Below, piece by piece: positions 1 through 64,000 of a DNA stretch of 64,000 nt (positions within the stretch are counted from its first letter, which is position 1; each line of letters starts with the position of its first letter). The notes below the pieces were generated by a model. The model was not told where the DNA came from and did no database searches. It was given only the letters and a program-made list of their open reading frames with translations. The DNA is from an uncultured Acidobacteriaceae bacterium (lineage in GTDB: Bacteria; Acidobacteriota; Terriglobia; Terriglobales; Acidobacteriaceae), in NCBI GenBank assembly GCA_964245715.1, contig CAXTNM010000017.1:2911-66910 (forward strand). The letters run 5' to 3'. The translations under genes and the position numbers were made by a program.

Positions 1-1
1 G

Positions 2-241
2 ACGATTGTGGACTCGCACGACGGCTTTGTGAAGATTGTCTCGGACGCGAAGTATGGAGAGATCCTGGGCGCGCACATCATCGGGCCGCAGGCGACGGAG
101 TTGATCGCCGAGATGGTAACGGCGATCGAGCTCGAGGCCACGGTCGAAGAGATGATGTTTACGATTCACGCGCATCCAACGCTTGCGGAGAGCCTGCTCG
201 ATGGCTTCTCGAGCGTGGAAGGGCTGGCGGTGAATGTTTGA
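2..241 (+). CDS. lpdA: Dihydrolipoamide dehydrogenase (E3), C-terminal part; gene begins before the window
   Basis: GEILGAHIIG and IHAHPTLAE C-terminal motifs of E3; adjacent to lipB and an E2 gene. Confidence 0.93.
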   Translation, partial: TIVDSHDGFVKIVSDAKYGEILGAHIIGPQATELIAEMVTAIELEATVEEMMFTIHAHPTLAESLLDGFSSVEGLAVNV

Positions 242-371
242 GCTGGTTGGGTGAGCCTGTCCGGGGGAAGCATCGACGGGCCGCCTGAGCAATCCAGCCT
301 CTGCCTACGCGTTGAAGGGAATTACGCAGGATGCCGGGATGACCGTCGATGAGGTCCGCAAGCTGCTCTAA

Positions 372-1157
372 ATGTTCACAAACATTCTCTCTCCGGGCCG
401 GATCTCCTACGGTGAAGGGCTTGCGCTTCAGCAACGGCTCGTCACAGCGCGCAAGGCGGGGCTGATCGGCGATACGCTGCTGCTGCTGGAGCACCCGCCG
501 GTTTTGACCCTGGGCCGCAACTCGAAACGCGAACATGTGCTGGCCACGGATGAGTTGCTGGATGCGAAGGGGATCGAACTCCACGAGATCAATCGCGGCG
601 GGGACGTGACCTACCACGGGCCGGGCCAGCTGGTGGGCTACCCAATTGTCGATCTACGCGGCGATCTGCCGGGCAAGAAAGGCCCGCACCTGGGGCCGGT
701 GGACTTCGTGCGGCTGCTGGAAGAGATACTGATCCGGGTCTGCGGCGAGTACCGGGTGATGGCGCAGCGCATCAAGGGACGCACGGGCGTCTGGACGCTG
801 GCGCACGGAAGCGTGCAGGAGAAGAAGATTGCCGCGATCGGGGTCCACGTCTCACAGGGGGTCACCTCGCACGGATTTGCGCTGAATGTGACAACGGATC
901 TACGTGATTTTCAATGGATCGTACCGTGCGGGATCACGGACCGCGAGGTGACGAGTCTCGAGTTGGAGTCGGATGTCGATCCGGCGCCGACGCTTGAAGA
1001 TGCGCTGAACGTGACCGCGAGGAACTTCGGCCGGGTGTTTGAGCGTCAGATGGTCTGGTGTGAGTCGCTGGAGCGGCTGCTCAAAGGCAACGCGTATCAG
1101 GATCAAGAGGATAGAAGGCCAGTAGGGACCATCGCCGACGCGGTGAACCCGACTTGA
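372..1157 (+). CDS. lipB: Lipoyl(octanoyl) transferase
   Basis: LLEHPPVLTLG, RGGDVTYHGPGQLVGY, KKIAAIGV, HGFALNV and IVPCG motifs. Confidence 0.96.
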   Translation: MFTNILSPGRISYGEGLALQQRLVTARKAGLIGDTLLLLEHPPVLTLGRNSKREHVLATDELLDAKGIELHEINRGGDVTYHGPGQLVGYPIVDLRGDLPGKKGPHLGPVDFVRLLEEILIRVCGEYRVMAQRIKGRTGVWTLAHGSVQEKKIAAIGVHVSQGVTSHGFALNVTTDLRDFQWIVPCGITDREVTSLELESDVDPAPTLEDALNVTARNFGRVFERQMVWCESLERLLKGNAYQDQEDRRPVGTIADAVNPT

Positions 1158-1240
1158 TCCTGTAGTTTGCCGTTGATCCTGGTTGCGCCTTGCTTTGTTC
1201 TATAACCGCCCACGCTGGGCCAGCCCTGTGCGCCAAGACT

Positions 1241-1246
1241 TATAAT
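1241..1246 (+). promoter_or_regulatory. Putative sigma70 -10 box for the E2 gene
   Basis: Perfect TATAAT 43 nt upstream of the ATG at 1289; no clear -35. Confidence 0.4.
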
Positions 1247-1288
1247 CCAAGGGCGCAGATGGAATTTCGCAGGATAGAAGGATGGACC

Positions 1289-3085
1289 ATGCCGATTGAT
1301 GTCGTAATGCCGCAGATGGGCGAGAGCATCACCGAAGGAACGCTGACGAAGTGGTTGAAGAAGCCGGGCGAGCGTGTGGAGCGGGACGAGCCGCTGTTTG
1401 AGATCTCGACCGACAAGGTGGATGCCGAGATCCCTTCGCCGGCGGCCGGAGTGTTGGGCGAGCTGAAGATTGAAGAAGGTGCGACGGTCCAGATCAACAC
1501 CGTGGTTTGCACGATCGATGAGAGCGGTTCGGGCACACCGGCTGCTTCGGCGCCGGCGACTTCTGCTGCTCCGGCAGATTTGAAGGAAGATTCTGCGACT
1601 CCCGCGGCGGAGGCTGAGGCGGCCAAGGATGAGGCGATCAACGCTCCTGTGGCGAAGGCTCCGGATGCAGCGAGTGCGCCATCTGCTGCTTCCGGCACTG
1701 AGGTGACGATGCCACAGATGGGTGAATCGATCACCGAAGGAACGATCACCAAGTGGCTGAAGAACGTGGGCGATACGGTGGCACGCGACGAGCCCATCTT
1801 CGAGATTTCAACCGATAAGGTGGATGCGGAGATCCCGTCGCCCGTGGCCGGAACGCTGACCGAGATTCGAGTGCAGGAGGGTTCCACCGTCACTGTCAAC
1901 ACCGTGGTTGCGGTGATTGGCGGCGGGGCGGCCGCTCCAGCGGCGAAGGGCGAGGCACCCGCCGCTTTGGCTACAGCGTCTTCTGCTGCATCGGCACCCG
2001 CTGCAAGTGCTTCCGTGGGCGAGACGCCGCGGTCCTCGCCGCTGGTCCGGAAGATTGCCTCCGAAAACAAGGTCGACCTTCAGCAGGTGCCCGGTACGGG
2101 CGCTTCGGGCCGAATCACCAAGGCAGATATCCTCGGGCATCTGGAGAAGCCTGCCGGTCAACCAGCTGCCGGCCAGCCAGTGACGGGGCAGGCGGCTGCC
2201 GGTCAGCCGACGACTCCGGGCATCGCAGCTGCAGCCCAGGCTCCGCAGCAGAGCCCGGCGCAAACTGCGGCGCAGGTTGGCGCAGCGTCCGGCACGACGG
2301 CGATCCAGGCTTCTGTTTCAGCGGTGCAGTCGGCCCCGGCGACCACTGCTCCGGCGAAGGCCGCGGGCGGCGTGCAGCAGCTTGGCGAACTGGTACCAAT
2401 GACCAAGATGCGCTCGATCATTGCGAAGCGCATGGTCGAATCGAAGGCGACCAGCCCGCACGTGCACACGATCTTCAAGGTCGACATGACGCGCATCGTA
2501 AAGCTGCGTGAGAAGGAAAAGGCCAAGTACGAGCAGCGTAATGGCGTCAAGCTGACCTACATGCCGTTCATCACGCGAGCGGCTGTGGTGGCATTGCGCA
2601 AGCACCCGGTCGTTAATGCGGCGATCCAGGGAGAGGCCATCTTCTATAACCGCAACATTAATATCGGGATCGCGGTGGCGCTCGACTGGGGCCTGATCGT
2701 GCCGGTGGTGAAGCAGTGCGAGGAGAAGAACTTCCTGGGTGTGGCGCGCTCAATTGTGGACCTGGCAGACCGCGCGCGGACCAAGAAGCTGGCTCCGGAC
2801 GAGGTCTCAGGTGGCACGTTCACGCTGACCAACGCGGGCATCTTCGGCGAGCAGTTCGGTACACCCATCATCAACCAGCCGCAGGCGGCAATTCTCGGCA
2901 TCGGCGGCCTGAATAAAGAGGCCGTGGTGCTGACCGACAAGGATGGCCAGGACACGATTGCGATCCGTTCGATTCAGCGGTTTACCCTCGGGTTCGACCA
3001 CCGGATTGTGGATGGTGCGGACGCTGGCAAGTTCATGACCGACTTCAAGACCTACCTCGAGAACTGGTCGGAAGATATCGGGTAG
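1289..3085 (+). CDS. sucB: 2-oxoacid dehydrogenase E2 (dihydrolipoamide acyltransferase, SucB/DlaT type) with two lipoyl domains
   Basis: Two near-identical ISTDKVDAEIPSP lipoyl domains, Ala/Pro linkers, SPLVRKIA E3-binding domain and catalytic FDHRIVDG. Start moved from 1190 to MPIDVVMPQ at 1289. Confidence 0.88.
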   Translation: MPIDVVMPQMGESITEGTLTKWLKKPGERVERDEPLFEISTDKVDAEIPSPAAGVLGELKIEEGATVQINTVVCTIDESGSGTPAASAPATSAAPADLKEDSATPAAEAEAAKDEAINAPVAKAPDAASAPSAASGTEVTMPQMGESITEGTITKWLKNVGDTVARDEPIFEISTDKVDAEIPSPVAGTLTEIRVQEGSTVTVNTVVAVIGGGAAAPAAKGEAPAALATASSAASAPAASASVGETPRSSPLVRKIASENKVDLQQVPGTGASGRITKADILGHLEKPAGQPAAGQPVTGQAAAGQPTTPGIAAAAQAPQQSPAQTAAQVGAASGTTAIQASVSAVQSAPATTAPAKAAGGVQQLGELVPMTKMRSIIAKRMVESKATSPHVHTIFKVDMTRIVKLREKEKAKYEQRNGVKLTYMPFITRAAVVALRKHPVVNAAIQGEAIFYNRNINIGIAVALDWGLIVPVVKQCEEKNFLGVARSIVDLADRARTKKLAPDEVSGGTFTLTNAGIFGEQFGTPIINQPQAAILGIGGLNKEAVVLTDKDGQDTIAIRSIQRFTLGFDHRIVDGADAGKFMTDFKTYLENWSEDIG

Positions 3086-3086
3086 T

Positions 3087-3473
3087 TCAGGCCCCAGCAT
3101 CCTGTGACTGTGAACGGCTCAGCTTCATCGCTGTGCCGTTCTTTTTTGCCGCGATCAGCTGTGAGTAGACGGCGTCGACGTCCTCGCGGGTGCGAAGGAT
3201 CGTGCATTCATTTTCCGCAAGCTGTTGCGGCGTCAGCACGACGAGCCCTCGGCCTGGGCAAAGCTTGAGACAGGGCACCTTCAGGATAGAGGGGGGTTTG
3301 TTCCCGTGTTGCTTGCTGATGCGCTTCAGGAGCTTCTTCAGCGGCGTGATGGATTCGGGATCGCCGTCATGTTTGAGTCGTCGCTGGCACTTGCTGCAGG
3401 CGAGAAGAACGGGTGATTTGAGCGGGAGTCTGCAGGTACGGGGGCCGAGTTCGTCTGAGGTGCGCTTGGACAT
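3087..3473 (-). CDS. Thioredoxin-like (2Fe-2S) ferredoxin-family protein
   Basis: CSKC and VPCLKLCP cysteine pattern; AAGGA ribosome-binding site (RBS) before MSKRTS at 3473. Confidence 0.5.
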   Translation of the reverse strand: MSKRTSDELGPRTCRLPLKSPVLLACSKCQRRLKHDGDPESITPLKKLLKRISKQHGNKPPSILKVPCLKLCPGRGLVVLTPQQLAENECTILRTREDVDAVYSQLIAAKKNGTAMKLSRSQSQDAGA

Positions 3474-3557
3474 CCTTGTTGGGATGCAGGGCGACGAAAA
3501 GAGAACCAGGCAAACGCCTGCAATCTTCAACGCCTTCGGTTTCCTCTGAGCTGGGAG

Positions 3558-4457
3558 CTACTCGACGACGTCTTCGTTGTAGCCGGAGCGCTTGTCCGCG
3601 GCAGAGACTTGCGGCGGGAGGACGAGTCGCGCGCGAATCTTCTGAAGTTGATCCTGTTCTTCCGTGCTCGGTTCCCCACCTGGCGGCTCGACAACCTTAC
3701 GCACGTAGAAGATGTTCAGGTTCACGATGTCGGATGCGAGCAGGATGAAGACGCTGCCGGGAATCTGTCGCCAGAAACTGTTCCGGTTGTCGGGCCGACC
3801 TTTCTCCTTGTACTCTTCGCGCAGAAAACGTCGTGGAGAGACCAGGGTAAGGGTCTGGAGCGAGCCGTCCGCCGCCAGCACCTTCTTGTCGACAGCCCCC
3901 TGGTACAACATGCCGTTCCTGGTGAGGACGTCGGCGATCAGGGTGAGGTCCCCTTCGGGCAGCAGCATGTCGGAGAGCCAGACGTGCCAGTCGGCAAGCA
4001 TGGGGGTCACGGCCTGGGCGAGCAATTCGCGAAGAAAGGGATGCTTCAGCCGTCTGCGGATACGACCGAAATTGGCGATCAGGATGCATGCCATGATGGC
4101 GCCCAGAACAACCAGCAGATACTCGCGCCAGAGCAGAGAGAAGTTCATTCCGAGGAAGCCGCGAACACTGGGCCACAGGTTGGCGCGATCGGCGCCCCCG
4201 CAGGTGGTACTCAGGCAGGCGTAGACATTGATCACGGTATTGCTGTCACCCCAGACCCTGAGCGAAGGAGTGTGAATCACCCACAGGATTGCCATGCCAA
4301 GCGGGATCACCGCCCAGAAGACGGCACGGGAGATCTCTTCGCCACGATTGGCCGAAGCCGGTCTGCGGGGTGCGACAAAGCCGATGATGGTGCGGGAGAT
4401 GAGATCCGGACCCAGCAGGTAGAGCGCAGCAAGAAAGCTGACCGTGAGGGCAAGCAA
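3558..4457 (-). CDS. Membrane protein of unknown function (DUF6338-like)
   Basis: Three to four N-terminal hydrophobic segments, then a soluble domain (LYQGAVD); TTG start directly after the upstream TAA. Confidence 0.55.
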   Translation of the reverse strand: MLALTVSFLAALYLLGPDLISRTIIGFVAPRRPASANRGEEISRAVFWAVIPLGMAILWVIHTPSLRVWGDSNTVINVYACLSTTCGGADRANLWPSVRGFLGMNFSLLWREYLLVVLGAIMACILIANFGRIRRRLKHPFLRELLAQAVTPMLADWHVWLSDMLLPEGDLTLIADVLTRNGMLYQGAVDKKVLAADGSLQTLTLVSPRRFLREEYKEKGRPDNRNSFWRQIPGSVFILLASDIVNLNIFYVRKVVEPPGGEPSTEEQDQLQKIRARLVLPPQVSAADKRSGYNEDVVE

Positions 4458-4670
4458 TTACTTGGTCCAGGACTCGACTTCTCGGAGGCTGATCGTCCGC
4501 GGCCCGAAGCTCGTGGGAACAACCATGGACTGGTGCTCGTTGAGCTGGGTCACGGCTTCGTCTTCGTGGTTGCGAAGGTAAGCCATCACATCGTCCCAGA
4601 CCCGTACCTGCGTGGTCTCGATATTCTGGTCGATCAGCGTCAAGGCGCCTTCGAGTTCACGACCGCTCAT
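4458..4670 (-). CDS. Small hypothetical protein translationally coupled to the downstream membrane protein
   Basis: 70 aa; strong GGAGG RBS; stop codon abuts the next start. Confidence 0.6.
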   Translation of the reverse strand: MSGRELEGALTLIDQNIETTQVRVWDDVMAYLRNHEDEAVTQLNEHQSMVVPTSFGPRTISLREVESWTK

Positions 4671-4791
4671 GCATGATCCTCCCAGAGGAATAGATGCCTA
4701 CTGCAGAGAAGAGTAGCATAGCGCAGTTCTGCTGAAGCATCTTCACCTGCACTCTGGCTTCGATTGTCTACCGCCGATGCGTGTCACTCGC

Positions 4792-5952
4792 TTAGAGCGC
4801 GGCTTTAGCGCGGAGGACGAGTTCGACGGCCTCATCGGCAGTTTTGCCGATGGCCGAGAGGTGGCCCATCTTGCGCCCGCGGCGAGGCTTCAGCTTTTCG
4901 TATAAGTGGAGCTTGACGCCCGGCACGGCGAGCGCGCGGTCGAAGCAGACTTCGCGCGGCTTTCCTTCAGCATCCAGCCAGAGGTCGCCGAGCAGGTTCG
5001 CGATGGCTGCGGGCTGAACCACGTCGACATCGCCCAGTGGGAGATCGCAGACGGCGCGGATAGCCTGTTCAAACTGCGAAGTGACGCAGGCGCGTTCGCT
5101 TTCGTGATAGCTGTTATGGGGGCGCGGCGCGAGCTCGTTGATGAGGAGTTCACCGGAACCGGTGACGAACATCTCGACCGCGAGCAGACCTTCGAGGGCG
5201 AAGGTGTCGGCGATCTCGCCGGCAATCTGGCGAGCTTTGGCTTCGAGTTCCGTGGTGATTGGCGCGGGGATGACTGACCAGTCGAGGATCTGGTTTTCGT
5301 GATGATTCCAGGCTGCGGGGTAGACTCTGACCTCGCCGCGCGGGCTGCGCGCAACCATGACGCTGATCTCGCGTTCGAGGTCGATGGCCTTTTCGACCAC
5401 TCCGGGTCCTTCGCCGAGGGCCTCCCAGGCTCCTCTTACTTCTTCTTCGGAAACTGGTCCGTTGAAGCCGACTTTACCCTGGCCGCGGCCATCGTAGCCG
5501 CCGGTGGCAGACTTGCAGAAGCAGCGCGGGCCGAGCGCCTCGATGGCTGAGCGGGTTTCGTCGAGCGAGTGCACGGCGCGGAAGTCGCCAACCGGAAAAC
5601 CATGCTTAACCAGCCAGTTCTTCTGCTCGATGCGGTCCTGGATGATGGCCAGCATCGCGCCGCTCGGGCGGACGGGGCAGAAGGTAGCGGCGCTTGCCAT
5701 GGAGTGCTCGCCGATCTGTTCGATCTCAAGCGTGACCACGTCGCAGCCGCGGGCGAGCATGGCGGCGCCGCGTGAATCGTCCCATCCGGCCTCGATGCAG
5801 CCATCGACGATGAAGCGTGCGGGGCAGCCGGGATCGGGGGCGAGCACGAGAATGCGATAGCCCATGGCGCGGGCGGCCATGGCCATCATGCGGCCAAGCT
5901 GGCCGCCGCCAAAGATGCCTATGGTTGAGCCGGGAAGTAAGGGCGCGCTCAC
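4792..5952 (-). CDS. purK: N5-carboxyaminoimidazole ribonucleotide synthase
   Basis: GIFGGGQLGRM, GGYDGRGQ, NELAPRPHNS, LYEK..RRGRKMGH motifs; overlaps purE. Confidence 0.96.
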   Translation of the reverse strand: MSAPLLPGSTIGIFGGGQLGRMMAMAARAMGYRILVLAPDPGCPARFIVDGCIEAGWDDSRGAAMLARGCDVVTLEIEQIGEHSMASAATFCPVRPSGAMLAIIQDRIEQKNWLVKHGFPVGDFRAVHSLDETRSAIEALGPRCFCKSATGGYDGRGQGKVGFNGPVSEEEVRGAWEALGEGPGVVEKAIDLEREISVMVARSPRGEVRVYPAAWNHHENQILDWSVIPAPITTELEAKARQIAGEIADTFALEGLLAVEMFVTGSGELLINELAPRPHNSYHESERACVTSQFEQAIRAVCDLPLGDVDVVQPAAIANLLGDLWLDAEGKPREVCFDRALAVPGVKLHLYEKLKPRRGRKMGHLSAIGKTADEAVELVLRAKAAL

Positions 5953-6458
5953 TGGGGCTCTCCATCTTCTACGGTTTCGGCGAGAACAGCATCGCGTGTT
6001 GCGTCGCGACGCGCGATCAATCTCTGCTGGAGCGCGGGGTCGGTCGTGGCGAGCATGGCGACTGCCAGGAGGGCGGCGTTGGCCGCTCCCGAAGCTCCGA
6101 TGGCGAAGGTTCCGACCGGCACGCCCTTCGGCATCTGCACGATGGAGAGCAGCGCGTCAAAACCCTGGAGCGCTGTTGCGGCGACCGGCACGCCCAGCAC
6201 CGGCACGGCGGTCAGCGCGGCGATCATGCCCGGCAGGTGCGCGGCTCCGCCGGCTCCGGCGATGATACAGCGGAGGCCGCGATCGACGGCAGACCTGGCG
6301 TAGTCGAACATGAGGTCGGGCGTGCGGTGTGCGCTGACGACGCGAACTTCATGCGGGATGTCGAACTCGCGGAGGATCTCGACGGCGGCTTTCATTACCG
6401 AGTAGTCGCTGCGGCTGCCCATGACGACGCCGATAAGAGGATTGGGTACGGCCTGCAT
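5949..6458 (-). CDS. purE: N5-carboxyaminoimidazole ribonucleotide mutase
   Basis: VMGSRSD, VSAHRTP, AGAGGAAHLPG, SIVQMPKGVPV motifs. Confidence 0.97.
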   Translation of the reverse strand: MQAVPNPLIGVVMGSRSDYSVMKAAVEILREFDIPHEVRVVSAHRTPDLMFDYARSAVDRGLRCIIAGAGGAAHLPGMIAALTAVPVLGVPVAATALQGFDALLSIVQMPKGVPVGTFAIGASGAANAALLAVAMLATTDPALQQRLIARRDATRDAVLAETVEDGEPQ

Positions 6459-6495
6459 AAGGAATGATTATAAAGTGCGCCCTCACGCCGGGCCG

Positions 6496-6640
6496 GCGGT
6501 ACTGCGTGTGCCGGGAGCTTCGCGTGGTCCTCCCGCTGGTCGGCACAGACATGAGTGCCGACCGACGGGAGGAGAACGCGAAACCCAGGATGGCACGAAG
6601 TGCTCGCTGCCCGCGCTGAGGGCGCACTCAGGCATGTTTG
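6496..6640. repeat. REP-like composite palindromic repeat, copy 1
   Basis: GCGGTACTGCG (6496-6506) and GGTCCTCCCGCTGGTCG (6526-6542), forming a hairpin with GTGCCGACCGACGGGAGG; same motifs recur near 10680 and 12635. Confidence 0.7.
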
Positions 6641-6852
6641 CCGGTCAGATAGCCAATCACAACGTGCAACACGGCAAGCAGCGGGCCCAGTGCCGCGACG
6701 ACTCCCTTCATGCGCTGCAGCGCGCGTTCGGTTGAGACCAGGCGGCCTTCCAGTTCGTGCAGCCGGCCTGGCTGGCCAATCCCGAGGATCTGTTCCATCT
6801 GGGCTTTTAGAACTTGCAGGTCGCCCAGGACCTGCGCTTCATAATCTGTCAT
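6628..6852 (-). CDS. Small holin/XhlA-like membrane protein
   Basis: 74 aa; coiled-coil N-terminus and one C-terminal transmembrane segment (VVAALGPLLAVLHVVIGYL); GAAAGGGA RBS; last gene of the cluster. Confidence 0.5.
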   Translation of the reverse strand: MTDYEAQVLGDLQVLKAQMEQILGIGQPGRLHELEGRLVSTERALQRMKGVVAALGPLLAVLHVVIGYLTGKHA

Positions 6853-6870
6853 ATCTCGATTCCCTTTCGG

Positions 6871-9258
6871 CTAGCTGCCTGGTTGATGGTTGAGGATGGC
6901 GGCCGAGAAGCGTGAATAGAGCGGCGGCGTGGAGGCGTCGTACATGCATAGGAAGAAGGTCTCGTCGGCGGCGGCGAGGGGAATCGAGAATCCGCGTACA
7001 GGACTGCGCAGGACCAGATCGCCACTCGCACTCGGAGCAGTGAGCGAGCCGAAGCCGCCGTCTCGTCGTCGCACCTCGAAGCCTCCACCCGGGGGCGGTG
7101 CAATGCCCGCGTCGACCGTCAGCGAGGTTGAAGAGGCAGGAGTGATCGTGATCTGCGAAAGATTGGCGAGGACATGAACGGGGAGCGTAGCGCCTGTAAC
7201 AGAGTCGATGAGATCGAGCGCCGCGACCGGGAGGAAGGCGTCGGCTTCGATGGTCTCGGAGAGCTTGAGCCCGAGGCCTTCGGCCCAGTCGTTGGCGAAC
7301 GTGATCCGGTAGGTGAGGGCTTCGGGGCTCGCGTCCTGCTGCGAGACGGTGACGCGGCGCACGATGCAGTTCAGCGTCTGGTTCTGGCTAAGGACGATGA
7401 GCAGATCACCGGGCCAGATGTCCGGGCTGGCAGGGTTCACTGCCTCATACGTACCGCTGAGAGCGGCCGCACGATTCGACGCAAAGCTGAGAATAGCCTG
7501 CGCGGCGGCCTCGCAATCCTGACTCGAGCGGGCGGGCGGTTGGACAACGTGGCCAAGCCAGCGGGAGGTTCCTGCAACGCCGTTCGTCTCTCCGGCTGCC
7601 TCGACGGCCAGGCTTGCGGGGTCGGCGACCCGTGCGATGGCGCGCCCGCGTCCGCGGTAGGAGACCGCGATGGTCTCGCCCGCGGCGGGAACGCGTCCGG
7701 CAAAGAAGGTGATGCGGCCCGTGGTGGAGGAGGTGACGGAACAGTCCGCGCCATCGGAAGCCTTGCCGACCAGGCGCGTCCACTGCGTGCCGGTAGAGCT
7801 TGTGCTGCGAACCCAGCAGGTGCCGCTGCGAGTCAGCGTGAGCGATCCAACGGACCCGGAGAGTGTGAGGCTGTTGATCGGAACGAACGTGACCTGCGCG
7901 GGCGAAAGGGCGATTGAGCCGTCGTAGAGCACGGTGATCGGCGTGTTGGAGGCGGAGGCCTGGTCGCGCGCCTCGAAGACGAGAGAGACCGGCGCCGGGT
8001 TGGTGCCGGAGCCGAACTGGGCCACTGTGGAGCCACGGGGCGGCGATTCGACCAGGGCGTAGAACGATTGCTGGACGCGCAGAAGCTCTGGGCAATGAAG
8101 CCGCAGGCGGAAGGTGTACACGTGGGCGGGAGCGAGGGTAAGCGACGTGCCTACCTCGACGCCGTTGATCATTGGGGTGGCAAGCGTCTGGCCGGCGCTC
8201 TGGCGAATGTTGAAGCCCGCGAAGCAGTTGGCCTGCCGGGTGCTACCGTTGTAAAGCCCGCCGAGGATGCCGGCGGAACCGGCCGTGAAGGTGACGGCAT
8301 CGAATTCGAGGACGAGCGAGCCGCCCACTTCCAGTGGATCCCAAGCGGCGACGGTGGTCTGGCCGTCGAGACCGTTGCCGCCGCTGACCGTGAGGCCCGC
8401 TGACGTGAGGGACAGGTGCCCGCCGGGATCGTTGGTCTGCCACTGCTGCAGGTTGAGGGTGGATTCGGTGAAGGGTTCGGCGATCAGCGTCGCGTGTGCG
8501 GCGTCAGGTGCGTCCGGCTCGCCGAGCAGACCGAAGACTTCGGTGGTGCCGTCGCCGGTGAAGAGCTCCGTCCAGTAGGCGCTCGGTTCGAGAGCGCCGG
8601 TGACGGTGATGTCGTTCGCGAGCTCTTTGAGCGAGGTTGTCCTCAACGCGCCGACGGCGAGCGATCCGTCGCCATCCGAAAACGTGTGTTGTACGAGCGC
8701 CAGACCGGCGAGTCCGATCGTCCCGTTGATCGCGCGATAGCTGCTGTAGGTGGAGTTCGCGAGAAGGCCGGCGTTGCTCGACCAGTTACTTCCCTTCTCC
8801 GGCTCAAAGATGCCGGTGAGGTTGGTGGCGGCGCCCGTAGTCGTCAGGACATTGGGCGCGAGGCGCTGCACGAGCGACGTCATCAGGTTGGAGGTCGACT
8901 CGCCGAGTCCGGTGCCGACGGTCGATCCCCAGGACTGCTTATCAAGCAGCCACTCGTCTGAGACGGCGGAGAGGGCGAGGCGGTAGACCGGCCCGGGACT
9001 CGCCTCGCCGGCGTAGAGTGCCGTGGGTTCGGTAGTCAGATAACCCGTGAATAGCGTGATGCCGGCGGTGGTGCTGGTCACAACGACGCGACCGCGGCGC
9101 ACCGGCGTCGGCAGGATGGAGGCCTCAAGGCAGAGCATACCCCGGAGGGCACTCGGCGCGTTCAACGTCCGGTTGATCTCGAAGGGTTCCGAGTTGTCGA
9201 TGGCGGCGGTGTAATCGATCGGTCCGAGCCCGTCGAGATTGTCGATCGTTAGCTGCAT
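6871..9258 (-). CDS. Putative tail hub / host-specificity protein (795 aa)
   Basis: Beta-rich, Thr/Gly/Ser-rich protein starting MQLTIDNLDG at 9258, overlapping the portal stop. The C-terminal IVRRVTV..YRITF resembles tail-hub beta barrels. The track ORF's extension to 9642 overlaps portal and is rejected. Confidence 0.55.
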   Translation of the reverse strand: MQLTIDNLDGLGPIDYTAAIDNSEPFEINRTLNAPSALRGMLCLEASILPTPVRRGRVVVTSTTAGITLFTGYLTTEPTALYAGEASPGPVYRLALSAVSDEWLLDKQSWGSTVGTGLGESTSNLMTSLVQRLAPNVLTTTGAATNLTGIFEPEKGSNWSSNAGLLANSTYSSYRAINGTIGLAGLALVQHTFSDGDGSLAVGALRTTSLKELANDITVTGALEPSAYWTELFTGDGTTEVFGLLGEPDAPDAAHATLIAEPFTESTLNLQQWQTNDPGGHLSLTSAGLTVSGGNGLDGQTTVAAWDPLEVGGSLVLEFDAVTFTAGSAGILGGLYNGSTRQANCFAGFNIRQSAGQTLATPMINGVEVGTSLTLAPAHVYTFRLRLHCPELLRVQQSFYALVESPPRGSTVAQFGSGTNPAPVSLVFEARDQASASNTPITVLYDGSIALSPAQVTFVPINSLTLSGSVGSLTLTRSGTCWVRSTSSTGTQWTRLVGKASDGADCSVTSSTTGRITFFAGRVPAAGETIAVSYRGRGRAIARVADPASLAVEAAGETNGVAGTSRWLGHVVQPPARSSQDCEAAAQAILSFASNRAAALSGTYEAVNPASPDIWPGDLLIVLSQNQTLNCIVRRVTVSQQDASPEALTYRITFANDWAEGLGLKLSETIEADAFLPVAALDLIDSVTGATLPVHVLANLSQITITPASSTSLTVDAGIAPPPGGGFEVRRRDGGFGSLTAPSASGDLVLRSPVRGFSIPLAAADETFFLCMYDASTPPLYSRFSAAILNHQPGS

Positions 9259-10511
9259 ACGCTGGGCTCCTTGGATTCCTCGAAGCCGCTGCCAGAAATC
9301 ATGCTTGAGGCTGCTGGTGGCAGGCCGCGCATGGCTCTGACTTCCGCGACCGAGAGCACGCCGGCGTTGAGCAGCTGGATCTGGATGTTGAGTTCGCCCT
9401 GCTCGTCGCGCGATTCGAGATCGTTGAAGAGGAACTCGAACTCGGGCCAGCCGATGCATTTGCCAAAGAGATCGCGGGTATTGTGTTCGGCGAGCAGCTT
9501 GGCGACCGGCACGATCGCGGACTGGAAGGCCTCGTCGGCGAACTCGCCGGCGGTCGACTGGTTGACGTCGGCCTCCAGGCCAAGCAGCATCGGCGGCAGG
9601 TCGAACGCGTTGCCGATCATGCGGATCAGGAACTCCTGCCATGCAATGCGAAGATCCGCGTCCGTGCCGCCGGCGAAGCGCAGCACTTCGGGCTTCTTTT
9701 CGCAGCTGAGCACGGGCACGCGCCCTGTGCCCTCGATCTCATCCTGCCACCAGCGGATCAGGCGATCATGCTGCTCGGGCGTGGTCTCGTCGAGCCAAAG
9801 CGCATATTGCACGACTGAATTCGAGGCCAGGCGTCCGGCGTAGCGATTAGCGCTGAGGAGCTGACTGATGGACTCGTACGCGACTTCAAGCCGGCCGAGC
9901 CCGAAGGGAGTATAGGTGCGCGGGTTCAGCCGGACGTAGATCAGTTCGGAATCGAGCAGAGGCGTGATCGCTTCGGTGCCCACGCGGCCGGTCTGGAAGC
10001 CATAGCGCGGAGTCTCGGCCTCGCCGTTCCAGCGCGGATCGACCTGGATGGCGGCGCCATCGATCGCCCAGAGTTCGAATGGCTTCGAGGCGTCGCCGGT
10101 CGGCTTCATCTCGACCGCGCCGAAGCCGCCGACGAGCGTGTCTTCGAGCACCTGTTCGAAGAGCGTGCGGAAGCTATCGGAGGTGTTAGGTTGTTCCAGC
10201 GCGGCGCGGAGTGCATCGAGCTTCACCTGGACGTCCTTGATGCCGGCCGGATCGAAACCGCGGCGGACGCGGACCTGCCAGTCCATCGAGGCGATGCGGT
10301 CTTTGACCAGGTTGATCGCGCGCCGGGCGACCGGGGTCTCGGCAAACTTGCGCAGGCTCGCGGCCGAGGGTTTGGAAAGCGCCTGATGGCCCGAGTTTGG
10401 CGCCTGGTACGGACTCAGCACAGCAGGTAACGCCTGCGTCTTCCGGGTGGCGGGTGTGGCCTGGGCTCTGAGAGCGGCCCAGGCATTGTGGATGCGGGTG
10501 GTGAGTGGCAT
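9249..10511 (-). CDS. Phage portal protein (HK97-like, 420 aa)
   Basis: PNTSDSFRTLFEQVLEDTLVGG, PFGLGRLE, IGNAFDLPPMLLG and GVLSVAEVRAMRGLPP portal motifs; GGAGG RBS before MPLTT at 10511. Confidence 0.9.
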   Translation of the reverse strand: MPLTTRIHNAWAALRAQATPATRKTQALPAVLSPYQAPNSGHQALSKPSAASLRKFAETPVARRAINLVKDRIASMDWQVRVRRGFDPAGIKDVQVKLDALRAALEQPNTSDSFRTLFEQVLEDTLVGGFGAVEMKPTGDASKPFELWAIDGAAIQVDPRWNGEAETPRYGFQTGRVGTEAITPLLDSELIYVRLNPRTYTPFGLGRLEVAYESISQLLSANRYAGRLASNSVVQYALWLDETTPEQHDRLIRWWQDEIEGTGRVPVLSCEKKPEVLRFAGGTDADLRIAWQEFLIRMIGNAFDLPPMLLGLEADVNQSTAGEFADEAFQSAIVPVAKLLAEHNTRDLFGKCIGWPEFEFLFNDLESRDEQGELNIQIQLLNAGVLSVAEVRAMRGLPPAASSMISGSGFEESKEPSVCS

Positions 10512-10529
10512 AAGGGTGGACCTCCGTGC

Positions 10530-10563
10530 AAAGGTGAAGGGCACAGCCTGTGGCTGTGCCCTT
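10530..10563 (-). terminator. Stem-loop in the portal leader
   Basis: Minus strand AAGGGCACAGCC-aca-GGCTGTGCCCTT (12-bp stem), then cacctttgc and the RBS. Confidence 0.5.
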
Positions 10564-10586
10564 TTGGAAAGAAATCTAAGAGATTG

Positions 10587-10725
10587 GTCCTGCCGGACGG
10601 GCGCCCTTGTCGCGAGCGCCACTTCGTGGGTGTTGGGCTTCGCGATCTCCTTCCAGCGATGGACACGGGCGTGGCGCCGACCCGCGGGAGGACCCTGACG
10701 ACGCTTCCGGGGTACGCAGTACCGC
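10587..10725. repeat. REP-like composite repeat, copy 2
   Basis: GTCCTGCCGGACGGGCGC (10587-10604) is identical to 12569-12586. Inverted GGTCCTCCCGCgGGTCG at 10678-10694 and inverted GCGGTACTGCG at 10715-10725. Confidence 0.75.
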
Positions 10726-10741
10726 GGTCAGGGAGCCTGAG

Positions 10742-11611
10742 TTACAGCCCTAAATCCTGACGTACGATCGCAGCCGAGCGGACGAGATCGTTCATGGTGA
10801 GGACGTTGATTCCCTGCTGCTCCATCGTCTCTTTGCCGAAGTCGTAGCGTTCCCAGAGTTCGCCTTCGGCTGCAGCGATGGCATTGCGGGGTTCAACGAT
10901 GGCCGTGAGTTCGAGTGAGGCATGTTCGACCCGGGTCACGCCGGCGTGAAGTTGAGGTGCCATGAAGGCAAGCACCTTGGCGCTTTCGAGATCGCCCTCG
11001 AGCGAGACCGCCTGGAAGACGCGCAGGGCGTTACCGACCTTTGGGTCTTTGCGGTAGCCGCAGTCGAGCTTGAGCGGGTCGCCCTTGCGGGTGTAGCGCT
11101 CTGCGGGAATGCGTTTGTTCATGAGCTGCCAGACGCCGGCGCGCTCGAAGTGGGTGCGCATGGCGGCCTGGATGGCGGGTCGCCCGGTGCTCTTGCGGCT
11201 TTGTTTCAGCGGCGCAGCCTGCGCCATCGGTTCGACGTAGAGACGCATCAGCTGTTCGAGCTCGGTGGTGAGGTTTTCAGCGAGCGCGGCGCGCGGTTCG
11301 GTCATCTGCACGGAATTCGAAAGTGACGCCTCGAGCACGGCCAGCAGCGAGGCAGGTTCGCGCTCGGTGGGACCAGCCGTCAGACGCCGGGAGATCTCCT
11401 GCTCGAGATCTTCGAGCAGCGAGACATCGGCAGAGGCGTCCATGCAGCGGACGCGCGTCCAGTCGCGGGTAAAGCGGACCTGGATGGATGGGCTCGCGTG
11501 GGGGGTCTCGTGCGCCTCGCGCAGGAGCACGCCGATGTTGACGAACTCGCCCTTGACGATGTCCGGAACATAGCGCACCAGGAAGAACTCGCATGGAACT
11601 CGGGGCTGCAT
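10742..11611 (-). CDS. DUF3037 domain protein (usual partner of HipA-like kinases)
   Basis: FFLVRYVPDIVKGEFVNIGVLL N-terminal signature; AAAGGAG RBS before MQPRVP at 11611. Confidence 0.85.
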   Translation of the reverse strand: MQPRVPCEFFLVRYVPDIVKGEFVNIGVLLREAHETPHASPSIQVRFTRDWTRVRCMDASADVSLLEDLEQEISRRLTAGPTEREPASLLAVLEASLSNSVQMTEPRAALAENLTTELEQLMRLYVEPMAQAAPLKQSRKSTGRPAIQAAMRTHFERAGVWQLMNKRIPAERYTRKGDPLKLDCGYRKDPKVGNALRVFQAVSLEGDLESAKVLAFMAPQLHAGVTRVEHASLELTAIVEPRNAIAAAEGELWERYDFGKETMEQQGINVLTMNDLVRSAAIVRQDLGL

Positions 11612-11679
11612 GGAGCTCTCCTTTCGTGTATTGACTGCTTCATCGACCAGAGTACGCCTGCGCGTCGGCGCGGCGCGGT

Positions 11680-12547
11680 TTACATGACGAACTTCGGGGT
11701 AACTTCGAGCACCTGAAATGATGACGGCACCGTGACGAGCGCAGGTTTGTTCCAATGCGGGAATGGTTCGCGGGTAGAGTTCTTGAAGGCTGTGATGAGG
11801 TCCCTTACTTTGCTGCGGCGATCGAGCAGCTGTTCCATCAATCGCTCGATGGTGGTGAGATCGCCCCCGTACCAGACGGGCGGGACGGCCTCGGCGATGG
11901 CCCAGAGCTGGTTGGCGTCCAGGGTCTCGAGGCGGCTGAGCCAGGGTTCAAACGACTGCCACCCCTGGATGCGGGCGTAGACGCTCGAGCGCGGGTAGAC
12001 GCCCCGCAGCGGAGAATCGGGGAAATCCCAGTCGCCGGCGTTGAAACAGAAGCCCTGGTCGATGAAGACTGCGCGATACTTGCGTTCGCGTTGTCTGCGT
12101 TCGAAGACCGCTTGCCGGCCGTTGCAGTTGCCTGTCCATTTGTCGAGCGCGAGCATGCCGGCGAATTCTGCGTGGTTGCGCAGGTCGTCGAGTTGCGGCT
12201 CGGGCAGGAAGTCGACGACCTGTCCGGGCATGAGGCCGCCCAACGAAGGCGCTGCCGAAGTGCAGACCGCCCGTGCAGCGCTCCTGGCGTCCTCTTCCGA
12301 GATCGACGAACAAATCTGCCGTGTGGGTGGCGAGCCAGTCGGTGACTTCGATCACGTCGGACGCCGGGACGCTCAGGCCGAGCGCCTCGGCCAGTCGCGT
12401 GACGATAAGTTCGTTGGCGAGCACGCGCAGGTGCTGCGGATTGTTCTGGAACTTGACGACCCAAAGCCGCGAGTCGGCGCCGAGCATGAGCTGGCTCTGG
12501 GCGCCGCCGCGCATCCTTCGGATTGCCTGGACGGCGAGTACGGCCAT
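11680..12547 (-). pseudogene. HipA-like (HipA_2) Ser/Thr kinase interrupted by a one-base frameshift
   Basis: N-half (MAVLAVQAIRRMRGGAQ, VVKFQNN, LANE) and C-half (LDKWTGNCNGRQ, FIDQG) lie in different frames. They join at GTTGGGCGGC (~12237-12245), where removing one G restores FVGGLMPG; 868 nt = 289 codons + 1. Could be a sequencing error. Confidence 0.8.
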
Positions 12548-12568
12548 GTAGACAACCATACAGACTCT

Positions 12569-12675
12569 GTCCTGCCGGACGGGCGCGCCCTGACGCGAGG
12601 CCGGCGGTACCGCGGGCGGAGGAAGCTTCGCCAGGGTCCTCCCGCTGGTCGTCACGAAGCCCCCGCAGCACGCGA
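12569..12675. repeat. REP-like composite repeat, copy 3
   Basis: GTCCTGCCGGACGGGCGC (12569-12586), GCGGTACCGCG (12604-12614) and GGTCCTCCCGCTGGTCG (12635-12651). Confidence 0.75.
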
Positions 12676-12685
12676 TGAGGGCGCA

Positions 12686-14152
12686 TCATCGCTTCCCCTC
12701 GTTTCTGACGGCATGTGCGACGGCCATGGCCATCAGGCAGTCGTCGTGTGCGCCGGGCGCGGCGCCCGAGCCGCCGTTGTCGAACGAGACGAAGCTGCGG
12801 CACTCGGTGAGCAGGCGCCGCGAGTAGAAGAGCTCCGCATCGTCTTCAAGCAGGGCGCCGATGCGGCTGATCATGGCGGGTTTGTTGCCCGCCGTGGTGA
12901 GCCATCCGGCGACACCCTGCCGTGCGTACACGCGCTCATAGCGCTCGGTGGCGTCGAGATACGCGAGCACCGCGGCGCCATGGTTGTTGCGCTCGACGGC
13001 GATGATCGCCTGGTTGTACTCGCGTGCAAGCTGCGCGCCGATGCGTGCGAGTTCGAGCGGCGCGAGGCGTTCGCGGAGTTCAGCGCACTGCAGCCCGGTT
13101 TCGCGGTCGAGGACCTGAATCGCGGCATAGTCGCCGTCGGGTCCGCCGCCTGCGGTATCGACGCCCAGCAGGTACTCGCGCAGCGGCTGGGGTGAAAACC
13201 AGATCTGCAGCGCGCCGCCGCGCCGGGTGGCGAGCGGCTCCCGCAGATGAGCGAGGCGACGTTCGATTGGCTCCGGTGGAAAGCAGCAGTCGCCCGATGC
13301 CCGGAAGCAGCTCTCGGGATCTTCGGCGAACTCCTGCGCGCGCAGGCCGCGGAAGTTGCGTTCCAGCTCGCGGCGAAAGCCAATCTGCTCCGGTGTGAGA
13401 GTGTGCCGGAAGGCGAGTTCAAGTTCCTGTGGCGTGAGCTCGCGTGGCGCCGCGCTGGCATACGCAGGTTCGAGCCACCAGGGATAAAAGTGCTGAATCA
13501 GGCCGGTCTCCGCGGCGTGCGTCCACTCTTCGAAGAAGGCGCCGTAAGCTCCGCTGGGCGTGCTTTCGAGCGTCATCTCGCCGCCGGGAGCGAGTGCGGC
13601 GCGCAGACCGGCCAGGGTGGCCTGCGCGTCGCCAGGCCAGCGGGCTACCTCGCTGAGATGAAGATTCTGGATCGTAAGTCCGCGGCCGGCGTTATCCTCG
13701 CCTGCACTGATGACGCGGAACTCGCTGTCGAGTGCGCGAAAGACCATGCGGTTGGCGCTTGATCGCGAGAGTTTAAGAGCATCCTTTCGTAGATGATCGG
13801 GCAGGTTGTGCCAAAGCCGCTGCACGATGGCAAAGAGACCTTCGGAGGCCTCGCGGGTGTGCGCGCAGAGCACCGTGAGTGAGCCCGGGATGGTAATGGT
13901 CTTGAGGAAAAAACGCGAGGCGATCCAGGTGGTGATGCCCATCTGCCTGGCCTTGAGGACGATGTTTTTCTGGCTGCGATTCTCTTCGAAGCGGAGCTGG
14001 ACGGGATTGGCTTTGAGGTGGTGGGTCTGGCCGTTGCGGTCGCGGATCAGCAGCAGGTCGCGAGCCATCCAGACAGCGGGAGGCTCTCCTGCGTCGTTAG
14101 GCTCGTTGGCTTTAAGCAGCTTGCCGTACCGCAGCAGATCGGATGCAGTCAT
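12686..14152 (-). CDS. Terminase large subunit
   Basis: Walker A variant LKARQMGITT, Walker B LHLSE, motif III ESTP, and RNase H-like nuclease residues GVDTAGG and HDDCLMA. Confidence 0.92.
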   Translation of the reverse strand: MTASDLLRYGKLLKANEPNDAGEPPAVWMARDLLLIRDRNGQTHHLKANPVQLRFEENRSQKNIVLKARQMGITTWIASRFFLKTITIPGSLTVLCAHTREASEGLFAIVQRLWHNLPDHLRKDALKLSRSSANRMVFRALDSEFRVISAGEDNAGRGLTIQNLHLSEVARWPGDAQATLAGLRAALAPGGEMTLESTPSGAYGAFFEEWTHAAETGLIQHFYPWWLEPAYASAAPRELTPQELELAFRHTLTPEQIGFRRELERNFRGLRAQEFAEDPESCFRASGDCCFPPEPIERRLAHLREPLATRRGGALQIWFSPQPLREYLLGVDTAGGGPDGDYAAIQVLDRETGLQCAELRERLAPLELARIGAQLAREYNQAIIAVERNNHGAAVLAYLDATERYERVYARQGVAGWLTTAGNKPAMISRIGALLEDDAELFYSRRLLTECRSFVSFDNGGSGAAPGAHDDCLMAMAVAHAVRNEGKR

Positions 14153-14185
14153 GCGCGGCTCCGTGTTTGGGTGGGAGGGTGGTGG

Positions 14186-14222
14186 AAGGCAAAGGCGGAA
14201 CGCCGAGGAGGCGTTCCGCCTT
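14186..14222 (-). terminator. Stem-loop plus TTTGCCTT tail upstream of terminase
   Basis: Minus strand GGCGGAACGCC-tcctc-GGCGTTCCGCC-TTTGCCTT; perfect 11-bp stem. Confidence 0.6.
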
Positions 14223-14246
14223 GCGTCGGATCAGGCCTGAGGGGTT

Positions 14247-17200
14247 CTAGAACTCCCAGTGCCAGCCGGAGGTCGTCTTCGGGTTGGGAACCAGGCGGAG
14301 CGTCAGCGTGGCGTTGGCCGGGATGGTAACGGCTGTGCTGCTACCGTTGACCGGGTGGGCGGAAGAATCGGCCGTGACGGTGATCGCGTAGGTGGACTGC
14401 GCGTTGTTGAAGCGGAAGGTGCTGCCGCTCGCTCCGGTGCAGTCGGGCAGCGTGATGTTGCCGCCGGCTGCAAGCGCACCAAGGTCGAGATAACCGTCCG
14501 CACATGCCATGGTGAAGCCGCTGAGTGTGGTCAGGACGTGCGGGTTCGATTCGTTGTAACCGAAGTACCAGTTCAGGCCGTTCGAGACGGCGGTTCCCAT
14601 CAGCTGGTTGCCCAGGGTAGTTGGGTGGATGTGGTCGACGGCCTGAAAGTAGGTGGTGTTGTTGTAGGCGCCATCCGCACCCAGCAGCGGGTTGGCGGCA
14701 ACGTCGAGAACGCCGGCAAAGCCAGCAGACTTGGCCTGCTGCAGGATCAACGCGTTGTAGGTGTCCTTCAGGGCATCCATGGTCTGGCTGCCGTAGCCAT
14801 TGGCGGTGCGCGAGATCATCGTATTGACGAACGGCGTGCACCCTGCCTTGCGCATCAGCGCGGCCCATGCGGCGGCCGAGCTCCAGACTGCCTGGGGCGA
14901 GAGCGGATTGATCGACGCCAGGTCGTTGGTGCCGGCTTCGAGGATCGCGACCGCCGGACCAGCCTGCGTGCTACAGAGCGGTGCTGCACGGTTCGCCTCG
15001 TGCGACAAGATGGTCGCGAGCCGAATGCCGATGATGCCTTCGTTTGAGATCACATACGACGGCTGGTTGGTCAGGTTGAGCTGCGCGGTGTAGGGCGTCT
15101 GGCTGTTGGTCGCCGCGGTAATTGAGTCGCCGATCGCAAGCAGTTGCGGCTGCGCGAGCGAGACCGGCAAGGGCGACGTGGGTACTCCCTTGGCCGCGGC
15201 GAGCGCGAAGAAGGCGCTGACATTCTGTTGAATCTGCGCAAGCGTGTGCTGGGTGGAGCTTGCGCCGAAGCCGTAGAACGTGCCCGGGAAGAATCCATTG
15301 CTCCACGGCGAGATGCCTGATGAGCCAAGATAGAGGTTCCCCGAAGTCTGCGCGCCGCAGTTCGAAGCCTCTGTGCTGTAGCTGACTTCTACGCCGTCGA
15401 CATAGAGGTGATCCAGGTTGCCGCTGCCCGTGCCGCAGACGACGGTGAGAACCTCAAAGCCTGAGAGGGTGTTGAGCGAGGCGGTCGAGAGCGCATTGGG
15501 GTAGATGGTGGTGGTGTAGGTATGGTCCGATTGCCCGGAGGAGATCTCGCCCGGAAGCTGCAGGATGACGTTGAAGCCCGCGCCTCCCGTGCTGCTCGAC
15601 ATCAACGTCGGATAGACGTTGCTGATCTGAGCGCCAGAGGTGATCGGATTGAGATAGACCGCGTAGTAGAAGGTCTTCTCGCCATTCAGCGCGGCAGGCA
15701 GCGCGACGTTCGAGCCCGCGGTGAAGGCAAGCCCGTTGCCGGTCCAGGTTGGCAGGGTCGACCCACCGAGCGTGCCATTGTTCGTGCCGATACGGTCGGA
15801 GACAGTGGTGCCGGACTGGTTGGTAAAGTCGTACAGCGTATCGAACGTGGTGAAGGAGCTGCCACGAGCCGCGCCGATGACGCCTAACCCAGTGTTGGCC
15901 GTGAAGGCGGAGACCGGCTGCGCCGAGGCAGTGCCAAGTACGGCCGAGGTCTGACCAGTTGCGAGTTGAACCGCGCCGAGTGAGCTGGAGGTGGCGGCGA
16001 CCGTGGGCCCAGACGGGCCTGCAGCGCCTGTTGCGCCCGTTGTACCTGCCGGCCCGGTTGCGCCTGCTATCCCAGCCGCGCCTGCGATCCCAGCCGCCCC
16101 TGTAGCTCCTGTAGCGCCCGCAGGTCCTTGTACACCTGCTGCGCCGGAGACGCCGGCAGCTCCTGCTAGGCCGGTCGCCCCGGTTGCCCCTGTGGGTCCG
16201 GCTATGCCGGCAGCCCCTGCTACGCCGGTCGCTCCTGCTGTGCCCGTGGCACCGGTGGCTCCGGCTGTGCCGGCTGGTCCCTGTGCTCCTGCCGGTCCGG
16301 TTGCCCCTGCGGGGCCTTGTGGCCCGGTCGCTCCGCCGGCGCCTGCGATCCAGGTTCCGTCTTCACGCAGAAAGCGGGTCGTGCCTGCGGTTGGGCCCGG
16401 ATCTGGCACAGCGCCGCTCGCGTGGCCGGCGCCTGAGCCCGCGAAGATGGGCAGGCTGGCGGGCGTGATGGAACCCGCGAAGGAGCCAGTGAACGCGCCA
16501 TGGACCGTGGTTGCGTTGATGGTCGAGACGTTGATGGTGCCTGCGGTAAATCCTGTCGGCGTGAACTGGTACAGTCCGCCGCGCAGGTTGAAGCTCAGAT
16601 TGCTGGTGGCGGGCGAGTAGTTGATGGTGTCAAGGCCTGCGCTGTTATCCAGCTCGAAGAGGTTATAGGCGGAGTTCCAGGTATTGCAACCATGCGAGTT
16701 GCAGTGCACCTCGACCGCGGCGTCTTCGCCTGCTTCAAGCTCGAGCGAGTGATACCAGACGCCTGCGACGCTCAGGCCCACGCTGGGCGCGCTGTGGGTG
16801 CCGGCGTTGCCGAAATAGTTGGTCACCGGCGTCTCGTTGGCGATCTGGAAGCCGAACAGACCTGGGCCGTTGTTGCCGTAGTAGAAGAGCCCAGGGATGG
16901 TGTTACCGGTAGGACGCGGAGTGTACTGGGTGATCGCTTCCGGGTCGGCGTGCACGTTCTCCTGGAAGTAGTGAGGCTGCTCGACGACATCGTGCAGGGT
17001 CCACGGTACGTTGTTGGCGGCCAACGTCATGGTGCCATCGACCGCATGCGTTGCGGGGTTGTAGACGGTCAGCACCTCGGCCATTGGGTAGAGGTTGTAG
17101 GAACCGGTTGAATAAGAGAGGGTTCCGCCGGTGCTCGTTGAATTAGGACCACTGCTGGGATAGGTGAGGGCGCTGCGTCCGATGGTGGTCACGGGGAAGC

Positions 17201-19316
17201 TGCCGTTGTAGCTGGAGTCGGCAACCCCCGCAATCGCCAGCGTGAGCCCATTGACATCGACGGGAAGATTGCCCGCAATGGTGACGGTCACGACGTTGGC
17301 GTTCCGTACGATCGAGGCGACGACCAGGTTGAGGTTGACGTAGGCGCTGTTCTGGCCCTGCACGCCTACGATCGGGGTAGCTCCGCCGGCATAGAGCAGG
17401 CTGGTTGCGGAAGGAGAGCCGATGACCGGAAACACCTGGCGGATGCCGTTGGTGGTGTCGACCGTCTGCTCAAGACCGTATCCGCACAGACCACCGACTG
17501 CGACGGTTGCGCCGCTGCCGTGCGGGCGGTTGAGTGTGAGCTGGATGTGTGTAGCGTCGACAACCATATACGCAGCAGTCTCGAAGTTGAGAGCGCGACC
17601 GTCGCCTACCGCAACATCGGAGACGCAGGCTACGCCGTTCGTCGCCGGCAGGGCTGCCGTATTGGTGGCGAAGCCTGTCGGCACACCCGAGGTGACGAGA
17701 GGAACGGTGACGACTCCTGGAGCCATGTTGTTCGCCTGGCTGGGGATAGTTTGGTTGGTCTCGAGGAAGGTGCTAAGCGGAAAGCTGGTCCCGGTGAAGG
17801 TGGCGAGCGGCTGTCGTCCGCCGCCCGGTACGCTGCCTGCGATCGAGCCGGTGTTAAGAATGTGCGCGGGATTTTTGTCGATCAGATAGCGTCCCTCGCC
17901 CTGGGTGGCCGGACTTGCGGTTGCGGCGATCTGCAGCGAGGTGGCTCCGGTGGAGCAACCGGCGGAGCAGGTTCCCTGAAAGACGCGCGAGTCCTCGGAG
18001 TACGCGAGGTCGAACGGGTGAGCGCCTTCATCGGCATCGTCGCGGAAGCCCCCCGAAGCAAGCATCTCGAGGCTTCCCATCAGGCAGTCGCCTACACCGA
18101 AGCAGTTTTGCGTCTCAGGAACGAGGACGTGCTGCCCGGGTGTATTGGAAGTTCCGGTAAGGTTCAGGGCGCTGTAGGTTGTCTTGAAGTAGGGCACCGT
18201 GCCCTGGACGTGCGAGGGAAAGGTGTTGTTGCCACCGGCCAGTCCTTCCTGGCTGATTGCCAGCCCGGTAGAGTAGATGACGCTCTGGCCGGTTGCCGCG
18301 AGAATACTGGGAGCGGACTGGGTGGACTGGACGTCGATCGACGCGCCGTTGTTCTGGCTGCCCTGTGTATTGATGGGGTTGAAGAAGGTGTCCTTGCGGC
18401 CTCCACCGCGCTCATCGACGATGTGCGTCTGGTTGTTCCAGGTCGCGGCGGCGAGCGTCTCGGTAGACGGGTAAGTCTGTTCCGCGACGACCTCGCAGCC
18501 TGACACACAGTTGGAGCTCGCAGTCGCATTGGCGATGCCGTTGTTGCCGAGGCCGCTCACGAAGTCGGCGGCATACTGCACGCTGTTGAGTGTGTTGACG
18601 GCCAGTTGAGTGCCGGAGGGTTGCGTGACCGTCTGCGTGGCGGTGGGCGTTGTGCTCACCTTTTGACCGACACCCGCAGTAACGCCGGCGATCTGCTCGC
18701 TGACGTAGTTCATATCGGCCGCCTGCAACGGTGAGGTCGGGTCGCCCGGAAGAGTCAGCGCACCCGTCATGGTGTCACCCGCCTTGAGCACATAAGGCGT
18801 GCTGTCGAGCGGCGTTCCCGTGGCTGCGACCGCAATCGCAGTGTCGACGTAAGCCTTCGAGACCGTCTGCATGGCCACACTGGTGGGCAGCACGGACGTG
18901 CTGATGGCGGAGACCTGCACCGGATAGGAGCTTACGGGGACAACCCAGTAGGAGCGGGTCTGGGTGCCGTCGTTCAGGTGAAAGACGACGGTGTAGTAGC
19001 TGCCCATCGGCGTCGAACCGGAGTTCGAGACCAGCGGCACACTGAGCAGGCCGCCGGAGCCGATGGTGGCCGACATGGAGCCGGCGACGATGGTTCGGCC
19101 CGTAGCCGTAGTGAACGCGGGCCAGCTGATGAGCACAGTCCCGCCGGCTGCGGTACCATCGGCACGATAGACGGCATCCTGTACTGTCGTCGTGGGGATG
19201 GGGGAGATGGGTGTGGTCTGGGCGAAGGCATAGGCCGCGCTCATGCAGAGCGAACCGAGCATGAGGAAGGCAGCCATACAGATTTCAGCCAGTCTCCAAT
19301 GATTTCGAGATTTCAT
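14247..19316 (-). CDS. 1689-aa modular tail-fibre-like protein: signal peptide, beta-rich repeats, collagen-like stalk, lectin-like region, SGNH esterase
   Basis: GGGAG RBS before MKSRNHWRL; hydrophobic segment ending AYAFA-Q; 37 Gly-X-Y triplets; SGNH blocks IGDSIT, EAGTNDL and DHIHP near the C-terminus. Confidence 0.75.
16002..16334 (-). repeat. Collagen-like (Gly-X-Y)37 coding repeat
   Basis: [12 protein letters not shown] ... GPS GPT; uninterrupted Gly at every third residue. Confidence 0.9.
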
Positions 19317-19356
19317 AGAACTCCCTTCAAGGGTGATTGAGCGTAAAGGCACGGAA

Positions 19357-20373
19357 CTAGACGGCGCGCATGGGGCCTGGCAGATAGCTGCGGAAGCAGA
19401 CGATCTGTTCGCCATCATTCGCATCCCTGACGGGCAGGGCACGGAAGTTGCCGGCAAGACGGATTCGTTCCAGGCTGCCGAATTTGGAAGCAGTGAGGCT
19501 TTCGGCTTTCTCAGACGGACCCTGCATGGCCTGCAGGCGCGGATAGTGGAAGACAATGCGGTCGCCCTGCTCGCCATCGATGACGAAGAGCGCGGACCAC
19601 TCCTGGAAGAAGCTGCCGCCTTCGCGGTCGCAAAAGCCGGCGACATGGCTTACCTGCATCCCGCTAATGGGCGTGCCGGCAAGCAGCGGCGCACCGAGCG
19701 TGAGCAGGTTGCCTCCGCTTCCGGTGCTGATGGCGACGACGCGCCCCACGTTGAGCGTGACGCGGCGAATGTAGTCGATGTCGGAGCCGATCGCTGCGGC
19801 TGATTTGACGTAGCCTCCGCTGACGCCGCTGCCGACAAAGGCGGTCTGGCCGGTGTAGTCGATGTCGACCGCGACGACCTCGCCGACGGTGAAGCCGGAC
19901 GCCGCAGCTCCAACATCGAGCGTGGTTGCGGTCGAGCCGGAGGCGACGGGCACGGCAGGTAAAGCCGCGCCGCCGCTCCCGTTGGCGGCTGCTCCTGTCT
20001 GGGTTCTCAGGACGTTCATCTGCTGGGCGCCGGCGGTAAGCGCAAGCGGCAGTTTGCCCCAGGATTCAAACTCGAGCGAGACGTTGGCCTCGATAGTCGT
20101 GCGGGCTTGCGTAAGTGGAACGCTGGGAGCGCCACTGGCAAGCGCGACAGTCTTCGTGCCCGAGGTGCGGATGAAGTTCGAGCACCAGCCGAGGTCGACC
20201 CAGGGTGCTGGTGGCGCGGCCGGGTTGAAGGCAGCGATGCCGGCTGGATCCCACAGGGTGGGCTGCGAGATGACGCGGTTGACCGGCGCGAAGAAGGCAC
20301 GTACGCGACGGGCTACAGGAGAGACGGCCGGAGAAATGGCCGGCGTCCCCGGTACAAGCAGCTCACTGGCCAT
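19357..20373 (-). CDS. Putative tail tube / major tail protein (338 aa)
   Basis: [21 protein letters not shown] and IVFHYPRLQ beta-strand patterns typical of siphovirus tube proteins; follows the terminator-like gene with an 11-nt overlap. Confidence 0.6.
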
Positions 20374-20884
20374 AGCCGAAGACCTCCAGTTGCGCGATGC
20401 GTTCGAGCCTCTCACCGCGCGCTACGACCGGTACAAAGGCCACTTCGCTCCAGAAGATGCTGGAGGCGAGTACTGTTGTGGTCGAAGCACCGCCGCCTGC
20501 GATCTCGGCGATGGTGTCTGCGGTCGCACGCTGCGGCCAGATCGTGAGAGCGCTGGTGAGCTCTGCATCCAGCGCGGCAAGCGTGCGGCCGCGATCCATT
20601 GCCGCGTTGCTCGTGGTGCCGTCGGACGCATAGCGGATCTCGCAGCCGAGGGTCAGCAAAGGGCCTGCGCTTTCCGCATCGACCTTGAGCGTGGTCCAGC
20701 GAATGCAGAAGGCCTCTGCGGGCGAGATACCATCCACTGCCGTGCCGGGCAGCTCGTTCTCGGGCACGAGAACGCCCGGCCTCAGGACACCGCGGACGAC
20801 CATCGTTCGCGCGGGATTGAGCGCAGCGAGGCGGCCCTGGAGCGTGGCATAGAAGGAATCTTTGATGGCTTGGACATTTAGCAT
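20363..20884 (-). CDS. Putative tail terminator / neck protein
   Basis: 173 aa; position between head-closure and tube genes; AGAAAGGA RBS. Confidence 0.45.
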   Translation of the reverse strand: MLNVQAIKDSFYATLQGRLAALNPARTMVVRGVLRPGVLVPENELPGTAVDGISPAEAFCIRWTTLKVDAESAGPLLTLGCEIRYASDGTTSNAAMDRGRTLAALDAELTSALTIWPQRATADTIAEIAGGGASTTTVLASSIFWSEVAFVPVVARGERLERIAQLEVFGYGQ

Positions 20885-20931
20885 TCCAATCCTTTCTGGA
20901 GCAAGGGTGTGGGCTCCGGTGATGGGTGCTC

Positions 20932-21351
20932 CTAAGTGAAGTTGCTGATCGCGCCGCGCAGGCCAAGGCGGTAGAGGTATGGCGAGCCGAAGGCCTCGGC
21001 GGTCGCGATCCAGGTGATGCCGTAGAGCGCGCCGTCAATCAGCACGCCGTCGGCCTGGGCGAAGAGAACCTCTCCCCCGTTGAAGCCCAGAGTGCCGGCA
21101 GCACGGCTGACGGCCGACGCGGAGAGCAGCAGCTCGTAGGAAGCTTCGTCCGGCTTATCGGCCGTGCCGGTCCTGGCGCGCACGCGGCGAAAGAGCGCGG
21201 GGCCGAGCGCGAGATCCTGAAACTGCGGAGTGGCGAGGCCGAGCTGTTCGCCGAGGTCGCCATTGATCGCCGATGCGGGCAAGCGCATCAGCACCATGCG
21301 GCCGCCGACCCCGCGCAGGAGCACGTCGGACATTTGCTGATGCGGCGTCAT
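20932..21351 (-). CDS. Putative head-closure protein (139 aa)
   Basis: MTPHQQ start overlaps the adaptor stop (ATGA); C-terminal VLIDGALYGITWI..YRLGLR resembles gp16-type barrels. Confidence 0.45.
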   Translation of the reverse strand: MTPHQQMSDVLLRGVGGRMVLMRLPASAINGDLGEQLGLATPQFQDLALGPALFRRVRARTGTADKPDEASYELLLSASAVSRAAGTLGFNGGEVLFAQADGVLIDGALYGITWIATAEAFGSPYLYRLGLRGAISNFT

Positions 21352-21983
21352 CCGAGACGCTCCGCCCGATACGGCTGCAGCATCAGCTCGACGCCTGGAT
21401 CGATCAGCTGATTCGAGAAGTACTGCATCTCGAGGGTGTCGAGCTTGCTGCTCTTCACGTTGAGCGCGGGGATTGCCTGGGCGTTCTTGACGATCTGTGC
21501 GCAGGCAGCCATGACCTGCGTCGGCATGTTTACAAAACCCGCAGTGTAGGTCAGCTCGACCTCGTTGTAGCCGAGCCCAGCTCCGAGAAACGTAGAAGGC
21601 AGTGTGACCTCGCGCGGTCCGGCATAGACATCGGCCGTCGACACATCGAGGTTCGTCCACGTGCCCGGCAGCCCGAATGCTGTAGCGATTTGCTGGAGGA
21701 AGAGGCCGTTGTGGCTTGACTCGAGGGCGACGTCCTCGCCGCGGCGCGGTCGTGCGTAACGCACGCGTCCGCTGAGGAGCGCGCCTAGGAGCAGCGGGCC
21801 GTAGCTGAGGCGGAAGGTCTGCGAACCGGCGATCAGGCGAACGCGCTCGGTGTACTGGGTGGCGAAGAGCGAAGGCCGGCGGCACCAGGCTTCCATCAGG
21901 GCCGAAGCCATGGTGACGAGCTCGTCGGCGGTCTCCGGCTGCAAGCCGTAGGCTTCGTACGATGTGGGCGAGAGGTAACCCAT
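21348..21983 (-). CDS. Putative head-tail adaptor (gp6/gp15-like)
   Basis: ASALMEAWCRRPSL, ELTYTAGF..MPTQVMAAC and LMLQPYR motifs of head-tail connectors; directly after the capsid gene. Confidence 0.65.
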   Translation of the reverse strand: MGYLSPTSYEAYGLQPETADELVTMASALMEAWCRRPSLFATQYTERVRLIAGSQTFRLSYGPLLLGALLSGRVRYARPRRGEDVALESSHNGLFLQQIATAFGLPGTWTNLDVSTADVYAGPREVTLPSTFLGAGLGYNEVELTYTAGFVNMPTQVMAACAQIVKNAQAIPALNVKSSKLDTLEMQYFSNQLIDPGVELMLQPYRAERLG

Positions 21984-22011
21984 CGTGGTCTCCTTTCAAG
22001 AGCGAGGGATC

Positions 22012-22047
22012 AAGGCAAAGGGTGAACAGGCGTTGACCTGTTCACCC
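22012..22047 (-). terminator. Stem-loop plus TTTGCCTT tail downstream of the capsid gene
   Basis: Minus strand GGGTGAACAGG-tcaacg-CCTGTTCACCC-TTTGCCTT; perfect 11-bp stem. Confidence 0.65.
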
Positions 22048-22072
22048 CCGTTTTGGTTGCGAGGCCAAGGGC

Positions 22073-23044
22073 CTACCGGTCGACGAGGACCTGATAGTGG
22101 GCGTAGTTGGCGCCCTTCACGACAACGCCGCCGAACTTGACCACCACATACTGCGAGGCGAGGTTGCCGGGGACGCCGAGCTGGAAGACGCGCGGGTTCG
22201 GGTCCGAGAGCCAGTGATATTCGATCAGGTCTTCGGTGACGATGTACGCGGGCAGGACGGCCGAGCCTGAGCCCGGCGTACCCGTGTAGGGCAAGGTCCA
22301 CTCGGGGATCAGCGGGATGTCGCCGGCCTGCGTCGAAAGGGTCTTCACCGTAAGGCCGCCCTCGATGCTCCGCGTGGTCAGGACCACGTTGTACTCCGTC
22401 TTCATTTCGCGGTCGATCAGGTCGAGCAGCACCGGGTTCGCATAGATCGCGGTCGGACGCACGCCGAAAGAGGTGTTCGAGAGCATCTGCGCGATGGTCG
22501 ATTTGAGACCGTCGACGATGCTTTGCGTGGAGCCGATGGTGGTGGTGTTGCCGCCGGCGACGATCTGCCCGATGGCGCCAAAATACTGCGCGGAGGTTGG
22601 CGTCGAGAAGCTGGTATCAGAGCCGTTCCAGAGGGCGATGTCATGCGTGCGGAGAACGCCATCGACCGTGTCCGCGAGATCCTTCGCCTGCAGGTAAGCA
22701 AACTGCGACTGCTGCCTGCCGAGCTCAAGATCGAAGAGGTTGTAGTTGATCTGTGAGACCAGTGCTTTCAGCGGCACGGCACGCTCGACGCGGGTGGGGC
22801 TGACGATAGGCGCAATGATGTTGCGGGGATCGACGAAGGTACTTGCGGCCGCTGCGACCGGGATCGCCGTCTCCTCGAAGTAGCGCGAAGGATGGCCGGT
22901 TGCGGGGATCTGCTTCATGCGCTGCCCGAAGACGCCGCGGCGACGTACGAGATCGAGGATCTCAGTCTGGTAGACGGGAACTTCAATGGCTCCGGGTCCG
23001 ATGTAGTCTGCGGTCGCGTGGATGTCCGTAAATTTTGCGTTCAT
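22073..23044 (-). CDS. Major capsid protein (HK97 fold, 323 aa)
   Basis: Size, position after protease and scaffold, and HK97-like layout (TEILDLVRRRG; DLADTVDGVLRTHDIALWNG; PTAIYANP; YVVVKFGGVVV); AAAGGGA RBS before MNAKF. Confidence 0.8.
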   Translation of the reverse strand: MNAKFTDIHATADYIGPGAIEVPVYQTEILDLVRRRGVFGQRMKQIPATGHPSRYFEETAIPVAAAASTFVDPRNIIAPIVSPTRVERAVPLKALVSQINYNLFDLELGRQQSQFAYLQAKDLADTVDGVLRTHDIALWNGSDTSFSTPTSAQYFGAIGQIVAGGNTTTIGSTQSIVDGLKSTIAQMLSNTSFGVRPTAIYANPVLLDLIDREMKTEYNVVLTTRSIEGGLTVKTLSTQAGDIPLIPEWTLPYTGTPGSGSAVLPAYIVTEDLIEYHWLSDPNPRVFQLGVPGNLASQYVVVKFGGVVVKGANYAHYQVLVDR

Positions 23045-23059
23045 GTTTGTCCCTTTCAA

Positions 23060-23096
23060 AAGGCAAAGGGACGCAAGGCTGATGGGCCTGCGTCCC
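23060..23096 (-). promoter_or_regulatory. Stem-loop plus TTTGCCTT in the capsid leader, overlapping an alternative RBS-sequestering hairpin
   Basis: GGGACGCAGGC...GCCTTGCGTCCC-TTTGCCTT; alternative stem GTCCCTTT/AAAGGGAC (23049-23072) covers the RBS. Confidence 0.5.
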
Positions 23097-23169
23097 TGGT
23101 TGGATTGAGTTGTGGCTGGGAGTTGCTCGACGAGCGAGTGATCCGCCGTGGTTGACGAAGAGCGACGCT

Positions 23170-23577
23170 CTAGGCGAGCAGACCGGTACGAAGCATCTCC
23201 GACTTGACGGCGATGCGCTGCTCGATCGAGAGGCTGCGAAGCGAGGAGTCGAGCGCCGAGGCTTCAAGCGCAACGCCATCCCGTGAGGCAAGTGCGGACG
23301 CGCCCGCGGACGCTGTCTTCCGCGTGGACGAATGAGTCGTTTGGACGCGAGCGGCTTCTGCGCGCAGCGAAACAATGGTTGCCGCAGCCTCGGCGAGCTG
23401 CTGTTCTAGTTGCTGTTCGCGCGGGCTCACGAGCGAAGCGTTCAGCTCAACACCGGCGAAGCGTTCAGCAGCCTGTTCGAGCAGGCTGGCCGCGGCGTTC
23501 AGACGCTCGAGCGCGCAGCCGAGATCGTCGCTGGCATGAGCATTGAGGTCAGTAGGTACTTGCATTTCCATCTCCAT
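23170..23577 (-). CDS. Putative capsid scaffolding protein
   Basis: 135 aa, Ala/Glu/Gln-rich coiled coil, directly upstream of the capsid gene; AAGGAG RBS. Confidence 0.5.
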   Translation of the reverse strand: MEMEMQVPTDLNAHASDDLGCALERLNAAASLLEQAAERFAGVELNASLVSPREQQLEQQLAEAAATIVSLRAEAARVQTTHSSTRKTASAGASALASRDGVALEASALDSSLRSLSIEQRIAVKSEMLRTGLLA

Positions 23578-23593
23578 GAAGACATCTCCTTAA

Positions 23594-23986
23594 CTAGTTG
23601 CTGGGAACGGCTTGTATCGCGGGCGCAGGCTGCGCGTTGAGGATGGCGACGACAGCGTTAACCAGGCTGGTAATGTACTCCGGGCTTGCATTTATGCCCG
23701 CATGGCTCAGCAGGGTTGTGACCGCTCCCTGCGAGATGGTGAGAACCTCCGAGAGCTTCTGCGCTCCCGTGCCGCTTTGCACGCCGGCCGCGGCAAACTT
23801 CTGCTCGACGGCGAGCACAGAGTTCTGGATCAGGGTGGTTGCATCCTCGGCGGCGGACATCACCGGGGCGGAGGCCGGGAACAACAGGCCGACGAGGCTT
23901 TCGACGGGAACAGCATAGGTCAGGGCAAACTTGAGGCCTTTGGCAAAGTCCTTGCCGATGGCTTGTAACACGCCAAGAAACGACAT
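23594..23986 (-). CDS. Putative LL-H-family holin-like protein
   Basis: Amphipathic/hydrophobic N-terminus, then VLAVEQ...GAQKLSEV...LSHAGI...ITSLVNAVV, resembling the LL-H pattern AVEQ..G..K...L...G...I..LI.AAV. Confidence 0.4.
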   Translation of the reverse strand: MSFLGVLQAIGKDFAKGLKFALTYAVPVESLVGLLFPASAPVMSAAEDATTLIQNSVLAVEQKFAAAGVQSGTGAQKLSEVLTISQGAVTTLLSHAGINASPEYITSLVNAVVAILNAQPAPAIQAVPSN

Positions 23987-24020
23987 TGTTTCTCCTTGGA
24001 TTGCGAGTGCGGTTGTGTGG

Positions 24021-24656
24021 CTAGTAGAAGCTGGCTTCGAGGCGGCTGACGGGCTTCTTGACGCCGCGGCGAACGCGGAAGCTGGTACCGCGATAGGCTG
24101 CCTTATCGCGCAGCAGGATGGCCGCGCCGGTGAAGGTCGCCTTGGTGAGCTTCCAGATGGATGCGCGCATGTCGGCGACGTGGGCGTCTGCGAGCTCGTA
24201 GCTCATCCCCATGCCACTTGCGGAGCCGGCGCCGAGTGCGGGCTCCATCTCGGGAAAGTCGCGGGCGTAGAGGTAGCCTGCCACCAGCAGCTTCTTATCT
24301 TCGAGCGCTGCGGAGGTGATGATGCCGCACTTCTGGCGTGCGTCGTGCCCGTCCCAGCCGGCCTTGTAGTCAACGGCCATGCCGAGCAAGCTGGGGATGG
24401 CGGCTTCGGCGGCAGCGTGGGTCAGCACGACGCGATGTCCGCGCGCGCCTGAGGGAGCGCGATCGCTGGGCGTGTCGACGAGTGTGAGGCAGCCTTCAAA
24501 GGGGAGCCGGTTGGGATGTCCTGCGACCTCCGGGAAATCGACGGCCATGGCACTCATGGCAAGTGTATGAGCTCGCCGTGCAGAGTTGAGCAAAGACGCC
24601 GGGAGTCGGCAGGTGGATGGGCTTGTGGGCCGGCTCATGGGTTGGTTCCACTCCAT
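24021..24656 (-). CDS. Putative prohead (capsid maturation) protease
   Basis: His in WDGHD and Ser in GMGMSYE resemble the HK97-type protease dyad; first gene of the structural operon; AAAGGAG RBS before MEWNQ at 24656. Confidence 0.55.
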   Translation of the reverse strand: MEWNQPMSRPTSPSTCRLPASLLNSARRAHTLAMSAMAVDFPEVAGHPNRLPFEGCLTLVDTPSDRAPSGARGHRVVLTHAAAEAAIPSLLGMAVDYKAGWDGHDARQKCGIITSAALEDKKLLVAGYLYARDFPEMEPALGAGSASGMGMSYELADAHVADMRASIWKLTKATFTGAAILLRDKAAYRGTSFRVRRGVKKPVSRLEASFY

Positions 24657-24756
24657 GCAAAGGCTCCTTTCGCCGTAGTGAACGGTCGGTGAGACCAGGC
24701 TTGCGCCTGGTCTACGGATTGGGTATGTGGAAGGGGTGCGGGCAATAAGCAGAGAC

Positions 24757-24796
24757 AAAAAACGGGAGCGGCACCGTGTGTGGCGCCTGCCCCCGT
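24757..24796 (-). terminator. Rho-independent terminator between the regulator pair and the structural operon
   Basis: Minus strand ACGGGGGCAGGCGCC-acacac-GGTGCCGCTCCCGT-TTTTT; ~14-bp stem with one bulge and a U tail. Confidence 0.7.
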
Positions 24797-24939
24797 CTCT
24801 CACTTTTACTTATATTAATAGAATAGCAGTTCGAACCGGGTAGATAGGACAATTATTTTTTCATTGTAAGTTGTTCATTCGTAACGGCATAGCGGAAGGA
24901 TGGGGAGGATGACCCCTTGACAAGGTTTTCCACAGGTGC

Positions 24940-25491
24940 TTAGTCCTTGAGGGTATTCTCCATTTGCAGTTCAAGCAGTTTTCCCTTGATCAGCATGGAA
25001 GTGAGTTGATCGAGAGCGTCCGCATACCGTCGCGATACTGTCTTGTGGCTGATCCCGAGCATGGCCGCTGTCTCACTGTGGCTGTAGCCCTGAAGCGCGA
25101 CGCGACGCACCAGGTGCTGGAGCCCAGGTGTGAGACGCCCAAGGCAGTTGCCGACATCATGAACGAAGATCAAGGCATCGTCAAAACCCCGCACCGTGCA
25201 GTGACTGACTTTGCCACGGAAGAGCTCACGACCCATCAGCGAAGGAACGCGACCGGCCTCAAGCGAAAGCCTGAGGTAACGCTGCAGCATGGCTTCGGTG
25301 TACTTGCGATAGAAGGCCAGTTCCGGCTTTGGTGCCGGCGAGGCGGCGAGCGGCTGAGCCTCTGCCGATACGAGTCGAAGGCAGTGCGGACCCTTGCGGC
25401 CGGGCGGCGTGGTGGAGAGGCGCTGACCGGAGGCAAGACTGGCGTCGGCGGTTGCCCAGACGCGCGGGAGAATGACCAGGGCCGCGCTCAT
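24940..25491 (-). CDS. Sigma-70 region-4-like HTH regulator (phage late-activator type)
   Basis: C-terminal LQHLVRRVALQGYSHSETAAMLGISHKTVSRRYADA matches a region-4 helix-turn-helix; no recognisable region 2; ATGA overlap with the upstream gene. Confidence 0.7.
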   Translation of the reverse strand: MSAALVILPRVWATADASLASGQRLSTTPPGRKGPHCLRLVSAEAQPLAASPAPKPELAFYRKYTEAMLQRYLRLSLEAGRVPSLMGRELFRGKVSHCTVRGFDDALIFVHDVGNCLGRLTPGLQHLVRRVALQGYSHSETAAMLGISHKTVSRRYADALDQLTSMLIKGKLLELQMENTLKD

Positions 25492-25697
25492 CGGGCACCT
25501 CCGACGGTTTGGGTGGAGCGGGTAAGAAGGATGGGTCGGTGCCTGGCCGTACGCGCATTACGCCGCAGTCCGCGAGCTGCGGGAAATTCGGCAAGCAGGG
25601 GGGCGCAGCGACGGCAGTAGACTTTTTCCGCAATCGTGCGGAGCCAGAGAGCTCCGCATCCTTCACAAACTTTGAGATCGACAGTCAAGCTAATCAT
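25488..25697 (-). CDS. Small zinc-ribbon protein (69 aa)
   Basis: CEGC-x13-CRRC, basic tail, GGAG RBS before MISLT, coupled to the HTH gene. Confidence 0.65.
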   Translation of the reverse strand: MISLTVDLKVCEGCGALWLRTIAEKVYCRRCAPLLAEFPAARGLRRNARTARHRPILLTRSTQTVGGAR

Positions 25698-25988
25698 GAT
25701 GTCTCCAAGGCAAGGTTCCCCCCGGCGAGCTCCAGGTGAATCCGGGTGTGGAAAGGGCTCGCTCAGGCTGCTGTGAGGTGCGGGACTGCGAAGCTCAGGA
25801 AGGTCCTTCCATCCTGAGTGCTGCACAGCGGCACCACTTTTCTATACGGTTCTCGGCGTGGATCCTCGTACCCATGCGCCATCTCTCTCGTGCTTCGAGC
25901 ATGCTACGTGCCAGACCTTTAGGGGACGTGCCTTCCTGCTGGTCCCATCGTGCTGGCTGGTAAACAATCTCATCGGGAAAGTTTCTAA

Positions 25989-26017
25989 GTGATATCGCCG
26001 CTGCGGGAGCATGTCAA
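25989..26017 (-). promoter_or_regulatory. Putative sigma70 promoter of the regulator pair
   Basis: TTGACA (26017-26012), 17-nt spacer, TATCAC (25994-25989), in an AT-rich spacer. Confidence 0.55.
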
Positions 26018-26179
26018 TACACCTTTTTCAAGAGCTTCCCGAAATGAATAACCCAAGGTTTATGTATGTGTTAGGGCTTAAAATGGTGCAAATTAGACAG
26101 GTTTTCCGCAGAATCCTCACGTAGAATAAGAGCTCGCCTTTTATTCGCCACGGTTCTTGTGCTCTTGTAAACTGCAAGG

Positions 26180-27409
26180 ATGGTCTCTCAGCTATACGCT
26201 AAGTGGATGTTTTCATGGGAGACAGCGCTCACTACCCGCGACACCAACCGGATCGTTCGACCGCTGGAATGGGGTGCGGAGTGGTTGGGTGGCTTTGGTG
26301 AGTCGAATCGGGAAGTCTCCGCCAAGAATCTTCCTGAGATGGCTGCGCTCAGTGAAGAGATTGCGACCCGCTCCGATGATTTTTTTGGCTATGTGACGCC
26401 AAGCGACTTCCGCATGGAGCAGCGCTATCCGCAACTCTATCCAACCAACGTCAGGCCCGAAACGCTTGCCCAGGATGCCGAGTGGAAGCGGAAGGCCGCC
26501 GCGGGCGAGATTGAGCCGGTGCCGTTCCTCCGGTTTACGTCTCCGGTCCCAAGTCAGTATCCGGAAAATGACCTGGTCAATGCGCGCTGGTTTCCGGCAA
26601 GCGCGGAGCAGGAAGAGAAGTTTCGCAAGGCGGGCAAGCCGCGACAGGCGATGGTCGTGATGCCCCAGTGGAATGCCGATGCGTTCTCGCACAACGCGCT
26701 CTGCCAGATCTTCAACCGGTTCGGGATCAGCTGCCTGCGGCTGTCGAAGCCCTATCACGATACGAGGAGACCAGCGGAGCTCGAACGTTCGGACTATGCG
26801 GTGTCGTCGAATATCGGCCGCACGATCGCGGCGTGCAGGCAGGCAGTGGTGGATATCCGCTCCTGCCTGGATTGGCTGGAGACCGAGGGCTATGAGCAGT
26901 TCGGCGTGCTGGGAACGAGCCTGGGGTCCTGCTATGCGTTTATCGCGGCGGCGCACGATCCGCGGTTGCAGGTCTGCGCGTTCAATCACGCCTCCACATC
27001 CTTTGGGGACGTGGTCTGGACGGGTCAGAGTACGCGCCACGTGCGTGAGGCATTTGAGCAAGCGGGGTTGAACCAGGACGAGGTAAGGCAGTTATTTCGT
27101 GCGATCAGTCCGATTGCCTATATGGACCGGTTTGCGAGCACCCGCACCCGCAGGAGCCTGGTTGTCCATGCAAAGTACGACCTTACCTTTATCGAGGAGT
27201 TCTCGCTCGACGTGCTCAAGAGCTTCGACGCGTACGGCGTGGACTATGTCTCGAGAGTGCTGCCGTGCGGGCACTACACGACCGGTGAGACGCCCTATAA
27301 GTACATTGATGCGTGGTATCTTTCGAGCTTCATCCATAAGGCCTTCAAGGATCTGGCGTTTGCCCGCATCGCGGAGAAGGCGGAAGCACGAGAGCTGGTA
27401 TCCCGGTAG
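26180..27409 (+). CDS. Alpha/beta hydrolase (ABHD18/DUF2048-like)
   Basis: Nucleophile elbow GTSLG and C-terminal CGHY histidine. Confidence 0.75.
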   Translation: MVSQLYAKWMFSWETALTTRDTNRIVRPLEWGAEWLGGFGESNREVSAKNLPEMAALSEEIATRSDDFFGYVTPSDFRMEQRYPQLYPTNVRPETLAQDAEWKRKAAAGEIEPVPFLRFTSPVPSQYPENDLVNARWFPASAEQEEKFRKAGKPRQAMVVMPQWNADAFSHNALCQIFNRFGISCLRLSKPYHDTRRPAELERSDYAVSSNIGRTIAACRQAVVDIRSCLDWLETEGYEQFGVLGTSLGSCYAFIAAAHDPRLQVCAFNHASTSFGDVVWTGQSTRHVREAFEQAGLNQDEVRQLFRAISPIAYMDRFASTRTRRSLVVHAKYDLTFIEEFSLDVLKSFDAYGVDYVSRVLPCGHYTTGETPYKYIDAWYLSSFIHKAFKDLAFARIAEKAEARELVSR

Positions 27410-27586
27410 ACCCTCTAACCGGTTGCGATACACCCCGTGAAAGAGAGAGAAGTACACTCCCACCCGGCTGTCTGCGGGCGCGATCGTTTTCGTCTCTTTC
27501 CTGCTTAGTTCCCTTTTTGTAAGTCTCGTCCGTGCTGAAGTACTTGTCGGTCGCTGCGCGCGGCCGGCTGGCATAAGATGGTGGTC

Positions 27587-28849
27587 ATGCCGATTGACCT
27601 GACTGCAAGCCTGAGCGCCAGCGATCCTGAGATTGCCGAGCAGCTGACCAAGGAAGTGAATCGCCAGCACGAGGGGCTGGAGATGATCGCTTCGGAGAAC
27701 TTTGTGAGCCGTGCTGTTCTTGAAGCTACAGGATCCGTCTTCACCAATAAATATGCCGAAGGATATCCCGGTAAACGCTATTACGGCGGCTGCGAGTACG
27801 CGGATGTAGTTGAAAATCTAGCGCGCGATCGCGCGAAGCAGCTGTTTGGTGCGGAACATGTAAATGTGCAGCCACATTCGGGTTCGCAGGCGAACGCGGC
27901 CACCTTCATGGCGTTGCTGACGCCGGGCGACACTATCCTGGGTCTCGACCTCGCCCACGGCGGACATCTTACGCACGGTCACAAGTTGAACTTCTCGGGC
28001 AAGCTTTACCGCATCGCCGGTTACCAGGTTCGTCAGGATACGGAGGTAATCGATTATGACGAACTCGAGGCGCAGGCGGTGCGCGAGCAGCCGAAGTTGA
28101 TCATCGGCGGCGGCAGCGCGTATCCGCGGCAGTTCGATTTTCCGCGAATGCGCGAGATTGCGGATAAGGTCGGCGCGTACTTCCTCGTGGATATGGCTCA
28201 CTTTGCGGGGTTGGTTGCGGGTGGCGCGCATCCCTCGCCCGTGCCGCACGCGCATGTGGTGACGACGACCACGCACAAGACGCTTCGCGGGCCTCGCTCC
28301 GGCTTGATTTTGGCTCGTCAGGAGTTCGCCGCGGCGATCGACCGCAGCGTCTTTCCCGGGCAACAGGGCGGTCCTTTGGTGCACGTCATTGCCGCCAAGG
28401 CAGTGGCTTTCCGGGAGGCGCTGCAGCCTGGGTTCGCGGAGTATGCCGCGCAGGTGGTCAAGAACGCCAAGGTTCTGGCAGCGGAGTTGGCGGATAAGGG
28501 GATGCGCATCATCTCCGGGGGCACCGACACGCATGTGATTCTGGTTGATGTCTTCCAAAAAGGAATTCTCGGCTCAGAGGCTGAACATGCGCTGGGGGAA
28601 GCTGGCATCACGGTGAACAAGAATGCGATCCCGTATGACAGCAATCCGCCGATGAAGCCGAGCGGCATCCGCATCGGCACGCCCGCGTTGACGACGCGAG
28701 GCATGGGAGAGGACGAGATGCGACGAATCGCTGCATGGATTGTGAGGGCGCTTGAACACCGCAACGATCCGGCCGCGCTGGCTGGAATACGCGGTGAAGT
28801 AGCGTCGCTGGCTGACGAGTTCCCGCTCTATCAGTTCCTTCGCGGCTAA
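27587..28849 (+). CDS. glyA: Serine hydroxymethyltransferase
   Basis: [30 protein letters not shown] and [12 protein letters not shown] (PLP lysine). Confidence 0.98.
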
Positions 28850-28911
28850 GTTGGGCGGGTTTGGTCGCAACATGGCAGGCAAATCGGTGTTGAGGGTGTT
28901 GAGGTAGAGCA

Positions 28912-29400
28912 ATGGCATTGGCATTCTTATCGTGGGTTGTGGCGATTCCCCTGCTTGGCGGCTTGACCGGTTTGCGAACGATGACGCCGATGGCGGTGCT
29001 GTGCTGGTTTGCCTACGCCGGGAACCTGGAGGTGCATCGATCCTGGGCATTCTGGACGACTAAATTAGTGACGGCTGTGGTGTTCACGGTGCTGGCTGTG
29101 GGTGAGCTGATAGGAGATAAGCTGCCGAAGACGCCCAATCGTACCTCGCCGTTTCCTCTTATGGCCCGCATTGTGTTCGGAGGCCTTGTGGGCGCAATAG
29201 CGGCAACCGGATTGCGCGGGTCGATCCTCGAAGGAGTCGTGCTGGGGGTGATCTCGGCGATTGCAGGTGCGTTTCTTGGATTTCACCTGCGGCAGCACCT
29301 GGTAAAAGATCGCTCGTTTCCCGATCTACCGGTCGCCCTGGTCGAGGATGCTCTAGCGGTCGGCCTGTCGGTGATCGCGTTGGGGATTGTTACGGGTTGA
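28912..29400 (+). CDS. DUF4126-family membrane protein
   Basis: GLRTMTP and GELIGDKLPKTPNRT motifs; four hydrophobic helices. Confidence 0.7.
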   Translation: MALAFLSWVVAIPLLGGLTGLRTMTPMAVLCWFAYAGNLEVHRSWAFWTTKLVTAVVFTVLAVGELIGDKLPKTPNRTSPFPLMARIVFGGLVGAIAATGLRGSILEGVVLGVISAIAGAFLGFHLRQHLVKDRSFPDLPVALVEDALAVGLSVIALGIVTG

Positions 29401-29648
29401 GGTTGTAAACGGGATTTCGCGTTCGTCTTGAGCAACAGGAAGGACGTGGACAGTCGGCCGTATGGCGCAACTCGGATTTGTATGAAGGTCGTTTGTCTGA
29501 GATTGGCGGTAAACTGCGGTGGCAGTCGCCTCTACTCCTAAGTCAGTTCATCCCTGGCCACCATACGGTTCTGTCGGCTCTTCCGCCTCAGAAAAGAATC
29601 GAGCCCGGTCACTCGAGTCTCCAATGAAACAGGACGAAGGGAGATCTC

Positions 29649-30122
29649 ATGAGCCCGACGAAGGTTGTTTTCGTAGTTCTGATCCTGATTGCCTGTATGG
29701 GAGTGGCCGCATGGATCCGCAGGAGACGCAAACGTGTCTTCTTCGAATCCCACAGCATTGATGCCGAGCAGTTGCATGCGATGCTCTTCGAACCGGGTCG
29801 AAGCGACTCGGTCCAGGTGATCGACGTCCGTCAACCACTGGACTTGCTGGCCTACTCCCAGATCATTCCCGGTTCAAGACGGATCGCTCCCAAAGAGATC
29901 CTGGCGAACCCTGAGCTGCTTCCAAAAGACCAGAATACGATCGTGTACTGCACCTGCCCGTCGGATGAGACAGCGAGCAAGATCATGGAGAAAGCTGTCT
30001 CCATGGGTTTTGAAAAGATCAAGTTCCTTCATGGCGGTCTCGATGCCTGGAAGGAAAAGTGTTATCCGGTGGAGCCGTATGAAACCGCATTTCATCTCGA
30101 CACGCCCGGGGTCGCGTCATAG
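29649..30122 (+). CDS. Membrane-anchored rhodanese-like protein
   Basis: N-terminal transmembrane helix; IDVRQP, YCTCP and LHGGLDAW motifs. Confidence 0.8.
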   Translation: MSPTKVVFVVLILIACMGVAAWIRRRRKRVFFESHSIDAEQLHAMLFEPGRSDSVQVIDVRQPLDLLAYSQIIPGSRRIAPKEILANPELLPKDQNTIVYCTCPSDETASKIMEKAVSMGFEKIKFLHGGLDAWKEKCYPVEPYETAFHLDTPGVAS

Positions 30123-30188
30123 CTGGCTGTGAGCTCCGCTCAGGATGGCCGAAGTTTGCTGGACGCGTTCGCATAGAGCAGATTTGAG

Positions 30189-30225
30189 GACGGCCCCGGA
30201 CTCCGTTTGGAGTGCGGGGCCGGTC
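30189..30225. terminator. GC-rich hairpin between the convergent rhodanese and rnpB genes
   Basis: GACGGCCCCGGACTCC-gttt-GGAGTGCGGGGCCGGTC inverted repeat. Confidence 0.5.
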
Positions 30226-30229
30226 TTCT

Positions 30230-30683
<454 letters not shown>

Positions 30684-30844
30684 TCCAGTCTATTGCATCG
30701 GCTGCCCCGCATCGACGGAACTCTGGGAGTTCGGCTGCGTACAGAGCAGTACGCCAATGTGTGTCTCACGAAGGAATTTGAAGCCGTTCGGTCGCCGCGC
30801 GTTAGGATGAAGCTAAAGAAACAACTCAGGGACGTTCGTTCGCT

Positions 30845-32068
30845 ATGGAATTCAAAGAAGCGCTGAAGCTCGCACTGCAATCGCTCTGGGCGAACAAGCT
30901 TCGCACCGTGCTGACGCTGCTGGGCGTGGTGATCGGCGTGGCCAGTGTGATCGCGGTGGTGACTCTGGTGAACGGCGCCAACACGTTCGTGCAGACGAAG
31001 TTCACGAGCTACGGCGCGGATACCTTCACCGTGAGCAAGGCGCCCACGATCATCACCGATCCCAACGAATACACGCGCATTCAGAAGCGTAAGAACGTTC
31101 TCTTTGACGACTACAAGTATGTGCAGGAGAACTGCACGAAGTGCATCGCTATGGGCGCTCAGCAGGCGGCGACCGGCAAGCTGGTCCACGAGACGCAAGC
31201 CATCACGGATGCACAGATCCGCGGTTACACCTGGATGATGCCGCAGTTACAGAACCTGAACATCACTCAGGGCCGCGGGTTCACCGACTTCGATGAAGAG
31301 CATGCGTCGAAGGTCGCGGTCATCGGGACAGACGTCCAGGACAATCTCTTTCCCGGTATCGACCCCATCGGGCAGGAGCTGCGGGCAGACGGCACGCCCT
31401 ACACCGTGATCGGTGTCTGCGAGAAGCAGGGCAGCACGTTTGGGCAGTCGCAGGATAACTTTATCGGGGTACCGCTGACCGCCTTTATGAAGGACTACGG
31501 TTCGCAGAAGACGGTAACGATCTATGTCAAGGCCGGCAGCGCAGGACCTCCGCTTGAAGCTGCGGCGGATGAGGTCCGGGTGCTGATGCGTGCTCGCCGG
31601 CACGACATGCCCGGCCAGCCGGACGACTTCGAACTCGACACCAACAACACGCTGGTGGGGTTTTTCTCGCAGATTACCAACTCATTTGGTTTGGTCGCGG
31701 GCGCGATTGCACTCATTTCGCTGGTTGTGGGCGGCATCGTCATCATGAATATCATGCTGGTGAGCGTGACCGAACGGACGCGCGAAATCGGGATTCGTAA
31801 GGCGCTGGGGGCGCGGCGCAACGATATTCTGCTGCAGTTTCTGATTGAGTCCGGGCTGATGGCGCTGGTTGGTGGAGCGATTGGCGTGCTGGGCGGTGTC
31901 GGGGTCGCCGAGGTCATCACGATCCTGGCTGGATTCCCGTCGACAGTTGCGCTTTGGAGCGTCCTGGCCGGCCTCTTGATGGCCACCGCCACCGGGCTCT
32001 TCTTCGGTGTGTATCCTGCGCGCAAGGCGGCGGAGCTCGATCCGATTGTCGCGCTAAGGGCGGATTAG
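30845..32068 (+). CDS. MacB/FtsX-family ABC transporter permease
   Basis: NKLRTVLTLLGVVIG; IMNIMLVSVTERTREIGIRKALGA; LDPIVALR. Confidence 0.9.
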   Translation: MEFKEALKLALQSLWANKLRTVLTLLGVVIGVASVIAVVTLVNGANTFVQTKFTSYGADTFTVSKAPTIITDPNEYTRIQKRKNVLFDDYKYVQENCTKCIAMGAQQAATGKLVHETQAITDAQIRGYTWMMPQLQNLNITQGRGFTDFDEEHASKVAVIGTDVQDNLFPGIDPIGQELRADGTPYTVIGVCEKQGSTFGQSQDNFIGVPLTAFMKDYGSQKTVTIYVKAGSAGPPLEAAADEVRVLMRARRHDMPGQPDDFELDTNNTLVGFFSQITNSFGLVAGAIALISLVVGGIVIMNIMLVSVTERTREIGIRKALGARRNDILLQFLIESGLMALVGGAIGVLGGVGVAEVITILAGFPSTVALWSVLAGLLMATATGLFFGVYPARKAAELDPIVALRAD

Positions 32069-32098
32069 CATGTTGGCAGGCAGGAAGGTGGCAGGACA

Positions 32099-33355
32099 AT
32101 GAGGATCGGGGACAGCAAAGAGACGGTTCGGATGGCGATCGACACCCTGCGCACGAACAAGCTGCGGAGCGGGCTGACTATCCTGGGCATCGTCATCGGC
32201 GTGATGACAGTCATCGTCATCTCGTCGGTGGTCAATGGCTTGAACAGCAACGTCGCCGGCGTGGTCGAATCGCTGGGCTCGAATGTGCTGTTTGTCTTCC
32301 GTTTTCCCGTGTTTACCGGCCGGCCGACTACCGAAATGCTGACGCGCAAGCAGTTGACCCTGGACGATGCCATTGCGATCGGACAGCTTCCTCACGTGGT
32401 GGCTGTCTCGCCGATACTGCAGTACCAGGATCACTCCAGTCCCTTTGGCGCCGGGTCCACGATGGTGAAGGGCAACGGCCGCACCATGCAGAATGCGTCG
32501 CTTGAAGGAGCGACGCCGCCAGATAAAGATGTGGCCAACCTCGAGATCATCGAGGGTCGGTTCTTCATCGAGAGCGATCTCGAGCGCGCCGCCAAAGTTG
32601 CCGTGCTGGGCCATGATACCGCCGAGGAGTTGTTCGGCATCCAGAACGCCGTCGGCAAGGAAGTTAACGTGGCTGGCGAGGTGTTCACCGTCATCGGGGT
32701 GCGCGATCGGGAGAAGACAGCGTTTGGCGGAGGCAAGAACCCGGACGACAACATGGTCTTCATGCCGCTAACGACGTTCCATCACATGCATCCGGAGATT
32801 CTCGACTACTGGATCACGCTCAAGTACGACGATGACAAGAATCGTCCGCTGGTGCAGGATGAGATTACCGAACTGCTCCGGCGGCGGCGAAGGGTAGCGA
32901 ACGAAGCGCCTGACAACTTTTCGATCTTCGGCATGGATTCGCTCACGCGGCTCTGGACTTCGCTGACCGGCGGCCTGTTTATCCTGCTGTTTACGCTTTC
33001 GAGCGTGGCGCTGATGGTAGGCGGGGTGGGCGTGATGAACATCATGCTCGTCAGCGTAACCGAGCGAACGCGGGAGATCGGGGTACGCAAGGCTATCGGC
33101 GCCACCCGAAGTACGATCATGGCGCAGTTCACGCTCGAGGCAGTGACGCTGTGCGCGATCGGCGGCCTGATCGGCATTGTGCTGGGCAGTCTGGTCGGCT
33201 TTGGACTGAGCTTCTCGCCGGTGCCCTCGCAGCTCTCGGTATTGTGGATCTCGCTTGCGTTTGGCAGCGCCTGCGGCATTGGTCTACTCTTTGGGATCTA
33301 TCCCGCCTACAAAGCGGCAAGTCTCAATCCGATTGAGGCGCTGCGCTACGAATAA
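32099..33355 (+). CDS. MacB/FtsX-family ABC transporter permease (paralog)
   Basis: NKLRSGLTILG; VMNIMLVSVTERTREIGVRKAIGA; LNPIEALRYE. Confidence 0.9.
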   Translation: MRIGDSKETVRMAIDTLRTNKLRSGLTILGIVIGVMTVIVISSVVNGLNSNVAGVVESLGSNVLFVFRFPVFTGRPTTEMLTRKQLTLDDAIAIGQLPHVVAVSPILQYQDHSSPFGAGSTMVKGNGRTMQNASLEGATPPDKDVANLEIIEGRFFIESDLERAAKVAVLGHDTAEELFGIQNAVGKEVNVAGEVFTVIGVRDREKTAFGGGKNPDDNMVFMPLTTFHHMHPEILDYWITLKYDDDKNRPLVQDEITELLRRRRRVANEAPDNFSIFGMDSLTRLWTSLTGGLFILLFTLSSVALMVGGVGVMNIMLVSVTERTREIGVRKAIGATRSTIMAQFTLEAVTLCAIGGLIGIVLGSLVGFGLSFSPVPSQLSVLWISLAFGSACGIGLLFGIYPAYKAASLNPIEALRYE

Positions 33356-33414
33356 AACGCGGCGGGCCAACCGCTCAGGCGCTCATGTGCTCCTACGGTC
33401 AGTAGACTTGAAGC

Positions 33415-34581
33415 ATGGGGATAGCCATAGAAGCGGTGACAGCGTTGTTGACGCTGGCCGGGATTGCATACTTACTGCTCGCCCTTTGGGGCGCCCGCGA
33501 TTACGTCGCCGCGGTCAAGAAGGCGCGGTCGAGCAAGAGCTTTGCGCGGGGCGTGTCGCTCCTGAAACCCCTCAAGGGTGTAGACCCCCGGATGTATGCA
33601 GGATTAGAGAGCCACTGCCGCCAGGAGTACCCGGCTCCCTTCGAGCTTGTCTTCGGCGTTCATCGCCTCGATGATCCCGCGGTGGCTGAGGTTGAGCGGC
33701 TGCGGGCAGAGTTCCCGCAGATCGCGATCAAGCTGGTCGAGTGCAGACAACGGCTCGGCACCAGCGGCAAGGTCTCAAACCTGGTACAGATGCTGCCGAA
33801 TGCCAGCTACGAGTATGTCGTGATCAACGACAGCGATATCTTTGTGGCACCGCACTACCTGGCAGGCGTGATGGGCTATTTCGCCGATCCCGAAGTAGGC
33901 ATGGTGACGGCACCGTACATCGGACGCACCGGGGCCGGGGGACGTGAGAAGACCATCTGGTCGAAGCTCGAAGCGCTCGGGATTTCGACTGATTTCCTCC
34001 CCGGTGTGCTGACGGCGAGAAAGCTCGAAGGCGGCATACGATTCGGCATGGGTTCCACTCTAGCCTTTACGAAGACGGCGCTTGCCAGGGCGGGTGGTCT
34101 TGAGCCTCTGGTCGAGTTTCTCGCCGACGATTATGAGTTGGGCAAACGCATCGCGAAGGCAGGCTACGCCGTTCGCCTATGCGGTGACACCGTAGAGACA
34201 ACGGTGCCGGCGTATGGGTTGCGCGGCTTCTGGGATCACCAGATGCGCTGGGCTCGGTCGACGCGGGACTCGCGCAAGCTTGGCTATATCGGGCTTGGCG
34301 TCACCTATGCCGTGCCCTGGGCGCTCATGACCGTCGTCGCCAGTGGCGCTGCTCTGTGGAGCTTCACGCTCCTGGTGTTGGCTCTGCTCACGCGCGTGAC
34401 CGTCGCACTCACGATCGGGGTTGGCGTGTTGCAGGATGACCAGGTTCTTCGCGACCTGTGGCTGCTACCGGTTAGAGATCTCTTTGGACTGCTGTTCTGG
34501 GCATGGAGCTTCGCAGGAGACACAGTGGTTTGGCGCGGGGAAGAGTTCCGCTTGAAGGATGGGCGCATCTCCCGCGTGTAA
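33415..34581 (+). CDS. hpnI: Hopanoid biosynthesis glycosyltransferase (GT2, ceramide-glucosyltransferase-like)
   Basis: LKPLKG, GKVSNL, VINDSD, LADDYELG and QMRW motifs with N- and C-terminal transmembrane helices. Confidence 0.8.
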   Translation: MGIAIEAVTALLTLAGIAYLLLALWGARDYVAAVKKARSSKSFARGVSLLKPLKGVDPRMYAGLESHCRQEYPAPFELVFGVHRLDDPAVAEVERLRAEFPQIAIKLVECRQRLGTSGKVSNLVQMLPNASYEYVVINDSDIFVAPHYLAGVMGYFADPEVGMVTAPYIGRTGAGGREKTIWSKLEALGISTDFLPGVLTARKLEGGIRFGMGSTLAFTKTALARAGGLEPLVEFLADDYELGKRIAKAGYAVRLCGDTVETTVPAYGLRGFWDHQMRWARSTRDSRKLGYIGLGVTYAVPWALMTVVASGAALWSFTLLVLALLTRVTVALTIGVGVLQDDQVLRDLWLLPVRDLFGLLFWAWSFAGDTVVWRGEEFRLKDGRISRV

Positions 34582-35418
34582 TTACCGCTTTTGATTATTG
34601 AGCACGTGGTCGTGCACGTCGTCGAGCTTCTGGTGGAGCAGGTTGATGCGGCGTGAGAGCGCCTGGATCTCGCTCTCAGAGCGCACGTTGACGTCGAAGT
34701 CGAGTTCGGAACGGAGCCTATCCTTCTTATCCTGGCGGTTCTGACTCATCATGATGACGGGCGCCTGAATGGCCGCGAGCATCGACAGGAACAGGTTGAG
34801 CAGGATGAAGGGGTACGGATCCCAGGCCTTGCCGCGCAGCGCGATGTTGATGAGGGTGTAGACGGTTAACACGACGCCGAAGACGATGATGAAGGTCCAG
34901 GAGCCGCCGAAGGATGCGACGTGATCCGCGATGCGTTCGCCGAAGGTCTCTTCTTCTTCGATCAGCTGGTTGGGATTGCGCGCGGCCCGGAGCCGGATGG
35001 TCGCCTGCGAGGAGTGGAACTGGCGGGCGAGCACAGTCATCATGTCGAGGCCGGCCATCGGTTGACGCTTAATCAGTACCGTGATGTCGTTTAGGTCGAC
35101 CTCCACGCAGGAAGTCTCTTCGCAGGCCATCGCCGTGGTTTGATGCACGGTCTGGTCGAGCATGGAGGCGAAGCCGAACGGATCACCGTGCGCGGGTGCG
35201 GTGAGTTCGACCTCCTGGTGATCCTCGTCGATGGTGGTGAGCTGCACGCTCCCGCTGAGCAGGATGTAGGCGCGATCGCCTGGATCACCCACCTTGTAGA
35301 TGGTCTGACGCGTGCCGAACTGGCGAAGCTCAACCTGCGACGCGAGGATGGCGAGCTCCTCATCATCGAGGAGCGAGAAGAGCTGGACGTGGCGTAGCTC
35401 GTGGGCGGAACATGGCAT
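34582..35418 (-). CDS. cNMP-binding domain fused to DUF1003
   Basis: IYKVGDPGDRAY...PFGFASM cNMP domain; GERIADHVASFGGSW and DPYPFILLNLFLSMLAAIQAPVIMMSQNRQ. Start moved to MPCSAH at 35418. Confidence 0.88.
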   Translation of the reverse strand: MPCSAHELRHVQLFSLLDDEELAILASQVELRQFGTRQTIYKVGDPGDRAYILLSGSVQLTTIDEDHQEVELTAPAHGDPFGFASMLDQTVHQTTAMACEETSCVEVDLNDITVLIKRQPMAGLDMMTVLARQFHSSQATIRLRAARNPNQLIEEEETFGERIADHVASFGGSWTFIIVFGVVLTVYTLINIALRGKAWDPYPFILLNLFLSMLAAIQAPVIMMSQNRQDKKDRLRSELDFDVNVRSESEIQALSRRINLLHQKLDDVHDHVLNNQKR

Positions 35419-35455
35419 GATGCAGCCAGTGTAGTAGGTACGCCTGTAGCTTGAG

Positions 35456-37330
35456 TTAACGATTCGGCTGATTGGAGAGAACTTGCTTGCCCCCGGAATC
35501 GGCGATGACGTAGACCGGAGCGGGCAGGACGAGGGGTGGGCGATCCTGATCGCCTGGATCCTGCCATAGGAAGATGCGTTGCGGTCCAGACCACCTGGCG
35601 GCGATGCTCTGGCGGGTCTCGAAGATCGCAGGTGCATCGGGGAAGAACGACCCGTACCAGAGATTGGAGCTGCGACCCTCAACGATGTGGAGATCGTTGC
35701 GCCGCAAGTAGAAGCCCAGGGTGCTGCCGGCCTCGTACTCGCCATGGATTGCCACCAGATCACCCGGGCGGAGTTGCGTTGCGATGACGCGGGCCAGCTG
35801 CTCCGAGGTGAGCGTGGGAGAGAAGATCACCAACGCCTTCCAGGTGGCAAAGAGGAAGAGGAAGGCTGCGCCGGCGAGAACCAGGTTGGCCGCGGGAACG
35901 CGATTGCGTCGCGTCATCAGGAAGTAGGCGACTGATCCGCCGAGCCACGAGACGATTACCAGCCAAAGGCAGATACGGAAAAGGCCAAGCGCTTGGGCGT
36001 TGAGATCGAGGAAGTGCCCGAAGCTGAGGGCGTAGTCCGCGGGATTCTGGCTCAGCAGGGTGCTGAGATCAGTGTGAGGAGCGGGTGGCTGCGCGTGAAG
36101 AAGGAAATAGGCGCTGGTCGCCGCCGCCGCGATTCCAGCGGCAAGCATCAGCTTCGGCAGGATGCCGGTTGAGGTCGCTCTGGTGAGGTGGCGCGCGACG
36201 AGGAGGATCATCGGCGGCAACGCGGGTAGAACGTAATATTCCTGGCGGGTCGAGAAGCAGAAAAATGCCAGCGGGATGACAGCCCAGAGAAGCAGGAGGA
36301 GGTTGGTTCGTTCTTCCGGCGAGAGCGTGTGGGTGCGGAGACGGGAGCGGAAATTATGTTCGCGGAAAGGGAAAGACGTGGCAAGCGCCTGAGGCAGGAA
36401 AGCAGACCAGGGGAGAAGCCAAACCAGGATGAGGCCGAGAAAGAGCCAGAGAGGGACGGTGTCATAGTCGCGAGGGACGCGCAGGTTCAGGTAACGAAGA
36501 ACCTGCTCGTTGACAAAGTAGAACCAGGCCCAGCCATGGACGTTGCCATCAGTCGGCAACGGGACCGTGAAGTGCCCGTTGGCAAAGCTAAGAGTGCCAG
36601 GACGGCCCTGGCCTGGGTTCGCGAGCGCGGCAAGAACGTGCCAGGGCACAGCCAGGAGGAGGAAGAGCGCCGCACTGGTGAGCGGGTGGTAACTCCGCAG
36701 ACGCCTGAGGGCCGGGCGCGGACCGTGGGTCATAAGCAGGGTAAGAACCACAATCGCAACCGGGAAGACGATGCCGATCAGCCCCTTCGTGAGGATGTTC
36801 AACGCGCAGGCTATGGCAAACAGCCCGCAAAGCGTCTGTGAAGGTGCCGTCTCGGCTTCTGCCCGCCAGAAGGCGTAGAGCGCGAGCACGAGCCAGTCGC
36901 AGACCAGCACGTCGGGGATATTGATCCGCGAGAAGATGAAGATGCCGAAGCTCGAAAGTGTGATCAGGCCGGCGTAGAGCCCGCACTTTGGGACCTTGTA
37001 GGCGCGGCGGGCGAAGCTTTCCAGGAGAAAGGCGAGCAGCAGGACGCCAAAGGCCAGCGGAAGCCTCGAAGCCGCGGTGGAGACGCCGAGGAGCTTGAAC
37101 GACGCGGCCATAGACCAGTAATAGAGCGGCGCTTTTTCTAAGTAACGGATGCCATTGGCGTATAGTGTCACGAAATCGTGGCGCGTGAGCATCTCGCGCG
37201 CGACCTCGGCGTGTACGGAGTCGGCGTCGTCCAGCAGGGGCGGCGTAAACAAGGTGAACGAGCAGTAGAAGACGAGCCAGCAGACGAGAAGGACGAGGCG
37301 GGATTTGCGTGGCTCGGTGAGTGCGGTCAC
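35456..37330 (-). CDS. ArnT/PMT-family (GT39/GT83-like) glycosyltransferase
   Basis: DDADSVHAEVAREM, YLEKAPLYYW, LTKGLIG and RQEYYVLP motifs; about 13 hydrophobic helices. Confidence 0.88.
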   Translation of the reverse strand: MTALTEPRKSRLVLLVCWLVFYCSFTLFTPPLLDDADSVHAEVAREMLTRHDFVTLYANGIRYLEKAPLYYWSMAASFKLLGVSTAASRLPLAFGVLLLAFLLESFARRAYKVPKCGLYAGLITLSSFGIFIFSRINIPDVLVCDWLVLALYAFWRAEAETAPSQTLCGLFAIACALNILTKGLIGIVFPVAIVVLTLLMTHGPRPALRRLRSYHPLTSAALFLLLAVPWHVLAALANPGQGRPGTLSFANGHFTVPLPTDGNVHGWAWFYFVNEQVLRYLNLRVPRDYDTVPLWLFLGLILVWLLPWSAFLPQALATSFPFREHNFRSRLRTHTLSPEERTNLLLLLWAVIPLAFFCFSTRQEYYVLPALPPMILLVARHLTRATSTGILPKLMLAAGIAAAATSAYFLLHAQPPAPHTDLSTLLSQNPADYALSFGHFLDLNAQALGLFRICLWLVIVSWLGGSVAYFLMTRRNRVPAANLVLAGAAFLFLFATWKALVIFSPTLTSEQLARVIATQLRPGDLVAIHGEYEAGSTLGFYLRRNDLHIVEGRSSNLWYGSFFPDAPAIFETRQSIAARWSGPQRIFLWQDPGDQDRPPLVLPAPVYVIADSGGKQVLSNQPNR

Positions 37331-37364
37331 CCTCCAAGGGTAAATGGGCCGTTATGATGGGCTT

Positions 37365-38444
37365 GTGGACGTTCGAGCGAGTGCGCCAGGTGCCGGTCCG
37401 CCGGCGGAGTTGATCTTCGGGGAGTGGTACCCGGCTGCGCGGGTCGATACGCTCAAGCGCGGCAAGACCTCCACCACGCTGCTGTTGGGTGTACCCCTGC
37501 TGCTCGGCCGGAAGAACGACGGGGGAATCTTCGCGATGAAGGACCTTTGTCCGCATCGTGGCATCCCCTTGTCGGCTGGCTGGTTCGACGGCAACGAGGT
37601 CCAATGCAAGTATCACGGGTGGAAGTTTGAGCCCTGTTCCGGGCAGTGCACGGAGATCCCCTCGTTGACGAGCTTCGATGTGCTGGAGCCGACGAAGATC
37701 TACGCCACAAGCTACCCGTGTGAGGAGCGTGACGGCTTCGCCTGGGTGTACCTGCCGGAGACGGGGTCGGGTAAGCTCAAGGGCGAGCTTCCGCCGGTGC
37801 CGGAGCTACCGAGGTTCTCCGCGAAGTTTCGGTCGGCTCACCTGACGGCCGATCTGCCGTGCAACGTCGACCACGGAATTATCGGCTTGATGGATCCAGC
37901 GCATGGTCCGTTCGTGCACCAGGCCTGGTGGTGGCGATCGCGCGCTTCGATTCACGAGAAGACCAAGCACTTCGAGCCCATTCCGGATGGCTTCCGCATG
38001 TCGGCGCACGCGCCATCCGGGAACTCGGCGCCTTACAAACTGCTGGGGGTGTACGGTGAGGCCATAACGACGACGATCGACTTCGTCTTGCCAAACCGGC
38101 GCTATGAGACGATCCGCTGCGGCGATAAGTGGTTTTCAAGCTTGACGACGGTTACGCCGGTGACGGCATGGACCTGCCGGATTGACGTGCTGGCGGCCTG
38201 GAATGTCTTCTACCGCGTGCCGTTTGTGACTCCAATCGCTACTTATTTTGGAGCGAGATTCGTTCGCCAGGATCAGGAGACGATGATTGAGCAGGCGCAG
38301 GGCCTGCGGTTTCACCCGGCGCTGATGCTGATCGATGACGCCGACAAGCCCGCGAAGTGGTACTTTGCGCTGAAGCAGGCAAGATTGTCCAGGAGCGGTG
38401 TTCATCCGCTGAGCGGCCCGGTCGAGTTGCACTGGCGTAGCTAG
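37365..38444 (+). CDS. Rieske non-heme iron oxygenase, alpha subunit
   Basis: Rieske CPHRG...CKYHG and mononuclear iron site DPAHGPFVH. Start may be GTG 37365 rather than ATG 37344. Confidence 0.88.
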   Translation: MDVRASAPGAGPPAELIFGEWYPAARVDTLKRGKTSTTLLLGVPLLLGRKNDGGIFAMKDLCPHRGIPLSAGWFDGNEVQCKYHGWKFEPCSGQCTEIPSLTSFDVLEPTKIYATSYPCEERDGFAWVYLPETGSGKLKGELPPVPELPRFSAKFRSAHLTADLPCNVDHGIIGLMDPAHGPFVHQAWWWRSRASIHEKTKHFEPIPDGFRMSAHAPSGNSAPYKLLGVYGEAITTTIDFVLPNRRYETIRCGDKWFSSLTTVTPVTAWTCRIDVLAAWNVFYRVPFVTPIATYFGARFVRQDQETMIEQAQGLRFHPALMLIDDADKPAKWYFALKQARLSRSGVHPLSGPVELHWRS

Positions 38445-38576
38445 GCGACTGTTGTGAGCGGTGGGCGCCTGAGCAAGGGCGGCGGCCTATGCTCCTGGCG
38501 CGAAGGCCCATACTTCGACCAGATTCTGGTAACACAGAGCCCTCTTGCGCGCCGTCTCGCCGGTCTCTCAACACCG

Positions 38577-39287
38577 CTACTCAGCTTGCGCGATTGCTAC
38601 GCGGAGGGCAGGGATGCCGCCTTCGCGGACCGCTCCGTGACCGCTTGCGAATCGGGTGATGGGATAGTTCAGCAGGTTCTTCGCACTTTCGAGCGCCAGC
38701 GGCTTCGACCACATGACGAATGTGGGCAGAGGAAAGTACCACGGGGTCCAACCGCACACAGAGAGACGTCCGACGTTGACCAGCGCGTCTCCGGCGTAGA
38801 GGGTGCCGTCGCGTTCGTCGAGGAAGGCGACGTGCCCAGGGATGTGGCCGGGAGTTGCGATGCAGCGAAGCGAGCCGAAGAGTTCGCCTTCAACAAGGAT
38901 GTGGGTGATCGGCGTGGTGATGCCGGGCAGACCTCCGCCGAACTTCTTCTGAGGCTCGTCAGGCAGGAGTGTCTTATCCGCGGGCTTGCGCAGCAGCGGC
39001 AGGGTACGGGCGTTGGCCGCAAGCGTTACGCCGGGAAGGCTGGCGGCGAGAGCATCAACCGAGCCAACGTGATCCATGTGCGCGTGCGTGAGAAGAATTC
39101 GTCTGATCGGTAGTCCAGCGGTCGCTGCTGCGGCGAGGATGGCTGGCGCGCAGTTCGGAAGCGCGGTGTCGATCAAGGTGAAGGAGTCGGACTGACCAGG
39201 GGCGCTCGCTTCACGAACAAGGTAACAATTCACCAGACCGTAGCGGGTGAGTTGGAGCGCGTACTGTCCAATCGGCGTAATCTTCAT
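38577..39287 (-). CDS. Metallo-beta-lactamase-fold hydrolase
   Basis: THAHMDHVG, TPGHIPGH, AGDAL and ASGHG motifs. Confidence 0.9.
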   Translation of the reverse strand: MKITPIGQYALQLTRYGLVNCYLVREASAPGQSDSFTLIDTALPNCAPAILAAAATAGLPIRRILLTHAHMDHVGSVDALAASLPGVTLAANARTLPLLRKPADKTLLPDEPQKKFGGGLPGITTPITHILVEGELFGSLRCIATPGHIPGHVAFLDERDGTLYAGDALVNVGRLSVCGWTPWYFPLPTFVMWSKPLALESAKNLLNYPITRFASGHGAVREGGIPALRVAIAQAE

Positions 39288-39350
39288 GACTGCGTGGCCC
39301 CGAATCCCCTATCGGAATGGCTCAATCGAATTCTGTCGAACCGTCGCCGC

Positions 39351-39464
39351 CTAGATGGTGGGGAAGAACAGATCAATGCTTATGACCAGGATGAGGCCGA
39401 GGAGAATGACGAGCCAGTACCAATTGCGCTCGAGCCAGTGCTCGCGATGCTGCGAAGAACTCAT
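39351..39464 (-). CDS. 37-aa single-pass membrane protein, below the track's length cut-off
   Basis: MSSSQHREHWLERNWYWLVILLGLILVISIDLFFPTI with AAGGGAG RBS 6 nt upstream. Confidence 0.6.
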   Translation of the reverse strand: MSSSQHREHWLERNWYWLVILLGLILVISIDLFFPTI

Positions 39465-39540
39465 GAGAATCTCCCTTGCTTTGTTCTTTTCATGCTAACC
39501 GATGGCGTGGAATTGCGGGTACAAGGAGGCTGACCCGAAC

Positions 39541-39588
39541 GAACTGACGAACTGACGAACTGGCGATCTGGCGATCTGGCGATCTCAC
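39541..39588. repeat. Intergenic 8-bp tandem repeat
   Basis: gaactgac gaactgac gaactggc gatctggc gatctggc gatctcac (six drifting units). Confidence 0.75.
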
Positions 39589-39591
39589 GAA

Positions 39592-40785
39592 TTATGGATG
39601 CGTGGAGATGCTGCGGATAACGACTGGCGTCCTTGGGCGATTCGCGGCGTCGCGGGGGAGGTTCGCGATCGCCTCCAGCACCTTCAGCGAGGATGCATCG
39701 CACTGGCCGATGATGGGGAAGCCGCCGTCAAGCTCGTGCATCGGGTTGAGCGAGAAGAAGAGTTCGCTGTTGTTCGTGTCGGGGCCGCCGTTTCCGAAGG
39801 CAAGACGCCCCGGGCGGTCGAAGGTGAGGCCAGGCGTATTTTCATTTTTGAAGCGAAAGCCGATGTCCGTATCGCCACTGATGTCTCCGGTGATGTCCCC
39901 GAACTGTATGTAATAGTCGGGCAGTACGCGGTCGATCACCTGGCCGTCATAGAACCGGTGATGGTGCTCGATGGTGTGGGTGCGTGGGTCGCTCCAGTCC
40001 CGGGTGCCGTCCGCGAGCGCCAGGAACGTAGCGCTTGCGACCGGGCTCTCTTTACTGAAGAGACGGCAGGAGAGTGTACCTGCGGAGGTCTCGATCACAG
40101 CGACTGGACCCGCAGGTTCCGGCCCTGATGGCGGAGGAAGCGGCGCGGTGCTCTGCGGAGGCAGAATGGCCGAAGCGGGTAGATTTGCTGCAGGCGATGG
40201 CAGGGGTTTGCCGGAGGGAACAATCGTTACGTGATCGATCGCGAAAGGAGTAGCCGGGTGATTGTCGGTATGCGCGAGGGTGTGACGGATATGAGCCACC
40301 AGATCGACGGACGCGGGGTCACATTGGCCGAAGATGACTGCGGTCCCGTCCACCTCTTTATTCGCATGATCCGTGATGAGAAAGCGGGAAGGGCCAGCCT
40401 GATCTTTCGCAGAGATCATTGCGAGCCGACCCGGACGATCGAAGAGCAAGGGTGGCTCACTGTCTGCCAGGAAGGTTGGACCGGCGGGTTGCTCGCCCTG
40501 GCTCGCCCGATTGCCTGCGTTGATGCCGGCTGAGCTGGGATAGATGCGGGTTCCGTCGTAAAAAGGCTGGCCGCGAGCCAGGATGCCGTCGGGGGCGGTC
40601 CAGGCTTGGGTGCCTTCCGCCAGGGCGATGAAGTGCGCGGTGGCCGTTGGGCGCTGTTGCGTAAAGAGGCTGCAGGTAATGCGGCCGGCGGTCGTGTCGA
40701 TCACGGCCGAGGGCTCAAACTGCGCGAGTCCCGGGATTGCTGGAGCGCAGGTGAGGACCGCGGCTAAAAGGGAGGCTTGGCGCAT
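39592..40785 (-). CDS. Exported peptidyl-prolyl isomerase with two cyclophilin-like domains
   Basis: Signal peptide MRQASLLAAVLTCAPAIPGLA; two TTAGRITC/TSAGTLSC...FDRPGRLA...FGQC/IGQC repeats. Confidence 0.85.
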   Translation of the reverse strand: MRQASLLAAVLTCAPAIPGLAQFEPSAVIDTTAGRITCSLFTQQRPTATAHFIALAEGTQAWTAPDGILARGQPFYDGTRIYPSSAGINAGNRASQGEQPAGPTFLADSEPPLLFDRPGRLAMISAKDQAGPSRFLITDHANKEVDGTAVIFGQCDPASVDLVAHIRHTLAHTDNHPATPFAIDHVTIVPSGKPLPSPAANLPASAILPPQSTAPLPPPSGPEPAGPVAVIETSAGTLSCRLFSKESPVASATFLALADGTRDWSDPRTHTIEHHHRFYDGQVIDRVLPDYYIQFGDITGDISGDTDIGFRFKNENTPGLTFDRPGRLAFGNGGPDTNNSELFFSLNPMHELDGGFPIIGQCDASSLKVLEAIANLPRDAANRPRTPVVIRSISTHP

Positions 40786-40889
40786 ACGCTGGTCATACAT
40801 CGAGTGCCGCAAGGCAAGTTGAGATACGTCATTGTCAAAAGCGGCGCCCGCTTCGTGGGGTGTGAGACGGCTCGCCGTGAAGGCATCGC

Positions 40890-43610
40890 CTAGAAGGCCG
40901 CGACGCCCTCTTCTACGACTAGTTCGTCGACTGAGATGTTCATGGCCTGGCCAAGCTCCTTGAAGCCGGCCTTCCACTCTGGCGACCAGTAAGCAGAGTC
41001 GGACCGCTGCAGGAGGTCGTTCCAGATGTTCTGCGCCTGCCAGATGTTCACTTCGAAGGGCATGGTGCCTATACATTCCGCGATTTCAAGTGCCCCGTGG
41101 AGAGCGCGCAGCGAGGCCTCGGGATGCTGGTCAGCGACGGAAGCTTCAAGGCGAACCATGGCGCGCTTCATCCGCTGGCCGGCTGCGAACGCGAGGATAT
41201 GGGTGTCGAGCGTGACGTGGTCGACGTTGCCCCGGTTGAGCAGATCGGCCACAACATCCGCTTCAAACTCCTCTGCTTCGATCGCCCGGCGGAGGCTCGC
41301 GTTAATCGCAAAGCTTGCGGCCAGCGCAAGCGCGGGCGGCGGATTCATCCCGGATTCGGTGAGGAAGTGCAGCAGCGAGGCATGATCCTCATAGATTTTG
41401 CGGAGCGACTCCTCCATTTCACCGACGGTTTGATTAAGGATGGTGTTCAGGATGCGGTGCTGCTCATCAGCGAAAAGGGAAGTTAGCGAGTAAACAATCG
41501 GCACTTCGGCTTGCGACGCCGCCGGAGCTTCGGGCGGCGGAGTAAGGTCATGGGCGATGCCGGAAGGATTGGCTCCAGGTGCATCAGCAGTCTGGCCAGG
41601 CTGAGGGTTCTGCGGGTCAAGATCGATGTGTGCGGGAGCTTCGGCGGGCTGCTTGCGACGGTCGATTCCCTTCGCGAAGAAGCGATCGATGAGGCGGATG
41701 ACCTCTGGGAGATTCGCCTTGCGTATCGCCGTGCGAACGTCCGAGGAGAAGGTTAGAAAGGCAACGGCGTCGGCATCGGTGTAGCGGCGAACGGCTGCGG
41801 AGAGGTTCTGGTCGCCGAGGTGAAGGACGGCATAACAGATCTCTTCGGATTCCTCCGTAATGCGCGAGCGGACGCGGGCGCGACCGAGCGCGACCTTTCC
41901 GCGGCCTGAGGTGAAGACCTCGTGCGTGTCGCGATGCAACGAAAAGCAGAAGAGCTCACCATCCTCGGGATAGCTGCGGAAGATGGACGAGATGGCATAG
42001 TGAGCGCCCACCTGTTCAAGGCCGATCTTCATGCCGTTGACGTAGCGGGTGTAGATGTCGGCGCCTGTCTTGTACTGGGGATCGTTCGGGATGGCCTGGG
42101 CGAGGATCAACAGGAACTTTGGTTCGAGAGATCTCGCCTCTTCGCCGAAAAGCTTGCCGGCGAGTTGGAGCACGCGGCCGGCGTAGGCGATAATCTGCAC
42201 GGTCTCGATGCCGGAGATCTCGTCGAAGAACCAGCCGCACGAGGTGTACATCAGCTGGGTGTGGCGCTCGAGTTCCATGAGCTCAAGGACGCAGGTCCGC
42301 TCTTCCGGCGAGAGCAGTCGTGTGGCATGAGTTTCGAGGAATCGGTCGATTGACTCATCCGAGCGATCAAGGATGATCTCGATAAATGCATCGCGCGCGG
42401 CCCAGAGATCAAGCAGAAGACCTTCGGCAAGCTTCTCTGCGAGTGGCGCGGTCGCATCGCGTAGATAGTCGAGGGCATCGCGCAGTGGCGCGCGCCACTT
42501 CTGGTTCCAGCCAACCTTGCCGCCGTTGCAGCCGCAGTCGGAGCGCCAGCGCTCCACACCATGGGCGCACGACCAGGAAGTATTTTCCTCGATCTCGGCC
42601 TCCCAGGAAGGAGGGAACAGCGCCATGAATTCAGCGTAGTTGGTGAGGCGGGCGAAGCCGTTGTCTTCGATGTAGTGCATGGCGAAGGAGAGTGCCATCT
42701 CACCATGTTTGTGATGATGCCCGTAGGACTCGCCATCGGTGGCGACATGCGAAAGTTGTGCAGGTCGGCTGGACTCGGTGGAGGTAGTAAAGCCTTCGAG
42801 CAGGCGACTACCAAACTTCTCGCCGGAGTCAAGGAGCCCTTCAAACGCGATGGCGCGGGAGTTCGGTCCGTTGTAGAAGAAGACGGTAAGCGACCGGCCT
42901 TCGTTGAGCTTCACCAGGTAAGGCTGGGTAGGATCGACGCTGGCTTCGGGAGTTTCGATCCACGCTGGCGTCGCGGTCTTTGCGTCACCCAGTTTGCGCA
43001 CGCGGGCACATTGATTCGGGGCAAGAATGGTGAACTTAATGCCTTCGCGGGCAAGCAGATCAAGCGTGGCGCGGTTGGCGGCGGTCTCGGCCAGCCACAT
43101 GCCTTCGGGCTTGCGACCAAAGCGAAACTCGAAGTCGGCGATTCCCCAGCGAATCTGTGTCAGGGCGTCGCGCTCATTCGCAAGCGGCATGATGATGTGG
43201 TTATAAACCTGCGCGACGGCAGAACCGTGCCCGCTGTAGCGCAGCGCGCTCACCCGGTCCGCTTCGAGGATCATGTGGTAGGCGCGGGGTGCCTTATCAT
43301 GCAGCCAGGAGAGCAGCGTCGGCCCGAAGTTGAAGCTCATGCGCGCATAGTTGTTGAGAATGCGGATAATCTCGTTCTGCTTGTTCTGAATACGCGACGC
43401 GCCGTTGGGTGCGTAGCATTCGGCGGTGATGCGGTCGTTCCAGTCGTGATAAGGCGCGGCGGAGTCCTGCACCTCGACCGTTTCGAGCCACGGGTTCTCC
43501 CGCGGTGGCTGATAGAAGTGGCCGTGAACGCAGACATAGCGGTTCGCTGGAGGGCTCGGTGGAGAAGCGGGCTTCGGAATCGGTGGAGCGGATTTGCGCG
43601 CGGTCGGCAT
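40890..43610 (-). CDS. Glycoside hydrolase family 57 with DUF3536
   Basis: VHGHFYQPPRENPW, GMWLAET, ATDGESYGHH, SWSCAHGVERW and MYTSCGWFFD motifs. Confidence 0.9.
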   Translation of the reverse strand: MPTARKSAPPIPKPASPPSPPANRYVCVHGHFYQPPRENPWLETVEVQDSAAPYHDWNDRITAECYAPNGASRIQNKQNEIIRILNNYARMSFNFGPTLLSWLHDKAPRAYHMILEADRVSALRYSGHGSAVAQVYNHIIMPLANERDALTQIRWGIADFEFRFGRKPEGMWLAETAANRATLDLLAREGIKFTILAPNQCARVRKLGDAKTATPAWIETPEASVDPTQPYLVKLNEGRSLTVFFYNGPNSRAIAFEGLLDSGEKFGSRLLEGFTTSTESSRPAQLSHVATDGESYGHHHKHGEMALSFAMHYIEDNGFARLTNYAEFMALFPPSWEAEIEENTSWSCAHGVERWRSDCGCNGGKVGWNQKWRAPLRDALDYLRDATAPLAEKLAEGLLLDLWAARDAFIEIILDRSDESIDRFLETHATRLLSPEERTCVLELMELERHTQLMYTSCGWFFDEISGIETVQIIAYAGRVLQLAGKLFGEEARSLEPKFLLILAQAIPNDPQYKTGADIYTRYVNGMKIGLEQVGAHYAISSIFRSYPEDGELFCFSLHRDTHEVFTSGRGKVALGRARVRSRITEESEEICYAVLHLGDQNLSAAVRRYTDADAVAFLTFSSDVRTAIRKANLPEVIRLIDRFFAKGIDRRKQPAEAPAHIDLDPQNPQPGQTADAPGANPSGIAHDLTPPPEAPAASQAEVPIVYSLTSLFADEQHRILNTILNQTVGEMEESLRKIYEDHASLLHFLTESGMNPPPALALAASFAINASLRRAIEAEEFEADVVADLLNRGNVDHVTLDTHILAFAAGQRMKRAMVRLEASVADQHPEASLRALHGALEIAECIGTMPFEVNIWQAQNIWNDLLQRSDSAYWSPEWKAGFKELGQAMNISVDELVVEEGVAAF

Positions 43611-43840
43611 CTGTGTTGATTCGATGCTACCGGAATGGGTCAGGCGGAGGTTGGATGGAACGTGAAAAACTGGGCCGCCCTAGAGTGCACGACAAAGTCT
43701 CGACGACGTGATGCTTGTGCAGCATTCCACCATCGGCGCCCCAGCCCCGTCGGACGCTTGCGACGAGAAAGCGGCCTCCACAGCACGGATTGTACGAGAG
43801 CACTCCCCTATGTTCGATTTAGGGGAGAAGCGTTCCAGGA

Positions 43841-44010
43841 TTAATAACTCCAGCAGAAGCCGCGAAGCAGTTCAGCTTTCTGAGCATGTTTGTGGGCATC
43901 GACAATCTGGTGCCAAGCCAACTTACGCGAGAACGGCTTGGCTGGAGACCGAAGGAGCGCGGTCTGCTCGAGGACCTCGCGAAGGCAGACCACTTCAAGG
44001 ACAAGGCAAT
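43841..44010 (+). pseudogene. Remnant C-terminus of an NAD-dependent epimerase/extended SDR
   Basis: ITPAEAAKQFSFLSMFVGIDNLVPSQLTRERLGWRPKERGLLEDL resembles SDR C-termini; in-frame TAG at 43820 and no Rossmann N-terminus. Confidence 0.6.
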
Positions 44011-44029
44011 CTACCTCCTGGCTTCCCAC

Positions 44030-44740
44030 CTACGGCGCCTTCTTTTCCTGTGCGGCAAGATCGCACGCACGCCATAGATACCAACTCGCGACAGAGCACC
44101 ACGGGTGCCACTTCTTCGCGCGTTTCTCCATCACGTCCGGTCTGGGAAGGTCAGCTGGAGTGACCTTATCGGCTGGCTTGAGCTTGCCAAAGGTGAGAGC
44201 AAAACCCTTGCGGATGCCATAGTCGTTCGTCGGAAGAATGTCCGGACGGCCAAGCCGGAAGATGAGGAACATCTCAACGGTCCAGCGCCCGATGCCGCGT
44301 ACCTGGGTGAGGTGTTCGATGATGGCTTCATCTGACATTCTTCGAATCCTTGCAAGCGTCGGCACGGTTCCGTCCACCGTTTTGGCGGCGAGATCGCGCA
44401 CAGCGAGCGCCTTATTGTGCGAGAGCCCGGCCAGTCGAAGCTGTTCGTTCGGGCATTCGAGCAGATGCTGAGGGCTGGGGTGAATGCCGAGTCCTGCGAT
44501 CGGGTAGAAGCTGCTGATGAGCTTCGTATGGATCGCGGCGGCTGCCTTCCCATGGAGCTGTTGATAGATGATGGACTCCAAGAGCGCCTCGAAGGGAGAC
44601 TGCTGCGAGGCGAGCTTCATGGTAAACGGGCCGGCTCGGGCGATGAGTCTGGCGAGTTTCGGATCGGCGTCTGAAAGACTCTGGACGGCGAGCCCGTTAT
44701 CGTAGGCGGGAGTGCGCGTGCGTGGGTGAACTCGGGGCAT
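44030..44740 (-). CDS. alkA: DNA-3-methyladenine glycosylase II (HhH-GPD family)
   Basis: SIIYQQL, AGLSHNK, LTQVRGIGRWTVEMFL..LGRPD and WHPWCSVASWYLW motifs. Confidence 0.88.
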   Translation of the reverse strand: MPRVHPRTRTPAYDNGLAVQSLSDADPKLARLIARAGPFTMKLASQQSPFEALLESIIYQQLHGKAAAAIHTKLISSFYPIAGLGIHPSPQHLLECPNEQLRLAGLSHNKALAVRDLAAKTVDGTVPTLARIRRMSDEAIIEHLTQVRGIGRWTVEMFLIFRLGRPDILPTNDYGIRKGFALTFGKLKPADKVTPADLPRPDVMEKRAKKWHPWCSVASWYLWRACDLAAQEKKAP

Positions 44741-45145
44741 GACTGGTTGCAGATTAAATGACGTGCGATGTTCGAAACGGGAATTCGAGCCCTTAGAGAT
44801 CTGTTTACGACGTGAATTCAGCAATCAGATGGGGTTCAGGGAGTTCCTGGCACGACAGGTAGTGCCCGATCAGACCTGCGGATTCGATAATCGCAAACGC
44901 ATCAGAAAAAAACCGGATGAACGTGAGTCGCGTCACAGGAGGTGCGAATTCTGGCTGCTATAGTGGAAGTTCTAAGGGACTGACTCCTTCACGATCCGCG
45001 TACGACGAGAAAGTTCTATCCCGGTTTTCCTCCGTACGGGGGCCTATCGGGCAGGCGCATTGGTGGACGAGGAAGGGCAACCAGAACGAAGCGGCTCGCA
45101 GGCAAGCGGGTTGTGGAATCGACGCAGAGGAAGCAGGAAGCACTC

Positions 45146-46099
45146 ATGGCGCAAGTTTTTGACCGTAGTTCGAACGCGTTGGCCCGGGCAAGCCTGGTAC
45201 TCTCCGGCCTTATCGTAATCGCGCTCGGGGTTGGCTTGAATGAATTGCAGCGTTCCCCGTGGGTGACGCGGCAGGGCCAGCGTCCGGACCAGCCGGTACC
45301 GTTCAGCCATAAGCACCACGTGGAAGGGCTTGGCCTTCAATGTCAGTACTGCCACACCCAAGTTGAGAAAGCCGCCTACGCCGGTATTCCCCCGACGAAG
45401 ACCTGCATCAACTGCCATGCGCAGATCTGGACGAACGCCGAGTTGTTGGAGCCGGTACGGCATAGCTGGGCGTCAGGTGAGTCAATCAACTGGATTCGTG
45501 TACACGATCTACCCGATTACGTGTACTTCAACCACGAGATCCATGTGAACAAGGGCATCGGCTGCGCGAGCTGCCACGGACGCGTCGACGAGATGCCGCT
45601 CATGTACCAGCAAAACTCGCTGCAGATGGAATGGTGCCTGAACTGCCATCGCAATCCTGCTCCAAACCTTCGCCCAACCTCGGAGATCTACAACATGTCC
45701 TGGAATGGCGCAAGCAGCGGCAAGCCTGTGTGGTGCGCTGAGACAGATAAGAACGGTAGCGCAAATGGCGCGTACGTTGACGGGACCAGAACCCCGACCG
45801 CCCAGGCAGTCAGCTGCACCACGACGGATCCAGGCAGCAAGAATCCTACGGTTGCCATGCTCCAGAGCTTCACCCAGGGGGCCGCAAGCATGAGTCAGTC
45901 GCACTCCGGCACGATGGGCAGCCCGAATGCGACCGTCGGCGAAGACGAGACGGTCAGCGACACGCCGCCCGCATCCATGCCGCTGCCGACCAGCTACCAC
46001 AAATTCACCAATCAGGATGACCTGGGCAGGTATCTGACGGGACAGTATCATTTGCGCACACCGAATCAGCTTTCGAGCTGCGAGGTCTGCCACCGATGA
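45146..46099 (+). CDS. actA: Alternative complex III pentaheme cytochrome c
   Basis: Five CxxCH motifs (CQYCH, CINCH, CASCH, CLNCH, CEVCH), QPVPFSHKHH and an N-terminal membrane anchor. Confidence 0.92.
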   Translation: MAQVFDRSSNALARASLVLSGLIVIALGVGLNELQRSPWVTRQGQRPDQPVPFSHKHHVEGLGLQCQYCHTQVEKAAYAGIPPTKTCINCHAQIWTNAELLEPVRHSWASGESINWIRVHDLPDYVYFNHEIHVNKGIGCASCHGRVDEMPLMYQQNSLQMEWCLNCHRNPAPNLRPTSEIYNMSWNGASSGKPVWCAETDKNGSANGAYVDGTRTPTAQAVSCTTTDPGSKNPTVAMLQSFTQGAASMSQSHSGTMGSPNATVGEDETVSDTPPASMPLPTSYHKFTNQDDLGRYLTGQYHLRTPNQLSSCEVCHR

Positions 46100-46134
46100 A
46101 AGAGACACGCGGATTACAGCAGGCGCTGGAGACT

Positions 46135-49100
46135 ATGGCGATCAACGAAGAGATGGTAGGAACGACGGCGCAGGTGGTGACTTCGATTGCGCCGGCTCCA
46201 GGTGAGAAACTCACCTTGGATGCGGTACGCGAAAAGCTTTCCGGTCAAACAGGCCGGCGCTTCTGGAAGAATCTGGACGAACTGGCGTCGACTCAAGAGT
46301 TCAACGAGTTGATGGCGGAGGAGTTCCCTCGTCAGGCGATGCAGGGGGAGTGGGTTGACGCAGTATCTCGCCGGGGCTTCCTGAAGGTGATGGGCGCTTC
46401 GCTTGCGCTTGCTGGCCTTGCCGGTTGCACCAAGCAGCCAGATGAGCCGATCTACCCTTATGTCCGGCAACCCGAGGATCTCGTGCTCGGTCGTCCCATG
46501 TTCTTTGCGACTGCCCACCCGTTCCCAACCGGCGCAATCCCGGTGCTCGTGAAGTCGGATGCTTTCCGTCCGATCAAGCTTGAGGGCAACCCCGATCATC
46601 CCGTCTCGAAGGGAAAGTCGGATGCAATCACGCAGGGTACGCTGCTCGAGCTTTACGATCCAGACCGTTCCCACCAGACCCTCTACAAGGGCTTCACCGC
46701 AGAGTTTGGAGACTTTCAGCAGAAATTGCTGACCGCGGCCAAGGCAAACCAAGGTAATGGAATTTACTTCCTGAGTGAGACGATTACCTCGCCGACCCTC
46801 GCAGCGCAGTGGCAGGGAGTCCAGAAAGCCTTCCCCGGTGCCAAGCTCATCCAGTGGGATCCCATCAACCAGGATTCATCCCGCGTCGCCTCGAAGGCAG
46901 CGTTCGGCAGCTATACCGATGCGCAGTACAAGCTTGAGAACGCCGATGTTATCGTCTCGCTTGACGCGGATTTTCTTGGCGGGATCGCTCATCCAGGCTT
47001 TTTACCGCTTGCCGCCGCGTATGCGGAGCGGCACCGGTTTGACGCTGAAGAACCCAACAAGCAGATGAACCGGCTCTACGTCGTGGAAACGATGCCGACG
47101 GTTACAGGCTTTAAAGCCGAGCATCGGCTTGCACTCAAGCCGAGCGAGATCGCCGTGTTTGCCGATGCACTCGCAAATGGTGGTTCGCCGACCTTCTCGA
47201 ACCCCGATGCGGCGAAGTTTCTGGCAGCCCTGCAGCAGGACCTGAAGGCTTCCAACGGCAGGGCCGTCGTCATTCCGGGTGAGCAGGCTGCGGCTTCCGT
47301 TCACTCCGCGGCCTACAAGCTGAATGGGAGCATTGGCGCAGTCGGTAAGACCGTCGTCTACACCGAGACGGTGAACCCGATGCCCAGCGAGCAGATCAAC
47401 GATCTCAAAGGCTTGGTCGGTGATATGAACGCCGGCAAAGTCAACTGGCTGGTGATGCTCGGCGTGAACCCCGTTTACGCCGCTCCGAAAGACCTGGAGT
47501 TCAAGTCAGCACTTGATCGGGTAAAGGTCACGGCTCACCTCGGCACCATCTACGACGAAACAGCAACCGAGTCCATGTGGCACATCAATAAGGCCCACTA
47601 CCTGGAATCATGGTCGGATGCACGTTCGTATGACGGCACCTTGACGATCATTCAGCCGATGATTGAGCCGCTCTACGGAGGTCACTCGGCACACGAGATT
47701 TTGCAGGGGCTGCTTGATAATCCCCAGGCTTCGGCCTTCGACGCGGTAAAGGCAAACGCAAAGCAGTACATCAAGGGCGACTTCGAGACGGGATTCAAGA
47801 AAGCCGTGCATGATGGCTGGATTGACGGTACCGCCTTTACGCCGAAGGCCGGTGGTGCAGGCGGCGGTTCAGTTCCTTTCGCTCCGACTGCTGTCGCTGG
47901 CCTGGAGATTGCGTTCAAGAACGATCCCTCGATCTACGACGGTCGTTTCGCAAACGTAGGATGGCTGCAGGAACTGCCGAAGCAGGTCACCAGCATGAGC
48001 TGGGATAATGCTGCCCTGATGAGCTTAGACACGCTAGGTAAACTCGGCATTGCAGAAAATGAAGCAATCGAACTGGATCTTAATGGTCGCAAGGTTGTTG
48101 CTCCAGTTCTGGCAGTTCCGGGTCATCCCAATGATGTAGTCACGGTTTACCTGGGCTTCGGTCGCAGTGATGCGGGTCGCGTGGGCTCAGGCGTCGGCTT
48201 CAACGCCTACACCCTGCGAACCAGTGATGCGCCGCTGACAGCGTCAGGTTTGAAGGTGACGCGAGGGAAGGGCACCTACGATCTTTGCGTCACGAAGGTC
48301 CATTCGATTGAGCATCGCGGCGCCTACGCTCAGCACGACCTTGAGCACACCCTGCTCGATACGAAGGGTACCTACTCGCTGCCTGGCCATGAGGCTCAGG
48401 AACGCGGAATTATCCGTTATGCCACGGTGGACGAGGCCCGTAAGACTCCCGACTTTGCACACGAAGGCTCGAACGAGACGCTGATCAATAAGGTTGGTTA
48501 CGGACCAGAGGGCGAAGATCCGAAGAAGGATGACAGCATGTTCGGGTGGGCCTGGCAGTACGACCACCAGGATCCTTCTACGCAGCAGGTGCAGTACAAG
48601 TGGGGCATGGCGATCGATCTGAACAGCTGTATCGGGTGCAACGCCTGCATCGTGGCCTGCTACGCGGAGAACAACATTGCAGTCGTCGGACGCGAACAGG
48701 TGAAGATCGGCCGCAATATGCAATGGTTGCGCATCGATACATACTTTGAAGGTGATCTGCATGCGCCCAAGGCGCACTTTCAGCCGATGGCTTGCCAGCA
48801 CTGCGAAAACGCAGGATGTGAACAGGTTTGTCCGGTCGGCGCAACAGTGCACACACCCGAAGGCATCAACACGATGGTCTACAACCGTTGCGTTGGAACT
48901 CGTTATTGCTCGAACAACTGCCCCTATAAGGTGCGCCGCTTCAACTTCCTCCTCTACTCCGATTACGACACGGAGAGCCTGAAGTTCATGCGCAATCCCG
49001 ACGTGACGGTCCGCTCGCGCGGTGTGATGGAAAAGTGCTCCTACTGTATTCAGCGCATCGAGTACGCAAAGATCGATGCCGATAAGGAGAATCGCCCGGT

Positions 49101-49302
49101 ACGCGACGGCGAGATCGTGACGGCGTGCCAGCAGAGCTGCCCGACCGAATCCATCGTCTTTGGCAATGTCAATGATTCGGCCAGCAAGGTGGCCAAACGT
49201 AAGGCGCAAGAGCGCGACTACCCCGTGCTGGCAGACCTCAACTTCCGGCCTCGCACGACGTACACGGCAGGCGTGATCAACCCGAACCCGGAGCTGGCAT
49301 AA
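46135..49302 (+). CDS. actB: Alternative complex III molybdopterin-oxidoreductase-like/Fe-S subunit
   Basis: Tat motif SRRGFLK with lipobox LAGC; C-terminal CIGCNACIVAC, CQHCENAGCEQVCP, CVGTRYCSNNCP and CSYC..CQQSCP clusters. Confidence 0.93.
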   Translation: MAINEEMVGTTAQVVTSIAPAPGEKLTLDAVREKLSGQTGRRFWKNLDELASTQEFNELMAEEFPRQAMQGEWVDAVSRRGFLKVMGASLALAGLAGCTKQPDEPIYPYVRQPEDLVLGRPMFFATAHPFPTGAIPVLVKSDAFRPIKLEGNPDHPVSKGKSDAITQGTLLELYDPDRSHQTLYKGFTAEFGDFQQKLLTAAKANQGNGIYFLSETITSPTLAAQWQGVQKAFPGAKLIQWDPINQDSSRVASKAAFGSYTDAQYKLENADVIVSLDADFLGGIAHPGFLPLAAAYAERHRFDAEEPNKQMNRLYVVETMPTVTGFKAEHRLALKPSEIAVFADALANGGSPTFSNPDAAKFLAALQQDLKASNGRAVVIPGEQAAASVHSAAYKLNGSIGAVGKTVVYTETVNPMPSEQINDLKGLVGDMNAGKVNWLVMLGVNPVYAAPKDLEFKSALDRVKVTAHLGTIYDETATESMWHINKAHYLESWSDARSYDGTLTIIQPMIEPLYGGHSAHEILQGLLDNPQASAFDAVKANAKQYIKGDFETGFKKAVHDGWIDGTAFTPKAGGAGGGSVPFAPTAVAGLEIAFKNDPSIYDGRFANVGWLQELPKQVTSMSWDNAALMSLDTLGKLGIAENEAIELDLNGRKVVAPVLAVPGHPNDVVTVYLGFGRSDAGRVGSGVGFNAYTLRTSDAPLTASGLKVTRGKGTYDLCVTKVHSIEHRGAYAQHDLEHTLLDTKGTYSLPGHEAQERGIIRYATVDEARKTPDFAHEGSNETLINKVGYGPEGEDPKKDDSMFGWAWQYDHQDPSTQQVQYKWGMAIDLNSCIGCNACIVACYAENNIAVVGREQVKIGRNMQWLRIDTYFEGDLHAPKAHFQPMACQHCENAGCEQVCPVGATVHTPEGINTMVYNRCVGTRYCSNNCPYKVRRFNFLLYSDYDTESLKFMRNPDVTVRSRGVMEKCSYCIQRIEYAKIDADKENRPVRDGEIVTACQQSCPTESIVFGNVNDSASKVAKRKAQERDYPVLADLNFRPRTTYTAGVINPNPELA

Positions 49303-50742
49303 ATGGCGACCAAACCTTCCTACGATCCGCAACTTGACCCAATGATCGATCCCCGAACCGGGGAATACGCGGTTATCGCACCAGGTCACAACTTCAAATC
49401 GGTGACGCAGAAGATTGCCGGTATCGTTCTAACGTCCAACACGCCGCTCGGCTGGTTCTTCGGCTTGGTGGTTGGTGGTGGTATTGCCACTGGCGTGGTC
49501 ATCGGCATCACCTGGCTGTTCCTGAAGGGCGTCGGCATCTGGGGAGTCACCATCCCAGGAGCCTGGGGCTTCGCGATCATCAACTTTGTGTGGTGGATTG
49601 GTATTGGCCACGCGGGCACGTTGATTTCCGCTATCCTCTTGCTCTTCAAGCAGACTTGGCGTAACTCAATCAACCGCTTCGCTGAAGCAATGACCATCTT
49701 CGCCGTGGTCTGTGCCGGAACCTTTCCGCTGATCCACGTTGGTCGTCCGTGGCTCGCGTACTGGCTCTTCCCCTATCCGAATACGATGAACGTGTGGCCA
49801 CAGTTTCGCTCGCCACTCGCCTGGGACGTGTTCGCGGTCTCGACCTACGCAACTATTTCGATTGTATTCTGGTACATCGGCATGATTCCCGATTTCGGGA
49901 CCTTGCGCGACCGCGCACAGTTGCCGCTTGCCAAATACTTCTACGGCTTGCTTTCACTTGGGTGGCGTGGCTCCACTCGCCACTGGATCCGGTATGAGTC
50001 AGCTTCCTTGCTGCTTGCCGGTCTGTCAACGCCGCTTGTTCTCTCGGTTCATACCGTCATCTCTTTTGACTTCGCTGTGGCTTCGCTCGCCGGCTGGCAT
50101 ACGACAATCTTCCCACCCTATTTCGTGGCTGGTGCCGTCTACTCTGGTTTCGCGATGGTGCTGACACTCGCAATCCCATTGCGGAAGTTCTACCACCTTG
50201 AAGATCTGGTCACTCTGCGGCACCTCGATAACATGGCGAAGGTCATGATCGGGACCGGTGGCATCGTTGCTTATGGATACGGCATGGAAGTCTTTATGTC
50301 GTGGTACTCGGCCAGCCACTGGGAGTTCTTCATGATGTGGAATCGTATGTTCGGACCGATGGGCTGGGCTTATTGGATCCTGATCCTCACAAATATTGCA
50401 ATCCCGCTGACTACCCTTTGGTCCCGCAAACTCCGGGTCAACGTGACTTTTCTCTTCATCCTGTCTTTGATCGTAAACACGGGTATGTGGTTTGAGCGCT
50501 TCGTTATTGTCGTGACGAGCTTGTATCGCGACTATCTGCCTTCAAGTTGGGGAACCTACCGTGCCACTAAGTGGGACTACATGATCTATGTGGGCACAAT
50601 GGGTCTCTTCACCGTACTTTTCTTCCTCTTTGTGCGCTTCCTGCCAATGATTCCGATGTCCGAGGTGCGGATGATGCTGCCGCAAACGAAGATCCGTCGT
50701 GGCGGCGAAGATGCTGAAGTCGTAATACAGGAGACTGTCTAA
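49303..50742 (+). CDS. actC: Alternative complex III quinol-binding NrfD/PsrC-like subunit
   Basis: NFVWWIGIGHAGTLISA, HVGRPW, RSPLAWD and WFERFVIV motifs. Confidence 0.93.
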   Translation: MATKPSYDPQLDPMIDPRTGEYAVIAPGHNFKSVTQKIAGIVLTSNTPLGWFFGLVVGGGIATGVVIGITWLFLKGVGIWGVTIPGAWGFAIINFVWWIGIGHAGTLISAILLLFKQTWRNSINRFAEAMTIFAVVCAGTFPLIHVGRPWLAYWLFPYPNTMNVWPQFRSPLAWDVFAVSTYATISIVFWYIGMIPDFGTLRDRAQLPLAKYFYGLLSLGWRGSTRHWIRYESASLLLAGLSTPLVLSVHTVISFDFAVASLAGWHTTIFPPYFVAGAVYSGFAMVLTLAIPLRKFYHLEDLVTLRHLDNMAKVMIGTGGIVAYGYGMEVFMSWYSASHWEFFMMWNRMFGPMGWAYWILILTNIAIPLTTLWSRKLRVNVTFLFILSLIVNTGMWFERFVIVVTSLYRDYLPSSWGTYRATKWDYMIYVGTMGLFTVLFFLFVRFLPMIPMSEVRMMLPQTKIRRGGEDAEVVIQETV

Positions 50743-51284
50743 TGCCGCCGCGTGAGGGAGTTTACGGGTTTCTTGCAGAATTCAACACGCCGGGCGAGCT
50801 GGTCCATGCGACTGAGGCGGCCTACCGCGATGGCTATCGTCGGATGGAATGCTATACACCCTATCCGGTGGAAGAAGCGGCGGAGGCGCTGCGCTTTCAT
50901 AAGACACGCGTGCCTCTGGTCTGTCTGCTCGGAGGCCTCATGGGCGTGACAACCGCATTTCTAATGGAGACTTGGATTAATGTTTGGGGTTATCCGCTCA
51001 ACATCGCAGGGCGTCCGCTATGGAGTTGGCCGGCGTTCATTATTCCTGCATATGAGTGGACGATTCTCTTTGCGGGGTTGTCCGCCGCATTTGGCATGAT
51101 CGCGATGTGCGGGCTGCCGCAGACGTATCACCCTGTCTTCAACGCACCGAACTTCCGAAACGGTGCAACGACGGATAAGTTCTTCCTGTGCATCGAGGCA
51201 TTCGATCCCAAGTTCTCGCTCGGTGACACAAGGGCCTTCCTTGAGCAGTTTCCTGCGGTCTCCGTAGTGGAGGTAGAGCATTGA
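50742..51284 (+). CDS. actD: Alternative complex III subunit D (DUF3341)
   Basis: AEF...YTPYP and NIAGRPLWSWPAFIIPAYE motifs; two hydrophobic helices. Confidence 0.9.
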   Translation: MPPREGVYGFLAEFNTPGELVHATEAAYRDGYRRMECYTPYPVEEAAEALRFHKTRVPLVCLLGGLMGVTTAFLMETWINVWGYPLNIAGRPLWSWPAFIIPAYEWTILFAGLSAAFGMIAMCGLPQTYHPVFNAPNFRNGATTDKFFLCIEAFDPKFSLGDTRAFLEQFPAVSVVEVEH

Positions 51285-51319
51285 GGCTGGGATCTGGAAT
51301 CAGTAAACAAGGATCGGCA

Positions 51320-52135
51320 ATGAAGAAGCTGACAACTTTCACGCTCACGTCGTTGGCCAGCGTGCTTTTGCTCGCCGGCTGCCGGCAGGACATGCACAAC
51401 CAGCCTAAGTTTTACCCGCAGCGAGGCACTACGTTCTATGCGGATGGCCGCTCTGTGCGGCCGCAGGTTGAGAACACGGTGGCTCGCGGCCAACTCGGAC
51501 AAGAGGACTACTTCCATACTGGACTCATCAATGGGCAAGAAGGCAATGCTCTTCCGTTCCCGGTGAACATGGACGTTCTGGCGCGTGGCCAGGAACGGTA
51601 CAACATTTACTGCACGCCTTGCCACTCACGGGTAGGCAATGGTGCGGGCATGATTGTTCAGCGCGGGTACGCGAAGGCCGGCAACTTTCATACGGCTAGG
51701 CTTGAGGCTGCGCCACTCGGGCATTTCTTTAATGTCATTACCAACGGCTACGGAGCGATGCCCGACTACTCAGCGCAAGTTACACCGGAAGACCGCTGGG
51801 CGATCGTGGCCTACATCAAGGCCCTGCAGCTGAGTCAAAGTGCCCAGCAGTCAGATATCGCAACCGGAGAGCACGTGCAGCCGCTGGCGGATATCGCTGA
51901 GCAGGAAGGTTTCCCCCGCAACTTTGCGGCAGAGTGGACACTACCACCGACCGCAGTCGAAGGCACCCCGACCGGCGACAACTATGTGATTCAGCCGGGG
52001 CAGATTGGTCACGCTACTGCCAACATCGGGAAACCGGGGGGACAGGATCAATCCAAGAGCCAGACTAGTACAGGTTATCCGCTTCCGGCCTATACCCCGA
52101 CAGACCCGAATGAAGTGCGAGCGAGTCATCCATAA
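51320..52135 (+). CDS. actE: Alternative complex III monoheme lipoprotein cytochrome c
   Basis: Lipobox LLAGC-RQDM, CTPCH and GAMP. An alternative TTG start at 51281 is possible. Confidence 0.9.
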   Translation: MKKLTTFTLTSLASVLLLAGCRQDMHNQPKFYPQRGTTFYADGRSVRPQVENTVARGQLGQEDYFHTGLINGQEGNALPFPVNMDVLARGQERYNIYCTPCHSRVGNGAGMIVQRGYAKAGNFHTARLEAAPLGHFFNVITNGYGAMPDYSAQVTPEDRWAIVAYIKALQLSQSAQQSDIATGEHVQPLADIAEQEGFPRNFAAEWTLPPTAVEGTPTGDNYVIQPGQIGHATANIGKPGGQDQSKSQTSTGYPLPAYTPTDPNEVRASHP

Positions 52136-52197
52136 CTGCAACAAGAAACACTCAACAGCAGGTTTGACCAAATTGATTGCATGAAGGCCTGAAACGT

Positions 52198-53523
52198 ATG
52201 TCATCAGCACACGCACAATCCGAGGCACACCATCACGACGGCCCGCGCAGCCTGCCGTCGGTCTTGGGCTCGCCTGAAACCCTGTCCAAGTGGCGCACGC
52301 AAGCTCTTGTAGTTTCCGTTGTGGCGACGCTGCTGTCGCTTGTCTTCTTCGCGGCACCCCTTGGACCGCAACATGTCCTGCGGGCCTACCTGCTCGGATT
52401 TATGATCTCCTTTAGCCTGGCAGGTGGCGGCTTGGTTATGTTGATGCTGCAGTATGTCTCCGGGGGTAAATGGGGCATGTTGCTGCGGCGGCCGCTTGAG
52501 GCGATGTCCCGTACCCTCGGACTCGTTGCCGTCCTCTTTATTCCCGTTGGCATCTTCGCCAAGTACCTATATCAGTGGGCAAGGTTCACCACCAAGGGTG
52601 CCGAGTACGACGCGTTGAGCAAGGGCCTTGTAACAAAAGAGCAGGCACTCACAGCTATCTCCAAATACACGATGTTCAATCCGGTGGCTGCTGCGATTCA
52701 GACGGTGTTAATTTTCAGTATTCTTATCTTGTTTGCGACCTTGTTGAACAAGTGGTCGCTCCAGCGCGATGCGGATCCGGCGCGGGGTACCATTGCGAGC
52801 TATGACAAGTGGCGGGTACGATTCGAGAATCTTTCCGGTCCCGGCATCTTTATCTATGTCGTTTGTTTGACTGATGGAGCTCTGCTCTGGATTATGTCGC
52901 TGGATGTGACCTGGTACTCTTCGATTTGGGGCCTTCAGTTCCTCGTGGGACAGGGATTTATTGTGCTCGCAGTCGGTATTCTTACGGTAATCAAGCTTTC
53001 TAAGGTTGAGCCAATGAAGACCCTGCTCAGGACCACGGAACAGCATGACTTGGGCAAGTTTGCCTTCGCGTTCGTGATGCTCAACATGTACTTAACTTTC
53101 GCCGAGTTTTTGATCATCTGGTCAGGAAATGTACCGGATGAAATCCCTTGGTACCTGGCTCGTATCCGTGGCGGTTGGTGGGGTATCTGTACGTTGGACT
53201 TTGTCTGCCACTGGCTGATTCCCTTCTGCCTGCTGCTCTCGCGAAATCTCAAACGGGATAAGAAAAGACTTTCCGCTCTCTGCATCTTTATGATTTTCGC
53301 GCGGTGCCTCGATATGTTCTGGCTTATTGAGCCCAACTTCAAGGATGCTGCCGGCAACCTGCACATCGTGGGCAACTGGGGCATTCTCGCGTACATCACG
53401 GTGCCGCTCGCTGTACTCGCGCTCTGGGCTGCGTACTACTTCCACCAGCTGATGTCGCGTCCATTGGTTAACGTCAACGATCCTCACCTCGAGGAGATGC
53501 TGGAGCCTGAACATGCTCACTAG
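52198..53523 (+). CDS. actF: Alternative complex III membrane subunit F
   Basis: About 10 hydrophobic helices; GGKWG..LRRPLE, WYSSIWG, HDLGK..FAF and WSGNVPDE motifs. Confidence 0.9.
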   Translation: MSSAHAQSEAHHHDGPRSLPSVLGSPETLSKWRTQALVVSVVATLLSLVFFAAPLGPQHVLRAYLLGFMISFSLAGGGLVMLMLQYVSGGKWGMLLRRPLEAMSRTLGLVAVLFIPVGIFAKYLYQWARFTTKGAEYDALSKGLVTKEQALTAISKYTMFNPVAAAIQTVLIFSILILFATLLNKWSLQRDADPARGTIASYDKWRVRFENLSGPGIFIYVVCLTDGALLWIMSLDVTWYSSIWGLQFLVGQGFIVLAVGILTVIKLSKVEPMKTLLRTTEQHDLGKFAFAFVMLNMYLTFAEFLIIWSGNVPDEIPWYLARIRGGWWGICTLDFVCHWLIPFCLLLSRNLKRDKKRLSALCIFMIFARCLDMFWLIEPNFKDAAGNLHIVGNWGILAYITVPLAVLALWAAYYFHQLMSRPLVNVNDPHLEEMLEPEHAH

Positions 53524-54220
53524 AAAAGATGGCGACGAGTACAAGGCGCCTAATGAAGGCCATAATTTCCCTACGCCCGGTGCCGAGAGCGCCAAGCTCG
53601 GGTACGAGACAAGCGATGTCAACGTGGGCGGGGTGGTCGTGTTCATTGGTGGCCTTTTCGGCTTCGTGCTGATCTTCTTTGTCTTCTGCTTTCTGATGGG
53701 CCGCGTCATCAACGACGGGCTCAACAAGCAGGACGGACCGCCAAATAAATGGCATGCCCAGGCAATGGTGAACGCTGGCGGGAGTCCGACCACCACGACA
53801 CAAAAACGGGAAAACCTTAAGTCGAACGCGGCCATGGAGCAGCAGGAACTGCAGCAGATGACCACGCAATTCCCGCAGCCTCGACTTGAAATGGACGACG
53901 GCAATCAAGACATCTCCGATCTGCATGCGCGCGAGGACCTGTTGTTGGACCACTACAGTCAAGTCCCAGGTGATAATGGGATTCGCATTCCAATCGAACA
54001 TGCCATGCAACTCGTCGCACAACGCGGATTGCCGGTCGCATCGGAGGCGCCGAAGGATGAGAAGCTGGCGTATGACACACAGCCGATAGTCACCGCGCCC
54101 CTGACGAGCGGATTCGCAAGGACCGGCTACGAGTTGGATCAGATGAGAGCGCGTGAGCAGAAGTTAGACTTTGGCAAAGCCGAACAAGCTGAGCACGCAG
54201 AGTTGCATCCCGTGAAATAG
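53513..54220 (+). CDS. Single-pass membrane protein of act/cta operons
   Basis: GYETSDV, one transmembrane helix, PQPRLE and RIPIEHAM; located between actF and sco. Confidence 0.7.
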   Translation: MLTRKDGDEYKAPNEGHNFPTPGAESAKLGYETSDVNVGGVVVFIGGLFGFVLIFFVFCFLMGRVINDGLNKQDGPPNKWHAQAMVNAGGSPTTTTQKRENLKSNAAMEQQELQQMTTQFPQPRLEMDDGNQDISDLHAREDLLLDHYSQVPGDNGIRIPIEHAMQLVAQRGLPVASEAPKDEKLAYDTQPIVTAPLTSGFARTGYELDQMRAREQKLDFGKAEQAEHAELHPVK

Positions 54221-54270
54221 GGAACAGAGCGCCCGGCATACATGGGTCTTTCGGGCTTTAGCATGGTTAT

Positions 54271-55215
54271 ATGACAGTCTTTCGGGATCTTACAACGATG
54301 ATGCTGGGCAGAAAAATTCGGAGAGCTCTGGGAACGGCAATGATGTCTTGCCTGCTTACCGGCGCGCTGGCCTCTGCCCAGGTGTCCTCGTATGGGGACA
54401 AGCAAGAGGGCGAGAACCGCGGCGATGAACTTCCAAGGGTGCTGAAGGGTGTTCAGGTTTCGCAGCATCTGAACCAGCAACTCCCGATGGACGCTCAGTT
54501 CGTCGATGAGACCGGTAAAGAGGTCAGGCTCGGCGACTACTTTGGCCAGAAACCTGCTGTTCTTACCATGGTCTATTACAATTGCCCAATGCTCTGCTCC
54601 GAGGAGCTTGACGGATTGACCGGGGCACTTGAGATGGTGAAGCTTGATCCCGGTAAGGACTTCAATGTCATAGTCATAAGTATCGATCCTTCAGAAGGGC
54701 CGGAACTTGCAGCGAAGAAGAAGGCATTCTACCTCAAGCGCTACGGTAGGCCCGAAACGGCAAGCGGCTGGCACTTCCTCACCGGCAAAAAAGTTGCAAT
54801 CGACGCTGTCTCCGCCACCACAGGCTATGGATATGTGAGAGTTCCCGGACCAGACGGAACGCTGTCGCAGTTTGCTCATGCGAGCTCAATCGAGGTGATA
54901 ACCACCGATGGAAAGCTTGCGCAGTACTACTTAGGCGTCGAATATTCTCCGAAGGACGTGCTTCTGGGCCTTATTGAAGCTTCAGGTAATAAGATTGGAT
55001 CACCGGTAGCGAATATCTTGACGTACTGCTACCACTACGATCCAGAAACCAACAAGCATTCGCTCATCGTCGCGAGGGTAGTGCAGTTGGGTGGTATGGT
55101 CACCATGGCCAGCTTAGGTGGGTTCATGTTTCTGATGTTTCGCAAAGATGTACGGCTCGCACGAGCTAGCGCTCTAACAAAGAATGGCGCAAACAACGAC
55201 TTGGATAAAGGGTAA
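54271..55215 (+). CDS. SCO1/SenC copper chaperone
   Basis: YYNCPMLC motif and FAHASS histidine; start codon uncertain. Confidence 0.9.
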   Translation: MTVFRDLTTMMLGRKIRRALGTAMMSCLLTGALASAQVSSYGDKQEGENRGDELPRVLKGVQVSQHLNQQLPMDAQFVDETGKEVRLGDYFGQKPAVLTMVYYNCPMLCSEELDGLTGALEMVKLDPGKDFNVIVISIDPSEGPELAAKKKAFYLKRYGRPETASGWHFLTGKKVAIDAVSATTGYGYVRVPGPDGTLSQFAHASSIEVITTDGKLAQYYLGVEYSPKDVLLGLIEASGNKIGSPVANILTYCYHYDPETNKHSLIVARVVQLGGMVTMASLGGFMFLMFRKDVRLARASALTKNGANNDLDKG

Positions 55216-55217
55216 CG

Positions 55218-56291
55218 ATGAACAGGTTTATTAGTCCGGTTCTGTGGGAATTTTTGGTGAAGTGGCTCCACGCGTCGGCGTTGTTTCCAGCCGAAGCCTC
55301 GACCATTGCGCCTTACGCAGATGCGCTGTATTTCTTTCTGATCGGCATGACGTTGACTGGTTTGCTGCTCGTTGGTGTGCTCGTGTTCGGATTCTCGATC
55401 CGCTATCGTAAGGCTCGCAACCCGGTGGCCACACAAGTTGAAGGCTCAACTCTACTTGAAGCGACATGGACGATCATCCCACTGGCGATCTTCCTGGTGA
55501 CCTTCGTCTGGGGTGCATTGCTCTACTTTCGCATCTACAACCCGCCAACCAATGCGATGAATATCTACATCGTGGGCAAGCAGTGGATGTGGAAGGCAGA
55601 GCATCCAGGCGGCCAGCATGAGATCAACGCGCTGCACGTTCCCGCAGGGCGGCCTGTTCAGCTGACAATGATTTCCATGGACGTGTTCCATAGTTTTTCT
55701 ATTCCGGATTTCCGGGTCAAGCGCGAAGTTATCCCAGGTCGCTACTCAACTGTTTGGTTTCAGGCGACAGAACCAGGGACTTATCATCTATTCTGCACGC
55801 AATATTGCGGGACCAAGCATTCTGGCATGATTGGCGAAGTCACGGTCATGACTCCGGAGGATTATCAAAAGTGGACTGAAGAGTCTACCAGCGGAACTTC
55901 ATTGGCACAGAATGGCGAGCGTCTCTTTGCGAGCATGGGTTGCAATCAATGCCACAACGGAACGCCGGCAGCACGTGGTCCAAGTCTTGCCGGGGTTTAC
56001 GGCTCGAAGCTTCAGCTTACGAACGGCTCGCAGGTTTTGGTGAACGATGCATATTTGCGCGATTCGATCTTAAATCCGTCAGAGCACGTGACGGCGGGGT
56101 ACGCGCCGATCATGCCGACCTATCAAGGGCAGATCAGCGAGGACGGGCTTATTGATTTAGTGGAATTTATAAAGCAGCAAAACAATAACTATCGGGTCCA
56201 GCAGACGCTGGGTACTGAACAATCAGGTGTTACGGCGCCAAGTGCGCCGGGTAACGCGGCGCCCACAACGCCGGGGATGGTCAAGCCATGA
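55218..56291 (+). CDS. ctaC: Cytochrome c oxidase subunit II with fused cytochrome c (caa3 type)
   Basis: CuA ligands DVFHSF and [12 protein letters not shown]; C-terminal CNQCH. Confidence 0.95.
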
Positions 56292-57961
56292 GTGCAACCC
56301 CTAATACGATCGTCAATCTGCCGGATCAGCGTACGGCGACGTTGCCGAAGCGGAACTACCTCAACAATGAACATGGGCTGTTAAGCTGGCTGCTAACCGG
56401 CGATCATAAACGCATCGCCATGTTGTATTTGATCTCAATTACATTTTTCTTCTTTATTGGTGGCGCGTTCGCTGGCCTCATCCGTCTCGAACTGCTAACG
56501 CCGCAACCGGACCTAGTCGCTTCAGACACGTACAACAAGTTCTTCACCATGCACGGCATCATCATGATCTTTTTATTTCTAGTGCCGTCCGTGCCGGCGA
56601 CCCTCGGAAACTTCCTCATTCCAATCATGCTGGGCGCAAAGGATCTCGCATTCCCCAAGATCAACCTGCTCAGCTGGTACCTGTATCTTGCAGGCGGAAC
56701 CTTTACGCTGGCTGCGCTTGTGCTCGGCGGGGTTGATACAGGCTGGACGTTCACGACGCCACTTTCGACTCACTACCTCAATACCCACGTCATCACCGCA
56801 GCAACAGCCATCTTCATCGCTGGTTTTAGCTCGATCTTTACTGGGTTGAACTTCATTGTGACGATCCACCGCATGCGCGCGCCTGGCATGACCTGGTTCC
56901 GGATGCCGCTATTCGTCTGGTCCAACTATGCGGCTTCCATCCTGATGGTTCTTGGTACCCCTGTACTTGCAATCGCGATTGTACTTGTTGCGCTCGAGCG
57001 CTTAATAGGTATCGGCGTCTTCGATCCGACCAAGGGCGGCGACCCACTCCTCTTCCAACACCTTTTCTGGTTCTACTCTCACCCGGCGGTGTACATCATG
57101 ATTTTGCCGGGTATGGGCGTTATCTCAGAAGTCATTTCGACCTTTAGTCGCAAACGGGTCTTTGGTTACACAGCCGTCGCATTCTCCTCTGTAGCAATCG
57201 CAGTGTTTGGATTCTTCGTCTGGGCGCACCACATGTTCATTATGGGTGTCTCCAACTACTCTGCTCTCGTGTTCTCGTTGCTCACGATGCTTGTTGCAGT
57301 TCCCTCAGCAATTAAGATCTTCAACTGGGCCTTTACATTGCAAAAGGGTTCTATCACTTTCGAGACTCCTATGCTTTACGCTTTCGGCTTTATGGGTCTC
57401 TTTACAATTGGGGGCTTGACTGGCGTTTTCCTAGGAGCCCTCGGTATGGACATTCACCTTACCGAGACCTACTTTATCGTGGCGCATTTCCACTTCGTCA
57501 TGGTGGGCGGTATGCTGATGGCCTTCCTGGCAGGGATTCACTTCTGGTGGCCCAAGATGACGGGTCGCATGTACTCGGAGCCCCTCTCAAAGCTGGCCGC
57601 CGTAACAACCTTCATTGGCTTCAACCTAACCTTCATGCCGCAATTCATCCTCGGCTACTTAGGGATGCCACGCAGGTACCATGCTTATCCGGCTGAGTTC
57701 CAGGTCCTCAACGTACTTTCGACTGCGGGTGCAACCGTGCTGGGAGTCGGCTATATGCTTCCGCTTCTATACCTTGCATGGTCACTGCGATATGGTGCAA
57801 TTGCAGGGAACAATCCGTGGCAGGCGACCGGTTTGGAGTGGCAGATTCAGTCACCTCCTCTTACCGAAAACTTCATTGAGGTTCCGGTGATCGACTATGA
57901 AGCCTACGATTATGAATGGCTTGCGAACAAGACGGCAAACGAGGTAACGACCGTTGGCTAA
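56288..57961 (+). CDS. ctaD: Cytochrome c oxidase subunit I, type A2
   Basis: [13 protein letters not shown] (YS motif of A2 enzymes), WAHHM and AHFHF. Confidence 0.96.
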
Positions 57962-58736
57962 TACGATTGCAGCGACGCACGAGACAGACGAACATCTGGC
58001 AGGCACGCACGAGCATGGCGAGCATATCGTGCTGCCTCAACACCGTCACCACTTCGAGACGGAGGAACAGCAGCGTGAAGCCGGAAGCTTCGGTATGTGG
58101 CTGTTCCTCCTTACCGAGATTATGTTCTTTGGTGGCATGTTCTTCGCATACCTCCTGTACCGGAACTGGTACTACGACGCTTTCGTCCCGGCTTCCAACC
58201 AGCTAAGCATCCCACTCGGTACGGCAAACACAATCATCCTCATCACCTCTGGGTTCTTCATGGCGATCGGTGTGTGGGCGGCAGAGGTCCGGAAACGGCA
58301 ATTATTGGTGTTGATGCTGGTTCTAACGAACATTTTTGGCATCGCATTTCTTGGTGTGAAGTCGATCGAGTACAAGGAAAAGTGGGAAAAACACCACATC
58401 CCGGGCGCAAGCTTCGATATCAGTGAGTTTGTAAATCCGCCGGTCGATGCTAAGACCGGCAAGCCAGACCAGAACCCGCTGCCCCCCGACATGGCGCAGA
58501 AGACACAGATCTTCTTCTTTCTCTACTTCGCGATGACCGGAATGCACGCGATCCATATGATCATCGGAATTGTAATTCTCTTCTGGCTCACGTGGCGCGC
58601 TCACCGGGGGGAATTCTCGAACGGCTACGTGGCACCGATCGAGAACTTTGGTCTCTACTGGCACTTCGTTGATATCGTATGGCTGTTTCTCTTTCCGCTC
58701 CTTTATCTCATCAACCGGCATCCGTTGCAACACTAG
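57954..58736 (+). CDS. ctaE: Cytochrome c oxidase subunit III
   Basis: [22 protein letters not shown] and [11 protein letters not shown] motifs. Confidence 0.95.
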
Positions 58737-58777
58737 AACTCCAAAGGCCTACGACTATCCTCGGGGGAGAGCAAAAC

Positions 58778-59113
58778 GTGTCTGACGCAAATGACGACCT
58801 GAACATTACAAACCCGGAACACGCTGAACATCACATCGTGACTCCGATGAACTATTTGTTTGTGTACATCGCCCTCATTATCGGGACGATCCTCACCGTG
58901 GTGGCAGCAGACATCGACATGGGTGTCTTCAATCCGATTATTGCGCTTGGAATTGCCTGCACGAAGGCCTGCGTAGTGATCCTCTTCTTCATGCATGTCA
59001 AGTATCAGTCCAGACTTGTGAAATTGACAGTGAGCGCCGGGTTCTTCACGTTTCTGGTGTTGATTACCATGACCCTGACCGACTACATGAGCCGCGCATG
59101 GGGTTTATGGTAG
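58778..59113 (+). CDS. ctaF: Cytochrome c oxidase subunit IV
   Basis: KACVVILFFMHVKY motif, three hydrophobic helices, GTG start after GGAG. Confidence 0.88.
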   Translation: MSDANDDLNITNPEHAEHHIVTPMNYLFVYIALIIGTILTVVAADIDMGVFNPIIALGIACTKACVVILFFMHVKYQSRLVKLTVSAGFFTFLVLITMTLTDYMSRAWGLW

Positions 59114-59142
59114 GTTCATGAGTCAGGACCTTCTACACAGAT

Positions 59143-59170
59143 AAGGGCTGAGAGGAAACTCTCGGCCCTT
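59143..59170 (+). terminator. Terminator of the act-cta operon
   Basis: AAGGGCTGAGAG-gaaa-CTCTCGGCCCTT followed by cgcttt. Confidence 0.75.
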
Positions 59171-59282
59171 CGCTTTGGATCGGTTTATACGACGCAACTT
59201 TTACTCCTGGTTTCTTTGCAGCGCTCATGGATTTGGACACTCACCATCACGGAAGAGCTTAGAAACGTTAGTTTGAGAAGAC

Positions 59283-60737
59283 ATGGCTGAAACGAAGATT
59301 CCGGAAGCGGCTCCCATCGGGGAAGATGCACCTGCGTGGATGATGGAACTTTCACGTAACCCGCGGGTGACTGTGAGACGCAGTGGGGTGCCGTCTGTCA
59401 GTGGCAAGTGCGTGGTCTACTGGATGCAACGTGCACAGAGGGGAATCGACAATCATGCTGTCAATCTCGCAGTAGAGATTGCGAATGAGTTGACGCTGCC
59501 GCTTGTCGTTTACTTTGCTGGGATCTCGAATTTTCCTCACGCAAATCTCCGGCACTATGCTTTCCTGCAGCAGGGATTTCCTGACATCGAGGAGGAACTC
59601 TCGAAGAGGAACATCAGCTTCATCATGCGCAAGGCTCCAAATGAGTCGCACGAACGCTTTCTGCACGATGTGCAAGCAGCGATGTTGATCGGCGACGAGA
59701 ATCCGATGAACGTCCCGGAGCAATGGCGACGTGACCTTGCAAGGAAGATAGAGATCCCGTTTTGGACTGTCGATACGGATGTCATAGTGCCATCGAAGCT
59801 GATTGAGAAGGCACAGTACGGCGCATACACCATTCGGCCGCGCTTATACAAAGCTTTACCTGAGTACCTGGTTGCATACGAAAACCCTCACGCGAAGATC
59901 GCGTGGAAGCGACCGAAGGGCTTCCACGCTGACAGCCTCACCGAAGATATGACCAAGGGCTGGAGGGACTTCGACCGGACCGTGCTTCCGGTGGATTCCT
60001 TTCATGGTGGAACGCATGCCGGGCTGAAGCGGTTGACGCTCTTTACCTCCAAACTGCTTGCAGATTACGACACCAATCGAAACAAGCCGGAGCTCGATGG
60101 AACGTCGGCGATGTCGCCTTACCTGCATTATGGTCATGTAGGGCCGCAGACGATTGCCTTGGCAGTCGCAAAGGCAGCGGAGGAGAATCCTAAGCTGAAG
60201 GAAGCGAAGGAGAGCTACTTCAACGAACTTATCGCTTGGCGGGAGCTTGCGATCAACTTCGTACGTTTTACGACTGAGTACGAGAACCCGGCTGTGGCTG
60301 AGAATTGGGCGAAGCAGACAATCGAGGAGCATGCGAAAGATGAGCGGGAGCGACTCTATAGCCTTAAGCAGCTTGAGGCCGCCGAGACGTACGATGACCT
60401 TTGGAATGCGGCGCAAATCCAGATGAACCAACACGGCTGGATGCACAACTACATGCGCATGTACTGGGCGAAGAAGATTCTGGAATGGACACCGGATGCT
60501 CGAACCGCGATGAAGTATGCGGTCTATTTGAACGATCGCTACTTCCTTGATGGACGTGATCCAAACGGATATGCCGGCATTGCCTGGTCGATGGTTGGCA
60601 AATTTGATCGACCTTGGTTCGACCGTCCTGTCTTCGGCAAGATTCGTTACATGAGCGGGGCGAGCACTGGAAAGAAGTTCGATTCCAAGCTTTACATCCG
60701 GCAGATGAACGCTTTGCGTGATCAACACCCAAGCTGA
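59283..60737 (+). CDS. phr: Class II CPD photolyase
   Basis: YWMQRAQR, SPYLHYG, GWMHNYMRMYWAKKILEW and DGRDPNGYAGIAWS class II signatures. Confidence 0.92.
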   Translation: MAETKIPEAAPIGEDAPAWMMELSRNPRVTVRRSGVPSVSGKCVVYWMQRAQRGIDNHAVNLAVEIANELTLPLVVYFAGISNFPHANLRHYAFLQQGFPDIEEELSKRNISFIMRKAPNESHERFLHDVQAAMLIGDENPMNVPEQWRRDLARKIEIPFWTVDTDVIVPSKLIEKAQYGAYTIRPRLYKALPEYLVAYENPHAKIAWKRPKGFHADSLTEDMTKGWRDFDRTVLPVDSFHGGTHAGLKRLTLFTSKLLADYDTNRNKPELDGTSAMSPYLHYGHVGPQTIALAVAKAAEENPKLKEAKESYFNELIAWRELAINFVRFTTEYENPAVAENWAKQTIEEHAKDERERLYSLKQLEAAETYDDLWNAAQIQMNQHGWMHNYMRMYWAKKILEWTPDARTAMKYAVYLNDRYFLDGRDPNGYAGIAWSMVGKFDRPWFDRPVFGKIRYMSGASTGKKFDSKLYIRQMNALRDQHPS

Positions 60738-60810
60738 CCTGGCTGAAGACGATGCTTCTGCATCCGCGTGGCGACCGCTTACATCCTAGGTTTGACGGAG
60801 GATGCTGCAG

Positions 60811-61803
60811 ATGGAATATGGAAGGCTTGGTGGAACCGGCACGAAGGTATCGCGTCTAGCGCTTGGGATGATGACTTATGGCGCAAAGAGCTGGCGCGAG
60901 TGGGTGCTCGAGTGGGACGAGTCTGCTCCTTTGATCCGGAAGGCTCTGGAGAGCGGGATCAACTTCCTTGATACAGCGGATGTCTACTCGCTGGGCGCGA
61001 GTGAGGAGATTACCGGACGCGCTGTGAAGGAGTTCGCAGCGGATCGCGATGAGGTGGTCATTGCGACCAAGGTCTTCAACCCGATGAGCGAAGGATTGAA
61101 CGACAAGGGGCTCTCGCGAAAGCACATTATGGCGTCGATCGATCGCAGCCTGAAGCGGCTCGGGACTGACTATGTGGATCTATACCAGATTCACCGCTTC
61201 GACTCTGAGACTCCGATTGAGGAGACATGCGAGGCGCTCGATGATGTGGTGCGCGCGGGAAAGGCGCTCTACGTTGGCGCTTCGAGCATGTATGCGTGGC
61301 AGTTTCAGTCGATGCTGTACTTCCAGCGGACGAATGGGCTGGCGGAATTTGTAACCATGCAGAACCACTACAATCTCGTTTACCGTGAGGAAGAGCGGGA
61401 GATGAATCCACTTTGCCTGCATGAAGGGATTGGGCTGATTCCGTGGAGTCCGCTGGCGCGCGGGTTTCTGGCTGGAAATCGCAAGGCGAACGAAGACAAG
61501 CAAAAGTCGGAGACGACGCGCGCGCGGACGGACGACTTCGCGCATAAGCTCTACTACCGCGAATCGGACTTCTCGCTGGTGGATCGAATCTCCGAGGTGG
61601 CGGAAGCTCGCGGTGTGAAGAACGCGCAGGTGGCTTTAGCGTGGATCCTGGGGAAACCCGGAGTTTCGGCACCAATCATCGGAGCGAGCAAGATGTACCA
61701 GTTGGACGATGCGATCGCTGCGATGGAGATCGAACTGACGGCAGACGAAGTGAAAAAGCTGGAACAGGGGTACGAACCGCATCCTGTGCTGGGTCATAGC
61801 TAG
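60811..61803 (+). CDS. Aldo/keto reductase
   Basis: LALGMM, FLDTADVY, IATK, DLYQIHR and PWSPLARG motifs. Confidence 0.93.
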   Translation: MEYGRLGGTGTKVSRLALGMMTYGAKSWREWVLEWDESAPLIRKALESGINFLDTADVYSLGASEEITGRAVKEFAADRDEVVIATKVFNPMSEGLNDKGLSRKHIMASIDRSLKRLGTDYVDLYQIHRFDSETPIEETCEALDDVVRAGKALYVGASSMYAWQFQSMLYFQRTNGLAEFVTMQNHYNLVYREEEREMNPLCLHEGIGLIPWSPLARGFLAGNRKANEDKQKSETTRARTDDFAHKLYYRESDFSLVDRISEVAEARGVKNAQVALAWILGKPGVSAPIIGASKMYQLDDAIAAMEIELTADEVKKLEQGYEPHPVLGHS

Positions 61804-61821
61804 GAATCTTCTTTTCAGAGT

Positions 61822-61965
61822 GCCGGGGGGCCCCCCCCGGTTAACTGATTGGTACATTGCACAATGGAATGAATGACTTAGCCCGGTAGGTCTCGCTAAA
61901 ATATTCATTCCATTTGGGTTATCGGTCAAAATATACAAAGTAAAGGACTTAGCGGTGTAGTCCAA
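61822..61965. repeat. Degenerate AT-rich inverted-repeat element (MITE/REP-like)
   Basis: CCGGGGGG/CCCCCCCCGG palindrome, then ATGGAATGAAT...ATTCATTCCAT 11-bp inverted repeat and recurring GACTTAGC. Confidence 0.45.
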
Positions 61966-62287
61966 GGCATTCTGGAGGCTTTTGGCAGCTCTGTGGTACT
62001 GATTCGGTGGGTGCGGGGAAGGTCGAGCCTTGTTGGGGCTGAGCGAATCGGAAATTAACCCTATAAGTTAAGGATAGCGGATCGGGCAGGGTAATCAGGC
62101 AAGCTTTAGTTGCTTTGATTTGTTTGAGTTAGGTGGGTTAGCCTCTTGACATGCCGATTTGCTGGTGTTTTCGAGGGGCCTGGGACCCGTAATCGGTCAT
62201 CTATCTTGAAGGGGTGGTTCCATTTCGGGAACGTCATCGGGTGGGCGTTCCCTGCGGGAGCGGATCGCGCCAGGAGAAGGCCGCGGG

Positions 62288-62887
62288 ATGCACAAAGGAT
62301 TTACGAGAAGACCGAAGTTCGAAGAACCTGCGGCGAACCACGAGACGAACTACATCACGCCGGGCGGGATCGAACGCCTGAAAGATGAGCGGCATTTTCT
62401 ACTTGCAAAGGATCGTCCAGCCGTGGTGCAGGTGGTGGCGTGGGCTGCGAGCAATGGGGATCGCAGCGAGAACGCCGATTACCAGTACAGCAAGCGGCGA
62501 CTGCGGCAGATTGACGGACGGGTCCGCTTCCTGACCAAGCGTATCGAAGCCGCAGAGGTGATTGATCCGGAGGCTCCGAGGACGGGGCAGCGCGCTACGA
62601 GGGCGTATTTCGGAGCTACCGTGCGTTATGTAAATGCTGCGGGGGAAGAACGAGAGGTGAGCATCGTCGGCACCGATGAAGTCAACATCGAGCGCAACCA
62701 CATTAGTTGGGCTTCGCCGTTGGGCCGGGCCCTGATGAAGTCGGCGGAAGACGAGGAAGTGCTGCTTCGTGCGCCGGGTGGTACGGAAACTTTGACGGTG
62801 CTGGAGGTGCGGTACGAGCGCATTGCTGTAGAACCGTTCCAAGTGCCGATGGGGTCAGAAGAATCGACAAAGGCAGTCGATCGCTGA
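62288..62887 (+). CDS. greB: Transcription elongation factor GreB
   Basis: NYITPGG, AASNGDRSENADYQY, IDGRVRFL and ISWASPLGRAL motifs. Confidence 0.95.
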   Translation: MHKGFTRRPKFEEPAANHETNYITPGGIERLKDERHFLLAKDRPAVVQVVAWAASNGDRSENADYQYSKRRLRQIDGRVRFLTKRIEAAEVIDPEAPRTGQRATRAYFGATVRYVNAAGEEREVSIVGTDEVNIERNHISWASPLGRALMKSAEDEEVLLRAPGGTETLTVLEVRYERIAVEPFQVPMGSEESTKAVDR

Positions 62888-63112
62888 TGCTCGCGAGCGA
62901 GGCGGTTGGAGTGGGAGGTGTGGGAGGAGGGAGTATGGATCCGGGGGTTGTTGTGAGCAAGGATTGCTGACGACAAGGGGAATTGTCGGTGCGAACCGCC
63001 GTAGATGAGTGCCTCGGTGAGATGGCACTCAGTGAGGGTCTTTACTGAAGAAAAAGGGCGTTTATCGGGACCTATTGCTTGGCCTTCATGGAAGGACTTC
63101 AGCCATAGTTTG

Positions 63113-63703
63113 CTATTGGTCTGCCGCGAGTGGCTGCAGCCCTTTGTCGCGCGCGGTAAGGAGGATGCCGAACACGAGTTCAAGCACGCCGACAGCAAGA
63201 GCTGGACCACCTGGAAGTCTTAGATAGCCCAAAATGTCGAATACTCCTACCGCGGTGATCAGACCTGCCAACGCCCAAAACAGCGTGTCGCCGTACACGG
63301 TGCGAAATGCTGCATAGTGGGTTCCAATCGCTATCGCTGCTAACGGAAAGACGTAAGCGGGCCTACTCGGGAGGAAGAGCCATGCTGCGAACAAGCCTCC
63401 AATCATCGCAATGGTACTTTCCAACGCAACTCGGCCAAGCTGATTGTTTTTGGAGGCTGGAGATCGTTTGAAAAGTAGACGCGAAGCCAGTTGCGAGAGC
63501 GGAAAGATGAGCATGCCACCAAAGAACAGGAAGGCGAACGCTGAACCAACTCCTCGTTGCTTTAACACGACGGCTGAGGTCAACCACAGAATGCCCGAGA
63601 TGAATGCACCTGGACCACCACCAACGTATGCACGTCGGATATCTTGTTGCGCCTCGGCAATGATCAAAATGTGTTCTCCCGATGTGTTGCTTGAATATGC
63701 CAA
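63113..63703 (-). CDS. Six-helix membrane protein of unknown function
   Basis: GGGPGAFISG, FFGGMLIFPL and GTHY..F..VYG motifs; hydrophobic pattern. Confidence 0.7.
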   Translation of the reverse strand: MAYSSNTSGEHILIIAEAQQDIRRAYVGGGPGAFISGILWLTSAVVLKQRGVGSAFAFLFFGGMLIFPLSQLASRLLFKRSPASKNNQLGRVALESTIAMIGGLFAAWLFLPSRPAYVFPLAAIAIGTHYAAFRTVYGDTLFWALAGLITAVGVFDILGYLRLPGGPALAVGVLELVFGILLTARDKGLQPLAADQ

Positions 63704-64000
63704 GGATTACGGGTTCACAAGGAGGAATGTTCCGCTTCGTATCGATTTGTCGGGTTTGTTGTTCAGGCGCACTGGTGCGCCATGGAAAGTCGCATTTTCT
63801 CCAGTTATGGCAAAGTAACGAGAAGCGCGTTTATAGGGACCTATCGCTGAGCCCGTTATACGCAGTTCCTGGGTCGTCGATCGCTTCGCCCTAAGCTGCG
63901 GAACCATTCGCATCCTTGCGGTGTCTCTAAAAGAGTGAACACAATTCTTAGCACGCTGCTTTGCTTCTGCATCGTGAGTTCTTCTTCTAATCGTTCGTGC

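Follow-up and report, generated by a model that had tools for sequence, protein, structure and literature searches.

The window analysed here is a 64,000-nt stretch of DNA from an uncultured bacterium of the Acidobacteriaceae, a family of soil bacteria, in which a cluster of approximately 19 kb carries phage head, DNA-packaging and tail-tip genes. It forms a co-oriented minus-strand block at 6628-25826, with a promoter-like site extending to 26017 (all positions refer to the window), and is flanked by purE and purK on one side and by alpha/beta hydrolase and glyA genes on the other. These flanking genes are housekeeping genes, here and in relatives, in agreement with a preliminary description that had placed the cluster between purE and core genes. 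Several longest open reading frames (ORFs) were over-extended through alternative-frame artefacts; 17 of the 18 co-oriented genes counted previously were retained as credible. The features were as follows:

5949-6458: purE, flanking gene (PF00731, 1e-60)
6474-6546, 10667-10725 and 12585-12662, no strand assigned: REP-like element of about 75 nt, a host repeat, filling three spacers
6628-6852, minus strand: 74-aa protein, the final gene of the cluster, with a single transmembrane helix predicted at its C-terminus
6871-9258, minus strand: tail hub or tail-tip (Tal-like) protein of 795 aa, its middle domain lectin-like
9249-10511, minus strand: portal protein, 420 aa (PF04860, 5e-47; PHROG 2662, 5e-35)
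10742-11611, minus strand: DUF3037 protein, partner of the HipA-like gene (PF11236, 8e-23; PADLOC PDC-M66B, 8e-10)
11680-12559, minus strand: HipA_2-like kinase gene, frameshifted near 12240 (PADLOC candidate PDC-M66A, 1e-7)
12686-14152, minus strand: large terminase, 488 aa (PHROG 2, 8e-25; PF17289, Terminase_6C, 2e-9)
14247-19316, minus strand: giant fibre-like protein, 1689 aa, with collagen repeats, LamG lectin and SGNH esterase domains
19357-20373, minus strand: 338-aa conserved protein, putative tube or distal-tail protein by position (in the ancestral order, the gene immediately preceding the hub)
20363-20884, minus strand: 173-aa conserved protein, putative neck or tube protein by position
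20932-21351, minus strand: 139-aa conserved protein, putative neck protein by position
21348-21983, minus strand: 211-aa conserved protein, putative head-tail connector by position
22073-23044, minus strand: major capsid protein, HK97 fold, 323 aa (AlphaFold and Foldseek)
23170-23577, minus strand: 135-aa protein directly upstream of the capsid gene, putative scaffold purely by its conserved position (dN/dS 0.29)
23594-23986, minus strand: 130-aa protein with a sub-threshold holin_LLH match (PF09682, E 0.003)
24021-24656, minus strand: conserved head-module protein, 211 aa, in the protease or scaffold position (after the portal in the ancestral order)
24657-24939, minus strand: AT-rich spacer that includes a terminator-like hairpin with T-run and, after it, the ribosome-binding site for the first structural gene
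24940-25491, minus strand: sigma-70 region-4-only regulator, 183 aa (PF04545, 3e-8; PF08281, 4e-7; PHROG 1740, 7e-9)
25488-25697, minus strand: Zn-ribbon-like protein, 69 aa from the ATG at 25697, with a CxxC...CxxC motif (the longest ORF reaches 25826)
25989-26017, minus strand: sigma-70-type promoter-like site upstream of the regulator pair, TTGACA-17 nt-TATCAC, read directly from the sequence

The capsid protein was modelled with AlphaFold (pLDDT 59, pTM 0.59), and the top Foldseek matches of the model were phage HK97-fold capsid proteins (E 1e-6 to 1e-3). It has approximately 4300 homologues; among the matches listed, all those with a named source came from Acidobacteria/Terriglobales and all were annotated as 'hypothetical', and neither the protein nor its listed homologues contained a Pfam domain. 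At a median identity of 85%, its dN/dS was 0.08. The values for portal and large terminase were 0.16 and 0.20, and in the terminase K67-x4-G72-x-T74 as well as the acidic nuclease residues D332, D470 and D471 were invariant across 12 species. The protein at 24021-24656 is likewise conserved (median identity 77%, dN/dS 0.13) and gave no family match in profile searches. The 130-aa protein occurs in all ten of the same-genus genomes of rearranged type examined and in none of the eight with the ancestral order; no strong transmembrane segment was predicted in it. A small terminase was not recognisable in the cluster by Pfam, PHROG and other profile searches. The small terminases of gene transfer agents (GTAs) are described as devoid of a specific DNA-binding domain (PMC11841831).

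For the tail hub, an AlphaFold model was obtained (pLDDT 86, pTM 0.83), whose N-terminal domain resembled the hubs Mu gp44, MuSo2, VgrG and siphophage Tal in the PDB (Foldseek), while the BFVD matches, with E values as low as 2e-17, were tail or minor tail proteins; the hub dN/dS was 0.28. The giant protein consists of a Sec-type signal peptide, a conserved N-terminal part of 1000 aa (dN/dS 0.29) and a variable C-terminal part (dN/dS 0.52). All orthologues inspected share this signal peptide, which is unexpected for a protein assembled onto a cytoplasmic virion. The protein at 19357-20373 (median identity 62%, dN/dS 0.23) matched no PDB or PHROG profile, and neither a tape measure nor an endolysin was recognised in the cluster by profile searches, nor was a sheath or contractile killing apparatus, a bacteriocin-type or a lysis enzyme. 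Among the functions named in the preliminary description, capsid, portal, large terminase, tail hub and fibre-like giant protein stood, whereas no profile from Pfam, PHROGs, NCBIfam or the PDB supported protease, scaffold, neck or tail tube as labels. Its two holin-like proteins were reduced to one conserved protein with a transmembrane helix at 6628-6852 (73 of 80 loci, dN/dS 0.18, with a remnant persisting in deleted loci); the other, an ORF at 6849-7103 (minus strand), was rejected and is probably not a gene, because it is of low complexity, occurs in 6 of 80 loci and has a dN/dS of approximately 1.

At the opposite end, the regulator pair that had been proposed to head the cluster was found, consisting of the CxxC...CxxC protein and the sigma-70 region-4 protein, with the stop of the Zn-ribbon gene overlapping the start of the next gene (ATGA). 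Zn-ribbon orthologues (38-61% identical) lie at the same cluster end in both gene arrangements, the sigma region-4 gene lies beside them family-wide, and this regulator was retained even where the structural genes were deleted (genome G819). A 102-aa gene, which follows the regulator at the position of the AT-rich spacer in most same-genus relatives examined, is missing from the whole genome studied here. The structural ORFs had been described as intact; among the non-structural genes, the HipA-like one is frameshifted here and intact (305-364 aa) in relatives. In one genome (G809), the HipA-like/DUF3037 pair is the only part kept beside purE.

The composition of the cluster had been judged host-like, which was not borne out: its GC content is 64.0% vs 58.8% for the genome, the highest among 184 windows of 19.2 kb. 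GC3 of the six large cluster genes tested lay at the 86-98th percentile, matching the adjacent purE/purK/E2. RcGTA-type clusters likewise have GC and GC3 above the genome norm (Kogay et al., PMC7360931). The REP-like repeats noted earlier in three spacers were found again, and nine more matches are spread across eight other contigs of the genome.

The terminase profile matched in 137 of the 201 family genomes and in 91 of 116 Acidobacteriaceae genera, nearly always in one copy; in the high-quality set, 132 of 193 genomes carry a single copy. The suggestion of similar clusters elsewhere in the family was thus abundantly borne out. Outside the family, approximately 365 genomes from other families of the phylum gave only 4 weak terminase matches, and the capsid protein occurred once in the class sample. 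Gene order and purE junction were identical in the best 80 loci, and in seven further genera and one further family the gene set adjoins E2-lipB; the host genus studied here has a derived arrangement with two internal gene blocks swapped, a swap confined to this one genus. The cluster was wholly or partly lost in about 30% of family genomes and the terminase gene was split in about ten, which indicates that it is dispensable. Genomes without it retain deletion remnants at the same chromosomal site. Host REP elements in the spacers, the clade-specific block swap and the same-site deletions together argue for long residence.

Cluster distances followed those of the host flanks, the host markers being flanking genes linked to the cluster, with a Mantel r of 0.83 that none of 2000 permutations reached, and 19 of 34 splits were common to the cluster and host trees vs 0.14 expected by chance. 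Cluster genes had dN/dS values of 0.08-0.3, similar to the flanking housekeeping genes (0.08-0.14 for host E2, purK and purE), and the constraint on the capsid protein equals that on the E2 dehydrogenase subunit; dS was near saturation, so all these values are upper bounds, not exact. The checks proposed in the preliminary description thus gave conserved synteny and site across the family, vertical inheritance and dN/dS well below 1, and neither a patchy, strain-specific distribution at variable sites nor relaxed selection was seen.

Searches for mobility genes gave the result claimed before. In neither this locus nor the relatives examined did we find an integrase, an excisionase, a repressor, a replication gene, an att repeat or a tRNA; specifically, the 64,000 nt contain no tRNA, no repeat pair brackets the cluster, and none of the 24 tyrosine-recombinase matches of the genome lies on the 70.8-kb contig. 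Near-identical homologues in complete temperate phages, which would have spoken against the earlier proposal, were not seen: the nearest terminase in a GenBank phage is 28% identical, and the capsid protein had no match in GenBank phages. IMG/VR contigs contain related terminases; in one contig (L119) the terminase is 58% identical and lies beside lambda-J-like tail genes, and another (L120) has the ancestral gene order with other fibre genes.

With these data, the cluster was compared with known classes of element. The marks of an ordinary temperate prophage (integrase/att, repressor, replication, strain-variable presence) were not found, and a capsid-forming satellite of the cf-PICI type does not fit a locus with no integrase, primase or replication module, a vertical pattern and its own tail hub. 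The presence and conservation of terminase, portal and capsid genes distinguish it from a phage tail-like bacteriocin or contractile injection system. As in GTAs by the functional definition of Lang et al., phage structural and packaging genes occur without integration, replication and lysogeny modules, at a stable locus with vertical inheritance and purifying selection. Homology of the RcGTA type was not found, since the Pfam scans returned no more than the generic portal of HK97 type (PF04860) and Terminase_6C.

The cluster resembles RcGTA of Rhodobacter capsulatus (Alphaproteobacteria) in its compact size (<20 kb), its phage head, packaging and tail genes, the absence of integration and replication genes, purifying selection, vertical descent throughout a deep clade in which partial losses are frequent, and a GC content above the host average (PMC7360931). 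It differs in belonging to another phylum, with no specific homology, in having no recognisable small terminase, tape measure or tube, and in carrying an embedded HipA-like/DUF3037 pair, a signal-peptide fibre-like protein and an in-cluster regulator. RcGTA-associated Pfam families, such as GTA_TIM or Phage-tail_3, were absent from the Pfam scans of the cluster. GafA of RcGTA is described as a regulator with a sigma-region-4-like domain, like that of the cluster. PBSX of Bacillus subtilis is a chromosomally fixed, non-transmissible particle cluster that packages host DNA, with the sigma-like Xpf as activator of its late operon. The Acidobacteriaceae locus shares with it the fixed phage-derived particle cluster and sigma-like activator, whereas the contractile tail (sheath, tube, tape measure), lysis genes and Xre repressor of PBSX are not recognisable in it, and PBSX itself is conserved in a far narrower set of hosts. 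BaGTA, VSH-1, Dd1 and VTA are separate domestications of tailed phages whose particles contain host DNA (review PMC11841831), and homology of the cluster to them would not be expected; their packaging or transfer was proven by experiment, in contrast to the present gene-based description.

Synteny, trees, dN/dS and distribution support the domestication part of the earlier proposal of a GTA-like phage module, and the cluster is, with high confidence, a vertically inherited, selected, domesticated phage-derived element and not a prophage. Taken as a whole, it probably represents a domesticated phage-derived particle cluster, likely packaging host DNA, with gene transfer as the leading guess. 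The narrower reading as a true GTA, which would package random host DNA and deliver it, is somewhat less likely than not.

We infer particle formation, DNA content, transfer and regulatory logic as follows. A long-tailed HK97-type phage would have become fixed beside E2-lipB/purE-purK before the family radiated, and would then have lost its integration, replication and lysogeny functions, with vertical inheritance since. The Zn-ribbon and sigma-region-4 regulator, expressed from their own promoter, would turn on the structural operon; capsid protein, portal and head-position proteins would form procapsids, which the large terminase would load with DNA, and a minimal neck with the Tal-like hub would finish the particle. 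The packaged DNA would most likely be that of the host, given no element-specific replication and no recognisable small terminase, and the particles would serve the host population, possibly by gene transfer. As small terminase, tape measure, tube, protease and endolysin were not recognisable, the particle may lack components or depend on genes located elsewhere.

A domesticated particle that serves another purpose than gene transfer is rather unlikely, although the domestication evidence fits it equally. It could be a PBSX-like defective phage that packages host DNA and acts as a killing or lysis device, a means of releasing DNA or other contents to the benefit of a biofilm or of kin, or a structure mainly supporting the HipA-like/DUF3037 defence candidate and the secreted giant protein. 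The sigma-like positive regulator within the cluster, a tail with no recognisable tape measure and tube, the signal peptide on the giant protein and the HipA-like/DUF3037 pair, with its resemblance to PADLOC PDC-M66 and its solitary retention beside purE, would suit such roles; the intact, strongly conserved terminase, portal and capsid argue instead for selected DNA packaging, and the apparatus and enzymes of killing or lysis were not recognised. Slow decay of an ordinary defective prophage with no host function is largely refuted and very improbable: the HipA-like frameshift and missing 102-aa gene in this genome, the deletions and split terminase genes in some lineages and the publication of such regions as prophages or proviruses agree with it, but neutral decay cannot hold at least 15 genes intact at dN/dS 0.08-0.3 over 91 genera, with a capsid under the constraint of E2 and with site and order conserved family-wide. 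An active temperate phage family or helper-dependent capsid-forming satellite, site-specific at purE/E2-lipB and mimicking vertical inheritance, is very unlikely: the related terminases in IMG/VR contigs speak for it, and against it stand the missing mobility genes, one copy per genome, divergence that follows host divergence, a block swap confined to one host genus and remnants at the same site in cluster-less genomes.

The same element was recognised in two published data sets, namely as 'prophage Cluster 153' (Eichorst et al. 2018, PMC5900883), in which Acidobacteriaceae KBS 89 scaffold00005, 60-90 kb, is our locus L064, and among the 'group (ii) Terriglobales proviruses' (Demina et al. 2025, PMC11924767), in which Granulicella MAG OY843766 is our locus L035. 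In the consulted sections, the two papers regard these regions as prophages that are likely active or as proviruses that are widespread, and do not report fixed site, vertical inheritance, purifying selection or missing mobility genes as signs of domestication. The literature found on GTAs is also consistent with the earlier remark that none has been characterised from this phylum. Vertical inheritance, a single site, strong selection and presence in most Acidobacteriaceae species make the favoured domesticated particle cluster a particle maker that belongs to the host, and a good candidate for a new GTA. If this is true, the Acidobacteriaceae would possess a new GTA that has been published so far, in the sections consulted, only as prophages or 'proviruses'.

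The 5.14 Mb assembly comprises 164 contigs, and the window covers positions 2911–66910 of contig 17. All genes of the phage-type cluster are encoded on the minus strand, from 25826 down to 6628, flanked at low coordinates by purE, purK, a hypothetical gene, an E2 acyltransferase gene and lipB, and at high coordinates by genes for an alpha/beta hydrolase, glyA (SHMT), a DUF4126 protein, a rhodanese and a MacB-type permease. Gene models were refined by GC3 frame plots combined with start codons preceded by a Shine–Dalgarno sequence, resulting in the following genes, in transcription order:

25488–25697, minus strand: gene 1, Zn-ribbon protein
24940–25491, minus strand: gene 2, sigma-region-4 protein (sigma-70 region-4 family match)
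24021–24656, minus strand: gene 3, 211 aa
23594–23986, minus strand: gene 4, 130 aa
23170–23577, minus strand: gene 5, 135 aa
22073–23044, minus strand: gene 6, 323 aa, putative capsid protein (AlphaFold and Foldseek)
21348–21983, minus strand: gene 7, 211 aa
20932–21351, minus strand: gene 8, 139 aa
20363–20884, minus strand: gene 9, 173 aa
19357–20373, minus strand: gene 10, 338 aa
14247–19316, minus strand: gene 11, giant protein of 1689 aa (collagen repeats, LamG lectin domain, SGNH/GDSL esterase)
12686–14152, minus strand: gene 12, large terminase (PHROG 2, 8e-25; Terminase_6C)
11680–12559, minus strand: gene 13, HipA-like gene
10742–11611, minus strand: gene 14, DUF3037
9249–10511, minus strand: gene 15, portal (PF04860, 5e-47)
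6871–9258, minus strand: gene 16, 795 aa, predicted hub (AlphaFold and Foldseek)
6628–6852, minus strand: gene 17, 74 aa

Several of the longest ORFs were misleading, being 'conserved' by tblastn yet carrying stops in relatives. The long N-termini of ORFs 6871–9642, 20932–21999 and 24021–24803, as well as ORF 21996–22301, were rejected as alternative-frame shadows of neighbouring genes, with stops in relatives, and ORF 6849–7103 was not counted as a gene (low complexity, nearly without conservation, dN/dS ~1). Alternative-frame ORFs over highly conserved genes (9249–9642, 21996–22301 and others) score as conserved by tblastn, a gene-calling trap in this GC-rich genome. The spacer upstream of the capsid gene (23044–23170) ends in ...CCCTTTGCCTT, just before the ribosome-binding site; hairpins with a common TTTGCCTT tail have been described.

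Family scans named few of the products (portal, large terminase, DUF3037 protein, giant protein and sigma-70 region-4 protein), and an NCBIfam scan of ten cluster proteins named none. The 323-aa protein has ~4300 homologues, all 'hypothetical' and none with a Pfam domain; every listed homologue with a source name was from Acidobacteria/Terriglobales. Its AlphaFold model was moderately confident (pLDDT 59 overall, 76–91 across most of residues 160–270), and nearly all Foldseek matches were phage capsid proteins of the HK97 fold, among them those of FCWL1, Bridgette, Cozz, SU10 and T1; we consider it the major capsid protein. For the 795-aa protein the model was confident (pLDDT 86, pTM 0.83). 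Its N-terminal ~235 residues matched the hub family (Mu gp44, the MuSo2 43-kDa tail protein, VgrG, the monocin tip) and also the tail tips of T5, DT57C and 80alpha. The protein's BFVD matches, with E values as low as 2e-17, were siphovirus and myovirus tail or minor tail proteins. On this predicted fold it is a Tal-like tail hub, which points to a long-tailed phage as ancestor of the cluster. A podovirus origin, raised by the best GenBank terminase matches among 933W-like phages, was dropped, since the hub fold is of the Tal/gp27 type of long-tailed phages.

The remaining six small and medium cluster proteins had no detectable relatives outside the element; PDB profile searches and per-member PHROG scans, both performed with the hub and the 338-aa protein, gave no match. 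No small terminase, tape measure, tube, protease or endolysin was recognisable in the cluster, and the tape-measure family PF10145 had no match anywhere in the genome. The cluster noted in the preliminary description is real, and its portal, terminase, capsid and hub labels were borne out; protease, scaffold, neck and tube had been assigned by position only.

The window genome carries one copy of the terminase, which was found in 20 of the 24 same-genus species (57–67% identity over full-length matches). A scan of species-representative genomes yielded 513 relatives; the best 80 of them were mostly labelled Acidobacteriaceae (Granulicella, Edaphobacter, Tunturiibacter, KBS 89), with other labels in three (two 'Rhodanobacteraceae', one 'Lichenicola'). 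With a terminase profile, matches were obtained in 137 of 201 family genomes (132 of the 193 high-quality ones) and in 91 of 116 genera, nearly always as one copy, and ~365 genomes of other families of the phylum gave four weak matches. Outside the family the capsid protein had one match, in another family of the class (62% identity).

In the best 80 loci the gene order was that of the window, with purE-purK-(E2-lipB) following the last gene wherever the locus extended that far. A second, ancestral order was shared by seven other genera, a genome from another family and the IMG/VR contig L120: Zn-ribbon, sigma, giant protein, terminase, HipA-like, DUF3037, portal, 211, 135, capsid, 211, 139, 173, 338, hub, 74, then (purE-purK) E2-lipB. 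In the window's genus two internal blocks (giant protein to portal; 211 to 338) have been exchanged, the ends are unchanged and the 130-aa gene has been added; this swap is why terminase and portal follow the tail genes in the window. Circular permutation of a phage genome was dropped as the cause of the odd order because both arrangements have the same two ends. The block-swapped order is a derived, clade-specific rearrangement in situ, and as such itself a mark of vertical descent.

Genomes scored as terminase-negative held remnants of the cluster at the same site. The four listed were: purE, a 74-aa gene remnant, sigma, Zn-ribbon and hydrolase (genome G819); HipA-like, DUF3037, portal, a frameshifted hub, the 74-aa gene and purE (G468); HipA-like and DUF3037 alone, adjoining purE (G809); and a 74-aa gene remnant adjoining purE (G236). 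In ~10 family genomes the terminase was split over two frames. These in-place losses and split terminases indicate that hosts can do without the element and that it decays at times, like RcGTA-type clusters. The terminase of genome G016 was matched as two separate segments within one open frame (G016:C6:1109199-1110701), which suggests that this species has a divergent linker or an in-frame insertion there.

Selection was assessed as the median of pairwise Nei–Gojobori dN/dS estimates from codon alignments of up to 81 loci; synonymous sites were near saturation, so that the true values are probably lower than the following: capsid 0.08, 211-aa head protein 0.13, portal 0.16, HipA-like C-part 0.17, terminase 0.20, 338-aa protein 0.23, hub 0.28, giant protein 0.29 (N-part) and 0.52 (variable C-part), compared with 0.08 for E2, 0.125 for purK and 0.14 for purE in the flanks. 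Protein distances of six concatenated cluster genes correlated with those of purK + purE, host markers physically linked to the cluster (r = 0.83, reached by 0 of 2000 Mantel permutations), at an evolutionary rate of the cluster ~1.5 times theirs. Maximum-likelihood trees of the cluster and of the same two markers had 19 of 34 splits in common, against 0.14 expected with shuffled labels.

No tRNA gene was found in the window and no direct repeats bracket the cluster; of the 24 tyrosine recombinase matches genome-wide, none is on the 70.8-kb contig. Variable DNA adjoining the regulator end in two relatives contains host-type genes and no phage genes, and three spacers are filled by host REP-like elements. 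At 64.0% (genome 58.8%), the GC content of the cluster exceeded that of every other 19.2-kb window among the 184 compared, and the cluster was in the top 2.5% for tetranucleotide distance. GC3 of the six large cluster genes tested lay at the 86–98th percentile among ~2570 long ORFs, equal to that of the adjacent purE, purK and E2, and the same was seen across 54 relatives. The composition, described beforehand as host-like, is therefore so with respect to the codon usage of core genes but not to the genome average. Elevated GC has been reported for RcGTA-type clusters (Kogay et al., PMC7360931), a parallel that is suggestive only. Elsewhere in the window, GC falls to 52–57% over ~15 kb (45000–60000), across a run of co-oriented plus-strand ORFs (46096–61803), which may be a separate island.

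A Sec-type signal peptide was present on the giant protein in all orthologues inspected (N-terminus at window 19230–19316), a poor fit to a protein added to the virion in the cytoplasm; the protein may be exported and act at the cell surface or outside the cell. In L120, an 854-aa ORF before the terminase also starts with a signal-peptide-like N-terminus, as judged by eye. Between terminase and portal, the HipA_2-like kinase and DUF3037 pair (10742–12559; also locus L220) matches the PADLOC defence candidate PDC-M66A/B and is kept in both gene arrangements. That G809 retains only this pair of the cluster beside purE is a hint that the pair has a selectable function independent of the rest. The kinase gene of the window genome has a frameshift near 12240, which could reflect either a true mutation or an assembly error.

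Alignment of the spacer that follows the regulator gene, made in search of a shared promoter, gave no clear motif and instead brought to light a 102-aa gene (containing ...ALPEITERFVEEAKKGSIQHAKVL...) between the sigma-like and the first structural gene. It was present in 8 of the 10 same-genus genomes examined and in one genome of another genus (e.g. related locus L026:4427-4735, minus strand), and absent from the window, where the corresponding spacer is 24657–24939, and from the whole genome. In the relatives it could encode a small terminase or a second regulator.

The nearest terminases of GenBank phages (933W-type Stx phages and others) shared ≤28% identity, and the capsid protein had no match among GenBank phages. 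In IMG/VR only two contigs exceeded 50% terminase identity. In L119 (IMGVR_UViG_3300030020_000070) a 58% identical terminase has minor tail genes and a lambda-J-like central tail fibre gene as neighbours, and the rest of the cluster's genes are absent. A related phage lineage thus exists, and L119 probably represents a true siphovirus that is related to the packaging module of the ancestor. L120 (IMGVR_UViG_3300050138_000681), of ancestral order, has two DUF3037 copies and different large secreted-type proteins before the terminase; listed as viral, it may be a chromosomal copy from a different Terriglobales lineage.

The element has already been published as a prophage or provirus: 'prophage Cluster 153' (Eichorst et al. 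2018, PMC5900883) includes KBS 89 scaffold00005 at 60–90 kb, which is our locus L064, and the 'group (ii)' Terriglobales proviruses (Demina et al. 2025, PMC11924767) include the Granulicella MAG OY843766, our locus L035. No proposal of an acidobacterial GTA was found in the literature searched. The domestication proposed in the preliminary description held in every computational test set (synteny, vertical inheritance and purifying selection), and the most fitting description of the element is a phage-particle gene cluster of independent origin that occurs across the family, is passed on vertically and is kept under selection. A bolder reading, a serious possibility that we put somewhat short of probable, is that the Acidobacteriaceae have a family-wide GTA that arose independently and amounts to a new viriform family. 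On this reading the tail would be minimal and lack a tape measure, a sigma-like switch would belong to the system itself, a defence-like kinase pair would be embedded in it, and the giant collagen-lectin-esterase protein would be secreted and may act outside the producer.

Experimentally known GTAs come from few lineages, none of them Acidobacteriota in the literature searched. The ancestral order, the block-swapped order and graded deletions, all at one site, form a natural domestication series, and intact copies in several cultured, non-pathogenic strains make the GTA question directly testable. Cultured soil strains with intact copies include Tunturiibacter gelidiferens X5P2 (L058), T. lichenicola MP8S11 (L086), Granulicella sp. 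S190 (L073), Edaphobacter sp. HDX4 (L068) and Acidobacteriaceae KBS 89 (L064). The element is now counted as prophage or provirus; if it is a host-owned DNA-packaging particle, the reading of soil viromes and of 'provirus' counts would be affected, and it may also be behind the 'core virome' contig reported from Sphagnum. Much non-viral DNA was found in peat viromes, with GTAs raised as one possible source (Trubl et al. 2018, PMC6172770); an acidobacterial GTA, if true, could be where some of the bacterial DNA in such particle fractions comes from. Acidobacteriaceae are a dominant family of acidic soils and peat, and a host-owned DNA-packaging particle in most of their species would matter for how genes move horizontally in soils.

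Follow-up and report, generated by a model that had tools for sequence, protein, structure and literature searches.

A chromosomally fixed, phage-derived gene cluster widespread in the Acidobacteriaceae that may encode a gene-transfer-agent-like particle with a stub tail

The window analyzed here is a stretch of 64,000 nucleotides from the genome of an uncultured Acidobacteriaceae bacterium. At positions 6628-25826, 17 open reading frames (ORFs) follow one another head to tail on the minus strand, with intergenic gaps of -11 to 382 bp, forming a cluster of 19 kb that is flanked by purE/purK on one side and by an alpha/beta-fold-like host gene and glyA on the other. The GC content of the cluster is 64.0% versus 58.8% for the genome, which places it within the top 0.2% of genome windows. 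The ORF list and searches with Pfam and PHROG profiles revealed no integrase, repressor, replication or lysogeny genes among the cluster ORFs, and no tRNA or mobility genes were found at the cluster. In order of transcription, which is also the order given by an earlier sequence-only reading, the genes are:

25488-25697, minus strand: znr, a small CxxC...CxxC zinc-ribbon protein that opens the cluster and overlaps the next gene by 4 bp
24940-25491, minus strand: sigma-r4, a helix-turn-helix protein consisting of sigma-70 region 4 only (PF04545 3e-8, PF08281 3.9e-7, phrog_1740 6.9e-9)
24021-24557, minus strand: prohead-protease-like protein, 178 aa (by position)
23594-23986, minus strand: p130, a helical accessory protein (weak PF09682 match, E 0.003, below cut-off)
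23170-23577, minus strand: scaffold-like protein, 135 aa (by position)
22073-23044, minus strand: major capsid protein candidate, 323 aa (by position and conservation)
21348-21983, minus strand: head-tail adaptor (phrog_442 2.5e-11)
20932-21351, minus strand: p139, putative neck protein (by position), called "closure" in the earlier reading
20363-20884, minus strand: p173, neck or tail-terminator candidate (by position)
19357-20373, minus strand: p352, tail-tube-fold protein (AlphaFold model, pLDDT 62.8, and Foldseek)
14247-19316, minus strand: "fibre", 1689 aa, with a Sec signal peptide, collagen repeats, a LamG-like domain and an SGNH esterase (PF01391 8.7e-15, PF13472 2.4e-10, PF13385)
12686-14152, minus strand: large terminase, terL (PF17289 1.7e-9, phrog_2 7.6e-25)
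11680-12547, minus strand: HipA-like kinase, split by a frameshift into two overlapping frames (HipA_2; PF20613 4.7e-7 on the N-terminal piece)
10742-11611, minus strand: DUF3037 protein, the kinase partner in a pair of HipAD / DS-6 / PDC-M66 type (PF11236 7.5e-23)
9249-10511, minus strand: portal (PF04860 5e-47, phrog_2662 4.5e-35)
6871-9258, minus strand: hub, 795 aa, tail-tip/central-fibre-like with a ConA-like lectin/glucanase core (model pLDDT 64 and fold search)
6628-6852, minus strand: sm74, 74 aa, a coiled coil with a C-terminal membrane anchor, the final gene ahead of purE (ORF call)

The tube and fibre genes are separated by 40 bp and fibre and terL by 94 bp, while portal and hub overlap by 10 bp. 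Profile searches returned no family match for znr, the orthologues of which stand before sigma-r4 in both types of gene order described below; sigma-r4 itself is a candidate dedicated activator. At the opposite end, sm74 has no family match and is represented by 59 full-length orthologues with a dN/dS of 0.07.

Among the head and packaging genes, the predicted ATPase and nuclease motifs of TerL are intact: the deviant Walker A motif K67-x4-G-x-T is conserved in 99 sequences together with E168, D332, E387 and D470/D471. The capsid candidate is 322-324 aa long among the first 60 orthologues listed, with a mean column identity of 90% and a dN/dS of 0.06, and has a homologue of 44-46% identity at the capsid position of a myovirus contig (L139), but no sequence match in Pfam, PHROG or the PDB. 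The protease-like protein, which likewise has no match in these three collections, is encoded after the portal in canonical-order loci, and its invariant residues in the orthologue alignment include H41, H71, D72, S119 and E121. The scaffold-like gene, without a family match, sits between protease and capsid in all loci. Of the two putative neck proteins, p139 (77 orthologues) is ATGA-coupled to the adaptor and p173 is conserved between p139 and the tube gene in all loci; neither gave a family or PDB match. The labels protease, scaffold, capsid, closure (p139) and terminator (p173) are assigned only from position and conservation.

The usual gene order in the family is (exported large protein)-terL-kinase-DUF3037-portal-protease-scaffold-capsid-adaptor-p139-p173-tube-hub, and the order in the window is a single derived swap of two adjacent blocks that is confined to the window's genus. 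All four genomes of this genus in the family sample are of the window type, whereas in every other genome checked (>25) the capsid gene lies 4.5-8 kb downstream of terL. In the terL tree, a single clade of 71, nested among canonical-type rows, takes in all window-type rows but two (L085 and L089), which sit at an unresolved fork beside it. The blocks fibre-terL-kinase-DUF3037-portal and protease-to-tube changed places in situ in the common ancestor of the genus, leaving terminase and portal after the tail genes. A swap of this kind would carry no cost for an element that has ceased to package its own genome and whose genes are transcribed as a single operon starting at sigma-r4. The term "rearranged", used in the earlier reading, thus describes the window correctly but not the element as such, since related genera keep the canonical order.

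The same genes are present at about 70 of 80 genome loci, most of which adjoin purE-purK-E2-lipB; the purE-purK neighbourhood is kept in dozens of species, and in two canonical-order loci (L109 and L110) the hub gene is likewise followed by purE. Among 201 sampled genomes of the family, terL, which is almost always single-copy, is present in 134 (89 of 116 genera) and the capsid gene in 130, the two genes together spanning 88-89 of the 116 genera; 128 genomes have both, six terL alone, two the capsid gene alone and 65 neither. None of 24 genomes of the sister family carries the element. Gene lengths are conserved across orthologues, the dN/dS of cluster genes is 0.06-0.17 versus 0.075-0.08 for purK and purE, and dS in the cluster is close to that of the flanking host genes. 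Furthermore, distances of cluster genes correlate with those of purK (Mantel r 0.59-0.79, with none of 500 permutations as high). By these sequence measures, all cluster genes are under purifying selection. The element is nevertheless dispensable in some lineages, given that terL is split in about a dozen sampled genomes and the whole head block is lost in two (L084 and L087).

These observations bear directly on whether the cluster is an ordinary, possibly defective, temperate prophage of a kind that integrates site-specifically beside purE. VirSorter-type tools do call it viral: relatives are carried on 29 IMG/VR contigs, and "Cluster 153" of Eichorst et al. 2018 (PMC5900883), described there as predicted, possibly active Caudovirales prophages, is the same element, as the 60-90 kb region of KBS 89 scaffold00005 contains one of our loci (L055, 67837-89246). 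The head module also has distant relatives in a real myovirus contig. However, a 19-kb cluster with no integrase, repressor, replication gene or tRNA, found in single copy at one shared site both in the window's genus and in two canonical-order genomes farther removed from it, with the dS of its flanks, constrained dN/dS and distances that co-vary with purK, is not an ordinary prophage, and we regard that explanation as very improbable. Nor is there a related isolated phage among 50,697 phage records, in which the capsid has no match and TerL a best match of 28% at most, the closest being podophage terminases; the refuting case named in the earlier reading, common free phages that share this gene order, is not borne out. 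The fixed locus, family-wide vertical inheritance, missing mobility genes and ruler-less tail discussed below are new relative to PMC5900883.

Still less probable, if only slightly, is that the cluster is a capsid-forming satellite resembling the cf-PICIs, with heads of its own and tails borrowed from helper phages. The likeness lies in a small cluster that brings its own capsid, portal, terminase and connectors but lacks a tape measure, and cf-PICIs are described as making capsids and stealing tails (10.1101/2025.02.11.637232, PMC10085698). Those elements are mobile, with integrase and replication genes, and have no tail genes, whereas the present cluster is immobile, lacks an integrase, alpA or a replication module, is inherited vertically across the family, and encodes tube-fold and hub proteins of its own that are under selection.

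The tail assignments derive from structural models of moderate confidence only (pLDDT 63-64, TM scores of 0.17-0.37 for tube and hub together). For the p352 model, the nine best PDB matches found with Foldseek are entries for tail tubes or tail assemblies of siphophages (E 2.6e-9 to 2.7e-4, TM scores 0.28-0.37), headed by the tail tube of phage Mystique (2.6e-9) and including the YSD1 major tail protein and the Chi, JBD30, SPR and Bxb1 tail entries, which supports its identification as a tail-tube protein. For the hub, PDB matches comprise lectin domains (1.8e-5) and the central fibre of Mycobacteriophage Douge (747 columns, 2.9e-4), and matches in BFVD comprise tail and minor tail proteins (9e-10 to 1e-5); matches over the whole length are siphophage central fibre and minor tail proteins, supporting a lectin-bearing tail-tip protein. 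No separate Dit was found in the cluster, and p352, which matches T5 pb9 weakly (Foldseek E 0.14-0.46), could itself act as a Dit-like ring. The arrangement recalls the siphovirus tails of Chi, YSD1 and JBD30 in its tube-fold protein, its large central-fibre/Tal-like tip and its adaptor and neck genes placed before them in the usual order, but differs in that the cluster has no tape measure, G/GT chaperones or recognizable Dit and, in the canonical-order loci read through that junction, the tube gene adjoins the hub gene.

The cluster yielded no tape measure, no tail chaperone and no small terminase, and the minimal set described by the earlier reading, with no tape measure and no obvious TerS, holds for it and for the related loci read. 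That reading had allowed for missing parts encoded elsewhere, which found no support: the tape-measure model PF10145 matched none of 37 genomes, the window's own included, and phrog_28 had no match in the own genome, although tape measures and small terminases are diverse and a novel family elsewhere would escape these two HMMs. Outside the cluster, the own genome likewise has neither paralogues of the cluster's genes nor relatives of the TerS, TMP or sheath of the related myovirus. In the canonical-order loci L129 and L124, only 67-255 bp separate tube and hub; as the tube gene abuts the hub gene in canonical-order loci read through this junction, the ruler-less tail is probably ancestral. 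The "very short tail" proposed earlier is consequently a reasonable reading of the absence of a tape measure from the window and the related loci read, with tail length itself an inferred quantity.

A tail of normal length would demand that tape measure, chaperones and TerS be encoded elsewhere, as are several genes of the Rhodobacter capsulatus gene transfer agent (RcGTA), or belong to families that the models miss. Tube assembly in known siphophages requires a tape measure, the tube-fold protein resembles tube proteins of long-tailed siphophages, and p139, p173, sm74 and znr are without a fold assignment. The negative profile searches, the lack of homologues of the myovirus TMP or TerS in the genome, the lack of room between tube and hub in L124 and L129 and the fact that every unassigned cluster ORF is too short for a ruler all argue against it, and we consider a normal tail unlikely, albeit the most serious competitor to a stub.

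Present in only 10 of the 201 family genomes, and at three different positions, p130 is probably lysis-linked rather than core; one relative is fused to a PF01832 glucosaminidase. The sub-threshold PF09682 score makes its earlier label "holin-like" a weak one. As a candidate small terminase p130 was rejected on account of this distribution, the glucosaminidase fusion and the lack of a match to any TerS family. The "fibre", the only fibre-like protein of the cluster, keeps its signal peptide in almost every orthologue, whichever the order type, so that it is probably exported and a virion role is doubtful. With few exceptions, loci of either order type have the kinase and DUF3037 genes between terL and portal. 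In 77 relatives, the ORFs that match the C-terminal piece of the kinase have a median length of 297 aa, compared with 187 aa in the window.

Such a pair of HipA-like kinase and DUF3037 protein is an experimentally validated anti-phage system elsewhere (PMC13092281, PMC12548924), and its position among the packaging genes, along with the large exported glycan-active proteins co-encoded, lends some plausibility to a host-serving particle with a purpose other than gene transfer, be it DNA release for biofilm or nutrients, killing, or suicide defence coupled to HipA/DUF3037. On the other hand, the kinase is frameshifted in the window while the structural genes are intact, two loci (L130 and L135) lack the pair altogether, and DNA packaging is indicated by a terminase and portal that are intact and under selection. 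We judge these alternatives together to be improbable, somewhat more so than the normal tail.

The stretch thus contains a phage-derived cluster that is fixed in the chromosome, passed on vertically and widespread in Acidobacteriaceae, and that encodes a putative capsid, portal, TerL, three neck proteins, a tube-fold protein and a lectin-bearing tail-tip protein. We think it fairly likely that this is a domesticated, GTA-like system, its particle function and tail length being deduced from the genes. The products would build a DNA-filled particle for the host, with a stub tail that combines neck rings, a tube-fold part of probably one or a few rings, and the hub, the lectin domain of which may bind a surface glycan. 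A stub is suggested by the lack of tape measure and chaperone and by the abutting tube and hub genes in the canonical loci read, and packaging would probably not be sequence-specific, as no small terminase is recognizable. The cluster shows two features of the GTA class: its phage structural and packaging genes sit in the host chromosome with no modules for integration, replication or lysogeny, and it has long been inherited vertically at one site while under purifying selection. More tentatively, at somewhat less than even chances, the cluster would represent a sixth independent gene-transfer-agent lineage, the first in Acidobacteriota, with a siphovirus-derived tail that lacks a tape measure and is reduced to neck, tube-fold ring and lectin hub, and a head filled without TerS.

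A close parallel is RcGTA, also a phage-derived head-tail-packaging cluster that is immobile, chromosomally fixed, inherited vertically across a large clade with losses and under purifying selection (PMC7360931, PMC11841831); the former likewise describes clusters of this type as GC-enriched relative to the genome. The Acidobacteriaceae cluster is nonetheless an independent lineage, with a capsid that matches no known family and a TerL nearest, at 28%, to podophage terminases. RcGTA has the g1 TerS and the g11 tape measure, neither of which occurs in the window or the relatives read; its g3 portal belongs to the same Pfam family, PF04860, as the cluster portal. Further differences are the embedded HipA/DUF3037 pair, the Sec-exported giant protein and the Acidobacteriota host.

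To our knowledge, gene transfer agents have been described from only a few lineages, mostly Alphaproteobacteria. If it makes particles, a cluster found in most Acidobacteriaceae would extend this picture to a major soil phylum that is hard to study, and could be a route by which genes are exchanged in soils; the block swap of the window's genus would then be a visible sign that the genes need not travel inside the capsid. A ruler-less tail also poses the structural question of how a tube protein assembles and stops without a tape measure. Such loci are now labelled "prophages" or "viral contigs" (IMG/VR, VirSorter), a practice that inflates how much lysogeny is estimated for soil Acidobacteria. 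The Acidobacteriaceae are a dominant soil family, and several cultured strains, with Granulicella rosea DSM 18704, Tunturiibacter spp. and KBS 89 among them, carry the cluster.

The gene order listed in the sequence-only reading for a rearranged set of virion genes is exactly that of the window. The phage-derived cluster occupies 6628-25826 on the minus strand and consists of seventeen tightly packed ORFs, with intergenic gaps of -11 to 382 bp. In transcription order, with p130, p139, p173 and p352 named by their length in amino acids, they are:

ORFs 1-2, (-): zinc-ribbon protein (znr), then a sigma-70 region-4-only protein (sigma-r4)
ORFs 3-6, (-): protease-like protein, p130, scaffold-like protein, 323-aa capsid candidate
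ORFs 7-9, (-): adaptor, p139 (ATGA-coupled to the adaptor), p173
ORF 10, (-): p352 (tube)
ORF 11, 14247-19316 (-): 1689-aa collagen/LamG/SGNH 'fibre'
After the 'fibre', (-): terL, then a HipA-like kinase (frameshifted in the window), then DUF3037
Last three ORFs, (-): portal, 795-aa 'hub' (tail-tip-like), 74-aa membrane-anchored protein

The cluster is flanked downstream by purE and purK, and upstream by an alpha/beta-fold-like host gene and glyA. No tRNA is present in the 64-kb window, and neither an integrase, a repressor nor a replication gene was found among its ORFs.

The assignments differ in how they were reached. TerL, portal, adaptor, DUF3037, the HipA-like kinase and the sigma-r4 domain were confirmed by HMMs. 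Across 99 aligned sequences, TerL conserves a lambda-gpA-like deviant Walker A motif (K67-x4-G-x-T), the Walker-B glutamate E168 and the acidic nuclease residues D332, E387 and D470/D471. For p352, a model built from 35 orthologues (pLDDT 63) has siphophage tail-tube or tail-assembly entries as its nine best PDB fold matches, with E-values of 2.6e-9 to 2.7e-4 and TM-scores of only 0.28-0.37. The hub model (pLDDT 64) contains a confident ConA-like lectin/glucanase core, and in fold searches the protein resembles over its whole length the central fibre of a mycobacteriophage and numerous proteins labelled 'minor tail' or 'tail'. The protease, scaffold, capsid, p139 and p173 gave no family or PDB sequence match, and their names are candidate labels based solely on position and conservation. 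For six proteins, namely these without the scaffold plus tube and hub, Pfam and PHROG scans drew a blank up to an E-value of 5, and orthologue alignments used as profiles against PDB sequences, including a broadened one of the capsid, brought no significant match; mutual comparison of the hub domains, p173, tube and adaptor by local hhalign revealed no relationship. For the capsid candidate there is a 44-46% homologue that takes the capsid position in L139, an IMG/VR myovirus contig whose TerS (small terminase), TerL, portal, sheath and tape-measure genes are normally ordered.

More distant relatives show where the window order comes from. In eight related loci (L086, L095, L097, L102, L103, L107, L109 and L110) and most IMG/VR contigs, the order is canonical, terL-kinase-DUF3037-portal-protease-scaffold-capsid-adaptor-p139-p173-tube-hub, with a large exported protein upstream of terL. 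By this comparison, the window order differs from the canonical one by one step, in which the neighbouring blocks [fibre-terL-kinase-DUF3037-portal] and [protease...tube] changed places. The capsid gene precedes terL in each of the four family-sample genomes that belong to the window's genus, and lies 4.5-8 kb downstream of it in every other genome compared (more than 25). In the terL tree, nearly all loci with the window-type order group into a single clade (71 rows) that branches from within the canonical-type lineages, consistent with a swap in the ancestor of one genus, that of the window. Two further window-type loci, L085 and L089, sit at an unresolved fork beside this clade, and the tree therefore agrees with a single origin without requiring it. 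Since hub is followed directly by purE also in the canonical-order genomes L109 and L110, the swap took place in situ. The observation made from the sequence thus stands, and its interpretation is borne out in part: the order is real, and the rearrangement amounts to a block swap at genus level within a domesticated cluster that spans the family.

That the cluster is a fixed host locus and not a prophage follows from its distribution and its evolution. A scan of species-representative genomes found 142 terL relatives, and the 80 loci fetched show these genes again at conserved lengths (among the first 60 listed orthologues, the capsid measures 322-324 aa); most of the loci adjoin purE-purK-E2-lipB. 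Within the family, terL is present in 134 of 201 genomes (89 of 116 genera), nearly always as a single copy, and the capsid in 130; comparison of the two presence tables gives 128 genomes with both, 8 with one and 65 with neither. The cluster was found in none of 24 genomes of the sister family. Measured against the nearest relative, the capsid has a dN/dS of 0.06, the neck genes, portal, terL, tube and hub have 0.12-0.17, and purK and purE have 0.075-0.08; the synonymous divergence of the cluster (0.6-1.3) is near that of its flanks (0.7-0.8). Pairwise divergences of cluster genes follow those of purK (Mantel r 0.59-0.79, reached in 0 of 500 permutations). Similarity to isolated phages is remote: TerL reaches at best 28% identity, to Stx-type podophage terminases, and none of 50,697 phage records matches the capsid.

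The element nevertheless decays in some lineages, as terL is split in about a dozen genomes of the family sample and the whole protease-to-tube block has been lost from L084 and L087 (genomes G067 and G068, from different sub-clades). No capsid gene is left anywhere in either genome; fibre, terL, kinase, DUF3037, portal and hub are kept beside purE, with the hub of L087 truncated too. In a canonical-order clade (L086, L095, L097 and L103, genomes G061-G064), purE no longer adjoins hub. In L086, sigma-r4 is separated from the structural genes by host genes, namely a Gfo/Idh/MocA-like oxidoreductase gene and a lipoprotein-like ORF, which leaves the regulator pair detached from the operon there.

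The sequence-only reading had also reported that the set lacks a tape measure and an obvious small terminase, which HMM and tblastn searches and the spacing of the genes corroborate. The tape-measure model PF10145 matched nothing in the window's own genome or 36 relatives, and phrog_28 nothing in the own genome; both detect their targets in control genomes. By tblastn across the whole own genome, cluster proteins matched only themselves, revealing no paralogues, and no relatives of the TerS, tape measure and sheath of L139 were found. Nor do the gaps leave room for missing genes: in L124 and L129, canonical-order loci read through the junction, hub begins 67-255 bp after tube, and in the window the tube-fibre, fibre-terL and portal-hub gaps are 40, 94 and -10 bp. 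The candidate that had to be weighed as TerS was p130, because it lies immediately upstream of terL in some deep lineages (L120, L121, L107 and G162). It was rejected: it is present in only 10 of 201 family genomes, occupies three different positions (the after-hub slot in G083, G088 and G194), and in one relative is fused to a glucosaminidase. With abutting genes, negative searches and p130 ruled out, the lack of both ruler and TerS looks like an ancestral state of the element. Within the reach of current models, both absences thus appear to be genuine ancestral features, and tube and hub look to have been kept under selection in the ruler-less state.

For p130 itself, a role linked to lysis is more likely. 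Matches in large protein searches are all 'hypothetical protein' entries, and there is a weak resemblance to LL-H 'holins'. In one metagenomic protein, P0148, the p130 domain follows a PF01832 glucosaminidase (E 1.9e-30) as a C-terminal fusion, which links the domain to cell-wall lysis. In L120 and L121, the p130 homologue directly before terL is itself preceded, at a distance of about 230 bp, by a hydrophobic, holin-like ORF of 63 aa (L120:614-805, L121:2898-3089), which may be a lysis-cassette remnant at an ancestral genome end.

Two features sit less easily in a virion gene set: a tube protein that would have to assemble with no ruler, and a 'fibre' with an export signal. The 'fibre' carries a signal peptide of canonical Sec type ([30 protein letters not shown]|FAQ), kept in nearly all orthologues of both order types, and in other lineages the slot upstream of terL (L124:1052-3469, L118:71-2635) is taken by a different protein, also with a signal peptide, that gives a weak match to a right-handed beta-helix. 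Given these classical signal peptides, export is more probable for the 'fibre' and its positional equivalents than incorporation into a particle assembled in the cytoplasm. Co-transcription of an exported protein with capsid genes is odd and does not fit the particle reading. The HipA-like kinase and DUF3037 form a pair that both order types keep between terL and portal, L130 and L135 excepted; such pairs are a validated anti-phage system of toxin-antitoxin type in other hosts (PMC13092281, PMC12548924). In the window, the kinase (11680-12655, (-)) is split into two overlapping frames, with a C-terminal piece of 187 aa versus a median of 297 aa for matching ORFs in 77 relatives, and the DUF3037 partner is intact; the split is either an assembly error or a real pseudogene. 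Weak adjacent tblastn matches to the kinase (E 0.055) and DUF3037 (E 0.16) at about 23567-24398 of C67, another own-genome contig, suggest a second, very divergent pair of this type.

The genes most likely specify a particle resembling a gene transfer agent (GTA). A single operon, probably switched on by the zinc-ribbon/sigma-r4 pair, would yield procapsids built from portal, protease, scaffold and capsid, which TerL would fill without a recognizable specificity subunit. Adaptor, p139 and p173 would close the head, and a short tail would consist of one or a few tube-fold rings with the hub as cap; the lectin domain of the hub would attach to a glycan on a surface. We found no description of an acidobacterial GTA in full-text literature searches. 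Eichorst et al. 2018 (PMC5900883) placed the copy of strain KBS 89 among the predicted prophages of 'Cluster 153', and that region contains our locus L055. We regard the cluster as a candidate GTA-like viriform. Its GC content of 64.0%, versus 58.8% for the genome, exceeds the mean by about 2.4 SD and ranks in the top 0.2% among 19.2-kb windows, despite ancient vertical inheritance. This enrichment fits the GTA class and is shared with Rhodobacter capsulatus GTA-type clusters, which are reported to be GC-enriched (PMC7360931). Elsewhere in the window, GC drops to 52-56% at 45000-60000, compared with about 59-62% in the remainder, and this segment may be another island.

Follow-up and report, generated by a model that had tools for sequence, protein, structure and literature searches.

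Acidobacteriaceae are among the most abundant bacteria of soil and, to our knowledge, almost nothing is known about gene regulation and DNA exchange in this family. The locus described here lies in a 64,000-nt stretch of DNA from an uncultured member of the family (hereafter, the window), in which two small genes, ZnR and sig4, stand ahead of a phage-like cluster of structural genes. Following sig4 on the same strand are genes for protease-like, scaffold, capsid, neck/tail, fibre, large terminase, DUF3037, portal and hub proteins, and the whole cluster is flanked by purE/purK on one side and by genes for an ABHD18-like hydrolase and SHMT on the other. The first structural gene, encoding the protease-like protein (24021..24557, minus strand), probably starts at ATG 24557 (MSAMAVDF); tblastn matches to it in other genera begin around residue 28–34 of a longer ORF, and DNA conservation picks up again about 377 nt 3' of the sig4 stop codon. 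All of the regulator elements, as read from the window sequence, were located on the minus strand where the initial annotation had placed them.

Promoter and leader RNA of the regulator operon

The promoter-like site of the regulator operon (25989..26017, minus strand) consists of TTGACA (26017-26012), a spacer of 17 nt and TATCAC (25994-25989). In 15 relatives sharing the arrangement of the window, whose sig4 proteins are merely 47–74% identical to that of the window, TTGAC of the -35 element is invariant, the -10 element reads TATAAC and the spacing is again 17 nt. Conservation of the -35 element and of the spacing is in keeping with the promoter that had been proposed at this position, which was not among the predictions of an automated promoter scan of the window because its -10 element ends in C and lacks the final T.

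The initial annotation had further stated that no repressor is present. This holds for the window, where no repressor gene adjoins ZnR-sig4, and for its assembly (94.7% complete), where no homolog of the Cro/C1-type repressor-like gene of the relatives was detected; it fails as a general rule, as the divergent upstream neighbour in 63 of 121 relatives is a Cro/C1-type HTH protein of about 238 aa (Pfam HTH_26, E 3.5e-4, narrowly short of the cutoff). In the group to which the window belongs (18 loci), the ABHD18-like gene occupies this divergent position. On this distribution of neighbours, the absence of a repressor is lineage-specific.

Between the promoter-like site and ZnR lies a structured 5' leader of about 287 nt (25698..25984, minus strand), with a length of 273–307 nt in the 15 relatives. 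RNAalifold applied to 16 leader sequences returned a conserved fold of 5 helices comprising 32 pairs, of which 11 show compensatory changes; as many covarying pairs were obtained in only 1 of 500 shuffles. Standard pairs occupy 93.8% of the pair cells, as compared to 35–54% in a control in which the partners were slid. Helix H1 joins UUUCC near the 5' end (25980-25976) to GGGGA (25720-25716), located just 5' of the Shine-Dalgarno (SD) sequence of ZnR. The H2/H3 stem-loop (25957-25910) contains GGGAC/GUCCC, covarying to GGGAU/AUCCC, and the outer stem of H4 (25835-25777), GUGC/GCAC, covaries to GCGC/GCGC and GUAC/GUAC, while H5 (25767-25721) is formed by CCUGAGCGAGCC/GGCUCGC..CGGGG with a conserved loop, UCCGACC..GAAAAAU. 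The hairpin CTCAGGA (25818-25812)/TCCTGAG (25800-25794) that had been noticed at the outset (25794..25818, minus strand) turned out to be the apical part of the H4 stem-loop, and thus the tip of a conserved structure of about 60 nt, as the H4 domain forms an extended hairpin in all 16 sequences despite their differing sequence, e.g. CCGGAACC/GGTTCCGG.

By these measures of conservation and covariation, the leader is a conserved structured RNA. The element is unique within this genome; its 3' block is found at positions -80 to -1 in 52 loci and its 5' block in 17, and a search of Rfam 15 with positions 24800-26400, the leader included, gave no match at E<=10. It would constitute a new structured RNA motif, present in full in at least 17 genomes and as the 3' half in 52. 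A leader-encoded peptide was ruled out, because frames are open in some sequences and closed in others, and the covariation of the conserved columns is that of an RNA: upstream of ZnR, the ZnR frame is open in 11 of the 16 sequences and closed in 5, with no conserved start. The description of a leader of about 290 nt devoid of a convincing ORF thus proved accurate, no conserved ORF being present among the 16 sequences. The leader of the window contains no U-tract terminator. Since H1 closes the structure beside the SD, an action through translation or RNA stability is favoured by the predicted fold. The suggestion that the leader may take host signals gains some ground from these data, as a leader that is both conserved and structured makes a sensing role plausible.

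A sister clade, in which the ZnR motif is CERC (loci L015 and L018-L041), has a leader of another type. It comprises a promoter, a conserved ORF of about 70 aa (..FVEFRRKVRSAEVLS..VVVQNGRVLKSGYEEGYFRQ) and then a hairpin competing with an intrinsic terminator just before ZnR, so that in this clade, judging from the layout, termination visibly controls whether the pair is expressed. The small conserved ORF was not found in the window or elsewhere in this genome.

A coupled pair of small proteins and a conserved unit behind it

ZnR (69 aa; 25488..25697, minus strand) is predicted from its sequence to be a Cys4 zinc ribbon (CEGC-x13-CRRC) with an Arg/Lys-rich tail, and its ATG at 25697 is preceded at 5 nt by the SD sequence GGAGA (25706-25702). 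It precedes sig4 in 117 of 121 loci. Twelve positions, K9, C11, E12, C14, G15, L17, W18, R20, Y27, C28, C31 and P39, are invariant, and the general organization is a Cys4 core of 21–23 residues followed by an FPAPR motif and the basic tail. Each of the 254 homologs is unnamed. No family of Pfam or NCBIfam matched, Pfam at E<=1 yielding just a sub-threshold FYVE hit (E 0.042), and there was no Pfam match to the Ogr_Delta model, which represents the Ogr/Delta late activators. The AF2 model of ZnR (pLDDT 60) predicts short beta strands and is too weak for fold matching; a fold search returned no significant match.

The partner, sig4 (183 aa; 24940..25491, minus strand), carries a sigma-70 region-4 HTH at about residues 100–170 and a conserved N-terminal core at residues 55–110. 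Its only Pfam families are Sigma70_r4 (3e-8, residues 116–163) and Sigma70_r4_2 (3.9e-7), and against NCBIfam TIGR02937 it reached 31.5 bits, below the cutoff of 42.9, with only region-4 positions 107–164 of 165 aligned. In the AF2 model, a four-helix region-4 domain is formed by residues 100–170 with pLDDT >93, and further helices occur at residues 62–77 and 86–90, while confidence is low at the strongly conserved GRVPSLLGRELFRG and at the N-terminal motifs ILPRVWATA and RKGPHxLRLV. Short conserved motifs are therefore found inside a part predicted to be disordered, and these low-confidence segments of the model look like elements that fold on a partner. Foldseek aligned the protein with region 4 of the ECF sigma factors SigL, SigD and SigE (TM 0.8–0.94, rmsd 1–2.8) and, against BFVD, with small phage region-4 proteins and a DUF1492 protein (E 3e-3 to 6e-2). 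No sigma region 2 was detected in sig4, whether by Foldseek with the N-terminal 110 residues, by a profile search of the PDB or with TIGR02937, and sig4 thus cannot be a complete sigma factor. It did not match the RinA, ArpU or DUF1492 models (Pfam at E<=0.01, NCBIfam at E<=1), neither sig4 nor ZnR matched a Q family in Pfam, PHROG or PDB, and neither the PDB profile search nor Foldseek linked sig4 to Q, GafZ or AlpA, the best fold hits being region 4 of ECF sigma factors.

The ZnR stop and the sig4 start share a four-base overlap, ATGA or GTGA, in 112 of the 117 loci with ZnR. Moreover, the final codons of ZnR, GGAGGTG, which belong to its conserved C-terminal GGxx, double as the SD of sig4. 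Read from this arrangement, ZnR and sig4 are a translationally coupled unit. The sequence and the Pfam matches agree in full with the initial annotation, which had described a CxxC-x13-CxxC protein joined by an ATGA overlap to a protein whose only recognizable domain is region 4.

A promoter-like element and a predicted intrinsic terminator (24755..24859, minus strand) are located 81–188 nt 3' of the sig4 stop codon. The promoter-like element is made up of an A-tract, TTGTCC (24852-24847), a gap of 21 nt and TGCTATTCT (24828-24820); the predicted terminator comprises about 20 purine-rich nt, a hairpin (24797-24763) and a U-tract. This unit is conserved in 75 of 121 loci, on the same strand as sig4 and starting 5–300 nt past its stop, with the consensus A-tract, TTGnCn, 21 nt, CTGCTATTCT (which contains the extended -10-like TGnTATTCT), purine-rich AAGTAAGTAAGAAA and hairpin. 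In 35 sequences, CTGCTATTCT and the CGGGAG/CUCCCG base of the stem, together with GUUUU, are near-invariant, and the fold is that of a long G+C-rich stem followed by U6, with GUUUU.GUUUU on the 3' side. The terminator hairpin is predicted to lie about 20 nt past the -10-like element. The promoter is a prediction as well, in which TTGnCn and the -10-like TATTCT are separated by 21 nt rather than 17. When the conserved segment AAGTAAGTAAGAAA was inspected for a sigma-dependent, -10-like pause element, TAATAT/TATAAG was found in the window and the relatives showed no consistent TAnnnT hexamer.

There is one strong copy of the unit in this genome. Rfam gave just two chance-level matches over positions 24300-25000, which include the terminator unit, and no meaningful match for five look-alike sites. 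The idea that the promoter-like motif represents a family-wide class of promoters was rejected, since AACCTGCTATYCT occurs 4 times here vs. 0–1 times in each of 12 genomes of the same genus and 0 times in 8 genomes of the same order. Hairpins with short U-tracts also occur between structural genes: G+C-rich ones followed by UUUGCCUU flank the capsid gene on both sides and precede terL. Considering the position of the terminator, both transcripts begun at the unit and those reading through from sig4 would run into it. The terminator could have no role beyond ending the regulator operon, or the unit could be the gene of a small RNA; with regard to the latter, a search of the genome for antisense targets gave none above chance, a result which does not exclude a small RNA.

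Distribution and phage ancestry

The sig4 gene is present in single copy in 100 of 121 genera of the family Acidobacteriaceae and was not found in about 140 genomes of other families of Acidobacteriota. The capsid gene, with identities of 68–85%, is single-copy in 80 of 120 genera. The initial annotation had made its case depend on the pair occurring together with the cluster in other genomes, and this is what was observed: 78 genomes have both sig4 and the capsid gene, only 3 have the capsid gene alone, 22 have sig4 alone and 18 have neither (Fisher p = 6e-8, shared ancestry ignored). In the approximately 50 genomes with both genes on one contig they are 2–25 kb apart, and in all 24 capsid-bearing 20-kb loci inspected, sig4 is at the head of the cluster and shares its strand. 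The genes typically run in the order ZnR, sig4, fibre, variable region, terL, kinase-like, DUF3037, portal, protease, scaffold, capsid, neck and tail, hub and purE/purK. In the lineage of the window this order is rearranged and the protease gene lies immediately 3' of sig4; in 67 of 121 genera, sig4 is followed first by the fibre gene. Genomes devoid of the capsid gene have kept ZnR-sig4, with a homolog of the fibre N-terminus 1.5–2 kb downstream.

No match to sig4 was obtained by tblastn against 50,697 phage records. Among the 2.9 million contigs of IMG/VR, 3 carry a relative of sig4 and 2 of these represent the same chromosomal cluster. The third is the phage-like contig L130. Its relative of the sig4 core is a 133-aa protein (44% identity, E 3e-31), whose gene lies directly before, and overlaps, that for a Terminase_2 small subunit (terS), which is followed by terL. 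The slot just ahead of terS-terL is the classical one for a late-gene regulator. Judged by this homolog and its position, the core of sig4 is of phage origin. The L130 protein has no N-terminal extension and no ZnR beside it, which indicates that both of these, like the leader and the terminator unit, are features of the chromosomal form.

Candidate mechanisms and known counterparts

We consider it very probable, from gene content and co-location, that ZnR-sig4 is the dedicated, phage-derived regulator of the cluster. The fuller statement, that a coupled pair descending from a phage late-gene regulator has been kept as the dedicated switch of a vertically inherited cluster, strikes us as evenly balanced between true and false; the role of cluster switch that the initial annotation had assigned to the pair fits its co-occurrence with the capsid gene and is weakened by its retention in 22 genera without that gene.

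In the scheme that we propose, a sigma-70-type promoter would transcribe the regulator operon and the folded leader of about 287 nt would set the amounts of ZnR and sig4. The two proteins, made in equal amounts, would act on the promoter-terminator unit about 80 nt past sig4, where sig4 would contact DNA and RNA polymerase through its region-4-like domain and, together with the zinc ribbon, would let polymerase pass the promoter-proximal terminator as well as the G+C-rich hairpins within the operon. Such an antitermination step would be Q/GafZ-like and possibly joined with activation of initiation. What we infer in this scheme is which site is targeted, that the two proteins form a complex and that antitermination takes place; antitermination, the reading which by analogy fits best, is put forward tentatively, at somewhat less than an even chance. 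A conserved promoter and terminator right after sig4 favour a circuit of the GafYZ/Q type over a plain activator of the GafA type. The initial annotation had regarded the pair as the functional counterpart of GafA; co-occurrence with the cluster, the position at its head and the region-4 fold are in keeping with this, while the single HTH and the terminator unit fit GafYZ/Q more closely.

The main rival to antitermination casts sig4 as a plain activator of late genes, or a sigma-like initiation factor, of the RinA/ArpU/GafA type. Aided by ZnR, it would recruit polymerase to the promoter behind sig4 or to others in the cluster, and the hairpin would just end the regulator operon. We regard this as rather unlikely. 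The fold of sig4 matches region 4 of ECF sigma factors, but sigma region 2 is absent; the proteins matched in BFVD are a DUF1492 protein and small region-4 proteins of phages, yet the RinA, ArpU and DUF1492 models are themselves unmatched. The homolog on L130, which overlaps terS and has neither ZnR nor a terminator in between, is consistent with a plain activator, and TTGnCn, at its non-standard distance, could be an activator site. This reading is, however, at odds with the fixed promoter-terminator spacing in 75 loci, since transcripts begun there would reach the terminator about 20 nt on.

It is highly doubtful that ZnR is instead an anti-sigma-like inhibitor of sig4, perhaps sensing redox state or zinc, in which case its 1:1 synthesis would silence sig4 until ZnR is inactivated. 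The strict translational coupling suggests a complex, the four invariant cysteines could respond to oxidation, and among the Foldseek matches of sig4 is 3hug, a solved structure of a zinc-binding anti-sigma factor on sigma region 4. Nevertheless, the CxxC-x13-CxxC beta-ribbon predicted for ZnR is not the helical ZAS domain of anti-sigma factors, whose HxxxCxxC signature is absent and whose zf-HC2 model is unmatched; ZnR comes first in the operon, a partner-first order that is unusual among sigma/anti-sigma pairs; and the conserved basic tail resembles a nucleic-acid-binding segment. Equally improbable in our estimation is a pair that mainly controls some other function, e.g. an exported fibre-like protein, its proximity to the head genes being historical: the persistence of sig4 without a capsid gene in 22 genera, the fibre N-terminus homolog 1.5–2 kb past the pair in those loci and the fibre gene as first gene after sig4 in 67 of 121 all point this way, against which the head genes, where present, follow on the same strand with few promoter-like sites between and the sig4 core derives from a phage gene ahead of terS. 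Control of the fibre and control of the particle can be compatible readings.

Returning to antitermination, the parts of the module, namely the leader RNA, the pair of small proteins and a single promoter-terminator target, are clearly separable, and inducing the two small genes should suffice for forced expression of the cluster. Among known systems, the pair resembles ECF sigma factors with their anti-sigma factors in the alignment of region 4 (TM 0.8–0.94) and in sharing a two-gene operon with a zinc-binding partner, and differs from them by the missing region 2, the sub-cutoff score, the non-ZAS partner and the reversed gene order. With the RinA, ArpU and DUF1492 late activators it shares size, a region-4-like HTH and, in L130, the position before terS, whereas the chromosomal sig4 adds an N-terminal extension of about 55 residues, ZnR, the leader and the terminator unit. 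GafA of RcGTA is a dedicated activator with a sigma-region-4-like C-terminal part (PMC11150451; bioRxiv 10.1101/2024.11.20.624540). It is thus alike in being a dedicated regulator of a GTA-like cluster with a region-4-like HTH and unlike in being larger and multi-domain, sig4 having one HTH and a separate zinc-ribbon partner; the control of GafA by CtrA and quorum sensing is not applicable to, or not known for, ZnR-sig4.

A closer likeness, drawn from published descriptions, is seen with GafY/GafZ of Caulobacter crescentus, likewise a two-gene operon of small regulators for a vertically inherited phage-like cluster (PMC11150451, PMC9632790). GafZ, which bears a sigma-like HTH, acts there as antiterminator of a GTA cluster (PMC11150451). 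In both systems one partner bears a sigma-factor-like HTH, a long untranslated leader is present, terminators have to be bypassed and a repressor stands upstream in the circuit, RogA in Caulobacter and the divergent Cro/C1-type gene in 63 relatives here. On the other hand, the hosts are of different phyla, GafZ is not described as having a zinc ribbon (PMC11150451), no IHF or GafY-like second DNA binder was identified with ZnR-sig4, and the terminator here lies about 20 nt past the promoter-like element.

Lambdoid Q proteins (Q-lambda, Q21) and BrrG of the Bartonella GTA are alike in that a late promoter with a terminator behind it comes shortly after the regulator gene, and the unit after sig4 is laid out like lambdoid PR'-tR' and the GTA promoters under GafZ or BrrG control (PMC11150451; bioRxiv 10.1101/2024.11.20.624540), an analogy which does not imply homology. 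Q21, BrrG, GafZ and GafA have common region-4-like features (bioRxiv 10.1101/2024.11.20.624540), and Q-lambda combines an HTH body, a zinc ribbon touching the zinc-binding domain of polymerase and a disordered N-terminus that forms a nozzle (PMC9388147). ZnR-sig4 differs in having HTH and zinc ribbon on two separate polypeptides, no Q-family match and no -10-like pause element that is consistent among the relatives. We would go as far as to suggest, as a speculation more likely to fail than to hold, that the cluster is a third, independently domesticated GTA-like element with a 'split Q' switch and an undescribed structured sensor leader of about 290 nt. In such a switch, a coupled HTH protein and zinc ribbon would load onto polymerase at the conserved promoter and override the terminator about 20 nt on, their synthesis being gated by the sensor leader or, in the sister clade, by the small ORF and attenuator. 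If antitermination is true, the HTH and zinc ribbon of Q-lambda would have a two-subunit counterpart, and all three independently domesticated GTA lineages would have converged on control by termination and antitermination.

Sequences downstream of sig4 and between structural genes

Just after sig4, the gene for the sigma-region-4 protein, a promoter-like element is combined with an intrinsic terminator (24755-24859, minus strand), and this architecture was found at approximately eight sites in the window's own genome, given here as contig and position (C45:36979, C61:1293, C64:15069, C125:4655, C36:7487 and C94:3665, together with C98 and C2; loci L123-L127). The sites are laid out as TTGnCn..ACCC..AACCTGCTAnnCT, followed by about 25 purine-rich nt and a hairpin with a short U-tract, a composite motif for which approximately zero occurrences are expected by chance. 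Genes for secreted glycosidase-like or membrane proteins lie 220-340 nt downstream of some of them, and genomes of the same genus contain the exact 13-mer only 0-1 times. The sites could represent a regulon or, alternatively, a repeat family peculiar to this genome.

For the protease-like gene that follows, the ATG at 24557 (MSAMAVDF) is a more probable start than 24656 or 24803. This is the point at which homology in other genera sets in, and approximately 195 nt after the terminator would thus be untranslated. Further along, G+C-rich hairpins, each followed by UUUGCCUU, are located between structural genes (23096-23068, 22047-22020 and 14220-14194). They could act as weak terminators or RNA-stabilising elements, and are relevant to the antitermination model of the switch.

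Association of the regulator pair with head genes

On an IMG/VR contig (L130:9995-13062), a gene for a 133-aa homolog of the sig4 core overlaps terS (Terminase_2), which is followed by terL, and a second small gene with a GerE/region-4-like HTH is found about 770 nt upstream (L130:8897-9229). The capsid-less genome represented by L034 carries an in-frame TAG in ZnR, the gene for the CxxC-x13-CxxC protein, at the conserved Glu of CERC, and at L038 sig4 is not preceded by a ZnR gene; these two cases may indicate that the module decays where head genes have been lost. Among the assemblies G100, G115, G118 and G081, a few fairly contiguous ones have sig4 on one contig and the capsid gene on another, and in G081 the two genes are 25 kb apart in opposite orientation; in such cases, the switch and the head genes may have become separated.

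Regions upstream of ZnR

In 63 of the 121 loci, the start of a divergent gene (for example, L108:2410-3126, minus strand) lies upstream of ZnR at a distance of about 540 nt. This gene encodes a Cro/C1-type HTH protein of approximately 238 aa, the C-terminal domain of which is unassigned to a family, and the protein is a candidate repressor of the ZnR-sig4 switch; the gene is absent from the window's genome. The intergenic region common to the regulator operon and a divergent ABHD18-like gene (26018-26179) contains three conserved elements, namely a GCGAA-N6-GCGAA direct repeat, a CTAAC..GTTAG inverted repeat and CCATTTTAA, the last of which would provide a TAAAAT -10 element for the ABHD18-like gene. 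These are possible sites for host regulators.

In the sister clade, whose ZnR carries the motif CERC (L015, L018-L033 and L036-L041), an ORF of approximately 70 aa (FVEFRRKVRSAEVLS...VVVQNGRVLKSGYEEGYFRQ) with no family match is conserved upstream of ZnR. It is followed by a AACTAAATA motif and a hairpin (CAGGTCATCGTAAGAGAAACGAGCCCTG) competing with an intrinsic terminator (GCCCTGTG..CACAGGGCTTTTTT) immediately before ZnR, an arrangement that looks like an attenuator.
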